A stretch of DNA of 64,000 nucleotides from a virus. Below the pieces are notes generated by a model. The model made no database searches, was not told the DNA's origin, and was given only the letters and a program-made list of their open reading frames with translations. Position 1 is the first letter of the stretch, and every line of letters starts with the position of its first letter. This document shows positions 1 through 64,000 of the stretch, in pieces. The stretch is from IMG/VR virus record IMGVR_UViG_3300029305_006397, one strand, 5' to 3'. Made by a program: the position numbers and the translations under genes.

Positions 1-168
1 GGTAGCGGTGTATACTATCCGATAAATTTTGCCAATTTATCCTCATCTGGTTATAAGGTTTCTATGTGGTTTAAATCTGGTGGAATTGCTATTCAAACAG
101 GAACTTCGATAGAAATTGCAGGCGGATTTGTTACTGTTTATTATACTAAAACAGTTACTTCCGCATAA
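1..168 (+). CDS. tail fibre / receptor-binding protein, C-terminal fragment (5' end outside window)
   Basis: Frame 1 is open from the window edge to TAA 166-168. Its end (GGFVTVYYTKT) resembles the end of the next ORF (ESWFIVEYTK), suggesting a paralogous head domain. Confidence 0.5.
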   Translation, partial: GSGVYYPINFANLSSSGYKVSMWFKSGGIAIQTGTSIEIAGGFVTVYYTKTVTSA

Positions 169-183
169 TAGGGAGGGATATCA

Positions 184-618
184 ATGTCTTATAATACAGA
201 CTTACAAGAAAACAACGCTACTTTACAATCAATATTAGAAGTAGCACAGGCTCTTCCTACTCATGGAGTAAATTATAGTACGGAAGAGACTCTTACTGGC
301 GGAACATGGATTGATGGGAAGCCAATTTATAGGAAAGTAATTCCTTTTGGACAAATAAACAACGGTACAATAATGTCTAAACCAATGAATACAGGCCCTC
401 TTTCCTCTCTTGTACATCTATGGGGATATGGTAGACGCGATACAGATTTGCGTCCCTTACCGGTAGTAGCTACGGATATGCCTCAAACGGCAGGTATTGC
501 TATTTCGTATTTTGATACCGATCCACAAGTCTACGTCTCAGCAGGCACAAATGGTGGCCTTCATGAGTCCTGGTTCATAGTGGAATACACCAAAGCAGCC
601 GATGTAGCTACCACTTGA
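184..618 (+). CDS. putative tail fibre / receptor-binding head-domain protein
   Basis: 144-aa ORF with SD GGGAGGG upstream of the ATG. The TGGTWIDGKPIYRKV motif is recalled from phage fibre distal domains; it was not searched. Confidence 0.65.
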   Translation: MSYNTDLQENNATLQSILEVAQALPTHGVNYSTEETLTGGTWIDGKPIYRKVIPFGQINNGTIMSKPMNTGPLSSLVHLWGYGRRDTDLRPLPVVATDMPQTAGIAISYFDTDPQVYVSAGTNGGLHESWFIVEYTKAADVATT

Positions 619-640
619 TATAAAGAAGGGAGCGAATGAT

Positions 641-1897
641 ATGGCGGTTTTAAAAGAGACAGGACTGCAGCATTTATGCAATCATATTAATTCTCAAATT
701 ACTATATTAGAAGGTAATATGACGTGTTGTCCGCGTAAAGCAACTGGAAATCCTATTATATTTGAAAATGGTATAGAAAACTTTAGAGTGAGTGCTAAAA
801 TTATAAATGAATTTGAGAGACCAACCAGTAATGGCGGAGAGGAAACTATTATTGAAAATTGGCCCACACCAGATTCTCCTGCGGATATTCCAGTAAAGAA
901 AACAAACTATTTCATATATTCTGGCATTAATAACAATATGTTTAATAAAGATGCTCTGAATTATGGTGTAAATGAGTCTGGAACGGCTGTTGCGTCTATG
1001 GCAATTAGCAATAAAATTTATATTCCTACTCAGGGAGAATTATTTATCAATTTATTCAATGTTCCCGATACGGTTAGTATATCTTGCATAGTATGCGACC
1101 GGGCATCTGATGGTATATATAGCTATGGCAGTGTTGATATTATGGAATCTGGATCACCGTATGTGAGCTATGGAGATTGGGGACTTGGCGGCGTAGTTGA
1201 TAGCATTATAATTTCAATTTCAAAGCTGGATGAAAGCGAGCTTACGTCAAGCGATCTAGCTGAATTGCGTGTAGGCGTTTATGCTACTTATGATCCGGAA
1301 GAGCTTACTTTTGAGGCAGGAAAAGGCAATTTCATCAGCATTGATGTGGATAGTGCCTGGGATGCTAGTGCAGGATACTTTGGCATTGTAGACTTAAATC
1401 AGGGGATTATCGAGATGAATTATGGCGTGGTAATGCTCTCTGATTTGGTCGCTGAAACTGTGACTTGGACTAAAAACACAACAGCAACTCCAACAGGCGA
1501 TTCAATTTCATATTGGTCTACATCAGATATACAGATTGATGATTATGATAGCGACTTGTTTTGTACACACTATTCTACCAATAGTATCGGCAGCTATGGA
1601 TTGGATTATGATGGAGATACACTGTCAATTTATAATGCAACTGATTTTGCTACTGAGGATGAATTTAAAGCATTTGTAGGTAGTTTAAGCGGTATGATTA
1701 TTTATAAAAGAACCGAGCCTCTGATTTATCAAATTTCTACTCCCAATATTTATTGTTATGAAGGTTCTAATTATTTATATGCCGATGGTAATATAATTGA
1801 ATCAATATACAACATTCCCGACACGGCATATAAATTTGGCACTTCTTTACCTGCTAACGGTAAAAAGGGCGATGTATTTTTCCTTTTGACTGCTTAA
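641..1897 (+). CDS. putative tail fibre / structural protein
   Basis: 418-aa ORF with SD GAAGGGAG upstream. Ser/Thr/Gly/Asn-rich with no enzymatic motif, flanked by fibre-like ORFs. Confidence 0.6.
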   Translation: MAVLKETGLQHLCNHINSQITILEGNMTCCPRKATGNPIIFENGIENFRVSAKIINEFERPTSNGGEETIIENWPTPDSPADIPVKKTNYFIYSGINNNMFNKDALNYGVNESGTAVASMAISNKIYIPTQGELFINLFNVPDTVSISCIVCDRASDGIYSYGSVDIMESGSPYVSYGDWGLGGVVDSIIISISKLDESELTSSDLAELRVGVYATYDPEELTFEAGKGNFISIDVDSAWDASAGYFGIVDLNQGIIEMNYGVVMLSDLVAETVTWTKNTTATPTGDSISYWSTSDIQIDDYDSDLFCTHYSTNSIGSYGLDYDGDTLSIYNATDFATEDEFKAFVGSLSGMIIYKRTEPLIYQISTPNIYCYEGSNYLYADGNIIESIYNIPDTAYKFGTSLPANGKKGDVFFLLTA

Positions 1898-1926
1898 ATC
1901 TATTATGTTGAAAGGAGATCGTTACA

Positions 1927-2511
1927 ATGACAGGAAGGGTAAGCGTATCTGGTTATAGAGGCCAGAATTGCAACGGCGTTGGATCTGGAGGAACGGCTAC
2001 TTCATATTATAGCCAGAGTGCTTCTTACACAATAAGCACAGGAACAAAAGGCATCGTCCAATTCAGAGTTCCATTTGGAGACATTAACGAAGGTAAACCA
2101 GCTAGAATTACGGGGATAAGTGTACAATTAAAAGCCAACTCTGGCTCTGACGCATTTAATGTTATTCTTAATGGAGAATCCCAAACAGTAAGTATTTCTA
2201 CGACGCCTACAGTCGTTATATTTGAAAACGAAACAATTGAATATTTTAATAGTAGGCGCGATTCCAACAATTGTTTTCCTAGTTCAACTTCTTACATTAC
2301 ATTGCGTTTTTTAGATAGAACGGTAAGTGGAGGTTCTTGCAAAATTTCGCCAATTAATCAAAAATTATTTATTCAATGGGAATCTTTAGACCCAATTCGT
2401 GTTTTTGATGGTACGGAGTGGAAAGCGGCAGATGCGTATGTCTATACTGGCGAGACTTGGGCTAAGGCAGCATGTTATATTAATGACGGCAGTGAATGGA
2501 AAAATAGTTAA
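1927..2511 (+). CDS. hypothetical structural protein
   Basis: 194-aa ORF with SD AAAGGAGA upstream. Last gene of the plus-strand module, followed by a terminator. Confidence 0.6.
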   Translation: MTGRVSVSGYRGQNCNGVGSGGTATSYYSQSASYTISTGTKGIVQFRVPFGDINEGKPARITGISVQLKANSGSDAFNVILNGESQTVSISTTPTVVIFENETIEYFNSRRDSNNCFPSSTSYITLRFLDRTVSGGSCKISPINQKLFIQWESLDPIRVFDGTEWKAADAYVYTGETWAKAACYINDGSEWKNS

Positions 2512-2673
2512 TGTACAGTCGGCATGAAGACGATAAACTCATGCAATTGGGTGATCAGCAGCCCTATAAATGCGAGTCGGCCATGACGGCGAGAATATCA
2601 TGGACGTGTAGTAGATGCTCGGAAGGGCATTGCGGCTGTTTGCCTAGCATAAAAGGCATCCACATACGATAAT

Positions 2674-2706
2674 GGGGAGAGCGATTGGCTCTCCCCTATT
2701 TTTTAC
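2674..2706 (+). terminator. rho-independent terminator between convergent modules
   Basis: GGGGAGAGC / GCTCTCCCC 9-bp stem with a 5-nt loop, followed by TATTTTTT. Lies between the plus-strand stop (2511) and the integrase stop (2719). Confidence 0.8.
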
Positions 2707-2718
2707 GATTTTGAATTA

Positions 2719-3687
2719 TTATTGTGTTCTGGAAACACGATGAACTCTACTATTCTTTTTCTTAATTACATCAAGAGGACTAAAGTCTTCGTAATTTTCT
2801 TTCAGATCTTCAGAGAACATTTTTACATATCTTCTAGTCATTTCAAGAGTGCGATGATCAAGTAGTTTTTGAAGCTTGAAAACGTCTCCTTTATTGCGGA
2901 GCCAATGTTTTGCGAAGGTGTGACGGAACATGTGAATTGATGTTTTGCCTACCTCGCGATATTCATTATATCTACGAATTGATATTTTGAGCGCATTGAC
3001 AGTCAGTTTTTCGTCGCCAACATTTGGGAAGAGATAGTCTTCTGGATCAGACATGCCGCGCCAAAGATCAATATAGTCCGCTAAGGCATTCTTTAAGGAA
3101 ATCGACATTGGCAGTATCATTGCATTTTTAGCTTTAGTGAATCTAATTGTGATTTCTTTATTGGCTAAATCTGCGTCTTTTATTCTGACGTTGCAAATAG
3201 TCGAAGCACGATTTCCTGTTGCAAGAATCCAATTTACAATTGCCCATGATCTCCATTCTGTAAATGAATCTTGCTTAGAAGGACGTTTCAGCAGAGCAAG
3301 CAGTTCCTGATCGTTATATGTTTCTATTATACTTTCTTGTTCTCCGACCAATTTTATTGCAAATTCGCTAAGGTACTTATGCTCCATGCACCAATACAGA
3401 AATGCCCTAACGTGGCGCAGATAGTGATTTACGGAAGCTGGGGAAAGGTCTTCGTCTAACAGTCGTTTTGAAAACTTGAGTATATATTCTTCTGTTACAT
3501 CTTTGATATTAGTCCGTAGACCCTCTTCGTCTAAAAAACTGTTCCACCTCTTGAAGCTGTCGTTGGCTGAACGTATCGTATCTTTAGAAGCATTTGATGC
3601 GATTTTCTCAGCGATGTACTTGTAATATGCTTGTTCAATTGTCAAACTAACTTCGTTCGTTCTGACCATTTTTCTTTGAGTTGCCAT
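2719..3687 (-). CDS. int: tyrosine recombinase / phage integrase
   Basis: C-terminal HMFRHTFAKHW ... LLDHRTLEMTRRYV gives the H-x-x-R, H and Y catalytic pattern. Start moved to the ATG at 3687 (MATQRK), which has SD AAAGGAGAA; the ORF-track start at 3759 has none. Confidence 0.85.
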   Translation of the reverse strand: MATQRKMVRTNEVSLTIEQAYYKYIAEKIASNASKDTIRSANDSFKRWNSFLDEEGLRTNIKDVTEEYILKFSKRLLDEDLSPASVNHYLRHVRAFLYWCMEHKYLSEFAIKLVGEQESIIETYNDQELLALLKRPSKQDSFTEWRSWAIVNWILATGNRASTICNVRIKDADLANKEITIRFTKAKNAMILPMSISLKNALADYIDLWRGMSDPEDYLFPNVGDEKLTVNALKISIRRYNEYREVGKTSIHMFRHTFAKHWLRNKGDVFKLQKLLDHRTLEMTRRYVKMFSEDLKENYEDFSPLDVIKKKNSRVHRVSRTQ

Positions 3688-3726
3688 ATGGGTTCTCCTT
3701 TCATAATGGTGATTAAAAGGTGAAAC

Positions 3727-3773
3727 CCTGATTTGATTTTGGGTGTCTGAAACTGACATCCTGATTTAATTGG
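3727..3773. repeat. two direct copies of CCTGATTT(G/A)AT in the integrase leader
   Basis: CCTGATTTGATTTTGG at 3727-3742 and CCTGATTTAATTGG at 3760-3773. They are related to the palindromes at 3995-4048. Confidence 0.6.
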
Positions 3774-3802
3774 TTTCTTGGAGTCCTTTGAACGAATTAC
3801 AG

Positions 3803-3827
3803 ATAAACAAAAAAGGCCAAAAGCCTT
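3803..3827 (-). terminator. weak terminator after tRNA-Lys(CTT)
   Basis: On the minus strand, an AAGGC / GCCTT stem is followed by TTTTGTTT. Confidence 0.45.
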
Positions 3828-3850
3828 GAAATCAAAGACTTTTGACCATT

Positions 3851-3926
3851 TGGTACACCTTCAGGGGCTCGAACCCTGGACACCCTGATTAAGAGTCAGG
3901 TGCTCTACCAACTGAGCTAAAGGTGC
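3851..3926 (-). tRNA. tRNA-Lys(CTT), CCA encoded
   Basis: Hand-folded cloverleaf: GCACCTT TA GCTC AGTTGGTA GAGC A CCTGA CTCTTAA TCAGG GTGTC CAGGG TTCGAGC CCCTG AAGGTGT A CCA. Confidence 0.9.
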
Positions 3927-3994
3927 ATGTCAAAATGCCGCGTTTTCAAGGGGTTTGGGATTTTTGTCTCCTCGTGTTTTTCAAAGGTGACTAC

Positions 3995-4048
3995 ATGATT
4001 AAAATCAGGAATACCTAAATTTCGCTTGATGACCTGATCAAAATCAGG
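3995..4048. promoter_or_regulatory. two palindromic operator-like sites C(A/C)TGAT-N4-ATCAGG
   Basis: CATGATTAAAATCAGG at 3995-4009 and CCTGATCAAAATCAGG at 4033-4048, just downstream of the promoter at 4065-4093. Confidence 0.55.
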
Positions 4049-4064
4049 GGTTCTACTTACTTTA

Positions 4065-4093
4065 ATAATACAAAAAAATGAGCCTAAAGTCAA
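4065..4093 (-). promoter_or_regulatory. sigma-A/sigma-70-type promoter reading toward tRNA-Lys(CTT) and int
   Basis: On the minus strand: TTGACT, a 17-nt spacer, then TATTAT. Confidence 0.55.
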
Positions 4094-4130
4094 GTGAATT
4101 ATAGACAATTTTATATCGCTTAAGACAAAT

Positions 4131-4170
4131 AAAAAAGCCGCCACTCCAATAAAGGAGCGACGGCTATTTT
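4131..4170 (-). terminator. rho-independent terminator ending the long minus-strand gene train
   Basis: On the minus strand, an interrupted stem AGCCG..GCTCC tttatt GGAG..CGGCT is followed by TTTTTTATTT. An A-run on the other side suggests it may be bidirectional. Confidence 0.75.
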
Positions 4171-4734
4171 TTACGATTTAGGCACAGCACATTTGCAGTC
4201 AGATTTAAAACCACACATGGAACAGTTTACTTCCAGAGCCATTTGCCCAATTGTTTTTTCATATCCAGGATTTTCAATCACATAATCGCATTCATCTGCA
4301 ATTCCAGTGAACTGACCTTCATCGGAAAGACTACGACGATAAGCTTCTTCGATATTATCTCCTCTTTGTAAAATCTTGATCAATCGATCTCTGCGAGGTA
4401 CATCAATATAAAATGCGATGACATTAACTTTGTCATTTTTGCGAAGCTGACGAAGGCCATGAGGATTAGCAACGATAACTTTATCATCAGTACAATCTTC
4501 TACGGCGCAGCCATAATGCCAACCATTATAACAGGTAGATTCGGCAAAGAATCCTTCGTTCAGTCGTTTTTCAAATTCTTCTTCCGTGATAAAGTGATAA
4601 TCTACACCATTCACTTCCCCGCTTCTGGGTTGACGAGTAGTGTATGAAACCACATGGTTGTATCCGTATTCTTCTACGAGAAATTTTTCGATGCTGGACT
4701 TGCCAGATGCGCTTTCTCCTACGAGGACGATCAT
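4171..4734 (-). CDS. guanylate kinase-like (d)NMP kinase
   Basis: P-loop GESASGKSS and TTRQPRSGEVNGVDYHF guanylate-kinase signature. The ATG at 4734 has AAGGAG 9 nt upstream. C-terminal Cys-rich tail. Confidence 0.8.
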   Translation of the reverse strand: MIVLVGESASGKSSIEKFLVEEYGYNHVVSYTTRQPRSGEVNGVDYHFITEEEFEKRLNEGFFAESTCYNGWHYGCAVEDCTDDKVIVANPHGLRQLRKNDKVNVIAFYIDVPRRDRLIKILQRGDNIEEAYRRSLSDEGQFTGIADECDYVIENPGYEKTIGQMALEVNCSMCGFKSDCKCAVPKS

Positions 4735-4778
4735 AAAAATCAACTCCTTTAGAGTAGTTTATAGTAACTTTAGAGTAA

Positions 4779-4997
4779 CTAGGAATCTTTATGTTCCAAC
4801 CAGTATAATTTTTGAATAACCTTTTGAACCCATAGAGTATGCTGCAAACAAGGACATATACTGGTTTGATAATAAGGATTGCCTCTTCCACTTAAATACT
4901 CGACACAATTTTTACAAGGTGAATTATCTGTAAGTATTTCGCGTTTCCAATCTTCATTTGGATGAAAAACCGAATCAAAATCTACGAACATAGGCAT
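4779..4997 (-). CDS. hypothetical Cys-rich protein
   Basis: 72-aa ORF filling an otherwise 255-nt gap. No clear SD. Confidence 0.35.
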   Translation of the reverse strand: MPMFVDFDSVFHPNEDWKREILTDNSPCKNCVEYLSGRGNPYYQTSICPCLQHTLWVQKVIQKLYWLEHKDS

Positions 4998-4998
4998 A

Positions 4999-5310
4999 TT
5001 ATATCAGCATAGCCAATTTCTTCGCGAGAATCTGTTTGGCATTCTTTTCGATAATATCAGCGATAACGGATTCGGTTTTGGTATTAACGTACTCTGCGAA
5101 AGTTACACCTTGAATTTTAGAACGGACATCCCATCGAGAACCATTAAGTAGGAAATTAATTCTATCATTGACTGCCTTTTCAATTGCAGAATCAAGCGAT
5201 TTATAAATGACCTTTTCCAGATATTGATCCATTGCAATTGAAACCTTCTGTTCAAGTTCTTCATTTTCAAAACTTACATTCAGGATAATTTTAGGTTCGC
5301 TTTTTTTCAT
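4999..5310 (-). CDS. hypothetical protein
   Basis: 103-aa ORF with SD AAGAGG upstream, in the minus-strand gene train. Confidence 0.6.
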   Translation of the reverse strand: MKKSEPKIILNVSFENEELEQKVSIAMDQYLEKVIYKSLDSAIEKAVNDRINFLLNGSRWDVRSKIQGVTFAEYVNTKTESVIADIIEKNAKQILAKKLAMLI

Positions 5311-5331
5311 ATAAGTACCTCTTTTCGAAAT

Positions 5332-5829
5332 CTAACATTTCACAACAAAAACGTTTCCATGAGAGCTTGACTTAGAATCAGGTAACGTATCGCCAGAAGG
5401 AACATCTGTTTTTTCAGATAATGGCTTTACGCCCAGCTTTTTAGCAACATGGTCAGGGATTGGCTTGTGCCAGCACTTATACGGAGCTTGCATACATCCG
5501 TCGTGCTCAATACTGCATCCCAGTTCCTTGGGCGATACAAATGCGCAGGGTTTCAGCATTCGTCTGCCTTCGCTTTTGAAGTTTTCTTCCCACCATTGAT
5601 ACCAGGTAGGATAAACGGGAGAAGGATGATCTTCTGCCCATTTTTGGATTGCATGTTCTACTTGATGCATGTCTCTATTTATTTCGATATTTAAAAAATT
5701 TTCTATAAACGGACAATTATAAAAGGCACCATCAGAATCTCGAAATTTGTAAATTGGACAATCCTCGCATAGTTTGATGCTTTTGCACATTCTATTAGCG
5801 TTTTGAATTACTTCTATAAATTCAGCCAT
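5332..5829 (-). CDS. hypothetical protein, MAEF(I/V)EVI paralogue 1
   Basis: 165 aa. Shares the N-terminal MAEFIEVI, the YPTW motif and the C-terminal IP..VA..LGVK with 5841..6248 and 6756..7178. Confidence 0.65.
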   Translation of the reverse strand: MAEFIEVIQNANRMCKSIKLCEDCPIYKFRDSDGAFYNCPFIENFLNIEINRDMHQVEHAIQKWAEDHPSPVYPTWYQWWEENFKSEGRRMLKPCAFVSPKELGCSIEHDGCMQAPYKCWHKPIPDHVAKKLGVKPLSEKTDVPSGDTLPDSKSSSHGNVFVVKC

Positions 5830-5840
5830 AATTGTTCTCC

Positions 5841-6248
5841 TTAATGTGTAATACGAGGCTCTTTAAGATCGCTGATGTTTATGATATCTGCTTCCCTACG
5901 TTTTTCTTTTGCAGCTTGAACATCGGGCACATCTTTTAATCGAACACCAAAGAAATCTGCAACTTGCTTGGGAATCGGAGTATCTAAAAACTCTTCCAAG
6001 GATACATTCTCCATCTTCGCAAATGCGGTAAATACCTCTTTCCAGGTCGGATACGGAATGTAGGGATTGTGATCGTTATAATAAGCAATTGCATCGAGAA
6101 TCAATTGGGGTTCCTGCAAAAGCAGAGCTGCACAATCATCCATATTGTCTATCTGACGAACCTGATTAATCACACATCCATCCTCGCAGTTCTTGAAGCA
6201 AGAGCACATGTTGTTATATTCTTTGATTGTTTCAACGAAATCAGCCAT
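5841..6248 (-). CDS. hypothetical protein, MAEF-family paralogue 2
   Basis: Start at the ATG at 6248 (MADFVETI) with SD GAAGGTGA. The start overlaps the folA stop (ATGGCTGA). Confidence 0.65.
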   Translation of the reverse strand: MADFVETIKEYNNMCSCFKNCEDGCVINQVRQIDNMDDCAALLLQEPQLILDAIAYYNDHNPYIPYPTWKEVFTAFAKMENVSLEEFLDTPIPKQVADFFGVRLKDVPDVQAAKEKRREADIINISDLKEPRITH

Positions 6249-6759
6249 TAGAATCACCTTCTATTCTTCCATAAAGTTCAAATTGATATTGGATATCACA
6301 CCATTGCTTGACTTCGCTGCAAGAAATGCGTTCCCATTCAGGCATGGATTCAATATCGGGGAAGTAGGTATCTGCATTGGGATACTTGTGAAGAATGCGG
6401 GTAAGATATACACAATCACAATACGGAAGGAGCTGTTCGTAGATTTGCCCTCCACCAATGATAAAAATATCTTGTTCGCGCTTTATGAGACTTAGATTTA
6501 TTATCGCAGATATCAAGTCAGACTCGAAATAGGAATTATTTTTGTATATGGCTTCATGACTATTCGAAGTAATTACCCAATTGAAGCGATTGGGCAATGG
6601 CTTTACAGGTAACGAATCCCATGTTTTTCTGCCCATTATGATAAGTTTGTCGGTAGTAAGTTTTTTAAAGCATTCCATATCTTCGGGAATGCGCTCAAGC
6701 AATTCACCTTTATAGCCAATGGCATTATTTAAATCGGCACATACAATAGCAGAAATCAT
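6241..6759 (-). CDS. folA: dihydrofolate reductase
   Basis: MISAIVCADLNNAIGYKGELLERIPEDM ... IIMGRKTWDSLP ... LPNRFNWVITS matches the classic DHFR N-terminal pattern. Confidence 0.85.
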   Translation of the reverse strand: MISAIVCADLNNAIGYKGELLERIPEDMECFKKLTTDKLIIMGRKTWDSLPVKPLPNRFNWVITSNSHEAIYKNNSYFESDLISAIINLSLIKREQDIFIIGGGQIYEQLLPYCDCVYLTRILHKYPNADTYFPDIESMPEWERISCSEVKQWCDIQYQFELYGRIEGDSNG

Positions 6760-7178
6760 TTAACCACTCCAATCAAAGGTATGATTTTTTGTTTTTTGAC
6801 GCCGAGTTTAGCTGCGAGTTCATCCGGAATAGTGCGATTCCAACATTCAGCGCAATGAGAGCGTTCACATTCAATTAAAGCAGGGCGTTGATCTGCGCCA
6901 TAGATAAATTCCACACAGATTTCGTCTTTCTGGCACATAGGAAAAATTGATTCAAAATGTTCCAGGAAAGAGGGGTATTTAGGTTCAGGATTTGCAGCCG
7001 CCCAATCCATAATGTATTTTTCAATTTCTTCTGGAGAAGACGCATACAATGTAGAATTTGCATATACAGGTTGATCGTAACAATTAAACATAAAATCGAT
7101 ATAATCCAAATTTTTATTAGGATCTTTAGCTTCCATAAGACGTTGAGCCTGTCTTATTACCTCTACAAATTCAGCCAT
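6756..7178 (-). CDS. hypothetical protein, MAEF-family paralogue 3
   Basis: 140 aa with MAEFVEVI, PKYPSF and the C-terminal IPDELAAKLGVKK. Its stop overlaps the folA start. Confidence 0.65.
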   Translation of the reverse strand: MAEFVEVIRQAQRLMEAKDPNKNLDYIDFMFNCYDQPVYANSTLYASSPEEIEKYIMDWAAANPEPKYPSFLEHFESIFPMCQKDEICVEFIYGADQRPALIECERSHCAECWNRTIPDELAAKLGVKKQKIIPLIGVVK

Positions 7179-7189
7179 ATAAAATCACC

Positions 7190-8059
7190 TCAAATTCCAA
7201 GTTCCAGTTCGATTTGGGGAGTTATAGGATAATAATTTTTCATTTCAAAATGCTCTATTCTGAAATCATAGAAATTTGTGACATCGGAAGACAACACAAG
7301 TTTGGGAGGATACATAGCAAAACTTGTTTTAGAAGTCATAGCCCGATCTACTCCCCTGCCATAGATTTCCATAGCTTCGGACTGATGGCGATCATAAATT
7401 TGTTCATTAGCGACAAAGTGGCTGAATACGCCAGGAAGATAGTCAGTATGACGGGCGATCATCATGAGCAAAGCTGCATACTGCACTTCATTGATTCCAC
7501 CAGGGCCGGATGCTGTAAGGAGATCACCGGAGCGCTGGACAAGAACCATATCGAGATATTCTTTATCACCTTTATTTCTGACATTCCAGATGGTGAGGAA
7601 TGCGCAGGGAGCGAGACCGGAAGTTTCATGAAGATCGGATTCCTGCCATAGAGACATAATTTTTCTACGGCCATAGGGATCATTCTCAATATCATGAATC
7701 AAATTATTGACGAGATCATATCTCTTGACGGTTGCGCCATAGCGCTGACCGATAGTACCATCTCCAATATCCCAATCATTCCACCACTTAACACCCATGG
7801 ACTCCATTTCCGAGATAGAATTGGTAGGCCGCTGATAAATAGAGAAGATTTCACGGATACCAGTTTTCCATGCAATCGGACGAAGAGTACAAATAGGAAA
7901 TTCGCCAGCGGATAAATCATAAGTTCTGAAGGTATGGTTGATAGAAATGGTGTGCGCCGGAGTTCCATCTTTATATTTGGGGCGAGGATTTTTATCAAGA
8001 TAACCATTGTTTATGATTTGTGATATTGTTTGCATCATATAATTATCTGCTTTGGTCAT
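7190..8059 (-). CDS. thyA: thymidylate synthase (B. subtilis ThyA / phi3T-type subfamily)
   Basis: Motifs DGTPAHTISI, IAWKTGIREI, GVKWWNDW..GDGTIGQRYG, LAPCAF (catalytic Cys) and QRSGD. Start set at MTKADN (8059) by comparison with B. subtilis ThyA recalled from memory; a GTG at 8071 is also possible. Confidence 0.85.
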   Translation of the reverse strand: MTKADNYMMQTISQIINNGYLDKNPRPKYKDGTPAHTISINHTFRTYDLSAGEFPICTLRPIAWKTGIREIFSIYQRPTNSISEMESMGVKWWNDWDIGDGTIGQRYGATVKRYDLVNNLIHDIENDPYGRRKIMSLWQESDLHETSGLAPCAFLTIWNVRNKGDKEYLDMVLVQRSGDLLTASGPGGINEVQYAALLMMIARHTDYLPGVFSHFVANEQIYDRHQSEAMEIYGRGVDRAMTSKTSFAMYPPKLVLSSDVTNFYDFRIEHFEMKNYYPITPQIELELGI

Positions 8060-8231
8060 AGGAAAATTCACATCCTTTGCAATCGCATAACGATTTAATT
8101 AGTTTCAAAAGGCTTCTTAATTCATCGTTGCTGAGAAGAAGGAAAGGGCCGGATTTGCAATGTATATTGCTTGTTGCAGTTTTCAAAAGAGCTCTAATAT
8201 CTTCAATTATTTTCTTTTGATAATGTGTCAT
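8043..8231 (-). CDS. hypothetical protein
   Basis: 62-aa ORF. Paralogous to 8260..8487 (LL.EATTN / S.DE..SL..L patterns). Confidence 0.5.
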   Translation of the reverse strand: MTHYQKKIIEDIRALLKTATSNIHCKSGPFLLLSNDELRSLLKLIKSLCDCKGCEFSYDQSR

Positions 8232-8259
8232 AGTTAACTATTCTCCCAATAACGCCGTT

Positions 8260-8487
8260 TTATTTGCTTTCGAGTATTTGGCTGAAAAGTTCTACAAGAG
8301 ATTTAACTTCATCAATGCTGAGAATAATAAAGTCAATCGGAACTCCATATTGGTTTTGCACTTGCAGTTTCTTTGTGAGGATTATTGGAGCTTCAAGTGG
8401 CTTAGAATCAAACGCGATTTGATTGGTTGTTGCCTCTCTCAATAGAGTATGTAGTTGGCCTAGCAACTCAATTTTGTGCTGATTCAT
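8260..8487 (-). CDS. hypothetical protein
   Basis: 75-aa ORF, paralogue of 8043..8231. Confidence 0.5.
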   Translation of the reverse strand: MNQHKIELLGQLHTLLREATTNQIAFDSKPLEAPIILTKKLQVQNQYGVPIDFIILSIDEVKSLVELFSQILESK

Positions 8488-8489
8488 AT

Positions 8490-8900
8490 TTATTCTCCCA
8501 ATAATGCAGCGATAGAATCAAGTTCAAGCTCAGTGCGTTTATCTTCAGACAAGAGGGAATCAAGCTGCTTTTCAAGCTTGGCAAGATCGGATTTCTCTTT
8601 TCGATACTGCTGTATAGCCAGGAAAGATTTGATATCCTCAATCCAATCAATAAGGCTATAACCAGAGATAATGCATTCCTTGGGATCAATGCCTAAATCC
8701 TGAGCAGCCATTACCAGAGAATTAAGTCTGAGGAGCAGAAGCTGAGATGCCTCTACATAAAGGTTATATGTGACTTTATCAAAAACCAGGAGGCAATTTG
8801 TAATAGGTGTGAATCGATCAGATTTGCCTTTGAGTGCATTTCGTTTGGAATCCACCTTTTGCTTGAGCAGCATAATACGATCATCATTTTTCTGTGCCAT
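8490..8900 (-). CDS. hypothetical coiled-coil protein
   Basis: Start at the ATG at 8900 (MAQKNDD) with SD AAAGGAGAGG. The ORF-track start at 8930 lacks an SD. Confidence 0.6.
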   Translation of the reverse strand: MAQKNDDRIMLLKQKVDSKRNALKGKSDRFTPITNCLLVFDKVTYNLYVEASQLLLLRLNSLVMAAQDLGIDPKECIISGYSLIDWIEDIKSFLAIQQYRKEKSDLAKLEKQLDSLLSEDKRTELELDSIAALLGE

Positions 8901-10095
8901 AGTAACCTCTCCTTTTATACAGTTTGCCATTTGTCAGGAATTGTTCCCCATATACAGGCTGGAATAATTCATATACTTTTCGTAGTTCAAAATCAGAAAA
9001 CGGATCAAAGAAAATCTTATTTACGCCAGAATAATAGTAGTAATGTCTTTCTTTATCATATCTTCCATCGTAGTAATAAGTAGGAGAAATACGACGTTCA
9101 TCAAGATAACCATTATAATTGGAGTAAAAATGAAAATCTCGCAAGATACTTCCATTGACGGTAAATTCCATAAATCCTGCTTTAAATGCTTCAAATGATA
9201 ATGGCAGGATTTGGGAAGCGTCAAAATCAATCGGCGAATAATTATCAGACTGTTCCATTTCGGCATAAAATTCAGGATACTGTTCGTATCTTTCAGAGAT
9301 CATACGGCAGAACTTACGGCTTACAGATTTATAGCAGCACAATCTGTTTTCGCGTTCCCACCAGGATGCATTCGGATCGCCAAGGCGCATGAACCAGAAC
9401 CATTTACCACAATTTTTAGCGCGAATGCGAACATCATCATTTCTGAACACAATATCTTTTTTCCATGTTTCATCAAGAGGGTGAATCCATTCCTGGTTAC
9501 GATATCGCTTTGAATTGGTTTCATACTCAAAGCAATCGTGTTTTCCAAGGAATACAAATTTTTCGCCTTTGACAGTTTCATAAACTGCCCCAGGAATTAA
9601 ATCCTTTGCTGATATAAAATCATTGGAATGAATGATTTCATTTTTCGCCTGAATTTCCCGATAATCAGGTGATTCTATAGGAACAAGGACGAGTTCTTTA
9701 CCATCCCATCCATAGACGAATTGACCTTCAAGCCCCTTACCTTTGATAGAATTACAGTTTTCCAGAATCCAAAGGAGATTCGGAATGGTAATTTCAAATT
9801 CAAAACCGCGAGGATCATAGACACGAACATAAGTTTTGCGAACATTATGGCTCCATGAGGCTTCTACTCCTCCGGCATTTTTATTGATTACAAAACCTTC
9901 AGTGGGTTCATTATCAAAGATTTCATTGGGAATATCCTGGTTGCGCCAATTATCCCATGAGCTTTGCTTGCGGAGCTTCCCCTTTTCATCGAAATAGACG
10001 ATATAGGCAAGCTTGCCAGTATATGTATCATCACGATTCTGAAAGCCGACATTGATCTTTTTTGGTACAAATATATTAGTATTCAATAAGATCAC
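8884..10095 (-). CDS. hypothetical protein (403 aa)
   Basis: Long ORF with non-ATG start candidates (GTG at 10095, TTG at 10086) behind GAGGTGA. No recognisable motif. Confidence 0.65.
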   Translation of the reverse strand: MILLNTNIFVPKKINVGFQNRDDTYTGKLAYIVYFDEKGKLRKQSSWDNWRNQDIPNEIFDNEPTEGFVINKNAGGVEASWSHNVRKTYVRVYDPRGFEFEITIPNLLWILENCNSIKGKGLEGQFVYGWDGKELVLVPIESPDYREIQAKNEIIHSNDFISAKDLIPGAVYETVKGEKFVFLGKHDCFEYETNSKRYRNQEWIHPLDETWKKDIVFRNDDVRIRAKNCGKWFWFMRLGDPNASWWERENRLCCYKSVSRKFCRMISERYEQYPEFYAEMEQSDNYSPIDFDASQILPLSFEAFKAGFMEFTVNGSILRDFHFYSNYNGYLDERRISPTYYYDGRYDKERHYYYYSGVNKIFFDPFSDFELRKVYELFQPVYGEQFLTNGKLYKRRGYYGTEK

Positions 10096-10100
10096 CTCGA

Positions 10101-10376
10101 TTAGTATTCATACAGAAGAAGATCAAGCTTGCAACGGAAAATCCGCTTTAAGGCTTCCTGAACTTCGGCACAAACGCCTTTGCAATAGGCAGTGGTGATG
10201 CCATTGGAAATGCATTCGCAAATCAAATCGTGATCTCGGTTATAACCTACTACAACATCGACTTCGTGCTTATTGGCATAATTAATCAAAGGTTTGATCA
10301 TTTCCTGAATTTCATTCCAGTTTGTAACCTTTGTATTGATGCGAATTATTCTTCTTGCGTATTTTTCACCTGTCAT
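10101..10376 (-). CDS. hypothetical protein
   Basis: 91-aa ORF in the gap-free minus-strand train. Confidence 0.55.
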   Translation of the reverse strand: MTGEKYARRIIRINTKVTNWNEIQEMIKPLINYANKHEVDVVVGYNRDHDLICECISNGITTAYCKGVCAEVQEALKRIFRCKLDLLLYEY

Positions 10377-10393
10377 GTTGGATACCTCATTTT

Positions 10394-10687
10394 CTAAACG
10401 ATTTTAGTTTCAGGATCGCTAAAAGAAATACCGATGACTTTGGCTCCTTCTTCGAATCGGAATTGTTCTTCAAGTTTTTCATCCCATTTATGGAGAAGTA
10501 CATTTCGATTACGGGCATCGTATACTTCATACGGAGCTACAATTTCAAGATCATCAAAGCCAAGAGATTTTGCCTTTACCTTAAGCTGACGGGCATAATC
10601 AGAAACAATAATTGCGTTATTGGCCCTTGCGCATTCAAAACATTTAAGGGTTCTGCCGGAGCCGCGACCACCAAAAATTAATTCCAT
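10394..10687 (-). CDS. hypothetical protein
   Basis: 97-aa ORF in the minus-strand train. Confidence 0.55.
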   Translation of the reverse strand: MELIFGGRGSGRTLKCFECARANNAIIVSDYARQLKVKAKSLGFDDLEIVAPYEVYDARNRNVLLHKWDEKLEEQFRFEEGAKVIGISFSDPETKIV

Positions 10688-10699
10688 AAAATCACATCC

Positions 10700-10915
10700 T
10701 TAACTGAGCTTCTTTCTTTTAAAATCGCATATGCAATAACGATAGCAGCCATTAAGAGAACAATCTTTGCTTATGGCACAACCAACATCATTGGGAAGTC
10801 GAGATTGCTGAATAAGCTTTGAGTATTCTTTGATGAACACATCATGTTTATTTTTTTGATTTCGTTTATCAATTTCCCGAAATACTTCAAGAGCGTAATT
10901 CCGTATAAATCCCAT
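10700..10915 (-). CDS. hypothetical Cys-rich protein
   Basis: 71-aa ORF whose start abuts the upstream stop. Confidence 0.5.
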   Translation of the reverse strand: MGFIRNYALEVFREIDKRNQKNKHDVFIKEYSKLIQQSRLPNDVGCAISKDCSLNGCYRYCICDFKRKKLS

Positions 10916-11358
10916 TAAGACACCTTCTTCTTACGGCCTCGTTTGGGTTTCTCAGATGTAGGTTCGGGGCTATCTTGCGTATTATCTTGCTTATTATCTT
11001 GTTCGTTTACAACGTCTTTTACAGGTTCATTTACATTATCAAATGACAAAGAAGAAACGACACCCATAGCATCTATCAGACTCTTATCTACGGCTTGTAT
11101 AGCTGCTATGGCATCTTCAAGAGAGCCATTCATAGACTTAATAGCCTTTTGACGGAGGCGGCGAGAAAGGGCTTGTAGACAGCCAGAGAATGTTGTGTGA
11201 TACATGGGATTCTTTATATACTCTCTATCTTCATATCCTTCTTCGCCATTATCCAGCTTTATTTTCACTTTCGTTGTATCTAATTCACCACAAGTGAATT
11301 GACGACCATCGGAATCGATGACCCATTTATCGAATACGCGAATCATTTTTTTCACCAC
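10915..11358 (-). CDS. hypothetical protein with basic/acidic low-complexity tail
   Basis: 147-aa ORF. The C-terminal QDNKQDNTQDS repeat is encoded by a TTATCTTG x3 repeat. Confidence 0.55.
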   Translation of the reverse strand: MVKKMIRVFDKWVIDSDGRQFTCGELDTTKVKIKLDNGEEGYEDREYIKNPMYHTTFSGCLQALSRRLRQKAIKSMNGSLEDAIAAIQAVDKSLIDAMGVVSSLSFDNVNEPVKDVVNEQDNKQDNTQDSPEPTSEKPKRGRKKKVS

Positions 11359-11639
11359 TTTCCTTTTGAAAAAGCATCTGCTAATTTTTGAGCTGCTTCA
11401 GCTACGTTTTGCATTCCGTCTAAAACGCCGCACATTTCGCGATCCCATATAAGACAAAAACGAACCAGTCTTTTTGCCCTGTTGCGCACAGGAGGGATGC
11501 CATGATTTCTTAGGTAGTTATTAGAGAAGTATAAAAGGATATACCATACATCAACATTTTGAGAAAGCAGAAGGGATATATAAGGACTCTTCTGGGCTTC
11601 TTTTTGTAAAAACTGATCGATTTTATTCTTCATAAGCAA
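11352..11639 (-). CDS. hypothetical protein (NN(Y/F)LRNHG family)
   Basis: 95 aa. Shares the F..NNYLRNHG..P.R..AKRL motif with 11623..11946. Confidence 0.55.
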   Translation of the reverse strand: MLMKNKIDQFLQKEAQKSPYISLLLSQNVDVWYILLYFSNNYLRNHGIPPVRNRAKRLVRFCLIWDREMCGVLDGMQNVAEAAQKLADAFSKGKW

Positions 11640-11946
11640 TCACCGGAGCTCCATACGGAACATCTTTAATATCTACCATATTGTTTATAAAATTTGAGAT
11701 AGTACCGCTAATGCTGCGCTCAATTTCCGCTTGAATGGCATAGAAAAACGGCATTTGAGATCGCTTCATCGCCAAACGGCGCATGGCCTTTATACGGCGA
11801 AGCGCATGATAACCATGGTTGCGAAGAAAGTTGTTTGGAATGAAGTACAGAATATCTTTTCTGGGAATGCCTGAGAATCGCATGAAATGTACGAATCCCG
11901 CATGACGTTTTTCATATGCTGCTATAACACAATCAAGTTTATCCAT
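11623..11946 (-). CDS. hypothetical protein (NN(Y/F)LRNHG family)
   Basis: 107 aa, paralogue of 11352..11639. Confidence 0.55.
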   Translation of the reverse strand: MDKLDCVIAAYEKRHAGFVHFMRFSGIPRKDILYFIPNNFLRNHGYHALRRIKAMRRLAMKRSQMPFFYAIQAEIERSISGTISNFINNMVDIKDVPYGAPVIAYEE

Positions 11947-12316
11947 TTGGTTCCTCCAACAGTTTTACACGATAAATGCCTTCGTTTTTATAATGATCGA
12001 GAATTTCATAGGTAGACATGACATCGTTGAATCGCACTGAATCGTCAATTACAATTTCGTATTCCATATGCGTATTATGATATTGACGATAAAGGCTGAT
12101 ATCCCCAATAATGGTTAATACAACAAAGAGCAATGAAATCATGGCTAAAAATGCTTTCGCTATGGATAAGTCTTTAGGATGAATACATGATTTTTTGAAA
12201 CCAGGGTATATAAGCTTCCAGTATGCAAAAATCGCCAATAGCATTAAAGCACTTGTAAATATTCCTGTGCCAAGTGTATCTGCCAGTGAACGTTCACGGC
12301 ACAAAATTTCAGACAT
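11939..12316 (-). CDS. hypothetical membrane protein
   Basis: Two hydrophobic segments. The ATG at 12316 overlaps the upstream stop (ATGTCTGA). Confidence 0.55.
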   Translation of the reverse strand: MSEILCRERSLADTLGTGIFTSALMLLAIFAYWKLIYPGFKKSCIHPKDLSIAKAFLAMISLLFVVLTIIGDISLYRQYHNTHMEYEIVIDDSVRFNDVMSTYEILDHYKNEGIYRVKLLEEPNG

Positions 12317-12593
12317 TATGGTTACGCCATTCATTAAGTTCTTCCTCCTCACAAGGAATTGTAATAAGATAAAGAGCGTTATCTTCATCGGGCATTAATC
12401 TGAGATCATTGAAGGAATATGGAGCCTTATATTTTTCATCTACCAAGACATCGTTGATATAGAAATAATTAGTTTCTCGATCATATTTGATTGAAATAGG
12501 CCCATGCTGTGTATTGAATTTGAAAATACAATAAGGAACATTCAATTCATCACAGAAGCTTTTTATATCTTGAAAATTAAATTTGAACATCAT
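12309..12593 (-). CDS. hypothetical protein
   Basis: 94-aa ORF in the train. Confidence 0.55.
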   Translation of the reverse strand: MMFKFNFQDIKSFCDELNVPYCIFKFNTQHGPISIKYDRETNYFYINDVLVDEKYKAPYSFNDLRLMPDEDNALYLITIPCEEEELNEWRNHNV

Positions 12594-12778
12594 TAATTCT
12601 CCTTATAGAAAGGTTCGTTCCATTCAAATCTTTTGAGGTTAGCTCCGCATTCAGGACAAATATAATACATTCCCATGTTGAAGAATCCGCATTTGCATTT
12701 ACGTTCAACGCATTTGATTGAGGAGATAAATTCAATATCAATCGCGTACAAATCCGATTTCATTGGCTTTAACGGCAC
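12593..12778 (-). CDS. hypothetical zinc-ribbon protein
   Basis: 61 aa with CxC ... CPEC pairs. Confidence 0.5.
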   Translation of the reverse strand: MPLKPMKSDLYAIDIEFISSIKCVERKCKCGFFNMGMYYICPECGANLKRFEWNEPFYKEN

Positions 12779-13182
12779 TATTCTTCACCTGCCCGTAAAA
12801 CATCGCAAACCATATCAGCTAATTCCTCTGCTTCATCGAAATAATCACGAATGCAATCGTGGCGTATATCCCAGGCATATTTTTCAATTATGATAGATTG
12901 CCGTTCTGTAAGATCGTTGGAGTAAGCAATGGCAGCAACCACATCATTGCGCATTTCCTGTTGACGGCGTTGTTTTTCTTGGGAAATCGCCAATCTCTTT
13001 TCCGCGACCTGACAATTGTATTTTTCAATCATTTCGCGATTTTCTTTGATTGAAAGATTTTCATCAAACACATGGTTTCTAGTTACAGGATAGGGCCATG
13101 TTTCGTTGACAGAATAATTTCCCATTTCGTAATTATTGCGAACATCATATAAAGTAGTTCTCATATGTACCTCTAAATCCAA
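12778..13182 (-). CDS. hypothetical protein
   Basis: 134-aa ORF in the train. Confidence 0.55.
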   Translation of the reverse strand: MDLEVHMRTTLYDVRNNYEMGNYSVNETWPYPVTRNHVFDENLSIKENREMIEKYNCQVAEKRLAISQEKQRRQQEMRNDVVAAIAYSNDLTERQSIIIEKYAWDIRHDCIRDYFDEAEELADMVCDVLRAGEE

Positions 13183-13475
13183 TGGATATTTTCTTTATTG
13201 CAATGGATCATCGAATGAAAAAATACATCTCTAATAATTTCAGTAGTGCGTAGAGATTCATCTATCCACATGCGATCCAATTTTAATCCACGAGCAGATT
13301 CGGTTGGCTTTACCCATCGCAAAATACAACCATTAGTAAACCTGACTTCCATGCGATAAGAGCCGTTGACCCTTTGAACGACTTCAGAATCAATTTTTGT
13401 TTCGATTTGTGACATAGCTTTTTCGGCTTTAGTTCGATCATTTGTAATTACTGCCCACATAGGCATATTCAACAT
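13173..13475 (-). CDS. hypothetical protein
   Basis: 100-aa ORF whose start overlaps the upstream stop. Confidence 0.55.
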   Translation of the reverse strand: MLNMPMWAVITNDRTKAEKAMSQIETKIDSEVVQRVNGSYRMEVRFTNGCILRWVKPTESARGLKLDRMWIDESLRTTEIIRDVFFHSMIHCNKENIHWI

Positions 13476-13660
13476 CTCACTTTCATTTCAGATTTGCAAT
13501 ATGGGCATAAACTCCCATAATTAGAATCATCAGAATCCCAGGATTTTGTTTCCTTTTTCAGGTTGCGGATGGTATCAGGAGAATACCATCCGCTTGCATT
13601 TGCAACCTTACCACATTTGCGACACGAAACTTCGCACCAGATTATAAGACGTTTTTTCAT
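13469..13660 (-). CDS. hypothetical zinc-ribbon protein
   Basis: 63 aa with CRKC ... CPYC. Confidence 0.5.
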   Translation of the reverse strand: MKKRLIIWCEVSCRKCGKVANASGWYSPDTIRNLKKETKSWDSDDSNYGSLCPYCKSEMKVRC

Positions 13661-13945
13661 TTACATCTTTCCCCATCCAATTGGATCACCGAATATATCA
13701 GTAAAAGATTTAAGAATTTTATCTTCAGGATGTCCGCCAGGAACATAATCCGGACAGTTTATAATGCACTTCATGGAAGGAATTTCCTTTCCAAGAGAGC
13801 ATTGAATTTTAATCATACCAGTGGCATTGCCACAAGTGGTACATGCCCTGACCGAAGGATTATTGGGACACACTGATTCATGATCTAATATTTCTTTATG
13901 AGTGCCCATTTGCTGACAATATTCACATTTGAAAACAAGATTCAT
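13661..13945 (-). CDS. hypothetical Cys-rich protein
   Basis: 94 aa with multiple CxxC-like pairs. Confidence 0.5.
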   Translation of the reverse strand: MNLVFKCEYCQQMGTHKEILDHESVCPNNPSVRACTTCGNATGMIKIQCSLGKEIPSMKCIINCPDYVPGGHPEDKILKSFTDIFGDPIGWGKM

Positions 13946-13957
13946 TAAATCACCGCC

Positions 13958-14428
13958 TTAATATCGAGCACGGTTGAACGCTGCTTCAACTTCGGCAGCA
14001 ATCATATTGCGCACTCTTTCTGTGTAATTGTACTCGCTGGAAAACAAGGCAGCGTCCATACGGGAGAACATAACAGAAGTAAAAACACGAGGAAGCATAT
14101 CAAGCATGATGTTTTTCAAATGATCTTCGTTGAAATCTTCGGAAAAGATTTTTTTCATGATTTCATTAACACGCCGTTCGATTGTTTCTTTTGTGATTTT
14201 TTCAATGAGGTTTTTGCCTTCGGGCGTATAACCACACCAACAACGATCAAGATATTGATTGTATGCTTCTTCCACCTTATTGTGAATAACACTGGATATT
14301 GTTGACGCAATTTTAGATTCAAGGTCGTGCGAATCCGCGATGTCCATTTGTGCTATTTTTTGAGTAATTTGAGTATTGATCGAATCATAATCGATTTTAT
14401 TGAGATCGAGTTCAATTTCTAACTTCAT
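13958..14428 (-). CDS. hypothetical protein
   Basis: 156-aa ORF in the train. Confidence 0.55.
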   Translation of the reverse strand: MKLEIELDLNKIDYDSINTQITQKIAQMDIADSHDLESKIASTISSVIHNKVEEAYNQYLDRCWCGYTPEGKNLIEKITKETIERRVNEIMKKIFSEDFNEDHLKNIMLDMLPRVFTSVMFSRMDAALFSSEYNYTERVRNMIAAEVEAAFNRARY

Positions 14429-14441
14429 ATCATTTACCTTT

Positions 14442-14696
14442 TTATGTTTTCATCAGGCCGCGCCATTCAAAACAATCATTTATATATTCATTAGGATTGC
14501 GTTTGCCCTGGCAATCATTCGGATCATCTCTATCATGTTTACAGAAATCGCAAATGGTTCTTCGCTTAATGAAATATGCAAGTTCTGTAAGATCAGCAAT
14601 GGCAGCATCGCGCTCTTTTTTAAGACGATCCATTTGTGCTAAAAGACCATCACTTAAATTATTGCCATTTCTCCATTTGATTTCATTTAATTCCAT
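14442..14696 (-). CDS. hypothetical protein
   Basis: Start placed at MELNEIK (14696). The longer ORF-track version would overlap the upstream gene by 137 nt. Confidence 0.5.
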   Translation of the reverse strand: MELNEIKWRNGNNLSDGLLAQMDRLKKERDAAIADLTELAYFIKRRTICDFCKHDRDDPNDCQGKRNPNEYINDCFEWRGLMKT

Positions 14697-14994
14697 CAAG
14701 CACCGCCATCCCTTCGATAATCCGAATAAACTTTCCGGATTCCCGGTCAAATTCTGCTTTGAGATTCCAGCATTCTTCGCAATTCTTTGCATTCTTAGGG
14801 CATCCGAACTTGCCATCACCCTTTTTGAAGCCTAAACCAGCTTCTTTGATACAGAGCATGGAGTCGATATAGGACTTAGGGTTTTTAGGATAAATGCTAT
14901 TTACCCTACCATATTTATTGTTTTCCGGGATTTCAGGATGGAGTTGATTGTAAGCTTCTAAAAAAGTGCAATACCGAGTATTTACAGATAACAT
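14683..14994 (-). CDS. hypothetical Cys-rich protein
   Basis: 103-aa ORF in the train. Confidence 0.5.
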   Translation of the reverse strand: MLSVNTRYCTFLEAYNQLHPEIPENNKYGRVNSIYPKNPKSYIDSMLCIKEAGLGFKKGDGKFGCPKNAKNCEECWNLKAEFDRESGKFIRIIEGMAVLDGIK

Positions 14995-15008
14995 AGAATC
15001 ACCCGGCC

Positions 15009-15542
15009 TTACTTATCAGTGGAACCAAACCCACCAACACGGACGCCATCTGCAGTATCATCGTCTGTTACGCCGAAGGGTAGGAAGATGCCCTGGGCAA
15101 AGGCTTTACCACGGTCGATTTCAATCGCTTTACTAATGGAGCTATCGTTTACCAATTTGATAAAGATGTGGCCTTCATTATCTGCATTGTAATAATCAGA
15201 ATCGATAATACCGACAGTGTTTGCAAGGCGGATACCGTATTTAAACCCAAGGCCGGAACGAGGGAATGCAGTAAGCACCCATCCATTTTCAATACGGCAG
15301 CGAATACCAGTGGGAATTTTATAAGACTCAAGAGAACGAACAACAAATCTATTCGGGGCAAAGAAATCATAGCCAGCAGAGCCAGATGTGCTGCGCTTGG
15401 GAAGCCGGATAGAATCATAAATATTGCGAATATGATCTTTCATCCATTCGTTATCTTCGGACAAATCAATATCAAAGGTTTCTACCCAATCCTTTTCAAA
15501 TTGTTCATATGATACTTTTTCAAAATGAGCGACAACATTCAT
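15009..15542 (-). CDS. dut: dUTP diphosphatase (trimeric dUTPase)
   Basis: Motifs GSAGYDF, PRSG, GIIDSDYY and C-terminal GGFGSTD. Confidence 0.9.
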   Translation of the reverse strand: MNVVAHFEKVSYEQFEKDWVETFDIDLSEDNEWMKDHIRNIYDSIRLPKRSTSGSAGYDFFAPNRFVVRSLESYKIPTGIRCRIENGWVLTAFPRSGLGFKYGIRLANTVGIIDSDYYNADNEGHIFIKLVNDSSISKAIEIDRGKAFAQGIFLPFGVTDDDTADGVRVGGFGSTDK

Positions 15543-15562
15543 AAAATCAGCCTTCTTTCAAT

Positions 15563-15853
15563 TTAATCATCAAAGGAGTTCAATTTGATCATTTCAGGAT
15601 TTTCGATCAAATTATCTAAAGCTTCTGCTTGATCTTCGTTGAGCCAATATGGATATAGATTAATGCAATTCGGATCATTAGATTCAAATTGTATTACCGC
15701 AACACCAAGATCAATTTCGCCAGCATCATATTCAGAACAAACGATATAGCCATTATTCATAAGAAACACAACTGCCTGACCAATTGCAGTTTCAAATTCA
15801 TTTTTTGTTTTATAATGATCTTTCAGAATTACGAGAGTATTTATTTTGTTCAT
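15563..15853 (-). CDS. hypothetical protein
   Basis: 96-aa ORF in the train. Confidence 0.55.
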   Translation of the reverse strand: MNKINTLVILKDHYKTKNEFETAIGQAVVFLMNNGYIVCSEYDAGEIDLGVAVIQFESNDPNCINLYPYWLNEDQAEALDNLIENPEMIKLNSFDD

Positions 15854-16222
15854 TTAATCCACTTTAGTTGTTTCAATATAGAATAACTTTTCTCTATGCT
15901 TCACAGATGTTCCAACCCTACCGGATTCAAGGTCATTTAGATAGTTAAATACCCAATCCCAATTTTCAAAATGATACCCGCCAGCATAACCAAAGATCAG
16001 GTTGTCCATGGAGCAAACCATACTTCCCTTGGGAATCCCATTATATGTATAGGAACATGGATAGATATGAAGAATAGAATATTCAGAATTTTCAGGGCAG
16101 TAGACGAGAACATAATGTTCGGATACACCGCAAACCTTAAATACACCATCCCAGTCATTGATGCGAACCAAATCTCCGCGACACAAAGAAGCGACCGCAG
16201 ACTGGATTTCATCATTCTTCAT
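15854..16222 (-). CDS. hypothetical protein
   Basis: Start at MKNDEIQ (16222), overlapping the upstream stop. Confidence 0.55.
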   Translation of the reverse strand: MKNDEIQSAVASLCRGDLVRINDWDGVFKVCGVSEHYVLVYCPENSEYSILHIYPCSYTYNGIPKGSMVCSMDNLIFGYAGGYHFENWDWVFNYLNDLESGRVGTSVKHREKLFYIETTKVD

Positions 16223-16562
16223 TATTATCACCCCAACACATGCCAAGTTCTTCAAGGGCTTCTGTAATGCAAGCTTTAACTTCTTCGGCATCGATTTCAT
16301 AATCATCGAGCCATTCCTGGATAGGCAAATTTGCCTTCAGGAATTTATAAATCCATTCAGAAAGGCCATACGGATTGTGACCGGAAACAGATGCATTCTC
16401 AGGAAGATTCATCATGGAGCAATCCCTGAAATTATGAGCAAAACCATCTACGCCAACAATAAGTTTCGTACCTTTGGGAAGAACTTCCTGGGTTCCGGTA
16501 AATTCACGTTCGGTTACAATATCTTGATTCGTAGTAAGAATTTGACCGATGTTATAAGTCAT
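16212..16562 (-). CDS. hypothetical protein
   Basis: 116-aa ORF in the train. Confidence 0.55.
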   Translation of the reverse strand: MTYNIGQILTTNQDIVTEREFTGTQEVLPKGTKLIVGVDGFAHNFRDCSMMNLPENASVSGHNPYGLSEWIYKFLKANLPIQEWLDDYEIDAEEVKACITEALEELGMCWGDNNEE

Positions 16563-17052
16563 AAAGCATTACCTCCGAAAGCTGCCATTGATTATTTTTC
16601 TTTTGCCATATGCGCTGATTGCTGCTACCTCTGAAATGCAGGGAAACATCGCGCTGTTTTTGAATAAATGGGCCATCTATAAGATATGCGCATTTATCAA
16701 GTAATGCCGCCATATCGGGATCGGCCTGAATTTCCTCTATGGTGAAACCGGAATAACACCAAAGATTGTTTTGGGGAATATGAAGTTTCTCAACGATAGG
16801 AATAAGATCTTTAGCTGAATACATTGGATCGCCACCAGATAAAACCAATGCATTTAAATAAGGACGCTTGTCAATTTCCTTATTAATTTTCTCAATCAGT
16901 GAATCATCCAGCGGTTCACCGAAATCAAAAGAATGAGTTTGAGGAGAATGGCAACCGGGGCAATTATGGTTGCATCCACTAATAAAGAGAACACAAGATA
17001 CCCCGATTGCATCCACAAAAGATTCATAGGTTAGGCCGCAAAGATTAGGCAT
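16552..17052 (-). CDS. nrdG: anaerobic ribonucleotide reductase activating protein (radical SAM)
   Basis: CNHNCPGC (CxxxCxxC) cluster. The ATG at 17052 overlaps the nrdD stop (ATGCCTAA). Confidence 0.85.
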   Translation of the reverse strand: MPNLCGLTYESFVDAIGVSCVLFISGCNHNCPGCHSPQTHSFDFGEPLDDSLIEKINKEIDKRPYLNALVLSGGDPMYSAKDLIPIVEKLHIPQNNLWCYSGFTIEEIQADPDMAALLDKCAYLIDGPFIQKQRDVSLHFRGSSNQRIWQKKNNQWQLSEVMLYDL

Positions 17053-19282
17053 TATTGATTTCCTTTGCATCGATATATTGGCTGTGCTTTACGCGCTGCC
17101 CTACTTCTGCCTGTTTTCCATCGTTGAAATTATGGTAGTCGCTAGTGAGATATCCGGTGACGCGGCGCAACTGCTGGATATTTGTACTGCCGCATTCAGG
17201 ACAATGATCGTTAAATTCGCCCTGATAACCGCAATCAAGACAGGAATCAATGGGGAAATTAAAGGCCAGATACGGGATATCCAATTCGCGGAAAGCGTAG
17301 TCAATGATATCTTCGACTGCCTGAGTGTTCTTAACGAATGTAGAATCGAGTTCTACATAAGTAATGCATCCTCCGGTAGGATACTTGCAGAACGGAGCCT
17401 CGATACGAAGCTTATCATAGATAGAAACTTTCTCCCACACGGGAACATGATGGGAATTGGTAAGGTATTCGCGAGAGGTTACATTTTCAATGACACCATA
17501 TTGCTTACGCAGGGCCTGTAATGCAGTTCTGCAAAGACCTTCTGCCGGAGTTGCATAGCAGCTAAAATTCAAGTTATTACGTTCAGATGCCTCTGCAGCA
17601 AAACGATTAATTCGATAGACTACATTCAAAGCAAACACCAGCGCTTTTTCATCCTGTGCGTGATTTTTGCCAAACATAGCCTGACACATTTCTGCAATGC
17701 CGATATAACCGATGGCGAGAGTATTATGCTTCAAAGCATTAAACACATCTTCTTCGCAAGCACGGGCATCCTGAATGGTATTATTCTGATACATAAAAGG
17801 TGCAGATTTGGGAGACTGACGAATCATGATTTCAAATCTCTCAAGCAGACCTTTTTCCGCAAGTTTCAAGGTTTCTTCGAAGGCGTCCCAGAAACCATCC
17901 AGATCAGGTTCAGTACGTTTACCCTGGCAGATACCAAATTCGATACCAAGTTTAGGCAGAACGATGGTAACAGGAGTGTTATTTCCCCTACCCTGCCGGA
18001 TATATCCAAGGCCATGGCGATCAAACCCAATGAGAGTTCTGCAACCCATGGTACTGAAATATGTATCAGGATTTTCAGGGTCTTCATGTGCCTGAGACCA
18101 ATCGCAATTGCACCAATTGGGATAAATGCGCTTGGACATAGAATCCAAAGCAAGCTTTTTCAGATCGTAATTTGCATCACCAGCTTCGGCATTGGTTCCT
18201 TGCTTATACTGAAAGATGGAGATCGGAAAAATGGATGTAAGATGATGTTTGCCGATACCGTCAAGACTTGCCTCCATAATCCAACGAGTAACCATTCGAC
18301 CTTCGGTAGAAGTATCACGGCCAAGATTGATAGAAGTAAAGGGAACCTGGGAACCTTGGCGAGATTCGAGTGTATTGAGATTGTGGTAAAGACCCTGGGC
18401 GGACTGCTTGCCTTCCTTTTCCAGCATATCCATGGCATACTGATAAGCTTTTTCAGAATATGCCTTGTAATCAGGATCATCAATGGACATATCAGGATGG
18501 AAAGAATAATCCAATTCACGACCATCAATATACTTGACACCATCCTTATAATGCTTGAAGAAGGATTTCTTTACGAAAGGAGCCAGATCATAATCCAAAT
18601 GAATGGTTCCAACGCCGCCGAACTGAACTTGACTTTGGCACTGGAATGCAACGGCTACAAGCTGACATGCAGTGGAGAAATTAGACGGCGGACGAACATC
18701 GCCATTGCGAGTTTTAAATCCATAGGTGAAAATTTCCTGGAAATTGAGTTGCAAGCAATTATGAATGCCGTATACTGCTTTTTCCAGATCATGCTGATAG
18801 ACGAGCATTTCCTTATGCGCATCGGCAACTTCTTTGGAAAGACCGCCGAAATCAAGGGCGATAATTTTGCCGATATCGGCAGAAGCTTCCTTTTCGCGAC
18901 CAGAGAAAGACTTTTCATCTACATTGGCATTGGAGCGATTATCAACTTTGAAATCAACACGCTCCATTACGCGCTGCACAAGTTTGGAATTTCGATCTCG
19001 AATCTTGGTACGCTCATTACGATAGAGAATATATGCCTTTGCCACATCGGGGCGAGAGGACTGCATGAGCTGCGTTTCCACAATATCCTGAATTTCTTCG
19101 ACGGACAGCGTATCGATCCGCATATTTTCGATATGATCAGCAATTCGATTAGCGATAGAAAAACCTTCGCTTATTTCGAGTGCGTTTTTGTCAACATCAC
19201 TAAAAGCCTTCATAATGGCAGCTGAAATCTTTTCTTTATTGAACGGTACTTTCCTGCCATCGCGTTTAATTACATAGAGCAT
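17045..19282 (-). CDS. nrdD: anaerobic ribonucleoside-triphosphate reductase
   Basis: 745 aa with N-terminal ATP-cone-like MLYVIKRDGRKVPFNKEKI, C-terminal Zn site CLDCG..CPECG and glycyl-radical motif RRVTGY. Confidence 0.9.
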   Translation of the reverse strand: MLYVIKRDGRKVPFNKEKISAAIMKAFSDVDKNALEISEGFSIANRIADHIENMRIDTLSVEEIQDIVETQLMQSSRPDVAKAYILYRNERTKIRDRNSKLVQRVMERVDFKVDNRSNANVDEKSFSGREKEASADIGKIIALDFGGLSKEVADAHKEMLVYQHDLEKAVYGIHNCLQLNFQEIFTYGFKTRNGDVRPPSNFSTACQLVAVAFQCQSQVQFGGVGTIHLDYDLAPFVKKSFFKHYKDGVKYIDGRELDYSFHPDMSIDDPDYKAYSEKAYQYAMDMLEKEGKQSAQGLYHNLNTLESRQGSQVPFTSINLGRDTSTEGRMVTRWIMEASLDGIGKHHLTSIFPISIFQYKQGTNAEAGDANYDLKKLALDSMSKRIYPNWCNCDWSQAHEDPENPDTYFSTMGCRTLIGFDRHGLGYIRQGRGNNTPVTIVLPKLGIEFGICQGKRTEPDLDGFWDAFEETLKLAEKGLLERFEIMIRQSPKSAPFMYQNNTIQDARACEEDVFNALKHNTLAIGYIGIAEMCQAMFGKNHAQDEKALVFALNVVYRINRFAAEASERNNLNFSCYATPAEGLCRTALQALRKQYGVIENVTSREYLTNSHHVPVWEKVSIYDKLRIEAPFCKYPTGGCITYVELDSTFVKNTQAVEDIIDYAFRELDIPYLAFNFPIDSCLDCGYQGEFNDHCPECGSTNIQQLRRVTGYLTSDYHNFNDGKQAEVGQRVKHSQYIDAKEINNA

Positions 19283-19296
19283 AAAATCACTTCCCT

Positions 19297-19680
19297 TTAA
19301 TCATTTTGTTCAAGAGTTGCTTCAATACAATTTATATACTTACTGATTTCAGCAATCTGTTTATCCGATAATTCTCTACAAAGCTTTTCATCTATTTCTT
19401 TGGTGATAGAATACTTTTTCGAATAGATGTTCTGAGCACATTTTACCACCGCATTTCTTTTATTAATTTCCTTATCAATATCGACAAATGAAGTACGGTT
19501 TGAATATTCCTCTCCATCCGTCATTACGAATTTTGTTCTAGCAGGGGTAATCCTTGCGATTTGTTTTGTTTCAACATAATCGTATCTGAAATTACCCCAT
19601 CCAATAGAAACGCGAACAGGAATGCCAACATAATCCCCGACCTGTAAAGTACTTTTATCTATATATCGATAGTTGTACAT
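19297..19680 (-). CDS. hypothetical protein
   Basis: 127-aa ORF in the train. Confidence 0.55.
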   Translation of the reverse strand: MYNYRYIDKSTLQVGDYVGIPVRVSIGWGNFRYDYVETKQIARITPARTKFVMTDGEEYSNRTSFVDIDKEINKRNAVVKCAQNIYSKKYSITKEIDEKLCRELSDKQIAEISKYINCIEATLEQND

Positions 19681-19681
19681 A

Positions 19682-21673
19682 TCAGTTTCCTTCCATCATG
19701 ACAAGCAGTTCTTCTTCGGTAATAATTGGAATGCCGAGTTCCTTAGCCTTTTTGTTTTTGCCGGAAGTAGAATTGATGTCGTTGTTGACGAGATAATCAG
19801 TTTTCGAATTTACCGATCCAGATACCTTGCCGCCATAAGAAACGATATTGAAGACCGCATTATCACGATTGGTAAAATGATTAAGCTTACCTGTAATAAC
19901 AAACGTTTTGCCTTCAAGACACTTTCTGTAATCAGGAACCGCATTTGAAAGTTCTCTATTGTTATAGAAGGTTAAGCGGTTTGCGAGATCGGCAATCCAA
20001 TCTTTGTATTCATGCAAATGACGATTCAAGGACTCATTGATTTGCTTTCCAAAGCCTTGAAGCGTAGTGAAATCAAATTCAGATTCACAGCACTGATTAT
20101 AAAAAGCATCGAAGGTTTCAAAATGGTTTGCGATTGCCTGACTTGCAGTTTTGCCAACATTCGGAATACAGAGCGCATTAATAAATCTTGCAAGAGTAGT
20201 GACCTTACTTGCTTCGATGGAATCAAGAAGCTTATCGACGGATCGAATGCCAAATCCGGGAAGCTGAATCATTTCAGACCGAGCTCTATGTAAGAGATAA
20301 ATGTCCAGACCATCATTTAGCCAGCCTAAATCAATAAATTTCTTTAATGTGGACTCAGACAAACCATCAATATTCATTGCTTGTTTGGAAACAAAGTGTG
20401 TGAGTTGACCGAGCCTTTTACCCGGACAATCGAAGTTCTTGCAGACAAGCACCTGAGAATCCTTTTCCTGCTGAATAACAGTAACAGCACCGCAATAAGG
20501 ACAACGATAAGGAATCTGGAAAACAGCAACGTCATGAGGCTCTGTTCTATCCGCACTAATTACTTGGGGAATAATATCATTTGCCTTGCTTACGGATATT
20601 CGCTGACCAATATGAGGCCATTCTCCCAATACAGATCGCAAAATACTGAGATTATGCAAGCTTGCACGAGACACAGAGCTGCCACTGATTTCGACGGGAT
20701 TAAACACTGCTGTAGGAGTAAGAACGCCCGTTTTACCAATAGTCCAATCGATATCCGTTAAAGTGGTTTCAAAAGTATCATCTTCAAACTTAAAAGCAAT
20801 AGAATGAAGAGGATGGTGATCGGTTGCACCAAGAGACTGCCCGTATTTCACATCATCAAAAGCCATTACAAGACCATCAATAGGATAAGAATATTTTTGG
20901 GCGCTGTTTTTCAGAGCTTGAATCATTGCTTCGATATAGTCTTTATCTGTGTTTTGAGAATAAGTAAGCAGCGGAACAACATCAAATCCCATTGATTTTG
21001 CTTTTCTGAGCCCACCAAGCATCGATTCTGTTTCACCAGGTACTTTCCATGCAATGAAACGCAGAGATCGCTTGGCTGCAATTCCGGAATCCAACTGGCG
21101 AACAGAGCCACTTGCAAGATTGCGGGGATTTTTATATTCAGATTCGCTTTCGGCATTAATACGATTGAAATCATCGTAAGTAATGATAGCTTCGCCTTCA
21201 ATTTCATAATGGCCGGGATACGGAATCGTGAGGGGAATATTTTTAAACACCCTAGCATTATGGGTAATATCTTCACCGATTTCGCCGTCACCCCTGGTTT
21301 CTGCCTGGACAAGATTCCCATTATCATAAGTGAGCAATACGGTAAGACCATCCATTTTAAGGCTAAGAATACAATCCCGATCTCCTGCAAAAGAAATGAG
21401 ATCATCAACGGACTTGGTTTTATCAAGGGACAACATGGGATGAGAGTGCGTAACCTTTTTAAGATTACCTACTACTTCATATCCTACAAATTGAGTGGGC
21501 GACGCACTGAAAACAATGCCGGATTCATTTTCAAATTTGCGTACTGCATCAAACAACTCATCATACATAGAATTAGGTACGGGTGACTGATTATCATTGT
21601 AATAGGCATTCGCATAAGCATTAAGTTGACGAACGGCATCTTTGTACTCAGCGATATTGGTAATTTCAGGCAT
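19682..21673 (-). CDS. ligA: NAD-dependent DNA ligase
   Basis: 663 aa with adenylation motif LKMDG, a Zn-finger C..C..C..C, HhH repeats and a C-terminal BRCT-like GKTFVITGKL. Confidence 0.9.
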   Translation of the reverse strand: MPEITNIAEYKDAVRQLNAYANAYYNDNQSPVPNSMYDELFDAVRKFENESGIVFSASPTQFVGYEVVGNLKKVTHSHPMLSLDKTKSVDDLISFAGDRDCILSLKMDGLTVLLTYDNGNLVQAETRGDGEIGEDITHNARVFKNIPLTIPYPGHYEIEGEAIITYDDFNRINAESESEYKNPRNLASGSVRQLDSGIAAKRSLRFIAWKVPGETESMLGGLRKAKSMGFDVVPLLTYSQNTDKDYIEAMIQALKNSAQKYSYPIDGLVMAFDDVKYGQSLGATDHHPLHSIAFKFEDDTFETTLTDIDWTIGKTGVLTPTAVFNPVEISGSSVSRASLHNLSILRSVLGEWPHIGQRISVSKANDIIPQVISADRTEPHDVAVFQIPYRCPYCGAVTVIQQEKDSQVLVCKNFDCPGKRLGQLTHFVSKQAMNIDGLSESTLKKFIDLGWLNDGLDIYLLHRARSEMIQLPGFGIRSVDKLLDSIEASKVTTLARFINALCIPNVGKTASQAIANHFETFDAFYNQCCESEFDFTTLQGFGKQINESLNRHLHEYKDWIADLANRLTFYNNRELSNAVPDYRKCLEGKTFVITGKLNHFTNRDNAVFNIVSYGGKVSGSVNSKTDYLVNNDINSTSGKNKKAKELGIPIITEEELLVMMEGN

Positions 21674-21692
21674 GATTTAAAGCCCCTTTCGA

Positions 21693-21857
21693 TCAGAATA
21701 ATACATGTTCTTTTTTTGCGAGATAATATTCACAATTTTGGATATCTTCAGCAGTACATTCTTTAATTTCTTTAAAGATGCAATCCACCTGATCGGGTTT
21801 AAAATTTTCGCAACGCTTACACTTTTTCATTGCCTTTTTCTTTTCTTTTTCTTGCAT
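21693..21857 (-). CDS. hypothetical small Cys-rich protein
   Basis: Start chosen at MQEKEKKK (SD AGGGATGGA). The ORF-track GTG start would lie inside the promoter motif. Confidence 0.45.
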   Translation of the reverse strand: MQEKEKKKAMKKCKRCENFKPDQVDCIFKEIKECTAEDIQNCEYYLAKKEHVLF

Positions 21858-21882
21858 AGTTAAATCCATCCCTATTATTAAT

Positions 21883-22006
21883 GTTTGCACTTAATGTTTA
21901 TTATGTTTTCATTTGGTACAATTATTTTTTGCACCACATGATTATAATAACACATTTTTGAATCAAAGTCAATGTATATTTTTTATTTTTGCAGATAATA
22001 TTTATT
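21883..22006 (-). promoter_or_regulatory. three tandem copies of the conserved promoter-like motif
   Basis: Plus-strand TTTGCACTTAATGTTTATT at 21883-21902, with variants at 21928-21947 (TTTGCACCACATGATTATAA) and 21988-22006 (TTTGCAGATAATATTTATT). Confidence 0.6.
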
Positions 22007-24317
22007 GCATTCTTTTCTTTTCTACTTCTGATTTGAGTAGACGCTGCATGAAAGTATGCCTGGTTAGATTCTCTTTCTTCAAAACTGCTTTATTAATCGT
22101 ATCTAGTTCTCCCAAGTGAAAACAGGTTTTGCGCATTCGGGTCAAACCAACATAAATCAAATTGCTATTAAGCATGAAAAAATGGCTTTTAGGAGTGCAA
22201 AGAATTACATTATCAATGGAAGAGCCCTGAGATTTATGTAATGTAATTGCATATCCCAAGCTTAGATTGTCAAAATCACTTTGAGAATAGCGGACGAATA
22301 CATTATCAAATTCAATAATGGCATATGACGCGCAGATGGATCGGATAATTCCCGTTTCGCCATTTGCAATAAACGCAGTAATTTCTTTATTTGGATACTC
22401 ATCAGCCAACAACCTTTCTGCTGGTGAATAATGATCCGGATCAACCATCGCTTTATAATTATTTGCCTTTTGAATTACCAGATCGCCTTCAAAGAAAACA
22501 GACTCGCCATGACTAAAGCAAGCTGTTTTACTGTAATTTGGGTTTGCAATGCGTTGGATTTCATTATTCAAGTCAATTGTGCCACATTCCCCTCCATTCT
22601 TAGCGGTAAGAACCTGGATATTTTCCATTGAATTTCCCAAAGACAAGAGTTTACGATAAAGTTGAACAATGGTTTGCTGCATAGATTGCGCTGGCACATC
22701 CACAAAAGTGTAATCTTTATTATTGCCAAAGACTGTAGCCTTACTTCGCATACCTGAATTGAGATACGGTTTCCTGAATCGAACATCGGTTGCTACTTTC
22801 ATTAAGCCACCTTCCGAATATCGAAACACTGTTTTTAATGTAACAGACGGAATCAATCTGGTTTCCATAAAGTCATGAAGAAGATTCCCACATGATACGG
22901 ATGGCAGCTGCGCATTATCGCCAATCAAAAGTAGCTTAGTTCGATTAAAATCAATGGCCTTAAGTAGCCTTTGAAAAAGCCAGATATCTACCATAGAAAA
23001 TTCATCTACAATAACAATGTCTGCATCCAGTTTGTTACTTTCGCAAAACGTCCATTCACCGTCTCCGGGATTCCATCCAAGACCACGATGAATTGTAGAC
23101 GCATGACGCTTAGTATAGTTTGTCAATACTTTTGCGGCTTTTCCAGTGGGAGAAAATAGCCTATATGTTTTCTGGTTGGCTTCCAGAAGATTGATTATAG
23201 CCTGGGTAGAAAACGACTTTCCTGTTCCGGCAGCACCATTTAAAATACTGACAGTATATTTACATACGTTTTTAGCACAACTTAATTGTTCATCTGAAAG
23301 CGCGATTCCATCCACCATGCGATAAGCTTCTACATCATAATCCCAAACGGTGTTTTGAGCTGCAAGACCGGATATAATTGTTTGTGCAATATATTGCTCG
23401 GTATTAAAAGTATTTTTAAGAGAAGCTTCGTTTGCATCAGGACAGAAATAAAATTCAGGATCATTCAAAGCATCAAAGAAATGCTTTGCACAGGCAGGCG
23501 TAAGATTTTGACAAGCTGCCTTTAAATCGGCAACGGACATTTTTGTATGTCCTTCGCCTTCATTTTGAGAAAGTAAATAATAAATACATGCCTGACACCT
23601 TTCTATGCTGGTTTTTAAATCTGAGTTAAACTGAATCGAAGGTTCTTTTCCGTTTTTAACAGCTTCTCGACCTGCCGCCTCCATAGAAAGCAAGATGGAG
23701 TCTGCAGTTTTAAAGCCTACACGCGCAAGATCGCACAAACACTTATAGGGTTCAATTCTGAGATGATGCTTAATTGTTTCAATTGAAGGATACTTTTCGT
23801 AGAGTTTCCTCATTATAGTGGTAGAAATAGCACCATCAAACAAGGCGATCAAATCAAACAAGCAGAAGTTTTCAATGATTTTTTCTTTGATCTTTTCAAA
23901 TGTTTTTTCTTTTATACCGTACAGCTTGTTCAAATCGATATCATCGAGCCTGTTTTCACGGACGCGCTGAATGATATCGGGATAATGCTTGAGCAATTCA
24001 TCTGCTTGATTCAAGGTCAAAACTTCGCGCAAGAAGGCGCGGGTACTATCAAGGGTAATAGGAACATCGCGGCGAATGCTCAAGACATTGTATCCTATGC
24101 CATATTTGCTGTGTTGTTCAGTTGCAACAATTTCATATTCTACGCCAGTGCTTAAGCCCTGAAGATCCCCAATTAATGATACGTTGCCATATTTGTTGCA
24201 GCGAATCGCCGGATATTTGCCTTTATCAATGTCGGCAGCATAGATTTTGAAAGATGGGTAATCGCATATACATTTTGCAATAGTTGCCCTGAATGAAACC
24301 TTTTTATCTTTATTCAT
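22002..24317 (-). CDS. RecD-like SF1 DNA helicase
   Basis: 771 aa with Walker A GAAGTGKS, Walker B VIVDEFSMVD and C-terminal ITLHKSQGSS. Confidence 0.85.
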   Translation of the reverse strand: MNKDKKVSFRATIAKCICDYPSFKIYAADIDKGKYPAIRCNKYGNVSLIGDLQGLSTGVEYEIVATEQHSKYGIGYNVLSIRRDVPITLDSTRAFLREVLTLNQADELLKHYPDIIQRVRENRLDDIDLNKLYGIKEKTFEKIKEKIIENFCLFDLIALFDGAISTTIMRKLYEKYPSIETIKHHLRIEPYKCLCDLARVGFKTADSILLSMEAAGREAVKNGKEPSIQFNSDLKTSIERCQACIYYLLSQNEGEGHTKMSVADLKAACQNLTPACAKHFFDALNDPEFYFCPDANEASLKNTFNTEQYIAQTIISGLAAQNTVWDYDVEAYRMVDGIALSDEQLSCAKNVCKYTVSILNGAAGTGKSFSTQAIINLLEANQKTYRLFSPTGKAAKVLTNYTKRHASTIHRGLGWNPGDGEWTFCESNKLDADIVIVDEFSMVDIWLFQRLLKAIDFNRTKLLLIGDNAQLPSVSCGNLLHDFMETRLIPSVTLKTVFRYSEGGLMKVATDVRFRKPYLNSGMRSKATVFGNNKDYTFVDVPAQSMQQTIVQLYRKLLSLGNSMENIQVLTAKNGGECGTIDLNNEIQRIANPNYSKTACFSHGESVFFEGDLVIQKANNYKAMVDPDHYSPAERLLADEYPNKEITAFIANGETGIIRSICASYAIIEFDNVFVRYSQSDFDNLSLGYAITLHKSQGSSIDNVILCTPKSHFFMLNSNLIYVGLTRMRKTCFHLGELDTINKAVLKKENLTRHTFMQRLLKSEVEKKRMQ

Positions 24318-24333
24318 ATAGAACTCCTATATA

Positions 24334-24358
24334 GGTAGGGCAAAAGCAATGCCCTACC
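24334..24358 (-). other. 9-bp GC-rich stem-loop spanning the dnaE stop, just before the helicase SD
   Basis: GGTAGGGCA aaagcaa TGCCCTACC. There is no U-tract on the minus strand. Confidence 0.5.
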
Positions 24359-27300
24359 TTATTTCAATTTTAGACTTTGCTTCCGGTAATTTTTCGGGAA
24401 CATTATTCTTAATCACTTCATAATATTCAAGAACAAACTCTGTTTCATCGGATTTGATCCATTCGCCACCCACGAGCTTTATCTTAGGAACTTCAGTAAA
24501 ATTATCTATCTTTAATAGATCAAATTCACCAAATGGATTTTCGCGATAGATTTTTCCCTGCTTGATTCGTGTTTTGATTTCTTTGCCGGATTGAATTTGG
24601 CGCAGAAGCAACGAAGGACGGGACGGATCAGAATAGGTTTTGAAATCAACTACAACATAAAAACACGGATAGCATGCTGGATTAATATATGTAGTATATT
24701 CAAGGTATTCCATTTCGAATTTAACCTGATCAATGATTTGCATGGGTTTATTAGGAACTTTAGACGCCAAAAACTGAATAAGGCCGATATTGTTTAATTC
24801 GCGGAATTGAGCTGGCGTTTCTTTTCCGGAATAATCGCGAATTTCTGTTTCGCCAAGATTGAACTTATGAGAATAGACATCCAGTTTTTTCTTTGAAATA
24901 ATTTTTGAAGTTGCAAATTCATCATAAATTTCAATCAATTTTAAGAGATACTGATTACAACCGAAATCTTCAAAAAAATTCAGTCCGGTAAGAATTACCA
25001 ATTGCCTTGAATCCAGAGTTTTATTTTTCTTTATATCTTCAAGCAGATCAATAAACGAAGCATACTTATTTTCAGAAAGAGCAAGCAACTTATTGGCAAT
25101 TTCAGCATTACAATACTTTACTGACGCAATTCCCTTGTAAATGCAGTTGTTTTCACGATCCATAGAATAATCTGCACCGGATTTGCCGAACTTAATAGGC
25201 TTTAAATCAATACCAAAGTAAGGAAGTTCTGCAATCAGATTTGCAGTACGAGCCATATCGTCGGCATACAAAGACAGAGTGACGGTATAATACTCCAAAG
25301 GATAATGGGATTTAAGGTATGCTCCATAAACACTATCGATAGCAACGGAAAGCGAATGAGAAGCATTAAAAGAATACCTTGCAGCATCCTGAACGACCTG
25401 CCATGTTTCTGCAAAACCATCCATGGAACCAACATTTTTAATCCATCCGGATTCAAGCTGTTTCTGAAGAGCCAGAAGTTCTTCTTCCTTGAACTTCTTT
25501 TTGGCTATTTTTTTGATAATGTCATAAGTACCCTTTTCTTCAATGCCCAACCATACGAGATATTTCATAATGGATTCCTGGTACATCATAAAATGGAAAG
25601 AATCTTCGAGTATTGCATCCAGTTCTGCAACGCCAGTGGAGTATGGTTCGCGATCCAAGAAGGTATTAAGCAGCGATGCAAATCCCGGTCTGATGGATGC
25701 CACCCATGCAGACATTTCCGCCAAAGACCTGGGCTTATAACGCTTTAATGTTTGTTTGCCAAAGTCGGAATCGGACTGATTTATGGTTGTGGTAAGCGCA
25801 TTGGCGTAAATATCCCATACTTTATCATCACAATTCTCAAGCAGGGTATTGATATCATCAATTGGACGGCCTATGAGCTTATAAACGCGGTCAATAATGT
25901 CATATACCTTAACGGTTAAGTAATCATTCTTCAGGTATTTATAAACATCACAGTTGTAACCATCCAGGGCACAGCACATGGTATAATTGGTGGCGTTGCC
26001 TACGCGAATCAGGCCAACTTCATCCGGGATCGGATGATCCAGAAGAAGGAAAGAACACGGAGACGGAGCAATAGATTCGATAACACCACGGAAAACTTTA
26101 CTTGCTTCAATGATATCTTTCCAACGGGCATCGTCAAGATGATCTTCGAGATTCTTAGCAATTTCATCATAATCTTCAAGATTGTACCCATTGGCTTTGC
26201 ACCACAGGCGAAATGCAGAAGACTCTTGAAGTGGCTTATAAGCCACCATATAATAAATGCCCTCTTCGCCCAGGATGTCCTTTGATGCCTGTATAACGGG
26301 CTCTACGGACGCGAAATTAAGGTCTATATCCGGTAGCGACCTGGAGGATAAAATACGTTCCGCAGACATAAAGCGCGTGGGATACAATGTAATTGGTGCG
26401 GCAAGACGATCAATTTCTGTAAGCCCAAGAAGATGATTAATATAGAAAGAAACTGCACTACCACGACCGGAACGGGTAAGAACGGCTCCATACTCATTGA
26501 CGGCCCTTTTGACGATCAGATGATCCAAGATAAAATATCTTGCCATACCACATTTTTCTACGATATCAGTTTCATAATATATAGCATCCTGATATTCTGG
26601 AATGCGCTTTGCCCGTACTTTACCCTTTTCTCTTCTCCATGCTCTTGCCAGAATTGCTTTAAGCACTTGATTATCATCAGAATAATCAAAATTTGGGATA
26701 TGTAAATCCTTACGAAGAAGCTCTTCTTTGATCTTAGGAATTTTGAACTCCTTATCTACATGAACACCTTCTGCTTGATCAAAGACCAATGTATTTTCAA
26801 GCGCTTCGATTGCCTGTTCCCTACTGAGAACGCCCTGCGTTTCATATCTGGCAAGAATGGTTTCTGCATCAGGATAATCAAGTTCAAATCCAGATTCATC
26901 ATCATAATAGATGCCCTTGGCCCGGAGAAACAAATCGCGATACTTAGCGTCTTCGGGATAAATATAATGGGAGTCATTTGCATGAATAAGACCTACATTA
27001 TATTTTTCTTTCAATTTCAGGATTCGCATATTATAAAGAATCTGCTGCTGCGCAGAATGCGCCTGAACCTCTAAAAAGAAATTTGAACCGAAATGATTCA
27101 TAACAGGCTGCAGAAAAGCCGTTTCCCAATCATCACCTTTGAAAAGACGACCTGCGATACATGCTGTTGTTACAACAGTATCAGTTGGAGTGAGAGAAAG
27201 CAAAGACTGAAGATCTATGCGAGGCTTATAATAAAAACCATCCTGATTCGCAATAGACATGATACGATTGATTTCTCTTCTGGCCTTTTCGGTGAGCGCA

Positions 27301-27569
27301 ACAAGCATAATATGATACATTGATCTGGAGGATTTATCAAACATATCGTCTACATAATATGCTTCTACGCCATAGATGCATTTAAGACCATGCTTTTCGC
27401 AAAGAGTTTGAGCTTCATATATATTCCCCTGATAACCATGTTCAGCTGTAAAATATGTTGTATGCCCCAGTTCCAAAGCACGGAGGATATAATCCTCCGG
27501 CTTTGAAACGCAATCAAGAGTTCGAATATTGGAATAATGAGTATGTTTATGGTAATTGTTATACCGCAT
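24354..27569 (-). CDS. dnaE: DNA polymerase III alpha subunit (DnaE-type, N-terminal PHP domain)
   Basis: About 1070 aa with PHP motif HKHTHYS at the N-terminus. Size and domain order resemble DnaE. Start at MRYNNY (SD AGGGGA). Confidence 0.8.
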   Translation of the reverse strand: MRYNNYHKHTHYSNIRTLDCVSKPEDYILRALELGHTTYFTAEHGYQGNIYEAQTLCEKHGLKCIYGVEAYYVDDMFDKSSRSMYHIMLVALTEKARREINRIMSIANQDGFYYKPRIDLQSLLSLTPTDTVVTTACIAGRLFKGDDWETAFLQPVMNHFGSNFFLEVQAHSAQQQILYNMRILKLKEKYNVGLIHANDSHYIYPEDAKYRDLFLRAKGIYYDDESGFELDYPDAETILARYETQGVLSREQAIEALENTLVFDQAEGVHVDKEFKIPKIKEELLRKDLHIPNFDYSDDNQVLKAILARAWRREKGKVRAKRIPEYQDAIYYETDIVEKCGMARYFILDHLIVKRAVNEYGAVLTRSGRGSAVSFYINHLLGLTEIDRLAAPITLYPTRFMSAERILSSRSLPDIDLNFASVEPVIQASKDILGEEGIYYMVAYKPLQESSAFRLWCKANGYNLEDYDEIAKNLEDHLDDARWKDIIEASKVFRGVIESIAPSPCSFLLLDHPIPDEVGLIRVGNATNYTMCCALDGYNCDVYKYLKNDYLTVKVYDIIDRVYKLIGRPIDDINTLLENCDDKVWDIYANALTTTINQSDSDFGKQTLKRYKPRSLAEMSAWVASIRPGFASLLNTFLDREPYSTGVAELDAILEDSFHFMMYQESIMKYLVWLGIEEKGTYDIIKKIAKKKFKEEELLALQKQLESGWIKNVGSMDGFAETWQVVQDAARYSFNASHSLSVAIDSVYGAYLKSHYPLEYYTVTLSLYADDMARTANLIAELPYFGIDLKPIKFGKSGADYSMDRENNCIYKGIASVKYCNAEIANKLLALSENKYASFIDLLEDIKKNKTLDSRQLVILTGLNFFEDFGCNQYLLKLIEIYDEFATSKIISKKKLDVYSHKFNLGETEIRDYSGKETPAQFRELNNIGLIQFLASKVPNKPMQIIDQVKFEMEYLEYTTYINPACYPCFYVVVDFKTYSDPSRPSLLLRQIQSGKEIKTRIKQGKIYRENPFGEFDLLKIDNFTEVPKIKLVGGEWIKSDETEFVLEYYEVIKNNVPEKLPEAKSKIEIR

Positions 27570-27870
27570 TGGTATCCCCTGCCTTTCCGGCTTCACGATC
27601 TATCCATGCAAAATTTTCAAATGAAATGCTATTTTCGTGTTCGATCCATCGCTGCTCAAGTTCAAGCCAAAAGGGACAAGAGCGATACAGGGTAATTCGA
27701 ATCGGAGAAGGTGATCGAGCTGCCTGCTTCATTAACGCCAGGAAATTTTGCTGAATCATGATTTTAGGAGCCTGCATAAATTGCCTTCTGACGGAATCAC
27801 CTTCCTCGATACATAATTTGCATTCATAGACTTCAAAATCATCAGAAAAACCTTGATGATGTACATACAT
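27559..27870 (-). CDS. hypothetical protein
   Basis: 103-aa ORF in the train. Confidence 0.5.
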   Translation of the reverse strand: MYVHHQGFSDDFEVYECKLCIEEGDSVRRQFMQAPKIMIQQNFLALMKQAARSPSPIRITLYRSCPFWLELEQRWIEHENSISFENFAWIDREAGKAGDTNAV

Positions 27871-27883
27871 AAAAGTTCACCAC

Positions 27884-29071
27884 CTACATGGCATTCAGCC
27901 AGGAAAGATCAAGTTCGGGTTCAGGCTCTCTTCTCACCGATGCATTAACTTGAGAGCCGACGCCAGCAAACAAATTACCTCCGTTTTTACTATCGTTTTT
28001 CTTTTCAAGATAGGCATAGTACGGACGATGTAAAATGGGAGAATATCCACACAGAGTAGACAAGAAGTATTCGTTTTCTTTGATGCTTTCATCGCTATCC
28101 CAGAAGGCAAGATCGGTATTACGAGCCTTGTGCTCTTCAATTCTCATATTGATATCGACAATCGCCTTATTGATATAATCAATCCAATAAGAAATGATTT
28201 CCTGATTGATATCGATATAGACATAGCAATCGGATATTTTATACAGGGCCTGAATTTCAGGCGGCAATACCTTGATGGAATTAGAATCCAGTAATTCACG
28301 AAGATATTCATCTGTGATTTCATCGGAATATCCATAGGTTTTAAGCCACATTTTTACATTTGCCTGAAGAGATTCGCCAATTTTACAACGCTCAATATCG
28401 CGAACCTTGGTAGAACCATTTTTCAATGGATGTTCTACCGTTACATACTTTAAGAAGTTCCAGGCACAGCGGATTTTATCAAGCGGAATACCCATTTGGT
28501 TCAAAGCTATGGCATAGATTACCAACTGACCGGATTTTTCCTGAGCTGTTTTTCCTGCATAAACTGTTGATGTTTTCCAATCGATAATATGGAAATTATC
28601 TTCATCATCCTTCATAGTTACATCGATATAGCCCTGGAATACATGATCTCCAATTTTCGCAGCCACAAACTTTTCAAGAGCAGGTTTATACTTTAACTTA
28701 GTATGATTCGCAAAGAAGTGCAGGAGGTTTTCTTTGTACTTACGAGCAATATTTGCATTTTTGTTAGGATCATTACGATCAAATTTCAGGTCTGCCAAAT
28801 CAATGGCAGTGAGCCAGCCATCTTCAAAATGAGATAGCATATCAGAATATTTAATTTCGCCATTATAAAAGGCTTCAAGAGCTGAATGACAAATGGAACC
28901 CATAGGTGCATAAGCAGAATCATTTCTATCTTCTTCTACATGGCGGATATATTTCAAATAAAAAAGATAAGGAGAAATAATAGCAGTGTCCAATTTAGAC
29001 CAAGACCATAATTCAGATACGCCATATTTTTCTTTTACAGCATTTAGTTGTTCCCTTGTAAGGCGAGCCAT
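27884..29071 (-). CDS. PD-(D/E)XK nuclease (RecB/Cas4-like exonuclease)
   Basis: Motifs GSICHSALE, YIDV...IIDWKTS (D..D/ExK) and QLVIY (QxxxY). Confidence 0.7.
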   Translation of the reverse strand: MARLTREQLNAVKEKYGVSELWSWSKLDTAIISPYLFYLKYIRHVEEDRNDSAYAPMGSICHSALEAFYNGEIKYSDMLSHFEDGWLTAIDLADLKFDRNDPNKNANIARKYKENLLHFFANHTKLKYKPALEKFVAAKIGDHVFQGYIDVTMKDDEDNFHIIDWKTSTVYAGKTAQEKSGQLVIYAIALNQMGIPLDKIRCAWNFLKYVTVEHPLKNGSTKVRDIERCKIGESLQANVKMWLKTYGYSDEITDEYLRELLDSNSIKVLPPEIQALYKISDCYVYIDINQEIISYWIDYINKAIVDINMRIEEHKARNTDLAFWDSDESIKENEYFLSTLCGYSPILHRPYYAYLEKKNDSKNGGNLFAGVGSQVNASVRREPEPELDLSWLNAM

Positions 29072-29094
29072 ATATTATCACTTCCTTTATTTTT

Positions 29095-29113
29095 TTTGCA
29101 CTTAATGTTTATT
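29095..29113 (-). promoter_or_regulatory. conserved promoter-like motif
   Basis: TTTGCACTTAATGTTTATT, 23 nt upstream of the nuclease ATG. Overlaps the methyltransferase stop codon. Confidence 0.6.
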
Positions 29114-29839
29114 GGTGCTTGACAATCGCCGAAAAGCAACATCGAAGTATTTATCATCAAGTTCAAAGCCAATATAATGTCTATCCTCAATTTTCGCAGC
29201 CAGACAGGATGTACCGGAGCCCATGCAATTATCGAGGACGATATCTCCCGGATTTGTGTATGTGCGAACAAGCCATTGGCAAAGTTCCAAGGATTTTTGA
29301 GTTGGATGAATTGCCACAGAAGGATGCGGCTTTGGAAAAGTGAGAATAGATTTGGGATGTTTCATATTGCCAAGCTGATCAGAGTTATCGACAAAGTTGT
29401 AATCGCCGTAATTCTCGTTGGCATTTTCTTTTGGACGGCCTTTTGAGTGATTCTTCGCTCCGACTACCTTCTGAGGATTGTATGTGGGCTGCTTTTGATA
29501 GAAAACACAGATTTCTTCGTGAGAGCGAAGCGGCATGCGGTTTGCATTTAAAAATCCTGATGTAAGAACCTTGTCCCATACAAGGTTGTAACGCCACCAT
29601 TTAGGATTTGAAAGCATGAGATTTGCTTCGAACATGCCATCTGCGAATAGGCAAATGGCTGTATTAGGTTTTGCGATTCGCCTATATTGCTCCCAAAGTT
29701 TATCCAGAGGGATAACCGAATCCCATTTATTCTTGGTGACGCCATACGGAAGATCGCAGAGAATCATATCTATACTGGCATCCGGAAGATCGGACATAAG
29801 CTCAAGACAATCACCCTGTTTTAAATAATCGCATTTCAT
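29102..29839 (-). CDS. DNA methyltransferase (beta-class N6A/N4C type)
   Basis: Motif IV LCDLPYG near the N-terminus and motif I DNCMGSGTS near the C-terminus. Start at MKCDYL (SD AAGGAGG). Confidence 0.8.
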   Translation of the reverse strand: MKCDYLKQGDCLELMSDLPDASIDMILCDLPYGVTKNKWDSVIPLDKLWEQYRRIAKPNTAICLFADGMFEANLMLSNPKWWRYNLVWDKVLTSGFLNANRMPLRSHEEICVFYQKQPTYNPQKVVGAKNHSKGRPKENANENYGDYNFVDNSDQLGNMKHPKSILTFPKPHPSVAIHPTQKSLELCQWLVRTYTNPGDIVLDNCMGSGTSCLAAKIEDRHYIGFELDDKYFDVAFRRLSSTNKH

Positions 29840-29840
29840 T

Positions 29841-30917
29841 TTATCCTCCTTTGTTTTTGCAGCTATCGATAAATTTCTTATGTTCAGATTCGTCATAGGT
29901 TATTCTGAATTGAAAGAGATAATCATAAATCTTCATCCGCGCATCAGCTGGACTGTCCTTTTCACCCAGAAGATCAAACTTATCATAAATATAAGACACT
30001 TTGCGATGTCTCCACAGTTTCTCACACATATTCCAAACTTCTCTCTGCGGCACATCCTTATCCAGTGCAATCACAATTTCCTGTACATCCAGCCCAAGCA
30101 AAATGCGCCGTTGCTCTTCTGACATGAACTTGCCAGACAAAGCAACTAAAGTAGGATCGTTCAGTGAATCGCGTTTCAAAACAGATTTTTCGCTTTCTAC
30201 AACGACTACATATCCGGCTTTTTCGATGCTTTCCCGGTTTTCCCATAGTCCATAAAGATTGATGGATTTGTTGTAACCCGGAGGCAGATAATACTTTTTA
30301 ATTCCGAGCATTTCCCAATTTGGAACAGTAGTACGCATGTTATACCCGATTAGATCGCCCGTAAGCCAATATCGATGCGGGATTACGACCCTGCTATATT
30401 CATAAGAATACATGAGTCCAAATTTCTTGCGTGTCCATTCCATTACACCTTCATGCACCCAATCTATGTGGAGATACGGAACATAGTCTTCAAAAATAGC
30501 TTCGTCATAAACATCAATTTCTTCGACATTAACGCGAGAATATGTTGCATAGCTCTTAATTCTTCTGCCAAATCCGTTCGACTTCTTTTTAATTGGCTTC
30601 TTTGCATTTTTATATTCCAGGCCAAGAATAGAGTGCAAATACTTTATTGCTTCAATAAAAGACATTTGCTTGGCATACTGAACAAGTGTAATTAAATCTG
30701 ACATTTCATCGAAATCAGCCGGACGAGTCCAATTAACAACATTAAGATATTCATTATTTTGAACATTAATGGCCGTATCATTATCGCCGTCATGATTTGC
30801 ACAGGAATAATAATTTTTTTGCGGATGATATTTGATGTGATGACAGCCAATGCTTTCAAGCACATGTTCTATCTTTTCATTTTTGAAAATGTGTTGCTTT
30901 AATTCAGTTACTGTCAT
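29841..30917 (-). CDS. DNA primase (zinc finger + Toprim)
   Basis: N-terminal CHH..H...C.NH Zn-binding region, with Toprim-like VVVESEKSV and ALDKD. Confidence 0.65.
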   Translation of the reverse strand: MTVTELKQHIFKNEKIEHVLESIGCHHIKYHPQKNYYSCANHDGDNDTAINVQNNEYLNVVNWTRPADFDEMSDLITLVQYAKQMSFIEAIKYLHSILGLEYKNAKKPIKKKSNGFGRRIKSYATYSRVNVEEIDVYDEAIFEDYVPYLHIDWVHEGVMEWTRKKFGLMYSYEYSRVVIPHRYWLTGDLIGYNMRTTVPNWEMLGIKKYYLPPGYNKSINLYGLWENRESIEKAGYVVVVESEKSVLKRDSLNDPTLVALSGKFMSEEQRRILLGLDVQEIVIALDKDVPQREVWNMCEKLWRHRKVSYIYDKFDLLGEKDSPADARMKIYDYLFQFRITYDESEHKKFIDSCKNKGG

Positions 30918-30939
30918 ACAGAAGCTCCTTTACAAAGGA

Positions 30940-32433
30940 TTACCAATCCAGGGGTACATTACAGAATCCAATATCTTTATATGTATTGGTAGACAAATCA
31001 CATTCAGATATAATCTGACGGACATCAGTATTACCGAAGCGATTTTTCAATACGAATGTAATCATATAACTCTTACCTCGTTCAAGTTCAAAATTTACAA
31101 GAGTTCCTTTCCCTTCTTCGCGCCAACACTTCAATGCTCGTGGTTCACCCTTATATTCATCATCATAAGGGCGGCGCATCATGAAATTTACAGACATGAC
31201 ATCCAGAATGGATTTTGCTTGTCCAATTTCATTGTTGGTAAGATGACGCATTTTTAAGCTGCCTTTGCCAAGCTGATAAGTTACGAAGAGTCCAACATTT
31301 CTTGCAGCAGGTTTTACGACATCATAAAGAGCGACCATATCTCGCATCATAGATTTAAAAATTTCATCAGTTTTTGCGTCTGCGCTTTCTTTTAGCGTAT
31401 CGAGGACAAAAATTTTAACGCCAAACGAAGCATATTTATTGATAATTTTTTTAGCAGTATTGACCGTATATCGCTCCAAAGGAATCACAATAACATATCC
31501 AGCCTTTTTACGCTCATCGATCCATGCCTCGCATTTGCTCATAAGCTCAGAATGGTTTTCTAAAAAACCACCGCGCCTGAACACCTGCTTTTGAAAATCA
31601 GCTTTGTATATATTATTTGCCACCCATATAACAAGTTCCAGCTGAAATTTGCGCTGATCTTCTTCATTAATAATGAATACGACTCTCTGATTTGTGTCCA
31701 TTGCAGATGGGAACAAGTAATTAAATGCCATAGTAGATTTACCGACACCAGAACCAGCACCAAGGCCATAAATGTTTCCATCATAATTGAATCCACAAGT
31801 TTCATTAGTAAGAAGTTCTGCTCCATGGAACGGGATACCGCACGAGATACCACTGTCCATTTCGCGAATATACTCACCGATATTATCAAAAATATTGTAT
31901 TGCTTAATGCCTTCGACTTTATTTGCAAAAATACTGCTGATGACATATTCAAATTCATCATAAATATCTTCAACGGAAACATCTGCAAAACGTGAAAGTT
32001 TATCTTCTACGGGAAAACCTTGCTTTGCCAGTTCTAAGACAGCTTGCCATTTCCGCAATTCCATAATGTAAGCATCGAAATTCTCAGTAATAACATATTT
32101 AGAACCGGCTTCCGCTTCTTCCCAAGCACCATATTCTTCATATTTTGTTTTCAACTTAGGATGTTTGTCCAAATAAAAATTCACCGTACCGGAATCAAGG
32201 GTTTTCTTTCTTTCGCTGACAAGAACGCCATAAGCAATTGCAAAATACACACGGCAACAATCATCATCAAAACTATCTACAGATAGATTATTGTCCTCGA
32301 AAATCAAATCCGGCTGTTTATAAATCGCAGCAATAATATTTGATTCTGCATTTCGCTTATATTCGAAAATTCTATTTATAATACGCTCTCGTTCAGCTTC
32401 GAACGGAGTTTGTTTTTTGTTTTTTTCTGCCAT
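30940..32433 (-). CDS. DnaB-like replicative helicase
   Basis: Walker A GAGSGVGKST in the C-terminal RecA-like half. Start at MAEKNKK (SD AGAGGTGA). Confidence 0.7.
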   Translation of the reverse strand: MAEKNKKQTPFEAERERIINRIFEYKRNAESNIIAAIYKQPDLIFEDNNLSVDSFDDDCCRVYFAIAYGVLVSERKKTLDSGTVNFYLDKHPKLKTKYEEYGAWEEAEAGSKYVITENFDAYIMELRKWQAVLELAKQGFPVEDKLSRFADVSVEDIYDEFEYVISSIFANKVEGIKQYNIFDNIGEYIREMDSGISCGIPFHGAELLTNETCGFNYDGNIYGLGAGSGVGKSTMAFNYLFPSAMDTNQRVVFIINEEDQRKFQLELVIWVANNIYKADFQKQVFRRGGFLENHSELMSKCEAWIDERKKAGYVIVIPLERYTVNTAKKIINKYASFGVKIFVLDTLKESADAKTDEIFKSMMRDMVALYDVVKPAARNVGLFVTYQLGKGSLKMRHLTNNEIGQAKSILDVMSVNFMMRRPYDDEYKGEPRALKCWREEGKGTLVNFELERGKSYMITFVLKNRFGNTDVRQIISECDLSTNTYKDIGFCNVPLDW

Positions 32434-32450
32434 GAGGAAAATCACCTCTA

Positions 32451-33179
32451 TTAGAATGCGTCTGCAAATACGCCAGTTTTTTCTTTAAGTTTTTTATCCG
32501 AAGAATGAGCGTTTACATAACGCCCCATTTGTTCTTCATAGGTTTCAATGGGAACGGCAGATAATGCCCTATCTTGCATTGCACGTTCATGGGCTTTCAT
32601 TGCTTCCAGTACCTGATTTAAGTGTTTTGCAACGATTGTGCATACATAAGAAAGTTTATGATAATCGCTGGAAAACTTCTTATTTTTTACTACCCAATCA
32701 ATTTTATCTTTGCAGGCAATAAATGTATTTAAAACGACTCGATCAGAATAATTAGCCAGCGCTTCCTTTCTATAATCAGCAATTTTCTGCCCACGTTTTA
32801 ATCCAACAAGCAAAAGCATCATATGCGAAGGAATATTTACTTCTTCGGGATAATGCAGAATCTCATACTTCACATGCCGATACAACAAATCCCAATCTGT
32901 ATCGGACAGGTATTCTCGTCTTTTTCTTGTGCAGCCACAAGACAAGATTGTTTTTCGAGTCTTCTTTAATGTGTTATCTGCTACCTCAACTTCTTTGCCA
33001 CAATCACATCTGCAAAGCCAGGTTTTATTGGTTCCCTTGGGAGCTTCAGTGATGACATTTCCATTTTCATCTTTTCTTTTTTTGCCCCTGGTAGGTTTAT
33101 TGCCGACAAAAGCGATAACAGTGAGCATATCAAACTTTTTGCCAATCATATCGTTATCTTGAATGATTTCAACACACAT
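32451..33179 (-). CDS. hypothetical protein with zinc-ribbon
   Basis: Start at MCVEII (SD AAAGGAG). Contains CRCDCG...SCGC. Confidence 0.55.
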   Translation of the reverse strand: MCVEIIQDNDMIGKKFDMLTVIAFVGNKPTRGKKRKDENGNVITEAPKGTNKTWLCRCDCGKEVEVADNTLKKTRKTILSCGCTRKRREYLSDTDWDLLYRHVKYEILHYPEEVNIPSHMMLLLVGLKRGQKIADYRKEALANYSDRVVLNTFIACKDKIDWVVKNKKFSSDYHKLSYVCTIVAKHLNQVLEAMKAHERAMQDRALSAVPIETYEEQMGRYVNAHSSDKKLKEKTGVFADAF

Positions 33180-33193
33180 ATAAATCTCCTTTT

Positions 33194-33219
33194 GCCCCTT
33201 ATGGAAAACCATAAGGGGC
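33194..33219 (-). other. perfect 11-bp stem-loop immediately 5' of an SD
   Basis: GCCCCTTATGG aaaa CCATAAGGGGC, with no U-tract on either strand. Confidence 0.55.
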
Positions 33220-33229
33220 GATAGACGAA

Positions 33230-34363
33230 TTAAGCTTCAGATTCAATCATTGCGAAAATGGTTTTTGCATCTTCAAGCTTGGTAATCTTGGAGGGATTTT
33301 CATATCCCAATTCCTTGCACTTCATGAGTACCGGACGGATAACTTCGATATTGGTTTTATTCTCAGTAAAGAACTGAATAATATTGGTAATCACAGCATT
33401 CAATTCATTCTTTACCGCAATGCCAGCCAAACGTGCCTCCTGCTGGGCAGACTGTTTGTTGCGAGCTTCATCAATGGATACGCCGGACTTGCTATGTTCG
33501 GCTGCAATGGCATCAGTAATTGCCTTAATAAGGGCATCAACATCCATAGGAATAGATTCAACGATATTGCTAAAGCGAGATTTGGAATCGATAACAAAAT
33601 TATCATCGCGGAAAGTAATCTTTCTGGTTTCTCCCTTTACAACGCCCTTTTCAATATCCTTGCCTGTAACGGCATTCTTCTTGCCAGTTTTCTGCTTTAC
33701 AATTTCACGATCTACCGCTGCAACGCCCAGGAAATGTACCTTAGTTTTAATGGCATTAAAATACTTCTGGGACATATTGGTGGTGAGCTGCATATAATCT
33801 TCGCCAGTGACGGGATCGGTGACATTGCGAGACTTTGTGTGACCGATTACGATAAAGGATACGCCCACCTTCTTCAACGCCCACAGGCGATCCAGAACGA
33901 TTTCAATTGCCTTTTCCTCACCTGCCTGGAAGCCGCCAAATGCACCCTTAATAGATTTGACGCGCTTGGTGGGGTTTTCATGGTTGTGCATAGCGATAAC
34001 TTCAGGTTCTGCAATAGCAAAGAGTTCATCATAGGTATCGACGACAACAACCTTCAGATCGGCCCAATCCGTAGTGCGATTATCTACAACGTCTTCCACG
34101 AAAGTATTGAAACCGATAGAGTTGGTTTCTTCATCGTATTCCTGATCCCATTCGGGGCAATTCAGGAAATTGATGCCATCAATTGCATCTGCACCATCTT
34201 CCTTACCAATTTCAAGGAACATGTATCCATCGGAGCCAGCAAGCTTTTCAACATACTGCTTGATAATAGTGGTTTTACCGATACCGGATTCGCCGATCAA
34301 CGCAAGATTATAAGCAAGCGGATCGATCTTGATTTCATTTTTCTTGCCATACTTCATTTTCAT
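33230..34363 (-). CDS. AAA/RecA-like ATPase (Sak4-like)
   Basis: Walker A GESGIGKTT and Walker B VVVVDTYDE. Confidence 0.65.
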   Translation of the reverse strand: MKMKYGKKNEIKIDPLAYNLALIGESGIGKTTIIKQYVEKLAGSDGYMFLEIGKEDGADAIDGINFLNCPEWDQEYDEETNSIGFNTFVEDVVDNRTTDWADLKVVVVDTYDELFAIAEPEVIAMHNHENPTKRVKSIKGAFGGFQAGEEKAIEIVLDRLWALKKVGVSFIVIGHTKSRNVTDPVTGEDYMQLTTNMSQKYFNAIKTKVHFLGVAAVDREIVKQKTGKKNAVTGKDIEKGVVKGETRKITFRDDNFVIDSKSRFSNIVESIPMDVDALIKAITDAIAAEHSKSGVSIDEARNKQSAQQEARLAGIAVKNELNAVITNIIQFFTENKTNIEVIRPVLMKCKELGYENPSKITKLEDAKTIFAMIESEA

Positions 34364-34390
34364 ATCAACTATTGTCCTTTCACATTAATT

Positions 34391-34409
34391 TTTGCACTTA
34401 ATGTTTATT
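34391..34409 (-). promoter_or_regulatory. conserved promoter-like motif
   Basis: TTTGCACTTAATGTTTATT, 27 nt upstream of the ATPase ATG. Overlaps the upstream stop codon. Confidence 0.6.
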
Positions 34410-35595
34410 GCAATTTATTAAGCCAATCAATAGAGAGCTCTGCATCTCCCATATCGATAGGATTATCATCATCCTCTTCGTCTTCTTCAACTTCTGCATT
34501 TTCAGAAGACATGCAAGGCAGAATTAAATCATCTTCGGTGTAGCGATTCTCGAACTTGAGCAGTACGGTGGTTTTATTATCTTCATCGCCTTCGTTACGA
34601 GTGAAAGGCTTGGTAAGCACCATTCGCTCAACGCGATTTCCATTTCCGGAACAACGTGCGATTGCTTCTTCCAGGCTGAAAATTTCAAGATCAACAAGAC
34701 CACGGATATCATCAGGAAGATCATCATAGGTAATAGAAGCAGAAGCCCTGCCAGACACAAATTCACCCTCAAAGGTGATCTGAGTATAGCCCTTACTTAC
34801 TTTGAAAAGCTTTTCCACAATCTTCTTGCACAGAGCTTCCTTTTCAAAGTTCATTCCAAATTCGTACTGGACATCAAAGGGGAACTGACTCTTTACTTCC
34901 TGGCCGTTGTATTCTTTCATATAATCGAGAACTTTAGCATCAACGAACATTACGCCCTTTTCCTTATCAACATTTTTAAGGGAAGCGGAAAGCTTATCGA
35001 GCAAAATAGACTGGGTAAAACGAGCATGATGATATTCTTCCGCAGCTTCAGAAAGAATAATGGTATCGATATTCTTGCGAATCTGGACACGATCCTGATA
35101 CATGGAGTAACGCAAGGAGCCGCGCACATTTACGGTAGTACCATCTTCCAGATGATCCTTAATGTAAGCAATTGCATCATAAGCAGACAAGAACTTCTTG
35201 CGGAAAAGCTTATTCTTTGTGGTCTTTTCAAGGCCAACAGTGATAAAGGAGCGATCGCCAATCTTTTCCAGAATAGATTCATCAAAGCGATCTTCCCAGG
35301 CGACCTCAATCTGATCATCATAATTATCGGAGCCATCGTCATTTTTGCCGTGGGCATAGATGACACCAGGCTTTTCGTCGCTATAGCCTCCCATAAGTTC
35401 AGCATAAACAATGCCGTTTTTATCGCCGCAATCTATACCCAGATACATGTTGTTATAAATCCAGGAAGACTTTTCGGCATGTTCATCAATTTTAAAAGTT
35501 TTTTCGGTAACTTTGGCCTTGCCCGTCAGGTTGAAGGAAGAAATCCAGTCGGTACGGTTAATGGTCTTTTTAGAGGTGTTTGTTTTTTTAGCCAT
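34405..35595 (-). CDS. putative single-stranded DNA-binding protein
   Basis: 396 aa with a strongly acidic C-terminal tail (EEDEEDDDNPIDMGD), located in the replication module. Call is inferred. Confidence 0.4.
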   Translation of the reverse strand: MAKKTNTSKKTINRTDWISSFNLTGKAKVTEKTFKIDEHAEKSSWIYNNMYLGIDCGDKNGIVYAELMGGYSDEKPGVIYAHGKNDDGSDNYDDQIEVAWEDRFDESILEKIGDRSFITVGLEKTTKNKLFRKKFLSAYDAIAYIKDHLEDGTTVNVRGSLRYSMYQDRVQIRKNIDTIILSEAAEEYHHARFTQSILLDKLSASLKNVDKEKGVMFVDAKVLDYMKEYNGQEVKSQFPFDVQYEFGMNFEKEALCKKIVEKLFKVSKGYTQITFEGEFVSGRASASITYDDLPDDIRGLVDLEIFSLEEAIARCSGNGNRVERMVLTKPFTRNEGDEDNKTTVLLKFENRYTEDDLILPCMSSENAEVEEDEEDDDNPIDMGDAELSIDWLNKLQ

Positions 35596-35648
35596 AATAT
35601 TATTTCTCCTTTGAAATAAGATATATATACTAAAAGCAAATTAGCTTA

Positions 35649-36071
35649 TTAGTTAAGATAAAACTCTACCAGGTGTTCAACAGCACCTTTTAAGCCGGAG
35701 CACATACGAGTGCAGCATTCAAGAAGCCAAGGATGCAAAGATTTGGAATCTCCAAATCCAATCACCGGAATGCGATATTCCTTGGCGATTGCCAATTCCA
35801 TAGCAGTTCCAATGCTGGATGGATTGTTGAAATTTACTACAACAACATCGGACTTTCGAAGCATAGCCAGATCAAATTCCATGGCTTCGCGTTCGCAAGT
35901 ATGTGCATTGGTAAAAACAGAATAATAATCCGGAGGAGAAAAAACGGTAAAAGGCTTAGACGGAGCATATTGGAACTTCAATGCATCTTTTATACGATTT
36001 CTCCATTCCGTCTGATCCACAAGAGACATACCAGTCATTCCGCCAGAAAGATAGATGCGAACTTCATTCAT
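35649..36071 (-). CDS. nucleoside 2-deoxyribosyltransferase-like protein
   Basis: IYLSGGM ... GTAMELAIAKEYRIPVIGF pattern of the NDT/RCL family. Confidence 0.55.
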   Translation of the reverse strand: MNEVRIYLSGGMTGMSLVDQTEWRNRIKDALKFQYAPSKPFTVFSPPDYYSVFTNAHTCEREAMEFDLAMLRKSDVVVVNFNNPSSIGTAMELAIAKEYRIPVIGFGDSKSLHPWLLECCTRMCSGLKGAVEHLVEFYLN

Positions 36072-36510
36072 TGGTATCTACATCCTTTTCCGTAATTTCT
36101 TTTGCATGCCTCGGCAACAAATCTGCATTTTGCAGGACATTTCCAATGACTTCTATGTAAGGAGACATCGATTTTTCAATGGGATAAAAATGCATTTCGA
36201 TATCATCGAGCATGATATATCCGCAGAGTTCTTCTGCGAAAGAAATGACACCGACAACTTCTTTATCTTCCAGTGGCAATGCTAATTTGCAAATATCACC
36301 TTCGTGAATATCGACATACTTTTTATCACAGATTCCAATAGCATTGTGATACTTATAATCGGTAAAAGACAGACGCCGGATTTTGCCAAATGAAAGAAAC
36401 GCTCTTTTCCATTGGTAAAGATCACCATCCGGAGAAAGGAATGCATTATCTGAACTGGATAAGAATCGAGATTCGGGAATAGAATAAACTCTAAAGGACA
36501 TGGTTATCAC
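36064..36510 (-). CDS. YopX-like protein
   Basis: C-terminal ...IEVIGNVLQNADLL resembles the YopX signature also seen in 39081..39506. Confidence 0.45.
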   Translation of the reverse strand: MITMSFRVYSIPESRFLSSSDNAFLSPDGDLYQWKRAFLSFGKIRRLSFTDYKYHNAIGICDKKYVDIHEGDICKLALPLEDKEVVGVISFAEELCGYIMLDDIEMHFYPIEKSMSPYIEVIGNVLQNADLLPRHAKEITEKDVDTNE

Positions 36511-37164
36511 CTACTTTATATAAGTTCTATTATCTTTTAATTCCCTTGATTTGAGAATGAAAGAACGATAAGTTTCGTAGTTAAGAATACAAGTGTCGAA
36601 TCCAGAATTAACGTCAATAAGACGCTCTCCGCAAGCCAATTCAAAACTATTAGCCGCAGCAACAATATAAATAGTAGAATCAGGATTTTCGCGAATCAAA
36701 AAATTAAAAAGATGCTCTTTAACTTCAAGAATATTATCGATAGATAACCCGGAATCAATCGCATCAAATAAGAACCACAGTTCAGGTTCGCCGCGATAAT
36801 TCCTGCAAAACCTGCCTATTTTCGCAGCCATTTGACCAAGGGCAAGAATAATATTTTCACCTTCGCTTGAACACATGGCTGTACCAACCAGATTCCAATC
36901 CTGTTGGAGTGCAGCCGCGCCTTTTACATATTCAGCGCCATCGGTAAGATTATTAAAGGCAATAACCGGAATATTAGAAGATTCAAGCTGATCTTTTAAT
37001 TGACGAAGCAAAGTGGTTTTTCCAGACCCATTACATCCACCCAATATGTTGACGCCAGGGGTGAAAACATAATTTCGATCCGCAAGTATCGCACATCCAG
37101 TATCCATATAATCCGGATGAAATTTAAAGGATTTAGAATAAACGTCTGTATTCATAATCATCAC
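36511..37164 (-). CDS. ABC/SMC-like ATPase
   Basis: Walker A GCNGSGKTT, signature-like SSEGE and Walker B LWFLFDAIDSG. Confidence 0.6.
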   Translation of the reverse strand: MMIMNTDVYSKSFKFHPDYMDTGCAILADRNYVFTPGVNILGGCNGSGKTTLLRQLKDQLESSNIPVIAFNNLTDGAEYVKGAAALQQDWNLVGTAMCSSEGENIILALGQMAAKIGRFCRNYRGEPELWFLFDAIDSGLSIDNILEVKEHLFNFLIRENPDSTIYIVAAANSFELACGERLIDVNSGFDTCILNYETYRSFILKSRELKDNRTYIK

Positions 37165-37171
37165 CTACAAG

Positions 37172-37489
37172 TTACATATCCATACTTTCGATTAACGGAT
37201 AACAGAACCAATGCCATACATAAGGATCAGACGTTGCAACAGTGGTATTCAAAAAAGAATCCAAGTGATTATAAAATGCTGGGGTACTTAGATTATGCCC
37301 AGTTCCGGCTCTGAACACGACCCATTCCTGTGGATCAGCCATTGTATCGACAACAGCCCACAAGCAAGCACAGCCATCTTTATAATCAACCTTTAGAGGC
37401 TTAATGATCGGCGCAGTTACATATTGGGTTTCAAAGAAGTCCAAAGAGAATTTACGAATTGTAATCACAGCAAGCACTCCCTTTTGCAT
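37172..37489 (-). CDS. hypothetical protein
   Basis: 105-aa ORF. The ATG at 37489 has no SD; the alternative GTG at 37468 has AAGGGAG and a GTGA overlap with the upstream stop. Confidence 0.5.
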   Translation of the reverse strand: MQKGVLAVITIRKFSLDFFETQYVTAPIIKPLKVDYKDGCACLWAVVDTMADPQEWVVFRAGTGHNLSTPAFYNHLDSFLNTTVATSDPYVWHWFCYPLIESMDM

Positions 37490-37896
37490 GTGTTGATTGC
37501 ATATAGGGAAATTCGAGCAAACTTAGAAACATCGCCGCATTTTCCTTCCGAAAGCGCAGAATAATGGGAAATAGCATTTTCCACATCATCCGAAGAATAG
37601 GATTCAAACGGAAGTTTTCTTTCGTTGGAAGTGGGCATATGCAACCAGATTCGCCAATCAATACCGTAGTCATATTCGCGAAGAAAATCATCCGGATTTG
37701 CGCCAAAGACACCGACCAGGTAATCATCATAAAAATCTACGACACCAGCGGATAAACCGGATGCAGCACGTTCTATAAAACAGGGAAAACCAATGCAATC
37801 CATTTTTTCATCGAAGTATTCATAAACATCGCGAACTTCTTTAAGGGTTAAAGGACGAGATTCATTCATTAATTGATCGAACTGTACTTGAGTCAT
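37465..37896 (-). CDS. hypothetical protein
   Basis: Start at MTQVQFD (37896). Confidence 0.5.
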   Translation of the reverse strand: MTQVQFDQLMNESRPLTLKEVRDVYEYFDEKMDCIGFPCFIERAASGLSAGVVDFYDDYLVGVFGANPDDFLREYDYGIDWRIWLHMPTSNERKLPFESYSSDDVENAISHYSALSEGKCGDVSKFARISLYAINTCKRECLL

Positions 37897-38095
37897 GTAA
37901 AACCACCAGCTTTCTAAGTGCATCATTTTCATTTTGTAGAGCTTTAATGGCGAGTTCGTCTACACCGGATTGATGACGAAGCTGCCATAGTTCTTTGCGA
38001 TCCTGTTGATTTGTAGTATGTCCATGTTTAAATCCAAGAGAATATGCCATAACGGATATAAGCAAGAGTATAAGCATTAAGAATGGGAAGTCCAT
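37862..38095 (-). CDS. hypothetical single-pass membrane protein
   Basis: N-terminal hydrophobic segment FLMLILLLISVMAYSLGF followed by a coiled-coil-like tail. Confidence 0.5.
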   Translation of the reverse strand: MDFPFLMLILLLISVMAYSLGFKHGHTTNQQDRKELWQLRHQSGVDELAIKALQNENDALRKLVVLHDSSTVRSINE

Positions 38096-38307
38096 AAAGA
38101 ATCACCACCGGAAGATGAATTATAGCGACGAACTGCCAACGCATGTGCAAAATTGCTTCTTACTTCTTCAGACATAGAATCGGCCTCTTCAAACCAGAAA
38201 ATATCAGGAGAAGTGGAATGACAGCACGGGCACTGATAATTCTTGTACATTTTATACATCACCACACCTGACGGACAATACGGACACAGAATTTCTTTTT
38301 TATTCAT
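38077..38307 (-). CDS. hypothetical zinc-ribbon protein
   Basis: Start at MNKKEILCPYC (overlaps the upstream stop). Contains CPYC ... CPCC. Confidence 0.5.
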   Translation of the reverse strand: MNKKEILCPYCPSGVVMYKMYKNYQCPCCHSTSPDIFWFEEADSMSEEVRSNFAHALAVRRYNSSSGGDSLWTSHS

Positions 38308-38494
38308 TTTGAACCAACTTCTTTCGTTTAGGATTACAATTAGGACAATATGTAGATTTGCCGATTGACCAACCTTTAGATCGCAAATGTTCTTTAGCTT
38401 CATTCATTGTAACTATTTGAGATGCCCACCATTCACCACATTGATCACAGGAGCAATGAATTTGAGATTCAAAAACAATAGGCATAGATTTCAC
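38300..38494 (-). CDS. hypothetical zinc-ribbon protein
   Basis: 64 aa with CSCDQC ... CPNC. Confidence 0.5.
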   Translation of the reverse strand: MKSMPIVFESQIHCSCDQCGEWWASQIVTMNEAKEHLRSKGWSIGKSTYCPNCNPKRKKLVQNE

Positions 38495-38763
38495 CTCTCG
38501 TGGATAATTATCTCACCTTCAAAAAAGCCATAGGTGCTATCCACAAAATAACGATGGGTTTCCGCAGGATCATCTGCGGGACGCTCCTTGGTTAAAATCC
38601 AAAGATCGTCATCCTTCCAAGTAACAACTTCCAGTTCCTGACCAGCCTGAAGATCTACTTCATAGGTTCCGCCCCAATTTCGAGCAATACTTTGCTGAGT
38701 GCAGCCAGTTAATATCAAAACGAGAGCAAGAAACAAAACAAAGGTTACAATTTTCTTATTCAT
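38491..38763 (-). CDS. putative lipoprotein
   Basis: Start at the ATG at 38763 (SD AAAGGAG). Signal peptide with lipobox: MNKKIVTFVLFLALVLILTGC. Confidence 0.65.
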   Translation of the reverse strand: MNKKIVTFVLFLALVLILTGCTQQSIARNWGGTYEVDLQAGQELEVVTWKDDDLWILTKERPADDPAETHRYFVDSTYGFFEGEIIIHER

Positions 38764-38776
38764 AAAGTCACTCCTT

Positions 38777-39106
38777 TTAGCAATGCGTAATGACCGAATC
38801 CGCATCAGACTCTTCCTTATCCCAGTTATCAATGAGTTTTTGAATGTGTTCGACTTGCTTCTGAAGATAATCCAGATACATATCTTCACAAAACCACATG
38901 GCTTCTTCCAGGGAATCGGCTTCAAAATCGCCAAAGGATAGAATATCTGATGCGTACCACCAACGCCCCTGAACATCTTTATCAGCAGTAAGACTTAAAA
39001 TGTTGCTGCCGATCTGACCGACCCAATAATACATGGCATAAAAGCAACGATCATCTGAAAAGACTTCAAACCAATGCTTATTAATTTGCTTCATGTTTTC
39101 CGGCAT
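38777..39106 (-). CDS. hypothetical protein
   Basis: Start at MPENMKQ (SD GGAGGAAG). Confidence 0.5.
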   Translation of the reverse strand: MPENMKQINKHWFEVFSDDRCFYAMYYWVGQIGSNILSLTADKDVQGRWWYASDILSFGDFEADSLEEAMWFCEDMYLDYLQKQVEHIQKLIDNWDKEESDADSVITHC

Positions 39107-39506
39107 AATATGCTTCCTCCAAAAGATCAGGATTATCAAAAATATTGCCGATAACTTCACCACGAAGGATAAAATTTAAATCTGATAAGGCATAGACGGA
39201 ATCAATCAATCGTTCTTTGCGTCCTACAAAGAAAATTCCTTTGTGATAATAAACTTTCCCAACAGGCTCATTGATATCAAATTGACGAAGTAAAAATGGA
39301 TCAATACGGACAATATCATGTTCACAAACCTCGCAATTGTTTATATCTTTAATACCTATATAGCGTCCAACCGTATCAGGATCGACGGGATAGGCAACAC
39401 CGTTAAGGTCTGTAATAAAATGGCGTTCGTTATTAAGTTTGGTATAACCGCCAAATACCCATTCCCCTCCATTTAAGCGCTTACCGCGACATCTTAAATC
39501 GATCAT
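39081..39506 (-). CDS. YopX family protein
   Basis: G.EWVFGGY ... YIGIKD ... HDIV ... GEVIGNIFDNPDLL matches the YopX pattern. Confidence 0.7.
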   Translation of the reverse strand: MIDLRCRGKRLNGGEWVFGGYTKLNNERHFITDLNGVAYPVDPDTVGRYIGIKDINNCEVCEHDIVRIDPFLLRQFDINEPVGKVYYHKGIFFVGRKERLIDSVYALSDLNFILRGEVIGNIFDNPDLLEEAYYAGKHEAN

Positions 39507-39511
39507 AGAAA

Positions 39512-39727
39512 TTACTCCTTATTCAAGTTGATATATTTACTCAGAAACATATTACAACAATCCGAAAATGAAGATTTATGGTATTGAGATTGATCGTATT
39601 TCAAGCAATGAAATTCAGAGCTGACATGCATTGCTTGAATCAACTTGTCTACCAAGCGTTTATATCTTGCTTCGTGCTGTTGTAAGACAAGAGATGCTTT
39701 GTAAATTTGGCGTTTACGATTGTTCAT
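39512..39727 (-). CDS. hypothetical protein
   Basis: Start at MNNRKRQ (SD GAGAGGTG). Confidence 0.5.
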   Translation of the reverse strand: MNNRKRQIYKASLVLQQHEARYKRLVDKLIQAMHVSSEFHCLKYDQSQYHKSSFSDCCNMFLSKYINLNKE

Positions 39728-39774
39728 ATTGACACCTCTCAACGACAACAAACTATGGACAATATCATGTAAGA

Positions 39775-40251
39775 TCACCTAATCATGGGACGCGGAAAAT
39801 CTGCAAAATGCGTGACGACTATACCATTTCTACCTTCATCTGCAAAATGAGGTTCCCATCGTTCTTCATCCTGACCAGTTTCTTCATTATGCACACAGCG
39901 AAACAATAACCAATCCATACAACAATAGTAAGCATAACGTTCTTCGTCAGGATCAAATGGAATATCATCATACCTAAACATGCAACGACAAAGATAGCGA
40001 CCGAAGTTTTTAAGGTTTTCTGCCTCTTCACGCTTATGCCAAACAAGTTGATTTTTCACATTTGCTTCAAGTTCTTTGATGCACAGCTCTGCATCATTCA
40101 TAAGATGAGAACCAGGTACTTCATCTCGCTTATCATAGCCTTCTTTACATTCGGAATCATAAGGACAGGTTTCGCATGTGGCATCGAAAGGATCGGCACG
40201 ACTACAACAATGCAGTCCAGCTTTAACTCGATCAATTGTCTGTTGATTCAT
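39775..40251 (-). CDS. hypothetical Cys-rich protein
   Basis: 158-aa ORF in the train. Confidence 0.55.
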   Translation of the reverse strand: MNQQTIDRVKAGLHCCSRADPFDATCETCPYDSECKEGYDKRDEVPGSHLMNDAELCIKELEANVKNQLVWHKREEAENLKNFGRYLCRCMFRYDDIPFDPDEERYAYYCCMDWLLFRCVHNEETGQDEERWEPHFADEGRNGIVVTHFADFPRPMIR

Positions 40252-40609
40252 CTTCGACCACCCAAATTCTCAAAGTATTTTCGTCTGCTACAAATTGATC
40301 TATCGGATATTTGAGACAGGAATCCGATAAACGACGCAAAAGAGAATAGGCTTCGCCATATACAACATCGGCATCTTTGTCACCAAATCTCACTTCGACT
40401 TTCTGTGTATCAGGAAGATAATCGAGGAAATCACCAAGGTTCATTCGAGGATAATTCTTAAAATAATGATCTACACCTTGACGGACACGCAAAACATTAA
40501 CCAAATACGCTCCATTGGTATATACGCATTCTGCATCTTTAAATTTTTCATAATTTATAAATTCATCAAAAGTTCTAGGGAAATCCATCTGGGCACCCAT
40601 ATTATTCAC
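40232..40609 (-). CDS. hypothetical protein
   Basis: 125-aa ORF in the train. Confidence 0.55.
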   Translation of the reverse strand: MNNMGAQMDFPRTFDEFINYEKFKDAECVYTNGAYLVNVLRVRQGVDHYFKNYPRMNLGDFLDYLPDTQKVEVRFGDKDADVVYGEAYSLLRRLSDSCLKYPIDQFVADENTLRIWVVEDESTDN

Positions 40610-41012
40610 CTTCTTTATTTTTTTTAGGCAGAGGCATCAAGTTTAGATAATGACGCTTGCCTTTAATTTTCACATATCGACCTTTACGATTGAAATAACA
40701 TTCCTTCATTACGGTAAGATCAGGGTAATACCCATCAACATATCGAAGCGATACAAATCCACCAGCATCGGATACAACCTGAATATTCTCAGCCAAATCA
40801 AAGGGAGTTTTTCGAATATAAGGTCTTTGGCATTTGCCACAAAACATATTGCTTTCTAAATTGGTGTATACAATATCATGGACGCCAAGACTTTTACCGC
40901 AGCATTCGCAGAATAATTCTGCACATCTGTATGGCATTTTATCAGGAGATTCAGCCCATTTGCGACCGCTTTTAATTAGTTTATCTTCCTGTTTTTGCCA
41001 GAGCTTCCCCAT
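40602..41012 (-). CDS. hypothetical zinc-ribbon protein
   Basis: Start at MGKLWQK (SD AAGGAGG). Confidence 0.55.
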   Translation of the reverse strand: MGKLWQKQEDKLIKSGRKWAESPDKMPYRCAELFCECCGKSLGVHDIVYTNLESNMFCGKCQRPYIRKTPFDLAENIQVVSDAGGFVSLRYVDGYYPDLTVMKECYFNRKGRYVKIKGKRHYLNLMPLPKKNKEGE

Positions 41013-41181
41013 ATTCTTCCTCCTTTGCAGCTGCATCTTGAAGTATCCTTTGAGCATCAAGCATATCGCGCAGATAATCTAAATTATCCATGTCAGGATC
41101 GCTGCGAATATCATGAAGTAAATTTATTTCAATGAACAATGCAAGATTTCTGCATTGGCTTTTTGAGAGTTCAACCTTCAT
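40981..41181 (-). CDS. hypothetical protein
   Basis: Start at MKVELSK (SD GAGG). Confidence 0.45.
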   Translation of the reverse strand: MKVELSKSQCRNLALFIEINLLHDIRSDPDMDNLDYLRDMLDAQRILQDAAAKEEEYGEALAKTGR

Positions 41182-41392
41182 TGTCAACCTCATTTCGAGC
41201 AATGCCAGCATTTGCCCACATCACACATTCTTCCAATTTGGTCATAGCCAAAGATTTCTCACGGCTGTCAGGTGTATGCATATCAATCATGTAAGCAAGT
41301 TCCTTAGCTTGTGCCCGAATCATAGCATACTTGGCAGGCTGTCCATCCTTGGATGGATGATATGTAAAGTTATTTTCAATTTGCTGGTTCAT
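41171..41392 (-). CDS. hypothetical protein
   Basis: 73-aa ORF in the train. Confidence 0.5.
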   Translation of the reverse strand: MNQQIENNFTYHPSKDGQPAKYAMIRAQAKELAYMIDMHTPDSREKSLAMTKLEECVMWANAGIARNEVDNEG

Positions 41393-41681
41393 GTATTATG
41401 TCCTCCATTTCATACGAAATAAGCTTTCGTGCAATGCGCTTCCAAAATGCTTCTTTTTTGGGAGTCATTTCTTCTTGAATGTCAATTCTTTTCTCAGCGT
41501 CTTCTTTCAAATAAACCACTTTAGATATGCTTGTGTACATAATTCCACAACGTTGACAAAAATTAGGAAGTGGAACTCCGGCATATGTGCATTTATAGCC
41601 GCAACAGCCACATGTATACAAATTGTTTCTTAAATGAGATTGACTCAAATATCCAAAATCAAGAGCGTTATCAGGTATCAT
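41376..41681 (-). CDS. hypothetical zinc-ribbon protein
   Basis: Start at MIPDNAL (SD GAGG). Contains CGCCGYKC ... CQRC. Confidence 0.45.
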   Translation of the reverse strand: MIPDNALDFGYLSQSHLRNNLYTCGCCGYKCTYAGVPLPNFCQRCGIMYTSISKVVYLKEDAEKRIDIQEEMTPKKEAFWKRIARKLISYEMEDIIHEPAN

Positions 41682-41731
41682 ACTTAGCCTCATAAATCTT
41701 AAAATTAAACCATGGATTATCATGCATATTG

Positions 41732-42160
41732 TCAACGACTAAACTTTTCCTCATTTGTTTCAAACTCCATTTTAATCCCACATTCACTGCAATACTTCTT
41801 TTCAGGCTTTTCCCAACTGCCTTCGGTATGAATTACTTCGCCACACTGAGAACAGCACCATTCATCGCCCCCAAGATGCACCCAATAACCACAATGCACT
41901 TCATCGGCATAATAAACACGGCACTGATTTCCTTGTTTTACAATGATCCTGTTGGCATAAGAGCCAATAGTTTCGGTTGTTATAAACGTTGTATCTCCTT
42001 CATGACATACGGGTTCTACATTCGCTGCCTTTGCAAACCGCATAGTTTCACACATACCGAGGATCGTATTTTGCTTCCATTCAGGTTGATACTTTGCCAT
42101 CAATTTGAAGTCAGTTATCATTTGATCAATGTTGCAATACTTAGGCATACAATCACGCAT
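41732..42160 (-). CDS. hypothetical Cys-rich protein
   Basis: Start at MRDCMPK, overlapping the upstream stop (ATGCGTGA). Confidence 0.5.
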   Translation of the reverse strand: MRDCMPKYCNIDQMITDFKLMAKYQPEWKQNTILGMCETMRFAKAANVEPVCHEGDTTFITTETIGSYANRIIVKQGNQCRVYYADEVHCGYWVHLGGDEWCCSQCGEVIHTEGSWEKPEKKYCSECGIKMEFETNEEKFSR

Positions 42161-42425
42161 CCTTTTCAGCTGAAAATACACAGGTGATATCATTTACGGA
42201 AACATCTCCGTCTATCCACCATGCTTCACCATATTTATTGTGATGATCCGGGAGCTTATACTGAGGAAGATCGGAATCAATTTCGTAAATAACTGTACGA
42301 CCTGTTTTACAGCACCAGGCAAGTGCCGCATTTAACGTGGTAAACCCGCGAACAGGACGATGGATGCAGTTACTTTCACGATAATGCTTTGCTTTCTTAG
42401 GTGTTGTGCAATGATAGATCAGCAT
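42153..42425 (-). CDS. hypothetical protein
   Basis: 90-aa ORF in the train. Confidence 0.5.
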   Translation of the reverse strand: MLIYHCTTPKKAKHYRESNCIHRPVRGFTTLNAALAWCCKTGRTVIYEIDSDLPQYKLPDHHNKYGEAWWIDGDVSVNDITCVFSAEKDA

Positions 42426-42648
42426 GAATGTTTTCCTCCGGATTCAAATTACGTCCACACATGGGACAAAAATTAATGGCGATTGCATCCTGATGATCAT
42501 GCAGGTTATCATAATCATCAGGAAAATGGCGACATCGCAGAAGATGCGCAGCAATTAAACGCATTTCAATTCCGCTATATGCAACCGAATAAGAGTTAAG
42601 AGGTTTACAGGTTTCCGGATCACAATAAGGACAAAATTTCTTGTTCAT
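42397..42648 (-). CDS. hypothetical zinc-ribbon protein
   Basis: 83 aa with CPYC ... CPMC. Confidence 0.5.
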   Translation of the reverse strand: MNKKFCPYCDPETCKPLNSYSVAYSGIEMRLIAAHLLRCRHFPDDYDNLHDHQDAIAINFCPMCGRNLNPEENIHADLSLHNT

Positions 42649-42839
42649 TCAGAGATCAACTCAATTCCATCGCATTCGATAGTTTCACCACATTCTGTAT
42701 AGACATGGCGTTGACATGCTTTGCGAAACAGATCTTCAGCTTTTTCAAGTGCTTCGGCCCTGGAAGACGCGGACACGACAAACTTACGCTTCATAAGTTT
42801 CGTTACGAATGAACCCAGGTGTACTCGATACTTGGACAT
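42645..42839 (-). CDS. hypothetical protein
   Basis: 64-aa ORF in the train. Confidence 0.45.
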   Translation of the reverse strand: MSKYRVHLGSFVTKLMKRKFVVSASSRAEALEKAEDLFRKACQRHVYTECGETIECDGIELISE

Positions 42840-42987
42840 TTGGATTCACCTCTGATCCCTTAGTAGTATTGCTATATGTAAATGTAGGAGTATAACCGCA
42901 GTAAGGACAATACCATTTCCCTTGCGCAGGATAAATGATCTCTATTTCCATAGGAGTGCGGCATTTAGGACAACGAAGAAGTTCCAT
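42784..42987 (-). CDS. hypothetical zinc-ribbon protein
   Basis: 67 aa with CPKC ... CPYC. Confidence 0.45.
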   Translation of the reverse strand: MELLRCPKCRTPMEIEIIYPAQGKWYCPYCGYTPTFTYSNTTKGSEVNPNVQVSSTPGFIRNETYEA

Positions 42988-42998
42988 TAACGATCACC

Positions 42999-43466
42999 TC
43001 ACAAATAAGACCAATGATATCCTTTGGCCGTTCTTTCAGGATTATTACATGCCATCCTAATTGTTGTATGACCGCATCCAAAATGTCTCGCTGCGACTCG
43101 AACTCCATCGAAGATTTTGTTGAGTTCTATACACTTTATTTTGCGCCTGGTTTTTTGCGTCCTATTACCATAATTATTGTTATATTTTGCGGTACACCAT
43201 TCTAAATTACCTGCGCTATCATTATTTTTGCTTTCATCTTTATGATTCACATGAGGTAAGTTATTGGGATTTGGAATAAATGCAATTGCTACAAGGCGGC
43301 AAATCCTGCGGTTATACTGTTTTCCTTTATGACGAAGTGTTACTTGTCGATATCCATCGCGATCATGGCCTCCAATAAGTATGCATCCAGATTGGTTATT
43401 TCTAACTCTTCCTAAATTGGATACACTATAGATAGGAAACTCTTTTATAGTTTTCCAAATTTCCAT
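42999..43466 (-). CDS. HNH homing endonuclease (NUMOD4 + HNH_3 type)
   Basis: MEIWKTIKEFPIYSVSNLGRVRN (NUMOD4-like) and VNHKDESKNNDSAGNLEWCT (HNH). Confidence 0.8.
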   Translation of the reverse strand: MEIWKTIKEFPIYSVSNLGRVRNNQSGCILIGGHDRDGYRQVTLRHKGKQYNRRICRLVAIAFIPNPNNLPHVNHKDESKNNDSAGNLEWCTAKYNNNYGNRTQKTRRKIKCIELNKIFDGVRVAARHFGCGHTTIRMACNNPERTAKGYHWSYL

Positions 43467-44119
43467 TAACGATCACTTTCTGCGTAAACATCGAAGTCAA
43501 ATAAAAGGAATTTCCGAGACGCCAGATAATCACAAAGATGGACAAAATGTTCAATACCATTATTAGGTTTCGGTAAGACAACGCCTTTTGCATAATTGGC
43601 AGTATTAAACTGTCCCATATGAGAAGCGATTGCACCATAGATAACAGGAACAGCATCCTTCAGGACATTTACACGGATTTCGGAAATACCGGAATTAGAG
43701 CGAATATAATTGGCCACCATTTCTTTAAACAGCTTCGCCGCTACGACAGGATGATCAAAGCGAGTGGAATGCTTGGGAGTATCATCGCACTTGCAGCAAT
43801 CATGAAGGATCAATGCAGCATAAGCACAATCTGCCATAAGAGATACCCTGGCCGCATCCGACTTGGCCGCGCAATCTCCAATCATATTGGCAAAGATTTC
43901 AGTTTCAATAAGGCTATGAGCCATACCGACAGCAGCCTTCACATGTCGCATAAGACCACCTTCTCCCAAGGAATAGGCAGGATGATATTTTCCGGAAGAG
44001 GATGCAGGGATGGATACAATTACATCCGGTGCGGCATCAAGAGTAGCAGCAGTGATTGCGCGAATATCAGAATTTTTGATATAGGATAATTCGCGAGTAA
44101 AATTTTCAGATACTTTCAT
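43466..44119 (-). CDS. HD-domain phosphohydrolase
   Basis: H...HD...H pattern: GKYHP, LILHDCCK, IASHMGQF. Confidence 0.6.
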   Translation of the reverse strand: MKVSENFTRELSYIKNSDIRAITAATLDAAPDVIVSIPASSSGKYHPAYSLGEGGLMRHVKAAVGMAHSLIETEIFANMIGDCAAKSDAARVSLMADCAYAALILHDCCKCDDTPKHSTRFDHPVVAAKLFKEMVANYIRSNSGISEIRVNVLKDAVPVIYGAIASHMGQFNTANYAKGVVLPKPNNGIEHFVHLCDYLASRKFLLFDFDVYAESDR

Positions 44120-45310
44120 TTATATGTCTCCTTCGTAAGTAAGAATTTTTATTGCTTTATCGATCTGGTTTAAAACAAATTGTAAATCTTCATGGGTGAT
44201 GTTATCTGGTAATGTGAAACGAATGGTTCTTGCCGCATCCTGATCTGAAAGCCCAATGGCCTTAAGTACATGGGAAGGCTTAATGGATTGGGAATTGCAT
44301 GCCGATCCGGCAGAAGCATAAATACCAGCTGATTCCAATAAAAACAAAAGGGATTCGGAATAAACACCATCAGGAAAAGTGACGTTAATATTGTTTGGCA
44401 ACCTTGTATCATATGAAGCACCATTTAATCTGCAGCCGCGCTTTTCCAAAAGATTGATCATATCTTTTTGTTTTTCACCAAGCTTTGATCTTATTAAAGG
44501 GTTGATACATTCGACCGCTTCTGCAAAAGCCATAATGCCAGGAACATTTTCTGTTCCACCACGCATAGAATCCATTTGGGAACCAAACACCAAAGGTTGA
44601 ATCTGGACGCCATCACGAATATAGAGAAAACCTATTCCTTTTGGAGCACCAATTTTATGACCGGATGCCGACATCATATCGATTCCAAGCTTTTGAACAT
44701 CAATTTCGATATGGCCGAATGCCTGGACAGCATCGGTATGAAAAAGTGCATTCGCATTATAAGAATGAATCAATGTGGCAAGAAACCCGATATGTTGGAT
44801 AGTACCAATTTCATTATTAGCGAACTGAATAGATACCAGAGGATCACGGCATTTATACTTTTCCATGGCTTCACGAAGCGCATTTGTATCGACAAATCCA
44901 TATTGATCAACTGGAAGAATTTCAATGTCCGCAATATTATCCCATGCTTTTACACATTCCAGAATGGATTTATGCTCAATAGCCGTCGTAATAATTACAG
45001 GATAGGTATTTCTATGTGGATCAGACAGACATTTATGGATATAACCCTGGATTGCCCAACAATTAGATTCACTGCCACCGGATGTGAAATAGATTTCGTT
45101 AAGCGACCTAGAATTAATATAATCTGAAGTTACCTTTCTGGCCCTTTCCACTTCACCACGAATCCAATGCGCAGGTTTATAATGAGCAGAAGGATTATGC
45201 CATTTGATATTGATATAATGACTGATAATATCTGCAATCATATTCCGTTTTTCAGGATCAGACATTGAAGTGGCGGCTTCATCAAGATAGATTTCGTGCA
45301 TGAGATTCAC
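44120..45310 (-). CDS. cysteine desulfurase (class V aminotransferase, NifS/IscS-like)
   Basis: PLP-lysine motif SASGHKIGAPKGIG, plus GGTENVPG and the catalytic-Cys loop SAGSACNS. Confidence 0.85.
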   Translation of the reverse strand: MNLMHEIYLDEAATSMSDPEKRNMIADIISHYINIKWHNPSAHYKPAHWIRGEVERARKVTSDYINSRSLNEIYFTSGGSESNCWAIQGYIHKCLSDPHRNTYPVIITTAIEHKSILECVKAWDNIADIEILPVDQYGFVDTNALREAMEKYKCRDPLVSIQFANNEIGTIQHIGFLATLIHSYNANALFHTDAVQAFGHIEIDVQKLGIDMMSASGHKIGAPKGIGFLYIRDGVQIQPLVFGSQMDSMRGGTENVPGIMAFAEAVECINPLIRSKLGEKQKDMINLLEKRGCRLNGASYDTRLPNNINVTFPDGVYSESLLFLLESAGIYASAGSACNSQSIKPSHVLKAIGLSDQDAARTIRFTLPDNITHEDLQFVLNQIDKAIKILTYEGDI

Positions 45311-45503
45311 CTACTTCCTGTTTCATATGTTCAGCAGCTTTGGCAAAAATTTTAGAATAATCACCAGTATGGTCAACCAATTCCACATGATTAAAAGAAT
45401 CAAAAGGACGAAGCTTTAACCGAATCCCATTAAACGCAGTAGATGTAAGCGAATAAACGAATCGATATTTTTCACACAGTTTTCGAAAATGGTCAAAGCT
45501 CAC
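45282..45503 (-). CDS. hypothetical protein
   Basis: 73-aa ORF in the train. Confidence 0.5.
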   Translation of the reverse strand: MSFDHFRKLCEKYRFVYSLTSTAFNGIRLKLRPFDSFNHVELVDHTGDYSKIFAKAAEHMKQEVGESHARNLS

Positions 45504-46015
45504 TTGGCAGACACCTTCTTATTAGGTTTGCCGGACAGGCTAGAAATTGCATGACGAATGCTTTCATGTGCATCGCGAAGCATTTTCAGATTAGAATCGA
45601 GTTCTGTTTCCTTCTGAGTAAAAGCCTTATCGGTAGCACGAAGCTGTGCAAGGCTAATGCCCTTTTTCAAAGAAAATTCGTCATCTGCATGACAGGACGC
45701 CTCACCACGAATGTCATCCATGAATTTAAATTGTACCTTTTTATTGTTAGTACGATAAAATCCATATGTAGCGCCATCGGCTCCAATCGCAGGTTCCCAA
45801 GGCGTCCAGGTTCGATTTAATTGAATGATTTCCGGCTTCACAAAGTATTCATTAACTACATTCACATCAATTGCCGCCAATGCAACCTTAGAAACACGAT
45901 CACGAATAATAATGGAAGTTTCGGTGATATTGCCGATCTCATAAGTTTCGCCGACAATCAGTTTGCCCTGATAAGACTTAATAAGAACAACCTTATCATT
46001 TTTAAAAAGAGTCAT
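45500..46015 (-). CDS. hypothetical protein
   Basis: 171-aa ORF in the train. Confidence 0.55.
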   Translation of the reverse strand: MTLFKNDKVVLIKSYQGKLIVGETYEIGNITETSIIIRDRVSKVALAAIDVNVVNEYFVKPEIIQLNRTWTPWEPAIGADGATYGFYRTNNKKVQFKFMDDIRGEASCHADDEFSLKKGISLAQLRATDKAFTQKETELDSNLKMLRDAHESIRHAISSLSGKPNKKVSAK

Positions 46016-46021
46016 TGATTG

Positions 46022-46837
46022 TTACCTCCTAATGAAAAAATTGCGTGTGGTAGTAATGGTCATTCCAGCATGGGAACGATTTCTATTTTTTCGACGCCTT
46101 CGATATCTAGTATTTGAATCATCATCTTCGAGCCAGTTATTTTCGAGATAATAAAACCCCGTAACAATAGCTGTTATAAGAATAATCCATACGACCCAGA
46201 ACACGATTAATTCAGAGCCGGATTCCAAGTGGCTAATGGTTTGATCAATATCAAAACCATAATAGAACTCGGTATTTTGAATATCGGAATCTGCAAGATT
46301 GGCATAAAGAGTTCCAATGCATGATACAGGTGTACCATAATACACATAGCGGATACGAGATGATTCTTTTATGGTATCAATATGAGACATGGATGGAAGT
46401 TCAATAACACCATAATCAAACGGAACATTTAGAAAAGCGATCTGATCGGTATGCTTGGATTCGGACGATACATAATCCCAAGACCAATATGTGCGAGTGC
46501 GCACTTGAGGCTTGCCATTTACCATAACGGTATAGGTCTGTGTATGCCTGGTATATCGTTCTTTTACTTTTTTAAGCTGCGCATATTCGCCGCCAATTTC
46601 AGGGTAAGTAACGGGATTCAACGCTTTCAACTCGCCATAAACAAAAGCATTACCGATATTGGTACGCATACCATACTCAAATTCAGATTGATCATTTACA
46701 ATTTGCAGTGCAGTATTATAATCCTGATATTTAAGCATTAATGCATTATCAATAGACTGATGGATGATCAAGCCGATTAAAAGCATGATCAGAATGATTG
46801 AAATACTGAGTAAGACTTCCCTGCGTGTTATCTTCAT
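46022..46837 (-). CDS. hypothetical membrane protein
   Basis: N-terminal and C-terminal hydrophobic segments. Immediately downstream of the LemA gene. Confidence 0.55.
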   Translation of the reverse strand: MKITRREVLLSISIILIMLLIGLIIHQSIDNALMLKYQDYNTALQIVNDQSEFEYGMRTNIGNAFVYGELKALNPVTYPEIGGEYAQLKKVKERYTRHTQTYTVMVNGKPQVRTRTYWSWDYVSSESKHTDQIAFLNVPFDYGVIELPSMSHIDTIKESSRIRYVYYGTPVSCIGTLYANLADSDIQNTEFYYGFDIDQTISHLESGSELIVFWVVWIILITAIVTGFYYLENNWLEDDDSNTRYRRRRKNRNRSHAGMTITTTRNFFIRR

Positions 46838-46840
46838 ATA

Positions 46841-47377
46841 TTAATCCTCAAAGAGCTTGTAAGAGGGATCATATGTAATTTCAAATTCCAATTCAGGGTA
46901 AGACTGAACTTCATAACCGAGCAAGCCCAGAATCGGCGCATTGGGGAACTGGCGCACATAAATCTTGTACTTATTGGCCCAGGTATTGTAATTTCCGCGT
47001 ACTTTGGCAATGATATTTTCAGTTACGGAAAGTTCGTTCATAAGTTCTCTGTAATTCGTTGCAGACTTAAGTTCGGGATATTCTTCTGCGACTGCATTAA
47101 TCATGGTTTTGATTTGAGAAACAGATTCATCGTTTACGCCGCGCATTTCAATAATCGCATTGAGCGTATCATACTCAAACTTATCATATTCTTTAACGCA
47201 CTCAACGAGCTTGGGAATGAGGTCGTTGCGGCGCTTTTCCTGAACAGCGATTTCTGCTTCGGCGATGGATACCTGGCCTTCATAAGAAATGGCTTTATTC
47301 TGAATGCCGAAGATAGCGAAAGTAGATACGAGAATAAGAGACAGGACAATTGCGAAAATGATCAGAAACTTCTTCAT
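46841..47377 (-). CDS. LemA family protein
   Basis: N-terminal TM segment followed by QEKRRNDLIPKLVECVKEY..FEYDTL, the LemA pattern. Confidence 0.7.
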   Translation of the reverse strand: MKKFLIIFAIVLSLILVSTFAIFGIQNKAISYEGQVSIAEAEIAVQEKRRNDLIPKLVECVKEYDKFEYDTLNAIIEMRGVNDESVSQIKTMINAVAEEYPELKSATNYRELMNELSVTENIIAKVRGNYNTWANKYKIYVRQFPNAPILGLLGYEVQSYPELEFEITYDPSYKLFED

Positions 47378-47395
47378 GAGATTAAACCTCCATTT

Positions 47396-47605
47396 TTAAA
47401 GATTATTAGGATTACGCAGTGGCGGATAATCGTTTTGGCCGAGTGAATATTCCATTAAAGCAATGTTATATTCATGGGTTCGGATTGCGCCATCCGACAG
47501 ACAGCTGCGATTCTTTTCAAGATAGGCTTTGTTGGTTGCCAGACGGCGCTCTACATAGCGAATACAGCGGGCGGCAATCTCCATTGATTCAAGAAACTTA
47601 TCCAT
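47396..47605 (-). CDS. hypothetical protein
   Basis: 69-aa ORF in the train. Confidence 0.5.
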   Translation of the reverse strand: MDKFLESMEIAARCIRYVERRLATNKAYLEKNRSCLSDGAIRTHEYNIALMEYSLGQNDYPPLRNPNNL

Positions 47606-47615
47606 AAGAACTCCT

Positions 47616-47885
47616 TCAACTTATCGTAGAATTGCTTATTGTTGAATTGCTAATAGGTTCAATTTTTGTAGCGCCACAAATACTACAACGATAGTGATTG
47701 CCAAGTGTTGAAAAGCTCACCCATTCCCAAATACATGGTTCAAGACCTGTATGACCTGGGAATGTTTTGCCTGTTTCCATTTCAGAAGGAGGATAAAAGA
47801 CGGCTGTCGAAATGCGTTCACATTCGATATTACGCTTTTCACACCAACCGCAGGGCAGTTTATATTTGCATTCAGTTGTAATCAT
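47616..47885 (-). CDS. hypothetical Cys-rich protein
   Basis: 89 aa with a C-terminal ISNSTISNSTIS tandem repeat. Confidence 0.5.
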   Translation of the reverse strand: MITTECKYKLPCGWCEKRNIECERISTAVFYPPSEMETGKTFPGHTGLEPCIWEWVSFSTLGNHYRCSICGATKIEPISNSTISNSTIS

Positions 47886-47894
47886 AGAGTTACC

Positions 47895-48116
47895 TCAACC
47901 ATATTGATAATCAACGTGATGGCAGTTATTACAAACAAACTGATATTTAGGAGGGTACGAGCAAAGAACCATGCTTTCATCTTTACACATCCCACCTTGC
48001 TTGCATTTAGGGCAAAGATACTTAGGAGCAGAATATCTGCTCATTGAGAATGAATTTGTATTAGGCATAACTCTTGCCTGATATACTTCTCTAGTTGGAA
48101 GATGATCATAATTCAT
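47895..48116 (-). CDS. hypothetical zinc-ribbon protein
   Basis: 73 aa with CPKC ... CNNC. Confidence 0.5.
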   Translation of the reverse strand: MNYDHLPTREVYQARVMPNTNSFSMSRYSAPKYLCPKCKQGGMCKDESMVLCSYPPKYQFVCNNCHHVDYQYG

Positions 48117-48205
48117 TTACAATTCCCCCTACCACGATAAATAGGCAGAAAATTAAGTCCAAGCATAACTGCTAGTGGCTTACGAAGCGCATAGATAAAT
48201 CTCAT
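48113..48205 (-). CDS. hypothetical 30-aa peptide
   Basis: Not in the ORF track because it is under 60 aa. SD AAGGAG lies 6 nt upstream and the stop overlaps the next ATG (ATGA). Confidence 0.35.
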   Translation of the reverse strand: MRFIYALRKPLAVMLGLNFLPIYRGRGNCK

Positions 48206-48214
48206 ATAAACTCC

Positions 48215-48508
48215 TTATTCAAACGTGCGCCAACACGCAGCTGCACGTTGTTCATCGATGGGTTTGACAAACCAAATTCGATAGGTTTGATTGTACATAG
48301 AGGGCGTATATCCAAAGAGTTCGCCTTCCACGATAGACATTACTTCGCGCCAACAAATCCATCCGGAATCACCTTTTTGATAACGCGATTCAAAATAAAG
48401 ATAAGGTGGCATATTAGTGGGCCAGGAATGATCTTGTCGAGCATTGTAAATCGACTTGATTTCCTGCCAAGATAATGGATTGGGATGGTAATTAACACAA
48501 TGAATCAT
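48215..48508 (-). CDS. hypothetical protein
   Basis: Start at MIHCVNY (SD GAAGGTG). Confidence 0.55.
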   Translation of the reverse strand: MIHCVNYHPNPLSWQEIKSIYNARQDHSWPTNMPPYLYFESRYQKGDSGWICWREVMSIVEGELFGYTPSMYNQTYRIWFVKPIDEQRAAACWRTFE

Positions 48509-48773
48509 CAGAAACACCTTCTTTTTGGATCATGCTATTCCACTCAACAACCGCATCGCGATACTTAGAATGCAGATTGGATGTACGGTGACATTTAGAA
48601 CATTCTATTTGATGTTCTCCGTATACAACCCAGCTGATAGCTTTTCCACCGCAATTACAAGGAATGGGTTCCAGGCGTTTACGCTTTTTAACAAGTGTAT
48701 ATCCGCGATTTTCAGCTTCTTCGCGCAAATCTTCAAGCGTAAACAAGGAAAGAGCTTTCTTATTTACTCGCAT
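48492..48773 (-). CDS. hypothetical zinc-ribbon protein
   Basis: 93-aa ORF with CNCG ... CSKC. Confidence 0.5.
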   Translation of the reverse strand: MRVNKKALSLFTLEDLREEAENRGYTLVKKRKRLEPIPCNCGGKAISWVVYGEHQIECSKCHRTSNLHSKYRDAVVEWNSMIQKEGVSDDSLC

Positions 48774-49047
48774 AAGCTTTTAACACAGCAGACACATCAG
48801 TGCGCGACTTTTTTAATGCCTCAAAGAAAGCAAGCATATGACCTGTATCGCCAGGATCAGTGCAGAAAAGCTCATATTCATCACCGTGCTTTTCAAGCAA
48901 ACGGCCAATCGCAAGAAATTCAGAAATTCCAGATTTCAGATTGAACTGCTCGGATTTATCATTTTTTAAAAGGTATACATCCTTTTTGCATTGCTTAATA
49001 GCTTCGCGAAAGAGATGAACTTCGTGTTCGGTTAAAAGTTTTTCCAT
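48760..49047 (-). CDS. hypothetical protein
   Basis: 95-aa ORF in the train. Confidence 0.5.
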   Translation of the reverse strand: MEKLLTEHEVHLFREAIKQCKKDVYLLKNDKSEQFNLKSGISEFLAIGRLLEKHGDEYELFCTDPGDTGHMLAFFEALKKSRTDVSAVLKAYASK

Positions 49048-49049
49048 GA

Positions 49050-49361
49050 TTAAGACTCCTTTTTTAATTTAGATAAGATGTAAACGGCTACGTTTCGATT
49101 TGTAATATTGTCAAAACGCTTGCCGGATACGGCGATAATTTCTTTATTAACAAGCTCAGTTAGTCTAGGCTGAACAGCCTGACGATCCTGATGGATAACA
49201 ACGCCTTCATGATATAAAACATGTGCAATTTCTCTGGCAGTAAGACCATCAGGTGCATTGTTTAAGGCTTCGAGGATAAATGCATATAATCGATTTTTAT
49301 TTACTTTTTCCAAAGACTCTCTTCGGGTTTGTTGTGTGACAGAATATTCGCATATAGACAT
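49050..49361 (-). CDS. putative winged-helix DNA-binding protein
   Basis: LTAREIAHVL...VQPRLTELV pattern typical of wHTH regulators. Weak call. Confidence 0.4.
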   Translation of the reverse strand: MSICEYSVTQQTRRESLEKVNKNRLYAFILEALNNAPDGLTAREIAHVLYHEGVVIHQDRQAVQPRLTELVNKEIIAVSGKRFDNITNRNVAVYILSKLKKES

Positions 49362-49376
49362 ATGGTAACACCTTCT

Positions 49377-49724
49377 TTAATCATCTTCTTCGGCCTGATA
49401 CGAGATAATTTCCGCACCTACAATCAAATCATCAAGCTCAGAAACGAAATCAGAAATCCACATAGGATTATCGTTTTCATCAAAGAGAGTCATGCTGAAA
49501 CAATCTTCGCCATCACCATCGATAAGTGCAAACTCGCAATCATTTTCTACGGCTTTAAATTCATAATCACAGTCTTCAAAGAAAGAAAGTGCAGATTCCA
49601 GGATGCTTCGGCCATGGCAATTTCCACCGATTTCAAACGCAACATGACCTATATACTCATGATATTGTAGGGTTAAACGAACACGATGGATTCCGCTACA
49701 ATTATCAACTTCATAAAATTCCAT
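49377..49724 (-). CDS. hypothetical acidic protein
   Basis: 115-aa ORF in the train. Confidence 0.5.
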   Translation of the reverse strand: MEFYEVDNCSGIHRVRLTLQYHEYIGHVAFEIGGNCHGRSILESALSFFEDCDYEFKAVENDCEFALIDGDGEDCFSMTLFDENDNPMWISDFVSELDDLIVGAEIISYQAEEDD

Positions 49725-49738
49725 TTGATTATTCTCCT

Positions 49739-50233
49739 TTATTTATGCCTACAAATAACAACGCTAAGATTCGAGCCTTTGAACACATTTTCAGATACAT
49801 TCTGAATAACAAGGGAGTTTAAATTTCCAGGCATGGAAATGGCAATGGAAGCATTATTTTCTTCGGCCATTTGAGCAACGAGATGTATACCTCCTGCAAA
49901 GGCAGTAGCATCAATCTGGCGATCTTCGCGACAGCAATAAACGGGAACGATGTACTGATAATGAGAATCATAATCAGGCACGGATGTATTCTTGATAGTA
50001 TCAACCATAGTCAGCGCCCAGACTTCTGCGGGAATAAATTGAATAGAGCCGCGAGGATCGATGTTCTTTTTAGAACAATGACGTAGATATTTCAGGCATT
50101 CACGATGAACGTGGGGAAAAGCCTGATTAATTTTTGAAAGAGAGTTGAAACTCATGTCGCCGGAAATCGGCATGGGAATTACGATGTAATTTTCATCTGC
50201 ATCAAGGATATGTTCATTGATAATCTTCGGCAT
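49739..50233 (-). CDS. hypothetical protein
   Basis: 164-aa ORF in the train. Confidence 0.55.
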   Translation of the reverse strand: MPKIINEHILDADENYIVIPMPISGDMSFNSLSKINQAFPHVHRECLKYLRHCSKKNIDPRGSIQFIPAEVWALTMVDTIKNTSVPDYDSHYQYIVPVYCCREDRQIDATAFAGGIHLVAQMAEENNASIAISMPGNLNSLVIQNVSENVFKGSNLSVVICRHK

Positions 50234-50673
50234 TAGGCAACCTCCTGTTTGATTTTCGATTCAGAGTTTTTATGGTCTGCTTCAATTTGGGCCTCTTCGA
50301 ATGATGAGAATAATTTGGATTCAGGAACCTCAAGTTTAGCGTCTCCGCAAGAAACTTCATAGCTTATATCAGTATCCGTCTCATCGTCTGAGTCGTTATA
50401 TGCAATAACGGCCTCAACTGTAAAAGGATATTTATCTGCATAATACATCCATTGAGTTTTTGCTAGTTTCCCTGCTTGGCAAAAATATCTGGCAGGGGCA
50501 TCCCCAAAGACATGAAAAACGGCAGCGCATTTGGCAATGCGGTCGCCTTCAAGTCTTACTTCTCCAGCGCCTTTACAGGCGGGGCAAAGCAAACCAGGAA
50601 TCACGAGAGGACGATTTGAACTTTCAACACGATATACCTTGTCACCCACGTTGTATTTGCACTTAATGTTCAT
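50233..50673 (-). CDS. hypothetical protein
   Basis: Start at MNIKCKY (SD AGGAGG). The ORF-track N-terminal extension runs through tRNA-Gln and is rejected. Confidence 0.6.
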   Translation of the reverse strand: MNIKCKYNVGDKVYRVESSNRPLVIPGLLCPACKGAGEVRLEGDRIAKCAAVFHVFGDAPARYFCQAGKLAKTQWMYYADKYPFTVEAVIAYNDSDDETDTDISYEVSCGDAKLEVPESKLFSSFEEAQIEADHKNSESKIKQEVA

Positions 50674-50695
50674 AGAAACCTCCTGAGATAAAATG

Positions 50696-50763
50696 AACCT
50701 GCAAACCAATAAAGGATAATCCGACGAATGGCGAAATATTTTTCCGACGATTGGTTGCAGGTT
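50696..50763 (-). other. long imperfect hairpin between tRNA-Gln and the next SD
   Basis: Arms AACCTGCAA(A)CCAAT / ATTGGTTGCAGGTT enclose a 39-nt interior with a CCGACGA direct repeat. On the minus strand it is followed by CATTTTAT. Confidence 0.45.
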
Positions 50764-50774
50764 GAATTGTGAAA

Positions 50775-50849
50775 TGGCTGGGGTAGTTGGATTCGAACCA
50801 ACGATGTGGGAGTCAAAGTCCCATGCCTTAGCCGCTTGGCTATACCCCA
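50775..50849 (-). tRNA. tRNA-Gln(TTG), CCA encoded
   Basis: TGGGGTA ... TGGGA CTTTGAC TCCCA ... GTTGG TTCGAAT CCAAC TACCCCA G CCA. Confidence 0.9.
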
Positions 50850-51234
50850 ACAGCAGAGAAGTTTAAACCTTGTGTTTTTTTAATGCGGAGCTAACGGGAC
50901 ATTGTTTCAGCTCAGGCATTTCTTCGTAACACATTACTCCTACTTCCAAAGGATGCACTTTAAGACCGTATGTCTTGCTGCTGCGCAGAGGTAGCATTTC
51001 CTCCGCTTGAACACTTTCGCAGTTCCCGGCACTAGACACTTTCGTAGTCTCCAACGCCATCGTTTGTATGCTCAATTTACTTTTACCCAGTAGCGAACTG
51101 GAGAAGGCTGAACCACCTGGCTATAAATACAACAATGGTCTAAGCGTTAGGCAGACGGTCAAGAATCTGCCCCACGGAATCGTACCGTGCCACCTGCGGT
51201 AAATAAGACGCAGGATCGAACCTCGCTTTTAGGA
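50850..51234 (-). ncRNA. structured non-coding block A of the tRNA island
   Basis: 385 nt, GC-rich, with no SD-preceded ORF. Holds several stems, including two tandem GAAA-tetraloop hairpins with compensatory changes and a T-arm-like CACGG TACGATT CCGTG. Confidence 0.5.
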
Positions 51235-51576
51235 TTAATTTTGTATGGGTTTTGCAATTCTAAGTGCAATTGCAATACAGTAAATGCATGCCCATACATA
51301 ATCAATTATGCCTTTCAAGCTCTCAAAAAATGTAGGCTTACGTTCCATCATACGACTAAGCTCGATCAAACGAACACGACGTTCACGGTCGCGAGTTTCC
51401 TCTACAATATGATGGATATCTGTAAGGTCTCGAAGCTGACGATTAAATTTCAAATTAAGCTCTTCAATTTCATTTTGGTGCTCAATTCTGGATTTCTCCA
51501 TTTCATGAGCATGGATTTCGTTGAGACGCCTGGTTTCATTAATTACCAAATTGATATCGCTGAGAGTGAGATTCAT
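51235..51576 (-). CDS. hypothetical coiled-coil protein with C-terminal hydrophobic segment
   Basis: 113 aa, with SD AGGAGG 6 nt upstream. Confidence 0.6.
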   Translation of the reverse strand: MNLTLSDINLVINETRRLNEIHAHEMEKSRIEHQNEIEELNLKFNRQLRDLTDIHHIVEETRDRERRVRLIELSRMMERKPTFFESLKGIIDYVWACIYCIAIALRIAKPIQN

Positions 51577-51620
51577 AGAAGCCTCCTATTGTTGTTCGTC
51601 GATATCTTTGAAAATAAAGA

Positions 51621-51697
51621 TGGTACTCCGGGAGGGACTTGAACCCCCGACTACAGACTTAGAAGGACTGTGCTCTTTCCAACTGAGCTACCGGAGC
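51621..51697 (-). tRNA. tRNA-Arg(TCT), CCA encoded
   Basis: GCTCCGG TA GCTC..GAGC A CAGTC CTTCTAA GTCTG ... GGGGG TTCAAGT CCCTC CCGGAGT A CCA. One U-U mismatch in the anticodon stem. Confidence 0.85.
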
Positions 51698-51701
51698 ATA
51701 T

Positions 51702-51777
51702 TGGCAGGGAAGAAGAGATTCGAACTCTTATCTACATCGGTTTTGGAGACCGGAGTTTTGCATTAAACTACTTCCCT
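51702..51777 (-). tRNA. tRNA-Trp(CCA), CCA encoded
   Basis: AGGGAAG ... CCGGT CTCCAAA ACCGA ... AAGAG TTCGAAT CTCTT CTTCCCT G CCA. Confidence 0.85.
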
Positions 51778-52127
51778 ATTTATTATTATTGAGCCATAGG
51801 ACTTTCACCTATGGGAGCAAGGGTTAGGTTTCGTGTTTGCAACCACTTTCTAACGGTCTATTTCTAATTACTAATCTTGCCGACCAAGCATCTACAATTT
51901 TACCTTGCTTTTTCATATTTCGTACTTTTAAGAGATTTTCTTTTTGCTCGGCATCAACAGGACTTGAACCTGAACCCTCCGGCCAGCACTATCCAGCCAG
52001 CATGCTCTCCACCTACACCAGACACCTAATCCCTGCCACACAAACCATCGGCTGTACCTTCCGTTATAGGCTTGTTTGTACGTTGTGGCATACTCCATAT
52101 GGCTTTGTACTCACCACTCAAAAATAA
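51778..52127 (-). ncRNA. structured non-coding block B of the tRNA island
   Basis: 350 nt with no plausible CDS. Contains a T-arm-like TCAGG TTCAAGT CCTGT with no matching acceptor stem. Confidence 0.4.
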
Positions 52128-52391
52128 TCACGTTTGCTTTTTGCGAAGCGCCTGAACCTTGCGATTAAAAGCATGAATCTCGCTTTTTGTAAGGTTGGGC
52201 TTGATTTCTACGATTGAAAGATTCCATGAATAAAGGATGTCTTTGCTAGTGCCAGATAACTTGTTTGCATTGACTACAAAACGAGCCAATTGATCAAGCG
52301 TTTCAAACCTACGAACAAAAGCTCCGCGACAATGACGATTAAAAGATTTAAACTTCAATCCTGACCTTGCAAATGCAACTTCATAACGCAT
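52128..52391 (-). CDS. hypothetical basic protein
   Basis: 87 aa. Its leader ATGAAAGAGGTAC is identical to that of the 40-aa ORF at 52832..52954. Confidence 0.5.
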   Translation of the reverse strand: MRYEVAFARSGLKFKSFNRHCRGAFVRRFETLDQLARFVVNANKLSGTSKDILYSWNLSIVEIKPNLTKSEIHAFNRKVQALRKKQT

Positions 52392-52672
52392 AAAGTACCT
52401 CTTTCATAACCGGGTTACGATCTACACGGTAGACGGCCTGTCCCCTACCCCTTTAGCCTTGGACTGTTTGGCTTCCCTCGTTGGTTGATGGTCGCGTCCA
52501 ACTCTTTCAACCTCTTTCACTGCCCCTCGAACGTATTACCAGTGCCAACACCCACTTAGCGTTAAGCAGAATTACATCGACGTTGTTGGCTGCGCGAATG
52601 ACTGCGCGTACATAAGCTTCATTAAATGGCCGTCTGCTGCGGCATCAACTTAAGAAAAGAAAGAAAGGAGTT
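52392..52672 (-). ncRNA. structured non-coding block C of the tRNA island
   Basis: 281 nt, GC-rich. Shares the module TCTGCYTAACGCTWAG plus a covarying stem with block A. Confidence 0.45.
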
Positions 52673-52743
52673 TGCTTCGAGACGGAATCGAACCGCCGAC
52701 AAGAGCCATTCCAGCTTTTACTCTTCCCCTGAGTTACCGAAGC
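52673..52743 (-). tRNA. aberrant tRNA (GAA at anticodon position, loop UGGAAUG, no CCA)
   Basis: Good acceptor, D and T arms (GCTTCGG ... GGCGG TTCGATT CCGTC TCGAAGC A). However, position 33 is G, position 37 is U, and the anticodon stem has one mismatch. Confidence 0.5.
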
Positions 52744-52746
52744 ATG

Positions 52747-52822
52747 TGGAGCTGGCGAAGGGACTTGAACCCGCAACCTGCTGATTACAAATCAGCTGCT
52801 CTGCCAATTGAGCTACGCCAGC
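52747..52822 (-). tRNA. tRNA-Thr(TGT), CCA encoded
   Basis: GCTGGCG TA GCTC AATTGGCA GAGC A GCTGA TTTGTAA TCAGC ... CGCCAGC T CCA. The T stem has one mismatch. Confidence 0.8.
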
Positions 52823-52831
52823 CCGATATAT

Positions 52832-52954
52832 TTACTGGGTTTCCAGTAAACGAATACGACGTTTGAGTTTATTGATAATGTTAACATTGACAACGGGATC
52901 GCGCATCTGCAGGATGTGCATGCGAATGGAGAGAGATTCGATAGAGTTTTTCAT
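52832..52954 (-). CDS. hypothetical 40-aa peptide
   Basis: MKNSIESLSIRMHILQMRDPVVNVNIINKLKRRIRLLETQ, with SD AAAGAGG. Below the ORF-track length cut-off. Confidence 0.35.
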   Translation of the reverse strand: MKNSIESLSIRMHILQMRDPVVNVNIINKLKRRIRLLETQ

Positions 52955-52984
52955 GGATTTGTACCTCTTTCATTGAATTTTAGA

Positions 52985-53061
52985 TGGAGCACCAGACGGG
53001 ACTCGAACCCGCAAACCTCCGGCTTGGAAGGCCAGCATTCTAACCATTGAACTACTGGTGC
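52985..53061 (-). tRNA. tRNA-Gly(TCC), CCA encoded
   Basis: GCACCAG ... CTGGC CTTCCAA GCCGG ... GCGGG TTCGAGT CCCGT CTGGTGC T CCA. Confidence 0.9.
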
Positions 53062-53131
53062 ATATACCCTAATCTGTTATCGTACAGATTGGTAGAAACG
53101 CCGGATTTGCACCGGGACTCGCGAGTGTCTT

Positions 53132-53180
53132 TGGGCGCAGCCAGGGATCGAACCCGGAAATCAAGACTTGGCTTCCTGCA
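53132..53180 (-). ncRNA. tRNA-like minihelix ending in CCA
   Basis: TGCAG (18 nt) CCGGG TTCGATC CCTGG CTGCG C CCA. A perfect T-arm stacks on a 5-bp acceptor-like stem, with no D or anticodon arm. Confidence 0.3.
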
Positions 53181-53316
53181 TTTTGCCTCTTAAATTACTG
53201 AGCCATAAAACTCCCGGTGGGTTCTCAGGCCCACATTGCCCGTTTACCGAAGCAGTGACGGCAGTCCTTCAGGTGATAAGCTTAAAGTCACCCTTGCGAA
53301 TTTGTACGACAGGAGT

Positions 53317-53402
53317 TGGTGAATACAATTGGATTCGAACCAATGCTCGACGACTGAGCCAAAGGCATGGGCCGTCCGTGCTAACCGCTACACCATATAT
53401 TC
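53317..53402 (-). ncRNA. 86-nt tRNA-like RNA with non-canonical anticodon region, CCA encoded
   Basis: Canonical acceptor (GAATATA/TGTATTC), D arm, T arm (ATTGG TTCGAAT CCAAT) and ACCA. The 33-nt central region has no convincing 5-bp stem with a 7-nt loop (best candidate is a weak GCC reading); instead a 6-bp stem GACGGC/GTCGTC forms. Confidence 0.5.
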
Positions 53403-53550
53403 ATGCATCCGACTAAGCAGTAGTCGGCACTGTGAAACACGCCGCGTGACACCTCGTCTGCGTCTGCGTCTGCGATTTCAATCAGTGATATCGCCACTGA
53501 TCCTCCCCTTGTCATCGGGAAAACTATCTTGACCAAGCGATATTTGGGAC

Positions 53551-53627
53551 TGGTGGGGGCCACAGGACTCGAACCTGTGACCGATCGGTTATGAGCCGAC
53601 TGCTCTGACCAACTGCGCTAGACCCCC
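53551..53627 (-). tRNA. tRNA-Met(CAT), or Ile2 if lysidinylated; CCA encoded
   Basis: GGGGGTC ... GTCGG CTCATAA CCGAT ... ACAGG TTCGAGT CCTGT GGCCCCC A CCA. Confidence 0.9.
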
Positions 53628-54006
53628 ATATGTAATGCCCCTGGTTGTATTAAATACATATGCATATGGATAGCTACGTCCCGCGAAGGAGTATTCGCGT
53701 GTATGCCTGACTTAAATCACGGACTCCAATTGTATTACTATGTGACGCATACTTTCGTTTTTATCCGCTATCTGGACGGGGCAGGTTAAGCGATAACCTA
53801 TGCCTTTCGACAACCCAGCCTCTAATAAGAGGCTGACGCTCATGGCCTAATGTCCTGTTTCAACTCGCCATGACGAGCAATCACCTGCAAGAATCGAACC
53901 TGCCTGGAAGTCAAGCTTCCTTTACTGCCGCCCAGAAGTGATTAAGATGGATTGTTTGACTTTAATTTGATAAGCGGAGGCCAAACAACCAAATTTCTCT
54001 CACGAT
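53628..54006 (-). ncRNA. structured non-coding block E of the tRNA island
   Basis: 379 nt with hairpins CGCGAA/TTCGCG, CAGCCTC/GAGGCTG and AGGTTA/TAACCT. Contains a degenerate tRNA-like element. Confidence 0.5.
53880..53942 (-). pseudogene. 63-nt degenerate tRNA-like element (Gln-like relic)
   Basis: 7-bp acceptor ATCACTT/AGGTGAT and T arm GCAGG TTCGATT CTTGC. The anticodon arm GGAAG CUUGA CUUCC has only a 5-nt loop, the D arm is truncated, and there is no CCA. Confidence 0.4.
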
Positions 54007-54092
<86 letters not shown>

Positions 54093-54096
54093 AGAT

Positions 54097-54119
54097 TGGT
54101 GGGCCTTAACGTCGGCCCA
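54097..54119 (-). ncRNA. hairpin ending in ACCA, 4 nt upstream of tRNA-Leu(TAA)
   Basis: T GGGCC GACGTTAA GGCCC A CCA. It mimics an acceptor end. Confidence 0.3.
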
Positions 54120-54170
54120 AACGACAGATGGGTTTATGCGCTGCGTAACCTCTTTTGCTCTTAACCGCGA

Positions 54171-54253
54171 TGGTGGGGATGGTGGGACTTGAACCCACAC
54201 GGTCTAGCCGTCGCATTTTGAGTGCGATGCGTCTGCCATTCCGCCACAACCCC
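54171..54253 (-). tRNA. tRNA-Leu(CAA), type II, CCA encoded
   Basis: GGGGTTG TG GCGGAATGGCAGACGC A TCGCA CTCAAAA TGCGA, a variable arm, then GTGGG TTCAAGT CCCAC CATCCCC A CCA. Confidence 0.85.
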
Positions 54254-54366
54254 GCCTAGTATGGCATGCCGTTCGGCTTACGACGGCCATAACGCCGGAT
54301 TTAGGAAATCACCCAAGAAAGGAGGTGTACATATGAAACCGTATCTCACCCGGAATCAGATGTAAG

Positions 54367-54442
54367 TGGTGAAAGTGGCGGGATTCGAACCCGCGACTCA
54401 CAGATTAAAAGTCTGTTACTCTACCGACTGAGTTACACTTCC
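54367..54442 (-). tRNA. tRNA-Lys(TTT), CCA encoded; first gene of the island
   Basis: GGAAGTG TA ACTC AGTCGGTA GAGT A ACAGA CTTTTAA TCTGT GAGTC GCGGG TTCGAAT CCCGC CACTTTC A CCA. Confidence 0.9.
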
Positions 54443-54450
54443 AAGTAATT

Positions 54451-54638
54451 TTTGCACATAATGTTTATTGTTTATCAGATCAATCCGAATTATCGTTTTC
54501 ATCTTTATTTTTGCATATAATGTTTATAAGCAATAAAAGAATGATTTACTGCCTTTTCAAATGATCGCCATTTGAATGCCTTCGGATTGATTGATAATAG
54601 ACAGTGATTCATTTTATCGTTTGCACTTAATGTTTATT
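54451..54638 (-). promoter_or_regulatory. three tandem copies of the conserved promoter-like motif upstream of the tRNA island
   Basis: TTTGCACATAATGTTTATT at 54451-54469, TTTGCATATAATGTTTATA at 54510-54528 and TTTGCACTTAATGTTTATT at 54620-54638. Confidence 0.6.
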
Positions 54639-54669
54639 AAAACATCTTAAATCGCCAACGACTGTAATA

Positions 54670-54698
54670 ATACTACCACAAGATTCATAGCTTGTCAA
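54670..54698 (-). promoter_or_regulatory. consensus sigma-A/sigma-70 promoter facing the tRNA island
   Basis: On the minus strand: TTGACA, a 17-nt spacer, then TAGTAT preceded by TGTGG (TRTG extended -10). Confidence 0.6.
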
Positions 54699-54729
54699 CC
54701 CCTTTTTCAAACTTTTTTGAAAAAAATTT

Positions 54730-55905
54730 TCAAGCTTCTGCTTTAAAATTATAGATGGGTTTAAAACGATCTACGATATCTACGGTTGGGCCAATGCAAT
54801 TAATAATTTCCTGATAATCCTTGTAAACAAAAGGAGCTTCATCCAAGGTTGATTCATTAATGCATGTGGAATATATGCCATTCATAGTTTCGGCATATTC
54901 TTCTACGGTAAATATCTTCTTTGCCTGTGCGCGAGAATACAGGCGACCAGCTCCATGAGGAGCAGAACAATTCCATTCGGTATTGCCCTTTCCTCTGCAG
55001 ATCAAAAGACCATCACGCATATTAAGAGGAATTACAAGAAACTGACCTTGCTGCGCAGAGATTGCGCCTTTGCGCAAAATCATTTCTTTCACATTGATAT
55101 AATTATGTACACTATCAATGCAATAATCGATTTCACCACCCATAGCAGATACGATTGTATGCAACATTATCCATCTATTCTGTTCAGCAAATTCCTGTAG
55201 AATTGCAACGTCATGAAGATAATCATCCATGTCCTGTCCGGTAAGATAACAAAGATCGGGATCAATTGCGATATGATGTTCAGACAGCCATTGCTGGCGC
55301 ATAACAGGTTCAATAAACTGCAGTTGCTCCATGCGCAAATTATAGTTGTATTTCTTTATGCGATTTACGGCGAGGTTCTGGTAGTATTGAGCCACTTTCA
55401 GGCCGATATTGCGACTGCCTGAATGAACAGCGATATATCCATTTTCATACGCTTCGATGAAATGGTTCCCACCTCCAAGAGTTCCAAGGGTACACTTTGC
55501 CCTTTCCTGGGTCGCTTTATCCAATTTGTCCCAGCACCGCAATTCTTCGAAATCTCGTTCCCATACCTTCTCAGTCGAATGTACATCCATACCAAACGGA
55601 ATACTAGATCGGATAGCGGCGTCCAATTCATCAAGGCGAGAATCAAAATCAATATTGGTTTGTACAAGTGATACACCACAACCGATATCTACGCCAACCA
55701 AATTCGGGCATACCTTATCCGTGATATGCATAGTAGTACCGATTACACAGCCAGCTCCGGCATGGGCATCCGGCATGATTCGAATATGTGCGTCCTTACC
55801 CAAAGGAGAATCCGCCATCTTTTTAATTTGATCGATAGCTTGATCCTCAATTGTCTTAGCATAAATGACGACATCATCACCATGGGTAGACTTATATATT
55901 TTCAC
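54730..55905 (-). CDS. rtcB: RNA 3'-phosphate / 2',3'-cyclic-phosphate ligase RtcB
   Basis: Motifs MPDAHAGAGC, GGGNHFIE, HSGSRNIG and SAPHGAGR. GTG start with SD GAAGGTGAG. Confidence 0.9.
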   Translation of the reverse strand: MKIYKSTHGDDVVIYAKTIEDQAIDQIKKMADSPLGKDAHIRIMPDAHAGAGCVIGTTMHITDKVCPNLVGVDIGCGVSLVQTNIDFDSRLDELDAAIRSSIPFGMDVHSTEKVWERDFEELRCWDKLDKATQERAKCTLGTLGGGNHFIEAYENGYIAVHSGSRNIGLKVAQYYQNLAVNRIKKYNYNLRMEQLQFIEPVMRQQWLSEHHIAIDPDLCYLTGQDMDDYLHDVAILQEFAEQNRWIMLHTIVSAMGGEIDYCIDSVHNYINVKEMILRKGAISAQQGQFLVIPLNMRDGLLICRGKGNTEWNCSAPHGAGRLYSRAQAKKIFTVEEYAETMNGIYSTCINESTLDEAPFVYKDYQEIINCIGPTVDIVDRFKPIYNFKAEA

Positions 55906-55985
55906 TTTTTCTCACCTTCTCAGTAAATTCTTCAAGACTATAAAAGGTATTATAAAACCCCTATAATCCTATTTTATACTCATGA

Positions 55986-56624
55986 TTAAACCTCATTCAA
56001 TTCCTTGTACCTTTCCAACAGCGCAGCCATTTCAGGATTCTTATCTGCAATTGCCTGGTAAAGAATAAGTTCCTGATTATCCTTCACCATCTTGTCCATT
56101 TGCTTTTTCAGTGCTTCCTTGGCCTTACGCTGTTCCCGGCGTCTATGATAGGCTTCGAAATCGACCTTACAGACGACTTCTTTTACAGGCATAGTCCAGC
56201 CACTTTCACGGGCTTCATCCTGTGTAGCAAGACCTGAGACCCTACAAACCTGGAATCCACTAGCTGAATCAACAAGCACATAATCATTTACTTTTACCAG
56301 ATGTTCAGGATCGAAAAGTGCAAAATAATAATCCTTCACCGGGTTTGTACCATCAACAAAACGGCAAGCTGCCACCATATAATTTCCAGAAACTGCCATA
56401 TGATTCTTCTCCTTATTCTCTTTTGCTTCTTTTGCAATTTTATATTTGCGACCAACCCATATCAAACTATAGGGACTGTATTCATATGTTCCATAGCCAT
56501 TGTCAAGTTCTACTCTGATACGACTACCATCAAAACAATTTAAAGCTACGATCACGCCATATCTGCCATTGGTATAAGCTTTAGGCGATTGAATTTTCAC
56601 CCGGTCTCCAATAGAAAATTTCAC
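55986..56624 (-). CDS. hypothetical protein
   Basis: Start placed at the GTG at 56624 (SD GGTGA), just after the upstream stop. The ORF-track version overlaps the upstream gene by 80 nt. Confidence 0.5.
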   Translation of the reverse strand: MKFSIGDRVKIQSPKAYTNGRYGVIVALNCFDGSRIRVELDNGYGTYEYSPYSLIWVGRKYKIAKEAKENKEKNHMAVSGNYMVAACRFVDGTNPVKDYYFALFDPEHLVKVNDYVLVDSASGFQVCRVSGLATQDEARESGWTMPVKEVVCKVDFEAYHRRREQRKAKEALKKQMDKMVKDNQELILYQAIADKNPEMAALLERYKELNEV

Positions 56625-56625
56625 A

Positions 56626-57117
56626 TTAATCACCAGCCTGATTCTTAGCCGATGCGCCTTTGAGCTTTTTAACAACGGGCTTATGTCGCAAAAGCTTTTC
56701 GTCATCCGAAGTAAACACCTTAGTTACGGTAACGACAGATGTATTGGAACCATCCTTGCATTTGGATTTGACCTGTACAATATCTCCAACTTCAATAGAC
56801 ATGCGCTTTGCAACGCGCCAGGTATATTCCTTATCATTTCCTTCAAATTTGCCGCAGATATATACCGAGACTACGTTATCAAGCTGTTTCTGCTGCTCAG
56901 ATACAGAAATATAGGGAATATGATCCATTCCGGCTTCGATAGCTACAAGATAACGAACATAGCCATCGACAAGGACATTATCGGATAGAACTACGGGGCG
57001 ATCCAATTTACCATTTTCTTTGAGGTATGTACGAACGACATCCATTTTGTGAGTACCAGGTTTAGTGTTGCGAAAAGACGACGGTACATAGATATCCTTA
57101 ATGTTGATCTTTTTCAT
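56626..57117 (-). CDS. ParB-like nuclease-domain protein
   Basis: N-terminal ...PVVLSDNVLVDGYVRYLVAIEAGMDHIPY resembles the ParB/Srx DGhhR motif region. Confidence 0.55.
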   Translation of the reverse strand: MKKINIKDIYVPSSFRNTKPGTHKMDVVRTYLKENGKLDRPVVLSDNVLVDGYVRYLVAIEAGMDHIPYISVSEQQKQLDNVVSVYICGKFEGNDKEYTWRVAKRMSIEVGDIVQVKSKCKDGSNTSVVTVTKVFTSDDEKLLRHKPVVKKLKGASAKNQAGD

Positions 57118-57146
57118 TATTGTGCCTCCAATTCATATGTCGTGAG

Positions 57147-57587
57147 TTATTCAACAACCAGTTCAAGTTTTGTAAAAGTGGAAAGTTCATCGACAAGATA
57201 GATTTCAAAGCAATCGCAGCCATCCTGAGTGCCAACGTATTTAAAAGCAATATGTGCAATATCCAATGCTTCTTCTACCATATAATCGTAACCATCCTGA
57301 TCGAGAATCCAGAGGGCATCGGTACATTCAGAAAGGCGCAGATTGTAACCGTAGTCAAAACCCAGCAAGTCAAAGCTGCCTCTATTCTTTTCGTAATCAA
57401 GGACTCGAAGTGTTTTGATGGTACGAGATTCTTTAATTTCTGAGCGAATGCGGCGCAACACAAAAATGGGATCATCAAAAGATTGGGAAACCTCGTTAAT
57501 CCATGAATGATCCTGGGTAAATAAAGAACAAGGATTATCGATGATTTGAAGATGAAAAGGATTGGCGACGATGATTTCAGTATTCAT
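57147..57587 (-). CDS. hypothetical protein
   Basis: 146 aa with SD AAGGAGAG. Preceded by two short upstream ORFs. Confidence 0.55.
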   Translation of the reverse strand: MNTEIIVANPFHLQIIDNPCSLFTQDHSWINEVSQSFDDPIFVLRRIRSEIKESRTIKTLRVLDYEKNRGSFDLLGFDYGYNLRLSECTDALWILDQDGYDYMVEEALDIAHIAFKYVGTQDGCDCFEIYLVDELSTFTKLELVVE

Positions 57588-57626
57588 AAAAATCTCTCCT
57601 TATAAAATAATCTTAAACTGGTATTC

Positions 57627-57655
57627 TTTACAAGGAGTAGAAAATGTGCTATGAT
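57627..57655 (+). promoter_or_regulatory. plus-strand sigma-A/sigma-70 promoter of the antisense sRNA
   Basis: TTTACA (57627-57632), a 17-nt spacer, then TATGAT (57650-57655) preceded by TGTGC (extended -10). Confidence 0.6.
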
Positions 57656-57659
57656 ATAG

Positions 57660-57838
57660 ACGCATAAAGACCTCCAAGTACGGCATCTTTTCGCATAAAG
57701 ACCTCCTGTACTGAAGCCTTTATGTCCAACAAAGCACACTTAACGAAGCCATCCGGTAAAGACGGCCAATTAAGCTGTTTTGTTGTTGGGGCCACCTTGA
57801 GTTGATCCGCCAAGATTCAGAACTCAAGGTGGTTTTTA
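57660..57838 (+). ncRNA. candidate ~175-nt antisense sRNA
   Basis: Bounded by the promoter above and a 12-bp terminator stem. Carries two copies of CGCATAAAGACCTCC (anti-SD/anti-ATG). It is the only plus-strand transcription unit seen in about 57 kb. Confidence 0.55.
57792..57838 (+). terminator. rho-independent terminator of the sRNA
   Basis: CCACCTTGAGTT / AACTCAAGGTGG 12-bp stem followed by TTTTT. There is no U-tract on the minus strand. Confidence 0.75.
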
Positions 57839-57882
57839 TGTTCCAGAACGCTTATCGAACAAGCGTTTGGTTGATATTTCTA

Positions 57883-57911
57883 ATGATACCACATAATGTC
57901 ACGTTTTGCAA
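57883..57911 (-). promoter_or_regulatory. minus-strand sigma-A/sigma-70 promoter convergent with the sRNA promoter
   Basis: On the minus strand: TTGCAA, a 17-nt spacer, then TATCAT preceded by TGTGG. Confidence 0.55.
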
Positions 57912-57948
57912 TGGTACTAAATGGGATTTTCAGAACATTCGTTCGATT

Positions 57949-58905
57949 TTACGTTTTGTTCGGGCTAATTGGTACATCAAACATATCTACTCGTCCACGC
58001 ATAGTAACAAGAAAATTCGGAAGCTCAGACTTGTATTTACTTCGTTTCAATTCATTTTGAATAATTTCAAATCCTCGCTTATTTCGGGAGCGCTTTTCAA
58101 ATACCTCAGACATATCAAGTCCTTCCTTATGAAGATTGATCGCAATACGATGCATAATTCCACTTATATAAACATCATACGGGCGAATATCATAATCAAT
58201 ATAGCGTTTTGCAATATTTCTAAACGCAGTTTGATGTTTAACGTGGGCAAACCTCCCGTCAGACGAAGATCGAGCTGCCATCTTGAAACAACTATCTACA
58301 TGTTCGCCTTCCAATGGAGAACGAGAAACCGTTCCGAATCGGTTGGGATGTTCCCAAACACTTATTTTGCTAAGTTCTATGAGATCGTTAGCAAGTTTTG
58401 CAGATATTTCCAAATCGTAGATTTCGCCCTCGTCTGTGTGCAAAGTTACAAAGCCATCATGGATATCTTCACTCTTCAAGTGAACCAACACATCCAAATT
58501 ATCATTATAAATGCCTTCATAAATAGAACGCATCAGACAGGTATAGTACAGCACATTGTATTCTTCTTCAGTTTGAATCCTGGAGCAAAGAGCTTCAAAA
58601 TCTGCATTTGAGATGTATTTCTTTGAATTTTCCTTATACATTTCCCAAAACACGCCTTTATCAAATCTGCGAACAGCGCTAACGATATCTTTTCTGTTTA
58701 TAAAATAAGCATATTTTATAATAATGGTAAGATATTGAGATACAATGCGATCCGATACAGGTTTAGCCTCAATGAGAATATCAGCAATCGACTGCTGTGT
58801 AAAACTTTCAAAATCATATTCTTCCAAAGCGGTAAATGTTTTTGCAGTTCGTTTCAATCCAGAAGATTCGATTGAATCTAAAAACCGGGCATACGTTTCC
58901 TTCAT
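57949..58905 (-). CDS. hypothetical protein, possibly a degenerate tyrosine-recombinase-like fold
   Basis: 318 aa with SD AGAGAGGAAA. The layout is loosely integrase-like, but no H-x-x-R / Y catalytic set could be identified. Confidence 0.55.
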   Translation of the reverse strand: MKETYARFLDSIESSGLKRTAKTFTALEEYDFESFTQQSIADILIEAKPVSDRIVSQYLTIIIKYAYFINRKDIVSAVRRFDKGVFWEMYKENSKKYISNADFEALCSRIQTEEEYNVLYYTCLMRSIYEGIYNDNLDVLVHLKSEDIHDGFVTLHTDEGEIYDLEISAKLANDLIELSKISVWEHPNRFGTVSRSPLEGEHVDSCFKMAARSSSDGRFAHVKHQTAFRNIAKRYIDYDIRPYDVYISGIMHRIAINLHKEGLDMSEVFEKRSRNKRGFEIIQNELKRSKYKSELPNFLVTMRGRVDMFDVPISPNKT

Positions 58906-58992
58906 TATTATTTCCTCTCTTTCTTTTCAATGGGGATTTGATAACTTTCTTTGGGATAATCAAAAATAAGCATTGTTGCTTGTTATACTCGC

Positions 58993-59439
58993 TCAATAAG
59001 GGCCTCGATAAATCTTGCCAGTGAAGTTGCCGTTTTTATCCTGCTCCCATATACAATCATACATACCGATTAAACGATTTCTGTATACCTGGCTGGGTTC
59101 GTTACCTTCGTAAATCTTGTCGTCCTTATATCTGATTTTATCGTATTCATATCGGTTCCAGTCGATGATTTTTGCCACAGGCAGAGGATGTTGTTTAATG
59201 ATTTTGCGATACTTACCATCGCTATACCATTCATTGATCTGGCGTTTCTCGAAATGCTCAATATCCCACTTCCAGCTTTCGATATCGACAACGCCCTGGG
59301 GGATGGGATCTTCAGGAAGATAATAGAGCGTTTTCCTGATCTCGGCGGCACGGGCATTGGTTTCTCTGGTTTTCTTATTCTGCGCAGCGGCAGCTGCGCC
59401 CCAAAGGAAAAGACCTGCGAGAAGTTTAATCATCAACAT
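58993..59439 (-). CDS. hypothetical secreted protein
   Basis: Start at MLMIKLL (SD AAAGGAG). Signal-peptide-like LLAGLFLWGAAAAAQ. Confidence 0.55.
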   Translation of the reverse strand: MLMIKLLAGLFLWGAAAAAQNKKTRETNARAAEIRKTLYYLPEDPIPQGVVDIESWKWDIEHFEKRQINEWYSDGKYRKIIKQHPLPVAKIIDWNRYEYDKIRYKDDKIYEGNEPSQVYRNRLIGMYDCIWEQDKNGNFTGKIYRGPY

Positions 59440-59449
59440 TCGACTCCTT

Positions 59450-60253
59450 TCAAATATATTCAAGACCAAGTTCCACGCTATTGAAAATGCTTTCTACTTC
59501 GGTATCCATGATGCCAATATACTTTAGTGTAACTTGCGGACTGGAATGACCAAACGCCTGTTGAAGTATAACCAGTGCTTTAGACTTATCTTCTGCGTTG
59601 TGCCATCTCCAATAGCCCCACGTTTTTCTCAGTGAATGCGACCCGATATTTTGTTTGATTCCAGCTTCCGCCGCTGTATCTTTTATAACTCTCCAGAGAT
59701 ATTTAGATTCAATCGGATCGTTTCCCTTTTGAGAAGGAAAAAGGTAATCGTCTAAATTATCTATTGGGTATTCTGAAATGAAATTCATAATTGCAGCCTG
59801 TACAGTTTGATTGAAAAACAGCTTTACAAATTTCTTTTGCTTCTTTTGCTTTTGCGGTTGCAAGGCATAGAATTGTTTAAAAGCAAGGTTTCCGGCATTA
59901 TTTCGTTCGAGAAAGAACGACCAGCGCAAAGTGCGAAGATCGGATGCCCGAACACCAACATTGATTCCGATCAAAAACAGTAGCTTGTTTCGCGAAGCAG
60001 TTTTTTTGCGACATACGCCAGAAGCTGACGTAATATGTTTATCAAATATGGCGATCATCGCCTGAATTTCTTCCTGGGTGCGAAATGCGTACACTTCTGA
60101 AGATTCGCCTGCAATTTTATTATTGCGGCTTTTATTGATCGAACCATCCAGATTGTACTTGACTTTCTTTTTCTGTTTACCGCCCTGCAAAACGCTAAGA
60201 GGAACGATGTTTGAAGTGTCCCGTTCAATCGGGAAAGCGACCACATTATTCAT
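59450..60253 (-). CDS. tyrosine recombinase / integrase (second copy)
   Basis: GSHSLRKTWGY (H-x-x-R) and FGHSSPQVTLKYIG (H ... Y). The ATG at 60253 overlaps the upstream stop (ATGAATAA). Confidence 0.8.
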   Translation of the reverse strand: MNNVVAFPIERDTSNIVPLSVLQGGKQKKKVKYNLDGSINKSRNNKIAGESSEVYAFRTQEEIQAMIAIFDKHITSASGVCRKKTASRNKLLFLIGINVGVRASDLRTLRWSFFLERNNAGNLAFKQFYALQPQKQKKQKKFVKLFFNQTVQAAIMNFISEYPIDNLDDYLFPSQKGNDPIESKYLWRVIKDTAAEAGIKQNIGSHSLRKTWGYWRWHNAEDKSKALVILQQAFGHSSPQVTLKYIGIMDTEVESIFNSVELGLEYI

Positions 60254-60956
60254 GTACGATTTCAATCCTTTCTTTAATTTTTGATGTGTCAATGACCAAT
60301 TCATCTTCATCTCGGCCATTGAAATAAGCGAGGATTTCAGATTTATCGACGGTTGCCCTTTGAATATAACCTTTTTCATCGGCTATATCAAAGCGGTGGG
60401 CAAACCACTTTGCAGTTTCAAGACTCCAAGTCCACGAAAGACCATTGGGGTTACGACCCACAGAGACGCCACGATATACCGTAAGATGCTGAGGCAACCT
60501 TTCGTAATAAGCAAGTTCATCAGCATCCATGAGATACTTTTTATTTGCCTGACGGAACCACGATGCAGCTGTACGCAAGGAAACATTTGCATCTTGATTT
60601 GGATTTTCTACGTTTACCCATACAGTTGCCAACATCCGATCCCGTTCTTCCTTTGAAAGATAGGTGCGGATATGTTTTAGAAAAGTAAGCTGATAAGCTT
60701 TTCGGATCATCATGACGACGCCAAATGCATTAGTTTGCTTATCAATTACCGGAAGCATTGCTTCACGAGCAAGATTAAGCTCATTTGAATCTAACAGATT
60801 CAGCATTTTCCATTCGCCATTAATCATCGCTGGATGCGTTGCAGTTTCAAAAACAGGGTGATAGAGAATAAAAGGCAAATCGCTTTGATGGATATTCATA
60901 TATAAGAATATCCTTGCCATTCTCTTGACTTCATTCAAATCAGTTTGCCTTTTCAT
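60246..60956 (-). CDS. putative ADP-ribosyltransferase (R-S-E type) with unknown N-terminal domain
   Basis: The C-terminal third has LTVYRG (Arg), GLSWTWSLETAKWF (S-x-S region) and GRDEDELVID (E-x-E). Start at MKRQTD (SD GGGAGAA). Confidence 0.5.
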   Translation of the reverse strand: MKRQTDLNEVKRMARIFLYMNIHQSDLPFILYHPVFETATHPAMINGEWKMLNLLDSNELNLAREAMLPVIDKQTNAFGVVMMIRKAYQLTFLKHIRTYLSKEERDRMLATVWVNVENPNQDANVSLRTAASWFRQANKKYLMDADELAYYERLPQHLTVYRGVSVGRNPNGLSWTWSLETAKWFAHRFDIADEKGYIQRATVDKSEILAYFNGRDEDELVIDTSKIKERIEIVHE

Positions 60957-60976
60957 GCTCAATTCTCCCATTTATT

Positions 60977-60995
60977 TTTGCACATTATGTTTGTA
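60977..60995 (-). promoter_or_regulatory. conserved promoter-like motif
   Basis: TTTGCACATTATGTTTGTA, upstream of the ART-like gene. Confidence 0.55.
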
Positions 60996-61070
60996 TAAAA
61001 TGCATAATCAGGTTTGCAAGCCCCTGATCTGATATTATTTTACCATATTTTGTACAGAAAATCAATCCCT

Positions 61071-61090
61071 TAAACATGATATGCAAAAAT
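61071..61090 (+). promoter_or_regulatory. the same motif in opposite (plus-strand) orientation
   Basis: TAAACATGATATGCAAAAAT on the plus strand, differing by 1 nt from the minus-strand reading of copy 54510-54528. It points into the 3' end of a minus-strand gene. Confidence 0.4.
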
Positions 61091-61106
61091 TAATTTTCAT
61101 ATGCCA

Positions 61107-61463
61107 TTACATGATTGTTACTTCAATAGAGGTTCCTTCATAATTCCCCGACATGATTTCATAGCAAGAATCGGAAACAGAGGTAATGTTGATAAACTGA
61201 ATCGCTTTATCAAACATATTGTAGATAATCGGGAGTAAATAGCGGTGATTTGAGCACACATGAATATCACAAAGGATTCTTTCAAGAAATGTTCTTGCCT
61301 CAATTTTACAACTGGAAGCTAAAGCTTTTTCAAATTTTCCATGAATATTATACCATTCGTATCCTTCGGTATAAAAATCGGCCATTTTGCGAATAGATGG
61401 ATCGAGATCGAGCAATTCGAAATCGCCATCTGTTTTAAGTGTTATGTCGATTTCAATAAGCAC
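61107..61463 (-). CDS. hypothetical protein
   Basis: 118-aa ORF in the train. Confidence 0.5.
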   Translation of the reverse strand: MLIEIDITLKTDGDFELLDLDPSIRKMADFYTEGYEWYNIHGKFEKALASSCKIEARTFLERILCDIHVCSNHRYLLPIIYNMFDKAIQFINITSVSDSCYEIMSGNYEGTSIEVTIM

Positions 61464-61466
61464 ACT

Positions 61467-61844
61467 CTACCCCACCTTTTCTTCGGTATTCTCATATCGG
61501 ATGCGATCCATTATACGCTGAAAAATCCAATGAACGCGCAGAAAGCGATCCCATGACCAACGATCAGAACAATAGAAGGTTTCCCAACGCAGCATATCAA
61601 ACCAATCGTATACTGATTTTGATTTCTCTGCTTCTGTTTCCCATAAATGTTCCCAGTTACCCTGACACAAATTTTCCAGTAGGAAATTGGTTCTCCCAAT
61701 CATTCCAAATTTCCAGAATAAAAGATTCCTGGCAAAACGAAAATAATCTCGCTGAAAGTTGATAGAGGAGACATACCACGGACATGCATTTTGTTTTGCT
61801 GTAACTTTATTTATAAATTTCCTCGTAATTAAATAATGAAACAT
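61467..61844 (-). CDS. hypothetical Trp-rich protein
   Basis: 125-aa ORF in the train. Confidence 0.5.
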   Translation of the reverse strand: MFHYLITRKFINKVTAKQNACPWYVSSINFQRDYFRFARNLLFWKFGMIGRTNFLLENLCQGNWEHLWETEAEKSKSVYDWFDMLRWETFYCSDRWSWDRFLRVHWIFQRIMDRIRYENTEEKVG

Positions 61845-62123
61845 TTATTCCACCTCCGTATCAAACCCCAAGTCCATAAGCAGCTCACGAACTTCAGAAA
61901 TTCCATCACGAAAAGACTGTTGTACAAGAGATTCGGTACGCAATAGCTTTTCATGGTCGATCAACATTTCGTATCTAGACGCACTGATATTCCTTTTATT
62001 AGTATGCTCTGCGTCAAGGAGTTCCTTGACGACCAGCCTTCTTTCTTCTTCCATTTCAGCAAGCTTTTTACACTCTTGGCGGTATAATTCGGATACTTTA
62101 TCGATGACCTCTGACATTTTCAT
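61845..62123 (-). CDS. hypothetical coiled-coil protein
   Basis: Start at MKMSEVI (SD AAAGGAGAA), overlapping the upstream stop. Confidence 0.5.
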   Translation of the reverse strand: MKMSEVIDKVSELYRQECKKLAEMEEERRLVVKELLDAEHTNKRNISASRYEMLIDHEKLLRTESLVQQSFRDGISEVRELLMDLGFDTEVE

Positions 62124-62371
62124 TTGTTTTTCTCCTTTACCATATCGGCCTGTTTTCTGCAATTCAAGGCATATTCCAGGCTGAAATTATCCAGATGCCC
62201 ATAGATACTTAAATCTCTGGCATTCTGCATACAGGCATAGAGCAGCAAAAATCTTTCATTTCGATCTTCATCGCCAACCTCATCCAAAGCATTACAGATA
62301 CAGTTAAGCTCCTCGGCTGACAAACAGACGACTGCTTTTCTTTCCACCTTGGAAACACTATTAATAATCAT
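62120..62371 (-). CDS. hypothetical protein
   Basis: 83-aa ORF in the train. Confidence 0.5.
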   Translation of the reverse strand: MIINSVSKVERKAVVCLSAEELNCICNALDEVGDEDRNERFLLLYACMQNARDLSIYGHLDNFSLEYALNCRKQADMVKEKNK

Positions 62372-62581
62372 TTATTCTGCCTCCGTCCATATATCTTTTT
62401 CCTGAATAGATGGAATTTCAATTTTTGTTTCGCGCCCATATTTATCTTTGACGTAGAAAATATATTCTATATCTCTATCACCGGAAACGATATAGCCTAT
62501 AGATGCTACAGATCCTACACCGTGCAACATTTCATACGCTTGCAAAAACGCAATAATTTGACTTGTACTTGCAGTTTTCAT
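62372..62581 (-). CDS. hypothetical protein
   Basis: 69-aa ORF in the train. Confidence 0.5.
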   Translation of the reverse strand: MKTASTSQIIAFLQAYEMLHGVGSVASIGYIVSGDRDIEYIFYVKDKYGRETKIEIPSIQEKDIWTEAE

Positions 62582-62582
62582 T

Positions 62583-62918
62583 TTACTTTACCTCCGTCCA
62601 GCCATTGCGCTGGATAATTCTGCGCATATTTTCAGCGCCTACAGGGTTCATGCTATGGATTCTGATGGGGTAATTGCGGCCAGTTTCTTCAAGCCAATCA
62701 AGTAACTTAATATAGTCGCCGCCATACTGGGCATAGTCGCCTGCGTCATGATCAAGGTCAATGAGTTCAATAGGTTCAATGCTTTCAATATCACCAAATT
62801 CTTTGATTTCATTTTCTCTAATCTGAATCTCTTTAATTGCTCTCCATACGCTATGGCACCAAACATAACCCTCCGGCGCAGGACGAACGTCATCCACCCA
62901 AAGCTTCATTTCATCCAC
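62583..62918 (-). CDS. cyclic-phosphate-processing receiver (CPR)-like domain protein
   Basis: LWVDDVRPAPEGYVW ... IDLDHDAG ... LLDWLEE ... IRIHSMNPVGAENM matches my recollection of the CPR family pattern (LW.DD.R..P.GW, SLDHDLG, HS.NPVG). Confidence 0.5.
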   Translation of the reverse strand: MDEMKLWVDDVRPAPEGYVWCHSVWRAIKEIQIRENEIKEFGDIESIEPIELIDLDHDAGDYAQYGGDYIKLLDWLEETGRNYPIRIHSMNPVGAENMRRIIQRNGWTEVK

Positions 62919-63241
62919 TCTCCAAATCCATTTACATAGTGATTTCCATCGCTGCGAACCCTGACAAGCGTAAATGCCCTGGCAATGCGTTCACCCAAAG
63001 AGATATGCTCTTTATCAAACACATCATCAAATAGGCGCATGAACGTGCTGGGTTTATCGCAGGTATCGATGTAATCATACATGGCTGTACGCATGATTTC
63101 CGCCATTTTATATTCGCTGTAATGGTGGATAGGACAGGCACATTCTTCCGACATATAAGCCTTGACGCCATCGATTACATCGGCAGTATTTTCAGATCGA
63201 CGTTTGCAAGCCATAATGATATTAAACGTTCTTTCAGTCAT
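62906..63241 (-). CDS. hypothetical protein
   Basis: 111-aa ORF in the train. Confidence 0.5.
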   Translation of the reverse strand: MTERTFNIIMACKRRSENTADVIDGVKAYMSEECACPIHHYSEYKMAEIMRTAMYDYIDTCDKPSTFMRLFDDVFDKEHISLGERIARAFTLVRVRSDGNHYVNGFGEWMK

Positions 63242-63256
63242 ATTTCTTCGTCCTCC

Positions 63257-63469
63257 TTACGAATATTGAAAACCGCGAAGATCAGCAAAACCTTGTCCAA
63301 ATGCTTCTTCAAACAAACCTTGTGCTTCCGCTGCAGATCTGCAGGCAACGGTAATAAAATGCCCAGGTTCTTCAGTAAGCTTTAAAATCAAATATTCTCC
63401 GTCAATAAGCATCGAGCAGCATTCATACAAACATTCTGCACACTTAGGTGCGCTCAAACGAACTCTCAT
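63257..63469 (-). CDS. hypothetical protein
   Basis: 70-aa ORF in the train. Confidence 0.45.
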   Translation of the reverse strand: MRVRLSAPKCAECLYECCSMLIDGEYLILKLTEEPGHFITVACRSAAEAQGLFEEAFGQGFADLRGFQYS

Positions 63470-63473
63470 TTCA

Positions 63474-63680
63474 TTATTCCTTTCTATTCCATTCTTCTTT
63501 GGTCATTCCAAGCTCCTTCATGAGCAAGCGATTGACCAAGCCATTAAGCGAGATATTGAATATTTCACAATACTCTTTTATCGCGCTTTCGCGACCTTTG
63601 GGAAGATAAATTCTTGAAGTATAATAAGTTCTTTTATTATATTCCGCCTGATATTGACCCTTGGCATTACCGTTCGACAT
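63474..63680 (-). CDS. hypothetical protein, possibly ribbon-helix-helix
   Basis: Start at MSNGNAK (SD GGAGGG). RIYLPKGRESAIKEYCEIFNISLNGLVNRLL resembles an RHH/CopG pattern. Confidence 0.4.
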   Translation of the reverse strand: MSNGNAKGQYQAEYNKRTYYTSRIYLPKGRESAIKEYCEIFNISLNGLVNRLLMKELGMTKEEWNRKE

Positions 63681-63966
63681 GAAATTCCCTCCAATTGAGA
63701 ATAAATCCGTTGTTAATGAAGCGTTCGATGAATGCAGCACGACCAGGATCATCGCCAGAAATCATGATGTTAATAGAGTTACTGGGTATAAGACAATTTT
63801 CCGTTTCAGGAATATCATTATAAAAAGAAAATTCTACATTCATCAGATCAAGGAGATGTCTTAACCTATCAAAAGTTTCATCTCTTAAAAGAGATAAGTT
63901 TTTGATGTAGGTATTTCCATAGGCAACCTTCACGATAGGCGTGATTGCCTGTAAATACTCTTTCAT
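63667..63966 (-). CDS. hypothetical protein
   Basis: 99-aa ORF with SD AGGAGAAA before the ATG. The frame stays open upstream to the window edge, so the gene could be longer. Confidence 0.5.
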   Translation of the reverse strand: MKEYLQAITPIVKVAYGNTYIKNLSLLRDETFDRLRHLLDLMNVEFSFYNDIPETENCLIPSNSINIMISGDDPGRAAFIERFINNGFILNWREFHVER

Positions 63967-64000
63967 TTTCTCCTGATATCTGCGTTCAATTTCTTCATTT

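Follow-up and report, generated by a model that had tools for sequence, protein, structure and literature searches.

The window analysed here, a 64-kb stretch of viral DNA, carries a minus-strand gene train in which a short motif recurs at six loci (Table 1). We refer to its copies as boxes and name them by their first coordinate (for the inverted copy, by that of its conserved blocks). At one of these loci, the box pair 61071/60977 heads the operon that contains the gene of a 318-aa protein, and the inverted member of the pair faces into the end of a gene of opposite orientation. The 267-aa recombinase displayed apparent R, HxxR and Y catalytic motifs when its translation was read by eye, and its BLASTP comparison with YopP was not significant.

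Table 1 Boxes, predicted promoters and associated genes in the window
Feature	Coordinates	Strand	Remarks
Inverted box CTTAAACATGATATGCAAA	61069..61087	+	Blocks 61071-61087; 5 nt upstream of −35 of repressor-operon promoter
Predicted sigma-A-type promoter TTGATT-17-TAAAAT, TG extension	61037..61065	-	Scan, 9/12 matches
Box TACAAACATAATGTGCAAA	60977..60995	-	~+36 to +54 from predicted start of 61065-61037 promoter; 20 nt before ATG of the operon's first gene
First operon gene, 236 aa, phrog_4776	60246..60956	-	Function unknown; called in L089, PHROG search
Small tyrosine recombinase, 267 aa, Pfam Phage_integrase	59450..60253	-	Two genes upstream of repressor gene
146-aa gene	58993..59433	-	Function unknown; same operon as repressor
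MrpR/YopR/SroF-family integrase-fold protein, 318 aa	57949..58905	-	Proposed master repressor
LexA (Cheo) box CGAACGAATGTTC	57933..57945	-	Between repressor stop codon and next promoter
Predicted sigma-A-type promoter TTGCAA-17-TATCAT, TG extension	57883..57911	-	Scan; without motif box
Predicted sigma-A-type promoter TTGACA-17-TAGTAT, TG extension	54670..54698	-	Scan, 10/12; heads tRNA-island leader
Box AATAAACATTAAGTGCAAA	54620..54638	-	~+26 to +44 from predicted start of 54698-54670 promoter
Box TATAAACATTATATGCAAA	54510..54528	-	Second of tRNA-island leader
Box AATAAACATTATGTGCAAA	54451..54469	-	8 nt before first tRNA, tRNA-Lys 54442-54367
Box TATGAACATTAAGTGCAAA	50656..50674	-	Overlaps ATG, after SD AGGAGG, of first protein gene past tRNA island
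Solo box	34391..34409	-	Overlaps upstream gene's stop codon; 27 nt before ATG of Sak4-like AAA_24 / helicase / primase operon
Solo box	29095..29113	-	Overlaps methylase stop codon; 23 nt before ATG of PD-(D/E)XK nuclease / DnaE / RecD2 operon
Box AATAAATATTATCTGCAAA	21988..22006	-	Overlaps RecD2 stop codon; 15 nt before −35 TTGACT
Predicted sigma-A-type promoter TTGACT-17-TATTAT, TG extension	21944..21972	-	10/12; heads small-gene / ligA / nrdDG operon
Degenerate box TATAATCATGTGGTGCAAA	21928..21946	-	Across −10/+1 of 21972-21944 promoter
Box AATAAACATTAAGTGCAAA	21884..21902	-	~+36 to +54 from predicted start; 26 nt before ATG of 54-aa gene preceding ligA

The motif is a real repeated element and constitutes the largest direct-repeat family recovered by a repeat search of the window. 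Matches to TTTGCACTTAATGTTTATT with at most three mismatches numbered eight in the 64 kb, against 0.09 expected, and 0 of 100 shuffles reached this count. Conservation across the copies is concentrated in the blocks TAAACA and TGCAAA, which are separated by a variable middle and lie 11 nt (one helical turn) apart from start to start, with the second block running into an A-tract. The consensus, aATAAACATTAagTGCAAAaa, is asymmetric and AT-rich, with some 19-22 informative positions. The pattern TAAACA-N5-TGCAAA with at most one mismatch yielded 11 matches, a count that includes the weak copy at 21928 (five mismatches to the 19-mer, one to the two-block pattern), against 0.95 expected, and no shuffle reached 11. 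All nine copies listed in the original prediction were found where it had placed them, on the minus (gene) strand, and the four that it described as identical over 19 nt (21884, 29095, 34391 and 54620) are indeed so. Two copies had been overlooked, 50656-50674 and the inverted 61071-61087; in total, 10 of 11 copies are on the gene strand and one is inverted.

Two clusters hold three copies each, at 54451-54638 (within 190 bp) and at 21884-22006 (within 125 bp), and single copies are scattered outside these clusters over 40 kb at operon heads. Their distribution is far more restricted than "nearly every real intergenic gap", as had been described: only five of approximately 20-35 gaps of at least 25 nt carry the motif according to a crude gene call, and the clear gaps without it include 58906-58992, 57588-57948, 55906-55985, 48117-48214 and 35596-35648. 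The motif was absent from the adjoining 10 kb of the gene train, which holds the upstream early genes (scan of L088), and a pattern scan detected no box in the 7.6 kb of plus-strand late-type genes at hand.

The boxes that flank or overlap predicted promoters of the ordinary host sigma-A type are 61071 (inverted), 21988 and 21928. Boxes 60977, 54620 and 21884 lie within the first ~25-55 nt of leader transcripts from such promoters, while 54451, 50656, 34391 and 29095 occupy operon junctions directly before a ribosome-binding site or the first tRNA; the gene whose ATG is overlapped by box 50656 comes after tRNA-Gln. Every copy had been placed 10-30 nt before an SD/ATG or tRNA; this applies to 60977, 54451, 34391, 29095 and 21884, but not to 54620, 54510, 21988 and 21928. 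The three ordinary promoters previously noted were recovered, 54698-54670 and 57911-57883 by scan and 4093-4065 by eye. Beyond these, two promoters are predicted at motif clusters, one of the same quality (21972-21944) and one weaker (61065-61037, 9/12). Meanwhile, no convincing promoter was found near the solo boxes 29095 and 34391. Boxes located 26-54 nt past promoters, beside −35 elements and across a −10/+1 region display the geometry of operators.

The motif had originally been interpreted as a phage-specific middle-gene promoter without a −35 element, read by a phage sigma factor, an activator or a modified RNA polymerase, with transcripts beginning a few nucleotides past the box. We consider this unlikely. 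The lack of a conserved −35, which speaks for such a promoter, was borne out for three candidate −10 registers, and 10 of the 11 copies are gene-oriented at operon heads, preceding replication, tRNA and nucleotide metabolism genes typical of the middle class. Moreover, TGCAAAAAT, a possible extended −10 present in five window copies, resembles a TG-extended −10, and AATAAACA bears a loose likeness to TATAAATA, the element of T4 late promoters. The AAAAAT of the supposed extended −10 is nevertheless missing in 54620, 21884, 50656 and the copy at 5538 of the related contig L119, although these copies either have a strong promoter just upstream (54620, 21884 and L119:5538) or lie in coding sequence (50656), as a promoter reading could accommodate. 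Neither candidate −10 is conserved among 13 aligned copies, in which the strongest blocks are TAAACA and TGCAAA, and the last base of CATTAA is an A in half of the copies. With AAAAAT as the −10, transcription would begin within the SD at 60977 and 29095 and within the tRNA at 54451. The leaders of strong canonical promoters hold three copies; a further one spans a −10/+1 region, another is inverted, and yet another sits on a start codon. In the part of the phage genome that was covered, neither a sigma factor nor an RNA polymerase was found among the ~45 window proteins scanned and the precomputed Pfam lists of neighbouring contigs, the boxes are absent from the early and late-type genes mentioned above, and a family known for binding such boxes is encoded in the window. 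The motif as a promoter itself is thus disfavoured, and with it the proposed class for a phage sigma or modified polymerase. What stands is a phage-specific cis-acting transcription-control signal at operon heads, probably read by a phage-encoded protein.

The candidate reader is the 318-aa protein. Its sole PHROG match was phrog_5830 (E 2.5e-4), the same group that YopR matches at E 4e-117, and its homologues at E ~1e-50 carry PF22823 (MrpR_C_cat). Comparison of the profile of its family with YopR by hhalign gave 85% probability (E 6e-6) over 221 collinear columns, whereas the same profile reached 0.3% against the neighbouring active recombinase, used as control. The AF2 model of the protein (pLDDT 87, pTM 0.80) had its seven best Foldseek matches in the PDB to SroF-DNA (9rd5), YopR (8bj6), MrpR (8a0a) and SroF-Sar (9rgl), with E-values of 1e-9 to 2e-7; Cre followed from E 2e-6, and XerA and lambda Int from ~4e-4. 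TM-scores between the model and the family structures were only ~0.5, which may be due to a different domain closure. Identity to SroF and YopR is only ~14-16%, and the relation was missed by pairwise BLASTP, by Pfam release.1 and by a PDB sequence search. Judged by sequence profile and modelled fold, the 318-aa protein is a member of the MrpR/YopR/SroF family.

Based on these findings, we propose, with a probability of about 65%, that the motif serves as the operator of an MrpR/YopR/SroF-type repressor that the phage itself encodes at 57949-58905. From the analogy with this family, we infer that the 318-aa protein binds the boxes, that binding represses transcription, and that the system is linked to the SOS response. 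As in SroF, one monomer would clamp each box between its core-binding and catalytic-like domains, employing a tyrosine-recombinase fold for DNA binding. In the lysogen, the repressor on its boxes would prevent initiation or form a roadblock for elongating or read-through RNA polymerase, silencing the operon that encodes it (autoregulation), the tRNA island together with the genes that follow, and the three replication and nucleotide metabolism operons. Roadblocking at the solo boxes 29095 and 34391 is conjecture, since no convincing promoter lies near them. Release would probably proceed through the LexA-controlled promoter that directly follows the repressor gene, comparable to the Sar antirepressor of phi3T. 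The 64 kb contain just one GAAC-N4-GTTC site besides the LexA box at 57933. This box and the 57911-57883 promoter, which may be under SOS control, are both kept in L119, the box as CGAACAAATGTTC.

It is possible, but quite improbable, that the boxes are bound by some other phage protein, such as an origin-binding protein or a ParB-like protein of 163 aa that acts on centromere or iteron-type sites in a plasmid-like prophage, while the MrpR-like protein binds elsewhere. The clusters of three in 190 bp and 125 bp do recall iterons, this protein with weak ParB-like matches is encoded at 56626-57117, and the nearest isolate relative is Clostridium phage c-st, which is a plasmid prophage. However, the ParB-like matches are marginal (E 2e-4 to 3e-4 over ~60 residues), other copies stand alone at operon heads across 40 kb, and the box is asymmetric whereas parS sites are palindromic. 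Furthermore, the window displays no other repeated element able to serve the MrpR-like protein.

Least probable is a site acting on RNA, whether for endonuclease processing, for a translational repressor (T4 RegA-like) or for antitermination (nut-like). Such a site would suit the 10 of 11 copies that read in the direction of transcription: located in leaders or 8-30 nt ahead of an SD or the first tRNA, they would all be transcribed. A triplet also precedes a tRNA array that must be processed. However, eight copies share no common secondary structure (their folds differ, with z-scores of −2.3 to +1.9), the Rfam search gave no match at any copy, the exact two-block inverted copy, kept in L118, would give a different RNA, and the helical-turn block spacing of 11 nt and the placement relative to −35 and −10 elements suit recognition of double-stranded DNA. 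The inverted copy, the start-codon copy and the lack of a common RNA fold are more readily explained by an operator than by a promoter or an RNA signal.

The original prediction had called for a comparison with related phages, and the motif is kept in both L119 and L118. In L119, whose putative repressor is 67% identical to the 318-aa protein, the 54698-54670 promoter and the three leader boxes form conserved islands in a leader that has otherwise diverged, and the variant TATGAACATTAAGTGCAAA is intergenic at 3013. L118, with a putative repressor 83% identical, keeps the inverted box (3133-3149, minus strand) and the 61065-61037 promoter. Relatives with only 32-37% identity in the repressor lack the box, as would be the case if the repressor and its specificity changed in step.

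The proposed operators have counterparts in Bacillus phages of the SPbeta type. In SPbeta, each of the 10 ChAP-seq peaks of MrpR falls on the 15-bp SPBRE of a promoter region (PMC10516654). Monomeric SroF recognises an asymmetric, AT-rich 26-bp box, of which 24 of 26 bp are read, A-tracts included, and its sites are spread genome-wide (bioRxiv 10.1101/2025.11.27.690993). We re-derived the box layouts of SPbeta and phi3T from both genomes. Their clearly intergenic boxes are in gene orientation, many of them 0-25 nt before an SD. The one-way bias of the window copies (10/11), which a promoter or an RNA-level signal would also predict, is equally true of the boxes of these phages. At yonX the order is box, promoter, box, SD; at yopV, TTGACA-17-TATAGT is followed by a box and then an SD; and at aimR a box lies 5 nt upstream of the −35. 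The same layouts occur in the window at 21988/21928/21884, 54620 and 61071/60977, and the informative length of the box is similar in all three phages. A stretch of the consensus, CATTAAGTGCAAAAATAAA, matches the reverse complement of the published phi3T box at 16/19 positions, a loose likeness that could be due to A/T-richness.

The likeness extends to gene order. The succession of recombinase, one gene and repressor in the window is that of yopP-yopQ-yopR in SPbeta, and is also found in phi3T. The box pair at the repressor operon parallels the SPBRE at yopM in SPbeta and the box before the sro operon in phi3T, while the LexA box by the 318-aa gene parallels the LexA-controlled sar near sroF in phi3T. 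Collectively, the putative repressor and its boxes would extend the known SPbeta-type system by a new and distant member outside Bacillus.

We propose, with a probability of about 0.65, that the repeated box of this phage is the operator of its 318-aa MrpR/SroF-type repressor, a reading made by analogy with SPbeta and phi3T. The box is the largest direct-repeat family in the window. When up to three mismatches were allowed, eight matches to the plus-strand 19-mer TTTGCACTTAATGTTTATT were found in the window against 0.09 expected, and four copies of this 19-mer are identical. The two-block pattern TAAACA-N5-TGCAAA, searched with at most one mismatch, retrieved 11 copies over 39 kb, where 0.95 would be expected. 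An alignment of the window copies in minus-strand orientation with four copies from a related contig revealed that both blocks are nearly invariant and start 11 nt apart, with a variable middle. In gene orientation the informative part spans aATAAACATTAagTGCAAAaa, about 19-21 positions, and displays no dyad symmetry. The box is asymmetric and AT-rich.

The block pattern recovered all nine copies of the original prediction, including the weak copy 21928 (copies are named by their plus-strand start), and added two that had been missed, 50656 and the inverted 61071. The statement that the motif marks nearly every intergenic gap was too strong, since many real gaps of the gene train carry no box. 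Our reach beyond the window was about 10 kb on the right (metagenome contig L088) and about 4 kb on the left (extension L239). The box was absent from the further 10 kb of gene train in L088 and from 7.6 kb of plus-strand late-type genes on the left. A spacing of 10-30 nt ahead of an SD, ATG or tRNA, claimed for each copy, applies to five copies (8-30 nt) and fails for the rest. Exact 16-mer and 19-mer scans of IMG/VR and metagenome contigs, as well as a two-block scan of IMG/VR, returned single unrelated chance matches only.

The boxes are placed in the predicted promoter and leader regions of early operons, including the repressor operon. A consensus scan of the gene strand predicted three TG-extended sigma-A-type promoters at the motif clusters themselves, two of them strong and one weaker. 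Taking the start site about 7 nt past each -10, box 54620 lies at about +26/+44, and boxes 21884 and 60977 each lie at about +36/+54. Boxes 54510 and 54451 are found further along the leader of box 54620, the latter 8 nt before tRNA-Lys. Box 21988 ends 15 nt before a downstream -35, and the degenerate box 21928 spans the -10/+1 of that same promoter. Meanwhile, 5 nt separate the inverted box 61071 from the downstream -35, and boxes 61071 and 60977 flank the predicted promoter of the operon containing the 318-aa gene. The stop codon of the upstream gene is overlapped by boxes 34391, 29095 and 21988.

Coordinates of predicted promoters, regulatory sites, genes and RNA elements in the window
Feature	Coordinates	Strand	Details
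Predicted promoter	21972-21944	minus	TTGACT-17-TATTAT, 10/12 matches
Predicted promoter, tRNA island	54698-54670	minus	TTGACA-17-TAGTAT, 10/12 matches
Predicted promoter, repressor operon	61065-61037	minus	TTGATT-17-TAAAAT, 9/12 matches, weaker
Predicted promoter, box-free	57911-57883		TG-extended
tRNA-Lys(CTT) promoter	4065-4093	minus	TTGACT-17-TATTAT
LexA (Cheo) box	57933-57945	minus	CGAACGAATGTTC, between repressor stop codon and promoter 57911-57883
Box 50656	50656-50674		over ATG of first gene after tRNA island
Box 61071	61071-61087	plus	inverted copy
318-aa protein gene	57949-58905	minus	proposed repressor
267/309-aa Phage_integrase protein gene	59450-60379		rejected repressor candidate
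146-aa gene	57147-57587		downstream of repressor gene
Leader after promoter 57911-57883	57588-57880	minus	about 300 nt
Long hairpin in leader	57792-57832		conserved in L119
Direct repeats of GGAGGTCTTTATGCG in leader	57692-57706; 57661-57675		each resembles SD + ATG of a tiny ORF
Pistol self-cleaving ribozyme	53809-53878	minus	61.6 bits, gathering score 34.5
RAGATH-36 RNA	51031-51192	minus	73.2 bits, gathering score 70
tRNA of undetermined type (ARAGORN)	53317-53402	minus	two-base 'anticodon (ca)'
tRNA-Trp genes	51702-51777; 53133-53204	minus	
RtcB gene	54730-55905		just upstream of tRNA island
Stem-loop in DnaE/RecD2 gap	24333-24359		AGGTAGGGCAAAAGCAATGCCCTACCT, 10-bp, GC-rich
Integrase gene	2719-3759	minus	full-length, SAM-like N-terminal domain
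tRNA-Lys(CTT)	3851-3926	minus	

The original prediction had read the motif as a phage-specific promoter class. Phage sigma factors are known to read such classes, among them the SPO1 gp28 and gp33/34 promoters and the T4 gp55 late promoter TATAAATA. The box resembles these in being a short conserved element without a host-type -35, oriented with transcription and placed before a temporal class of genes. The predicted lack of a conserved -35 was borne out, none being found at 16-18 nt from three candidate -10 registers. The proposed -10 did not hold up, given that the candidate hexamers CATTAA and AAAAAT are both unconserved. The last base of CATTAA is an A in half of the copies, and AAAAAT is missing from 54620, 21884, 50656 and the related copy L119:5538. 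Taken as a -10, AAAAAT would put the transcript start inside the SD (60977, 29095) or inside the tRNA (54451). The window thus differs from phage-sigma promoters in having no conserved -10-like element at a fixed distance that is compatible with the downstream SD or tRNA and gives a usable start. It also differs in that copies lie inside the leaders of host-type promoters, with one copy inverted and another over a start codon. Furthermore, no sigma factor, RNA polymerase or RNAP-modifying activator was found among about 45 scanned window proteins or in the precomputed Pfam lists of neighbouring contigs. A promoter class is the most probable of the alternatives to an operator and is itself unlikely.

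Comparison with related phages, named in the original prediction as a check, showed the motif conserved in two relatives and absent from more distant ones. Boxes are kept in the Logan contig L119, whose repressor is 67% identical, and partly in the JGI contig L118 (83%). L119 has the same gene order as the window; in its tRNA-island leader a canonical promoter and three boxes form conserved islands between diverged spacers, and an extra box precedes a 163-aa gene. L118 has lost two operon genes and still retains the inverted box with its promoter, along with the repressor gene. This natural deletion (L118:3133-3350) left no 236-aa gene and, of the small recombinase gene, only the codons ...MDTEVESIFNSVELGLEYI and a stop; the downstream direct box is degenerate (TAAACATTCCGGATAAA). 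Among IMG/VR relatives of the repressor (L097-L117; 32-37% identical) the box is absent, as would be expected if the protein and its box change in step, the way they do between SPbeta and phi3T.

Nor was the box found in L001-L006, the IMG/VR relatives identified through DnaE. Three of them (L001, L002 and L004) have another repeat, TTAAAACATYTRTTTTAAGGAG. It is fused to the SDs of numerous small genes that follow one another upstream of DnaE (e.g. L002:5786-9870), and it has AAACATT in common with the window box. This repeat could be the cognate box of that lineage or a translation-initiation element. In L112, a distant relative with a repressor 34% identical, three promoter-like sites have AACTACTTGCCATCTACAT in common across the -35 and spacer, and a 23-nt repeat containing the palindrome TACTACTTTAAAGTAGTA occurs nearby in three tandem copies (L112 coordinates 4977-5003, 5982-6016, 9052-9100 and 6941-7015).

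Four proteins, of 236, 267, 146 and 318 aa, are encoded by the operon that the box pair 61071/60977 precedes. Direct searches with the 318-aa protein yielded no significant Pfam match, no Phage_integrase match, no tblastn match among 50,697 phage records, and nothing by pairwise BLASTP against YopR or phmmer against PDB sequences. Its relationship to YopR was revealed by profile and fold methods only. The sole PHROG match was phrog_5830 (E 2.5e-4), a family that SPbeta YopR/MrpR matches at E 4e-117. Metagenomic homologues of the protein (34-39% identity, E about 1e-50) carry PF22823, confirmed as MrpR_C_cat by scanning YopR. When a 13-sequence family profile was aligned with YopR by hhalign, the probability was 85% (E 6e-6, 221 collinear columns); the control, the same profile against the neighbouring apparently active recombinase, gave 0.3%. 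The AlphaFold2 model (pLDDT 87, pTM 0.80) had as its seven best Foldseek matches in the PDB 9rd5 (phi3T SroF with DNA), 8bj6/8bpz (YopR), 8a0a (MrpR) and 9rgl (SroF-Sar), at E 1e-9 to 2e-7. The SroF-DNA structure 9rd5 ranked best; the matches to Cre start at E 2e-6, and those to XerA and lambda integrase at about 4e-4. Family profiles and the modelled fold both identify the 318-aa protein as an MrpR/YopR/SroF homologue, whose tyrosine-recombinase fold has a core-binding and a catalytic-like domain. The repressor family comprises 21 loci in IMG/VR and is missing from the 50,697 records of isolate phages.

The 267-aa protein of the operon is an apparently active tyrosine recombinase, with R / HxxR / Y motifs recognised by eye. 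Our first repressor candidate, the 267/309-aa Phage_integrase protein, was rejected because it apparently keeps R / HxxR / Y, matches ordinary integrase families and does not resemble YopR. The small recombinase also gave no BLASTP match with YopP.

We infer that the 318-aa protein binds the boxes and represses through them. Monomers bound at boxes next to or over promoters would prevent initiation, and those bound in leaders or at operon junctions would form roadblocks for the polymerase. In a lysogen this would keep the repressor operon, the tRNA island, and the operons for replication and nucleotide metabolism silent. In a variant of the promoter reading, protein and box would be more than a simple repressor-operator pair: the box is taken as a -35-less phage promoter element, to which host RNA polymerase is recruited or redirected by the MrpR-like protein or by some other factor of the phage, so that a roadblock turns into an activator site in the lytic programme. 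This variant is improbable. If true, a protein of tyrosine-recombinase fold would have a sigma- or activator-like role, and uncultured Clostridia-type SPbeta-like phages would have a new class of promoter. Less probable again is that the box is the site of some other phage DNA-binding protein. A signal acting at the RNA level is the least likely of all, as tests for RNA structure revealed no fold shared by the boxes, Rfam has no match at the boxes, and one copy is inverted.

The region behind the repressor gene also parallels phi3T. GAAC-N4-GTTC occurs at only two sites in the 64 kb, against 0.54 expected. One of the two, the LexA box, follows the repressor stop codon, and a box-free promoter lies about 20 nt past it; L119 keeps both. 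By analogy with the Sar-SroF switch of phi3T, the LexA box and promoter suggest an SOS-controlled antirepressor-type gene. The leader that follows this promoter has a long hairpin and a direct repeat of its own and no match in Rfam. It may act as a small RNA or in control by a leader peptide.

The window belongs to a large phage whose host is a low-GC Firmicute. Its minus-strand train encodes 13 tRNAs together with a DnaE-type polymerase, RecD2, NAD-ligase, a PD-(D/E)XK nuclease, a Sak4-like AAA_24 protein, a helicase-like protein, primase, NrdD, a methylase, RtcB, two YopX-domain proteins, dUTPase, ThyA, DHFR and guanylate kinase. No DNA-level match among the 50,697 phage records was found by megablast of 9 kb, and a DnaE-based scan of GTDB genomes returned nothing. 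The best DnaE matches are Clostridium phage c-st (55% identity) and C. difficile phages (49%). Several JGI and ENA metagenome assemblies contain the same phage, with its genes on contigs of 50-200 kb. The window showed neither Spbetavirus membership nor a Bacillus host. Since there is no isolate match and the DnaE is of the kind found in Clostridium and C. difficile phages, we regard the window as a distant analogue outside the described Spbetavirus group.

Other elements accompany the gene train. The Pistol ribozyme and the RAGATH-36 RNA both lie between tRNA genes of the island and may take part in processing of the tRNA array transcript. Two separate tRNA-Trp genes are part of the 13-tRNA set. 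The stem-loop between DnaE and RecD2 fills their 36-nt gap, and on the gene strand it has no T-run. The integrase gene adjoins tRNA-Lys(CTT), which has its own promoter; the pair is located between the end of the minus-strand train and the convergent plus-strand late-type genes, and this locus is probably the attachment-site region.

Integrase-fold master repressors with scattered long boxes were characterised in 2023-2025, only in Bacillus SPbeta-group arbitrium phages, and our literature search found no Clostridia-type counterparts. If our reading is right, the same lysogeny-control design occurs in uncultured phages of anaerobic Firmicutes that form a very distant lineage: a monomeric clamp-like repressor, some ten dispersed asymmetric boxes by host-type promoters, an autoregulated repressor operon, and, next to the gene for the repressor, a promoter under LexA control. 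It would provide a second, unrelated box sequence for understanding how the integrase fold reads DNA, an annotation rule (a repeated box together with a MrpR_C_cat protein), and leader and operon-junction boxes at which roadblock repression is testable. It would also correct the misreading of such repeats as novel promoters.

MrpR/YopR is the master repressor of the Bacillus subtilis prophage SPbeta and binds the SPbeta repeated element, SPBRE (Kohm et al., NAR 2023, PMC10516654). The SroF protein of phi3T is a monomer that almost encircles an asymmetric 26-bp AT-rich box, CAGTAATTTTATTTTTATTCTTAATG; it reads 24 of the 26 bp, including two A-tracts, at sites in distant parts of the genome, and is inactivated by the LexA-controlled antirepressor Sar (bioRxiv 10.1101/2025.11.27.690993). 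We re-derived the boxes of SPbeta and phi3T from both genomes. Those copies that are clearly intergenic are in gene orientation, many of them 0-25 nt before an SD, and phi3T has about 17 matches with at most six mismatches in the 50 kb searched. At yonX the order is box, TTGATT/TATAAT, box and SD; at yopV, TTGACA-17-TATAGT is followed by a box and then the SD; at aimR, a box lies 5 nt upstream of TTGACT. A box also precedes the repressor-encoding yopM-R (sro) operon, where an integrase-family gene is found two genes upstream of the repressor. Counterparts of all these layouts exist in the window.

The likeness to SPbeta extends over the whole design. Both display about ten copies of a dispersed, asymmetric, AT-rich box with some 20 informative positions (about 19-21 in the window, 22 in SPbeta and 19 in phi3T), gene-oriented, in gaps immediately ahead of the SD and on either side of sigma-A promoters or after them. 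Both have a box at the head of the repressor operon, and a repressor of about 320 aa with a tyrosine-recombinase fold. The early regions share the order small genes, repressor operon, YopX-type genes, Sak4/helicase/primase/DnaE module and nucleotide metabolism. The two systems also differ. The box sequences are unrelated (tAGACAAAtAcAAAwAATATGTATAT in SPbeta, AATAAACATTAAGTGCAAAAAT in the window), and the SPbeta box usually supplies a TAGACA -35 and a TATAAT -10, whereas the window box contains no promoter hexamers and has full promoters beside it. The 318-aa protein is only about 15% identical to MrpR, and the host is not Bacillus, the nearest DnaE being those of the Clostridium/Clostridioides phages. 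No regulator family turned up among the proteins scanned near the repressor operon or in the precomputed Pfam lists of the upstream genes, and arbitrium genes (aimR/aimP/aimX) were not seen in the window.

Compared with phi3T, box orientation and placement are the same, and the LexA box beside a promoter close to the repressor gene resembles the arrangement of the sar promoter in the vicinity of sroF. BLASTP detected no Sar homologue, however: the downstream 146-aa gene is not similar to phi3T_99. In addition, ATAAACA, where the window box is best conserved, lies outside the phi3T core. Compared with the published phi3T box in reverse complement, the window consensus stretch CATTAAGTGCAAAAATAAA agrees at 16 of 19 positions. 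This is a lead only, as both sequences are A/T-rich. The window system would be a very distant further member of the MrpR/SroF kind; its box sequence is unrelated, and its boxes stand beside host-type promoters instead of forming them.

What the first reader, a model, noticed from the sequence alone, without database searches (positions are those of the whole stretch)
57600..57911. Antisense sRNA with face-to-face promoters over a duplicated SD-ATG leader
This is the only convincing plus-strand transcription unit in about 57 kb. Its promoter is TTTACA-17-TATGAT with a TGTGC extended -10 (57627-57655). A 12-bp terminator stem plus U5 follows at 57792-57838, predicting an RNA of about 175 nt. 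A minus-strand promoter (TTGCAA-17-TATCAT, 57883-57911) fires toward it, so the transcripts overlap by roughly 215 nt. The sRNA contains two identical 15-mers, CGCATAAAGACCTCC, at 57661-57675 and 57692-57706. On the minus strand these read GGAGGTCTTTATGCG, that is SD, a 5-nt spacer and ATG. They open two short upstream ORFs: 57649-57696 (15 aa) and 57600-57665 (21 aa). The second uORF's stop codon abuts the SD of gene 57147..57587. The sRNA promoter lies inside those uORFs. This compact arrangement resembles an antisense/leader-peptide switch, or a P2/186-like convergent-promoter switch. It would control the operon that runs toward the ParB-like gene, rtcB and the tRNA island, next to the integrase/ART module.
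Basis: seen in the sequence. Interest (0 to 1): 0.7.

Follow-up and report, generated by a model that had tools for sequence, protein, structure and literature searches.

The report
CopA-like antisense RNA guarding phage operon
A 360-base gap between two genes of a large gut phage holds a small antisense RNA gene facing a promoter that carries DNA-damage (LexA-type) boxes, laid out like the RNA switches that control plasmid copy number; it is a new example of a known type of switch.

Summary

Eight related phage lineages keep the same layout even where the sequence has diverged:
- A minus-strand promoter (TTGCAA-17-TGnTAnnnT) carries Firmicutes-type LexA boxes (GAAC-N4-GTTY).
- A hairpin follows whose stem covaries and whose loop is CGCCAA on the plus strand (UUGGCG on the mRNA).
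- Then comes a leader ORF with a strong SD.
- A plus-strand promoter (TTTACA-17-TGnTAnnnT) sits inside that ORF.
- A hairpin buries the SD of the first gene.

The plus-strand unit is therefore most likely a real cis-antisense sRNA: about 177 nt here and 75-85 nt in distant relatives. Its 5' end covers the leader-ORF ribosome site. Its terminator loop matches the kissing loop of CopA and Inc RNA.

A P2/186-type switch is not supported. No Rfam family reaches its threshold, and the function of the first gene is unknown.

Verdict: a new member of the antisense RNA/leader-ORF control class, in a phage and wired to putative SOS boxes. Nothing has been shown at the transcript level.

The parts
57933..57944 (.). 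LexA-type (Cheo) box 1, GAACGAATGTTC, centred about -62 from the predicted minus-strand start site
   Evidence: Perfect GAAC-N4-GTTY match. The half-sites are kept and N4 varies across W, L052, L053, L069 and L070. In L073, L074 and L081 the single box sits at -50/-51. Consensus taken from PMC4234289.
57883..57911 (-). Promoter of the leftward operon: TTGCAA-17-TGgTATCAT. Predicted start site about 57876.
   Evidence: The -35 is the same in 8 of 9 lineages. The -10 changes TATCAT -> TAATAT / TATAAT / TATTAT while keeping T1, A2 and T6; TGn is kept in 8 of 9.
57857..57868 (.). LexA-type box 2, GAACAAGCGTTT, centred about +14 of the minus transcript.
   Evidence: It is present at +14 to +20 in all five long-form lineages with a different N4 in each. 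The hairpin drawn is not maintained in L052/L053.
57792..57837 (+). Stem-loop with a CGCCAA hexaloop followed by T5. This is the terminator and recognition loop of the sRNA. On the mRNA the same hairpin shows UUGGCG.
   Evidence: Stem covariation: 8 of 10 pairs change on both sides, 94% of cells are paired, 0 of 500 shuffles reach this. The loop motif is kept in 6 of 8 lineages; L069 has UGCCAA and L070 has the loop inverted. It aligns to the loop of the Rfam CopA and Spy779816 models.
57725..57790 (+). Middle hairpin H2. Found only in the long-form lineages; the interior varies.
   Evidence: The outer stem is kept and the interior replaced in L052/L053 and in L069/L070. It is absent from L074, L077 and L081.
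57713..57724 (-). Anti-RBS segment CAUAAAGGCUUC of the mRNA leader. It can pair with either GGAGGUCUUUAUG copy.
   Evidence: I7, I8. The helix is much more stable on the minus strand (-23 to -26 against -9 to -17 kcal/mol) because of G-U pairs.
57692..57706 (-). Copy 2 of the 15-mer (SD-N5-AUG on the mRNA), which opens the 15-aa uORF1 57649..57696. Lineage-specific.
   Evidence: Not conserved.
57661..57675 (-). Copy 1 of the 15-mer: the SD and start codon of the leader ORF (uORF2). It is complementary to the first ~15 nt of the sRNA.
   Evidence: GGAGGTCTTYATGCG is invariant in the five long-form lineages. L074, L077 and L081 have an equivalent SD plus AUG/GUG at the same place relative to the sRNA start.
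57600..57665 (-). Leader ORF (uORF2, 21 aa). It crosses the plus promoter and the 5' arm of hairpin H0, and its TAA overlaps the SD of the first gene.
   Evidence: An ORF at this position is 18-54 aa long in 6 of 8 lineages. Frame and peptide are not conserved.
57627..57655 (+). sRNA promoter: TTTACA-17-TGcTATGAT
   Evidence: All eight element-bearing lineages keep T(T/A)(T/G)ACA, a 17-nt spacer, TGn and TAnnnT, with -10 variants TATGAT, TATTAT, TAAAAT and TAATAT. L073, which has no antisense unit, lacks it.
57660..57838 (+). Predicted cis-antisense sRNA, about 177 nt
   Evidence: Promoter plus terminator. No Rfam family reaches its gathering score.
57593..57641 (-). Hairpin H0. The anti-SD CUCCUUGUAAAG (inside the leader ORF, overlapping the sRNA -35) pairs with UUUUAUAAGGAG, which is the SD of gene 57147..57587.
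   Evidence: The loop varies in sequence and length. L074 carries a compensatory change (CCCC:GGGG instead of CUCC:GGAG) and L081 a wobble variant.
57147..57587 (-). First gene of the controlled operon (146 aa, function unknown)
   Evidence: No Pfam, PHROG or PDB match and no fold match. It evolves fast between lineages.

Best explanation
The spacer is a two-layer control cassette at the head of a long leftward operon: a 146-aa protein, a ParB-like protein, RtcB and a tRNA island. The operon belongs to a roughly 130-kb phage of the Clostridium c-st / phiCD211 type.

Layer 1 is transcriptional. The operon promoter at 57911-57883 is flanked by two Firmicutes-type LexA boxes, so it is probably held off by host LexA and released by DNA damage. 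This step is inferred.

Layer 2 is post-transcriptional. A presumably constitutive promoter on the other strand (57627-57655) makes an antisense sRNA of about 177 nt that ends at a strong terminator. The sRNA's CGCCAA hexaloop would kiss the UUGGCG loop of the hairpin near the 5' end of the mRNA leader. Its 5' end would then pair across the SD and start codon of a short leader ORF. Translation of that ORF is needed to melt hairpin H0, which buries the SD of the first gene. Blocking the leader ORF therefore keeps the first gene untranslated. This is the logic of R1 CopA/tap/repA and of IncI-alpha/IncB Inc RNA/repY/repZ.

When the boxes are vacated, mRNA would outnumber the sRNA. Transcription running across the sRNA promoter may also reduce sRNA supply, which would give a threshold switch.

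What is shown and what is inferred:
- Shown: the sequence elements, their conservation, and covariation of the terminator stem (plus single compensatory or wobble changes in H0).
- Inferred: that both RNAs are made, that LexA binds the boxes, that the leader ORF is translated, and the direction of regulation.
For: - Plus-strand unit. The promoter keeps the classic pattern in all eight element-bearing lineages: -35 T..ACA, a 17-nt spacer, TGn, and -10 positions T1, A2 and T6, with the middle of the -10 varying. The sequence downstream diverges beyond what nhmmer can detect.
- A hairpin with a T-run on the plus strand only follows in 7 of 8 lineages. Its stem has 8 of 10 covarying pairs; 0 of 500 shuffles match this and slid controls give 2 or fewer.
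- It is the only such promoter on the plus strand of the window and one of the three strongest terminators.
- Position rule. In every lineage the predicted sRNA start lies 4-7 nt past the leader-ORF start codon, so its first ~15 nt are the anti-SD/anti-start.
- Loop. CGCCAA is an exact hexaloop in the window fold and is kept in 6 of 8 lineages over four different stem sequences. It aligns with the loop of the Rfam CopA consensus. Sub-threshold, full-length hits fall on the predicted strand in three lineages: CopA 24.5, 20.5 and 16.6 bits; Spy779816 31.5 and 25.7 bits; ctRNA_pND324 21.6 bits. On the mRNA strand the hairpin weakly matches PK-repBA and PK-repZ. A control terminator hit none of these families.
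- The UUGGCG target-loop motif of ColIb-P9 is named in the title of Asano et al. 1998, cited in PMC10724649. IncK RNAI primers in that paper show the CCCGCCAAAG loop.
- mRNA side. The anti-RBS helix is 9-14 kcal/mol more stable on the minus strand. H0 carries a compensatory CUCC:GGAG -> CCCC:GGGG change. All leader ORFs cross the 5' arm of H0, whatever their frame or length.
- LexA boxes. Perfect GAAC-N4-GTTY sites sit at fixed positions in 7 of 9 lineages with varying N4. The consensus comes from PMC4234289. The nearest cultured relatives infect Clostridium and Clostridioides.
- Mechanistic precedents: PMC5717011 and PMC8053102 and PMC1891008.
Against: - There are no expression data of any kind.
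- All Rfam hits are far below gathering scores, and a generic terminator also collects 15-26-bit hits.
- The hairpin stem covaries equally well for either strand. G-U asymmetry there is one pair each way.
- The anti-RBS helix H1 favours the mRNA strand. So part of the conservation is explained without any sRNA.
- The T-run in L070 is weak (CGTTCTATTT).
- The sRNA -35 overlaps the H0 anti-SD, so its conservation has two possible causes.
- LexA box 1 sits at -62 or -50, upstream of the -35, which is not a classic repressing position. The host, and so its LexA motif, is inferred.
- The first gene is not a recognisable replication initiator, toxin or antirepressor.
- L077 has no clear leader-ORF start codon or LexA box.
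- Only eight lineages, all from metagenomes, are available.
Confidence: 0.6

Rival explanations
1. The sRNA is real but works mainly at the RNA-synthesis or RNA-decay level rather than through leader-ORF coupling. Options are an sRNA-mRNA duplex cut by RNase III or J, premature termination at H0 (a hairpin followed by U4-5 just before the start codon), or transcriptional interference between the face-to-face promoters.
For: - The sRNA is complementary to nearly the whole leader, which would give a duplex of 75-177 bp.
- H0 is followed by U5 in the window and by U4 in L053, L069, L070 and L074.
- The predicted start sites are only about 215 bp apart in long forms and about 100 bp apart in short forms, and the operon transcript must cross the sRNA promoter.
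Against: - H0 is AU-rich with a loop of about 20 nt (dG -13 to -14 kcal/mol), so it would be a poor terminator. It has no U-run in L077 or L081.
- The sRNA terminates before the operon promoter, so it cannot occlude it.
- A strong SD plus start codon sits exactly under the sRNA 5' end, and it is conserved. That is not needed for a decay-only or interference-only mechanism.
Confidence: 0.2
2. No functional plus-strand RNA exists. The conserved blocks serve only the mRNA leader: a cis-acting riboregulator with an RBS-sequestering helix, a leader ORF and an SD-masking hairpin. The plus-strand promoter and terminator look-alikes would be by-products.
For: - H1 is much more stable on the mRNA strand.
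- The -35 of the plus promoter coincides with the H0 anti-SD arm.
- In L074 the hairpin has a G-U pair on the mRNA strand where the plus strand has A-C.
Against: - The -10 hexamer, the TGn and the exact 17-nt spacer lie outside every predicted mRNA helix. They are read in different frames in different lineages, yet they keep the promoter-specific T1/A2/T6 pattern in all eight lineages.
- The T-run follows the hairpin on the plus strand only.
- L073, the lineage that lacks the plus promoter, also lacks the hairpin, the leader ORF and H0.
- A loop inversion in L070 would destroy a strand-specific mRNA loop function but preserves a kissing pair.
Confidence: 0.1
3. Type I toxin-antitoxin pair: the uORF peptide is a toxin and the sRNA is its antitoxin.
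For: A short ORF has its RBS covered by a cis-antisense RNA whose promoter lies inside the ORF. It sits behind an SOS-type promoter, as in tisB/IstR-1 and symE/SymR.
Against: - The peptide is not conserved. The frame shifts in L069/L070, lengths range from 18 to 54 aa, and the ORF runs into gene 1 in three lineages.
- MRLYHSTFSTPCKEYQFKIIL is not a hydrophobic membrane peptide.
- The residues that look conserved are simply the promoter read in one frame.
Confidence: 0.03
4. A DNA-level site: the inverted repeat CCACCTTGAG...CTCAAGGTGG is a recombination or binding site for the adjacent MrpR-like tyrosine recombinase, or an attP core.
For: The site lies directly downstream of a recombinase gene. 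The stem sequence is identical in five lineages, and the loop is inverted in L070.
Against: - In L074, L077 and L081 the arms change sequence but stay complementary. That pattern indicates structure, not protein recognition.
- The arms are 17-21 bp apart.
- L054 carries an 83%-identical recombinase without the element, and homology stops at the stop codon.
- No match was found in bacterial genomes.
Confidence: 0.03

Closest known systems
IncFII plasmid R1: CopA antisense RNA / tap leader peptide / repA (Rfam RF00042 CopA-like RNA)
   Same: - The antisense RNA is made from a promoter inside the leader of the target mRNA.
- It has a long terminal stem-loop with a CGCCAA loop.
- It blocks a short leader ORF to which the downstream gene is translationally coupled.
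- The target promoter is also under a protein repressor: CopB there, presumably LexA here.
   Different: - Only a sub-threshold Rfam score (24.5 against 60 bits).
- The host element is a Clostridia-type phage, not an enterobacterial plasmid.
- The controlled gene is not a recognisable RepA.
- The sRNA 5' end lies directly over the leader-ORF RBS.
- The long form carries an extra hairpin and a duplicated RBS.
IncI-alpha / IncB / IncK: Inc RNA (RNAI) / repY leader peptide / repZ, with the 5'-UUGGCG-3' target loop
   Same: The same hexanucleotide pair is used: UUGGCG in a 5' stem-loop of the mRNA and CGCCAA in the antisense loop. There is also a leader ORF and an SD-masking structure.
   Different: No conserved activating pseudoknot partner. 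A CGCCAA at 57562-57567 in gene 1 exists only in the window and L052. The PK-repBA and PK-repZ models score only 14 and 8 bits.
E. coli symE / SymR, and tisB / IstR-1
   Same: An SOS (LexA-box) promoter is combined with a constitutive cis-antisense RNA. The antisense promoter is embedded in the ORF it represses and covers its RBS (PMC1891008).
   Different: Here the directly masked ORF is a non-conserved leader ORF coupled to a downstream gene. There is no SymE/AbrB-fold protein. The boxes are the Gram-positive GAAC-N4-GTTC type.
Phage antisense or immunity RNAs (P22 sar/ant; P1 c4; P4 CI). From my own knowledge, not checked in the library.
   Same: A small phage RNA keeps an early, antirepressor-type operon translationally silent. 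In P22, sar starts inside the ant leader and covers its RBS.
   Different: No sequence or structural relation was tested. P1 and P4 RNAs are processed from the same strand. None is known to use the CGCCAA/UUGGCG loop or LexA boxes.
Bacillus phage GIL01: host LexA as the lysogeny repressor
   Same: A temperate, plasmid-like phage of a Firmicute has early promoters carrying host SOS boxes instead of a CI operator (PMC4551915).
   Different: GIL01 uses the small protein gp7 as a LexA co-repressor. No antisense RNA is described there.

Membership tests
Countertranscript (antisense) RNA with leader-ORF coupling (IncFII / IncI-alpha / IncB type) | An antisense RNA gene with its own promoter inside the target leader, ending at an intrinsic terminator | tested here: met
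   Sequence prediction plus conservation in 8 lineages. No transcript data.
Countertranscript (antisense) RNA with leader-ORF coupling (IncFII / IncI-alpha / IncB type) | Major stem-loop with a 5'-CGCCAA-3' loop in the antisense RNA and 5'-UUGGCG-3' in the target | tested here: met
   Exact hexaloop in the window. Kept in 6 of 8 lineages. L069 has UGCCAA and L070 an inverted loop.
Countertranscript (antisense) RNA with leader-ORF coupling (IncFII / IncI-alpha / IncB type) | A short leader ORF whose initiation region is covered by the antisense RNA | tested here: met
   An SD plus AUG lies 4-7 nt inside the sRNA 5' end in 6 lineages; 2 more have GUG.
Countertranscript (antisense) RNA with leader-ORF coupling (IncFII / IncI-alpha / IncB type) | The downstream gene is translationally coupled to the leader ORF through an SD-masking structure | tested here: inconclusive
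   Hairpin H0 is predicted in all lineages, with one compensatory change (L074) and one wobble change (L081). Every leader ORF crosses its 5' arm. Coupling itself needs reporter fusions.
Countertranscript (antisense) RNA with leader-ORF coupling (IncFII / IncI-alpha / IncB type) | The controlled gene is the replication initiator | tested here: not met
   The 146-aa product has no Pfam, PHROG, PDB or fold match. The next gene is ParB-like.
Rfam RF00042 CopA-like RNA | Score at or above the gathering threshold (60 bits) | tested here: not met
   24.5 bits (window), 20.5 (L077) and 16.6 (L081). All are full-length on the predicted strand.
Rfam RF02589 Spy779816 | Score at or above the gathering threshold (67 bits) | tested here: not met
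   31.5 bits with E = 5e-4 in a 111-nt search, and 25.7 bits in L077.
IncI-alpha / IncB pseudoknot-activated repZ/repA | A conserved downstream CGCCAA near the RBS that pairs with the UUGGCG loop | tested here: not met
   CGCCAA at 57562-57567 is found only in the window and L052. It is absent in L053, L069, L070, L074 and L081.
SOS (LexA)-regulated promoter, Firmicutes type | GAAC-N4-GTT(C/T) box at or near the promoter | tested here: met
   Two perfect boxes in the window and perfect boxes at fixed positions in 7 of 9 lineages. Consensus from PMC4234289.
SOS (LexA)-regulated promoter, Firmicutes type | LexA binding and damage inducibility | not testable with these tools
   Needs EMSA or footprinting and mitomycin C induction. 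The host is inferred from the c-st / phiCD211 relationship.
Type I toxin-antitoxin | A conserved small, usually hydrophobic, toxic peptide | tested here: not met
   Peptide frame, length and sequence are not conserved.
P2/186-type convergent-promoter switch | Two face-to-face promoters, each driving a coding operon, with transcripts that traverse each other's promoter | tested here: not met
   The plus transcript has no conserved ORF and ends at 57838, about 38 nt before the minus start site.

The most novel reading that the evidence does not exclude
The CGCCAA/UUGGCG kissing-loop countertranscript with a leader ORF is so far a hallmark of enterobacterial plasmid replication control. Here it may have been recruited by Clostridia-type ~130-kb temperate phage(-plasmids) as a diffusible RNA determinant of immunity or copy number, wired to the host SOS response. 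Under this reading, the loop point change in L069 (UGCCAA), the clean loop inversion in L070, the swapped H2 interiors and the seed change UUUAUG/UUCAUG would be specificity switches between competing phages. They would be analogous to new incompatibility groups arising from loop mutations.
Probability: 0.3. Interest if true: 0.7.

Novelty: new member of a known kind. Interest (0 to 1): 0.55.

Why it matters
If the two RNAs are confirmed, this would be a documented antisense RNA/leader-ORF control module in large, uncultivated gut and rumen phages of Firmicutes. It is combined with putative host LexA boxes. That would give a concrete and testable picture of how such phages keep an early operon silent and release it on DNA damage.

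The same six-base kissing loop seen in IncFII and IncI plasmids turns up here on unrelated stems, in a distant host group. That is either deep homology or striking convergence. Either way it supports the idea that this loop is a generally optimal device for fast RNA-RNA recognition.

Practically, the find supplies a compact repressor/antisense cassette and defines a candidate Rfam family.

It is not a new principle. Every component has a well-studied precedent.

Tried and rejected
- Rfam at gathering thresholds finds nothing in the region. The sub-threshold hits are treated as a resemblance only.
- The 15-mer, the terminator hairpin and the plus promoter have no related exact match in IMG/VR: the 39 hits to the 15-mer are all single-copy chance matches, and the other two patterns found nothing. 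The hairpin has no match in GTDB genomes.
- The repeat pattern scanned against JGI metagenomes returned only unrelated tandem repeats.
- blastn of the 1-kb region against INPHARED phages found nothing. The recombinase has no tblastn match in phages or plasmids.
- Single-sequence scans of viral contigs with gene 1 and with the ParB-like protein failed. A profile of ParB-like proteins brought in 79 IMG/VR loci. nhmmer found the element in none of them, and a motif scan found only the L079-L081 lineage.
- One IMG/VR scan was wasted on a pattern with the wrong spacer length. The corrected pattern re-found only the L079-L081 lineage among 25 hits.
- First gene: an AlphaFold model (pLDDT 68) has no convincing fold match in PDB or BFVD. 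The best is E = 6.6e-4 with TM 0.45, to a phage protein labelled heparinase. PDB profile searches were empty.
- My early impression that the spacer is far more conserved than its flanking genes was wrong as a global statement. Overall identity is about equal to the ParB-like gene and only moderately above gene 1. Conservation comes in blocks.
- The apparent conservation of the uORF peptide (Y-x-S-T...C-K) is rejected. It is the promoter (-10, TGTGC, -35) read in one frame, and L069/L070 read it in another.
- The 27-aa plus-strand ORF at 57722..57805 is rejected. It is 13 aa and different in L052.
- An IncI-type pseudoknot partner is rejected as not conserved.
Full report

Yes. Window 57588-57948 is a 361-nt spacer between two minus-strand genes. 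One is 57147..57587 (146 aa). The other is 57949..58905 (318 aa), whose relatives carry the MrpR_C_cat tyrosine-recombinase domain.

The plus strand carries TTTACA-17-TGcTATGAT at 57627-57655, a 10/12 match with an extended -10. It also carries a 12-bp perfect stem at 57792-57803 / 57821-57832 followed by T5. The minus strand carries TTGCAA-17-TGgTATCAT at 57911-57883.

The 15-mer CGCATAAAGACCTCC occurs exactly twice.

In the whole 64-kb window this is the only plus-strand site of the form '-35-like / 17 nt / TGn / TAnnnT'. The hairpin is one of the three strongest hairpin+T-run elements. The predicted RNA folds well beyond shuffled controls, with z = -4.4.

Two corrections apply. The overlap of the two transcripts equals the sRNA length, about 177 nt, not 215 nt. 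The plus transcript also ends about 38 nt before the minus-strand start site.

**2. Relatives**

The same phage occurs, with an identical or near-identical spacer (one contig differs at one base), in a dozen JGI and ENA contigs. Homologues of the flanking proteins led to diverged lineages:
- L052 and L053.
- L069, L070, L073, L074/L075 and L077.
- L079-L081 from IMG/VR.

The closest cultured phages by Pol III alpha are Clostridium phage c-st (55% identity) and C. difficile phiCD211/phiCDIF1296T (49%). The host is therefore probably a member of the Clostridia, and the genome is about 130 kb.

L054 carries an 83%-identical recombinase in a different context and lacks the element. Homology there stops at the stop codon. 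The element therefore belongs with the downstream operon, not with the recombinase.

**3. What is conserved**

The following order is read in mRNA (minus-strand) orientation. It recurs in W, L052, L053, L069, L070, L074/75, L077 and L081.

(a) One or two GAAC-N4-GTT(C/T) boxes. This is the LexA operator of Bacillus and Clostridium (PMC4234289). Perfect boxes lie at -62/-63 and at +14 to +20 in the five long forms, and at -50/-51 in L074 and L081. L073 has a one-mismatch box at -50. The half-sites are fixed and the central four bases vary. The window holds 7 distinct perfect sites where about 3 matches are expected from shuffles, and two of them flank this promoter.

(b) The promoter TTGCAA-17-TGnTAnnnT. 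Its -10 changes TATCAT -> TAATAT / TATAAT / TATTAT.

(c) A hairpin with four different stem sequences that remain complementary. Eight of 10 pairs change on both sides, 94% of cells are paired, and 0 of 500 shuffles reach that. The loop keeps CUUGGCG(G/A).

(d) A strong SD plus start codon.

(e) On the opposite strand, T(T/A)(T/G)ACA-17-TGnTAnnnT, with -10 variants TATGAT, TATTAT, TAAAAT and TAATAT.

(f) Hairpin H0, which pairs CUCCUUGUAAAG with UUUUAUAAGGAG, the SD of the first gene. Its loop varies. L074 carries a compensatory CCCC:GGGG change.

(g) The first gene.

A T-run follows hairpin (c) on the plus strand only. It is clear in seven lineages and weak in L070.

L073 has a 93-nt spacer. 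It keeps only the box and the TTGCAA promoter and lacks (c) to (f) together.

The plus-strand promoter and terminator therefore travel as a unit. The RNA they define is about 177 nt in the window clade and 75-85 nt in L074, L077 and L081.

**4. What is not conserved**

- Copy 2 of the 15-mer reads AUA in L052/L053 and AUG-UAA in L069. It is absent from L070 and from all short forms.
- uORF1 exists only in the window lineage.
- A 2-nt indel shifts the uORF2 frame in L069/L070. The ORF is 18-54 aa long and ends before, at, or inside gene 1.
- The apparent peptide motif is the promoter read in one frame.
- The middle hairpin H2 is confined to long forms, and its interior is replaced between lineages.
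- Overall nucleotide identity of the spacer is about that of the ParB-like gene and moderately above gene 1. Conservation comes in blocks.

**5. Which strand?**

Both strands appear to matter.

The anti-RBS helix CAUAAAGGCUUC: GGAGGUCUUUAUG is 9-14 kcal/mol more stable on the mRNA strand because of G-U pairs. H0 involves the SD. These are mRNA features.

Three features have no mRNA explanation: the plus -10/TGn/17-nt spacing, which lies outside every mRNA helix and is read in different frames; the plus-only T-run; and the co-loss of all parts in L073. They argue for a real plus-strand RNA.

In every lineage the predicted sRNA start lies 4-7 nt beyond the leader-ORF start codon. Its first ~15 nt are therefore the exact complement of the SD plus start codon.

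**6. The loop**

In the window the sRNA hairpin closes on an exact CGCCAA hexaloop.

Targeted Rfam scans give sub-threshold hits, on the predicted strand and over the full model length, in three lineages whose stems differ:
- CopA (RF00042): 24.5, 20.5 and 16.6 bits. The model consensus loop uCGCCAAAa aligns to the sRNA loop.
- Spy779816 (RF02589): 31.5 and 25.7 bits, again through a CGCCAA loop.
- ctRNA_pND324: 21.6 bits.

On the mRNA strand the same hairpin weakly matches PK-repBA and PK-repZ, the target stem-loops of IncB and IncI-alpha.

A control terminator at 4085-4195 collected 29 weak hits, and none was to these families.

The 5'-UUGGCG-3' target-loop motif of ColIb-P9 is named in the title of Asano et al. 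1998, as cited in PMC10724649. IncK RNAI primers in that paper show the CCCGCCAAAG loop. My recollection, not checked here, is that this loop forms a YUNR U-turn that speeds up kissing.

L069 has UGCCAA. In L070 the whole loop is inverted: ATCTTGCCGGAT against ATCTTGGCGGAT. An inversion keeps a complementary loop pair but would destroy any strand-specific loop function.

**7. Mechanism proposed (confidence 0.6)**

Transcription of the operon is held off at the boxed promoter, probably by host LexA.

Any mRNA that is made meets a constitutively produced antisense RNA. The two loops kiss through CGCCAA and UUGGCG, and pairing then spreads to the 5' end of the sRNA. This occludes the leader-ORF ribosome site.

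Without leader-ORF translation H0 stays closed, so the SD of gene 1 remains masked.

After DNA damage the mRNA exceeds the sRNA. Read-through across the sRNA promoter may lower sRNA supply further.

This is the logic of two known systems:
- R1 CopA/tap/repA, where CopB corresponds to LexA, and IncI/IncB Inc RNA/repY/repZ (PMC5717011, PMC8053102).
- SOS-controlled symE/SymR, where the antisense promoter sits inside the ORF it represses (PMC1891008).

The elements and their conservation are shown. Expression, LexA binding, coupling and the direction of regulation are inferred.

**8. Rivals**

- The sRNA acts mainly through duplex cleavage, attenuation at H0, or promoter interference (0.2).
- There is no functional sRNA, only an mRNA riboregulator (0.1).
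- A type I toxin-antitoxin pair (0.03). Rejected because the peptide is not conserved.
- A recombinase or attP site (0.03). Rejected because the arms covary and L054 lacks the element.
- A P2/186-type switch fails, because the plus transcript is non-coding and terminates before the opposing promoter.

**9. What it controls**

The function of gene 1 is unknown:
- It has no Pfam, PHROG or PDB match.
- An AlphaFold model with pLDDT 68 has no fold match.
- It diverges fast between lineages.

Downstream lie a ParB-like protein, RtcB, a tRNA island with a pistol ribozyme and RAGATH-36, and further on the replication genes. Whether the cassette gates lytic entry, plasmid-state copy number or superinfection immunity cannot be decided here.

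**10. Novelty and score**

No Rfam family reaches threshold, and the element is rare in public collections: eight lineages, only one of them in IMG/VR.

Each component has a classic precedent, so this is a new member of a known kind. Three points would interest a specialist:
- the CGCCAA/UUGGCG loop recurs on unrelated stems in a Firmicutes phage;
- it is coupled to SOS-type boxes;
- the loop is inverted in one lineage.

Interest is 0.55.

Noticed in passing
window 50778-54442 (-), with 53809-53878 and 51031-51192: The tRNA island downstream of rtcB holds 11 Rfam tRNA hits (a twelfth lies at 3854-3926), a pistol ribozyme (61.6 bits, gathering 34.5) and a RAGATH-36 RNA (73.2 bits, gathering 70). 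Self-cleaving or ribozyme-associated RNAs are therefore interleaved with phage tRNAs.
   Followed up: no
L070:5228-5268 compared with window 57792-57832: The interior of the conserved hairpin is cleanly inverted in L070: ATCTTGCCGGAT on the opposite strand against ATCTTGGCGGAT. The 11-bp arms are unchanged. This is a small inversion between inverted repeats that swaps which RNA carries the UUG(G/C)CG loop.
   Followed up: partly
window 57562-57567 (-): Codons 7-9 of the 146-aa gene contain CGCCAA, which is complementary to the UUGGCG loop of the leader hairpin. That is the arrangement that forms the activating pseudoknot in IncI-alpha/IncB repZ. It is present only in the window and L052, so it is probably chance.
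   Followed up: partly
L054:3945-5303: An 83%-identical copy of the 318-aa MrpR-like recombinase, with its upstream 179-aa gene, sits in a different context. A nitroreductase gene lies upstream and an unrelated 437-aa ORF downstream. Homology to the window breaks exactly at the recombinase stop codon, which suggests a mobile two-gene module.
   Followed up: partly
L074:2887-4035, L075:1999-3147, L077:2060-3271: Three relatives carry a GmrSD_N-domain gene (a type IV restriction-like defence gene) between the integrase and the MrpR-like recombinase. The window has other small ORFs at that place. This looks like a variable slot for defence genes.
   Followed up: no
window 54698-54670 (-): A second good minus-strand promoter, TTGACA-17-TGnTAGTAT, lies between the rtcB stop (54730) and the first tRNA (54442). 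The tRNA island may therefore have its own promoter.
   Followed up: no
window 2651-2704 (+) and 4119-4184 (both strands): These are the other two strongest terminators in the window. One closes the short plus-strand gene block 184-2511. The other is a bidirectional hairpin next to the integrase gene 2719..3759 and the tRNA at 3854-3926. This is the strand-switch region and a possible att/tRNA integration module.
   Followed up: no
window 57722-57805 (+): A 27-aa ORF lies inside the predicted sRNA, with its ATG in GCCTTTATG. It has no SD. In L052 it is 13 aa with a different sequence, so it is probably not coding.
   Followed up: partly
window 2719-3759, 57949-58905, 59450-60379 (all -): There are three tyrosine-recombinase-type genes in one 64-kb stretch: two Phage_integrase and one MrpR-like. 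This, together with the ParB-like gene, fits a phage that both integrates or resolves multimers and is maintained like a plasmid, as reported for c-st and phiCD211 relatives.
   Followed up: no
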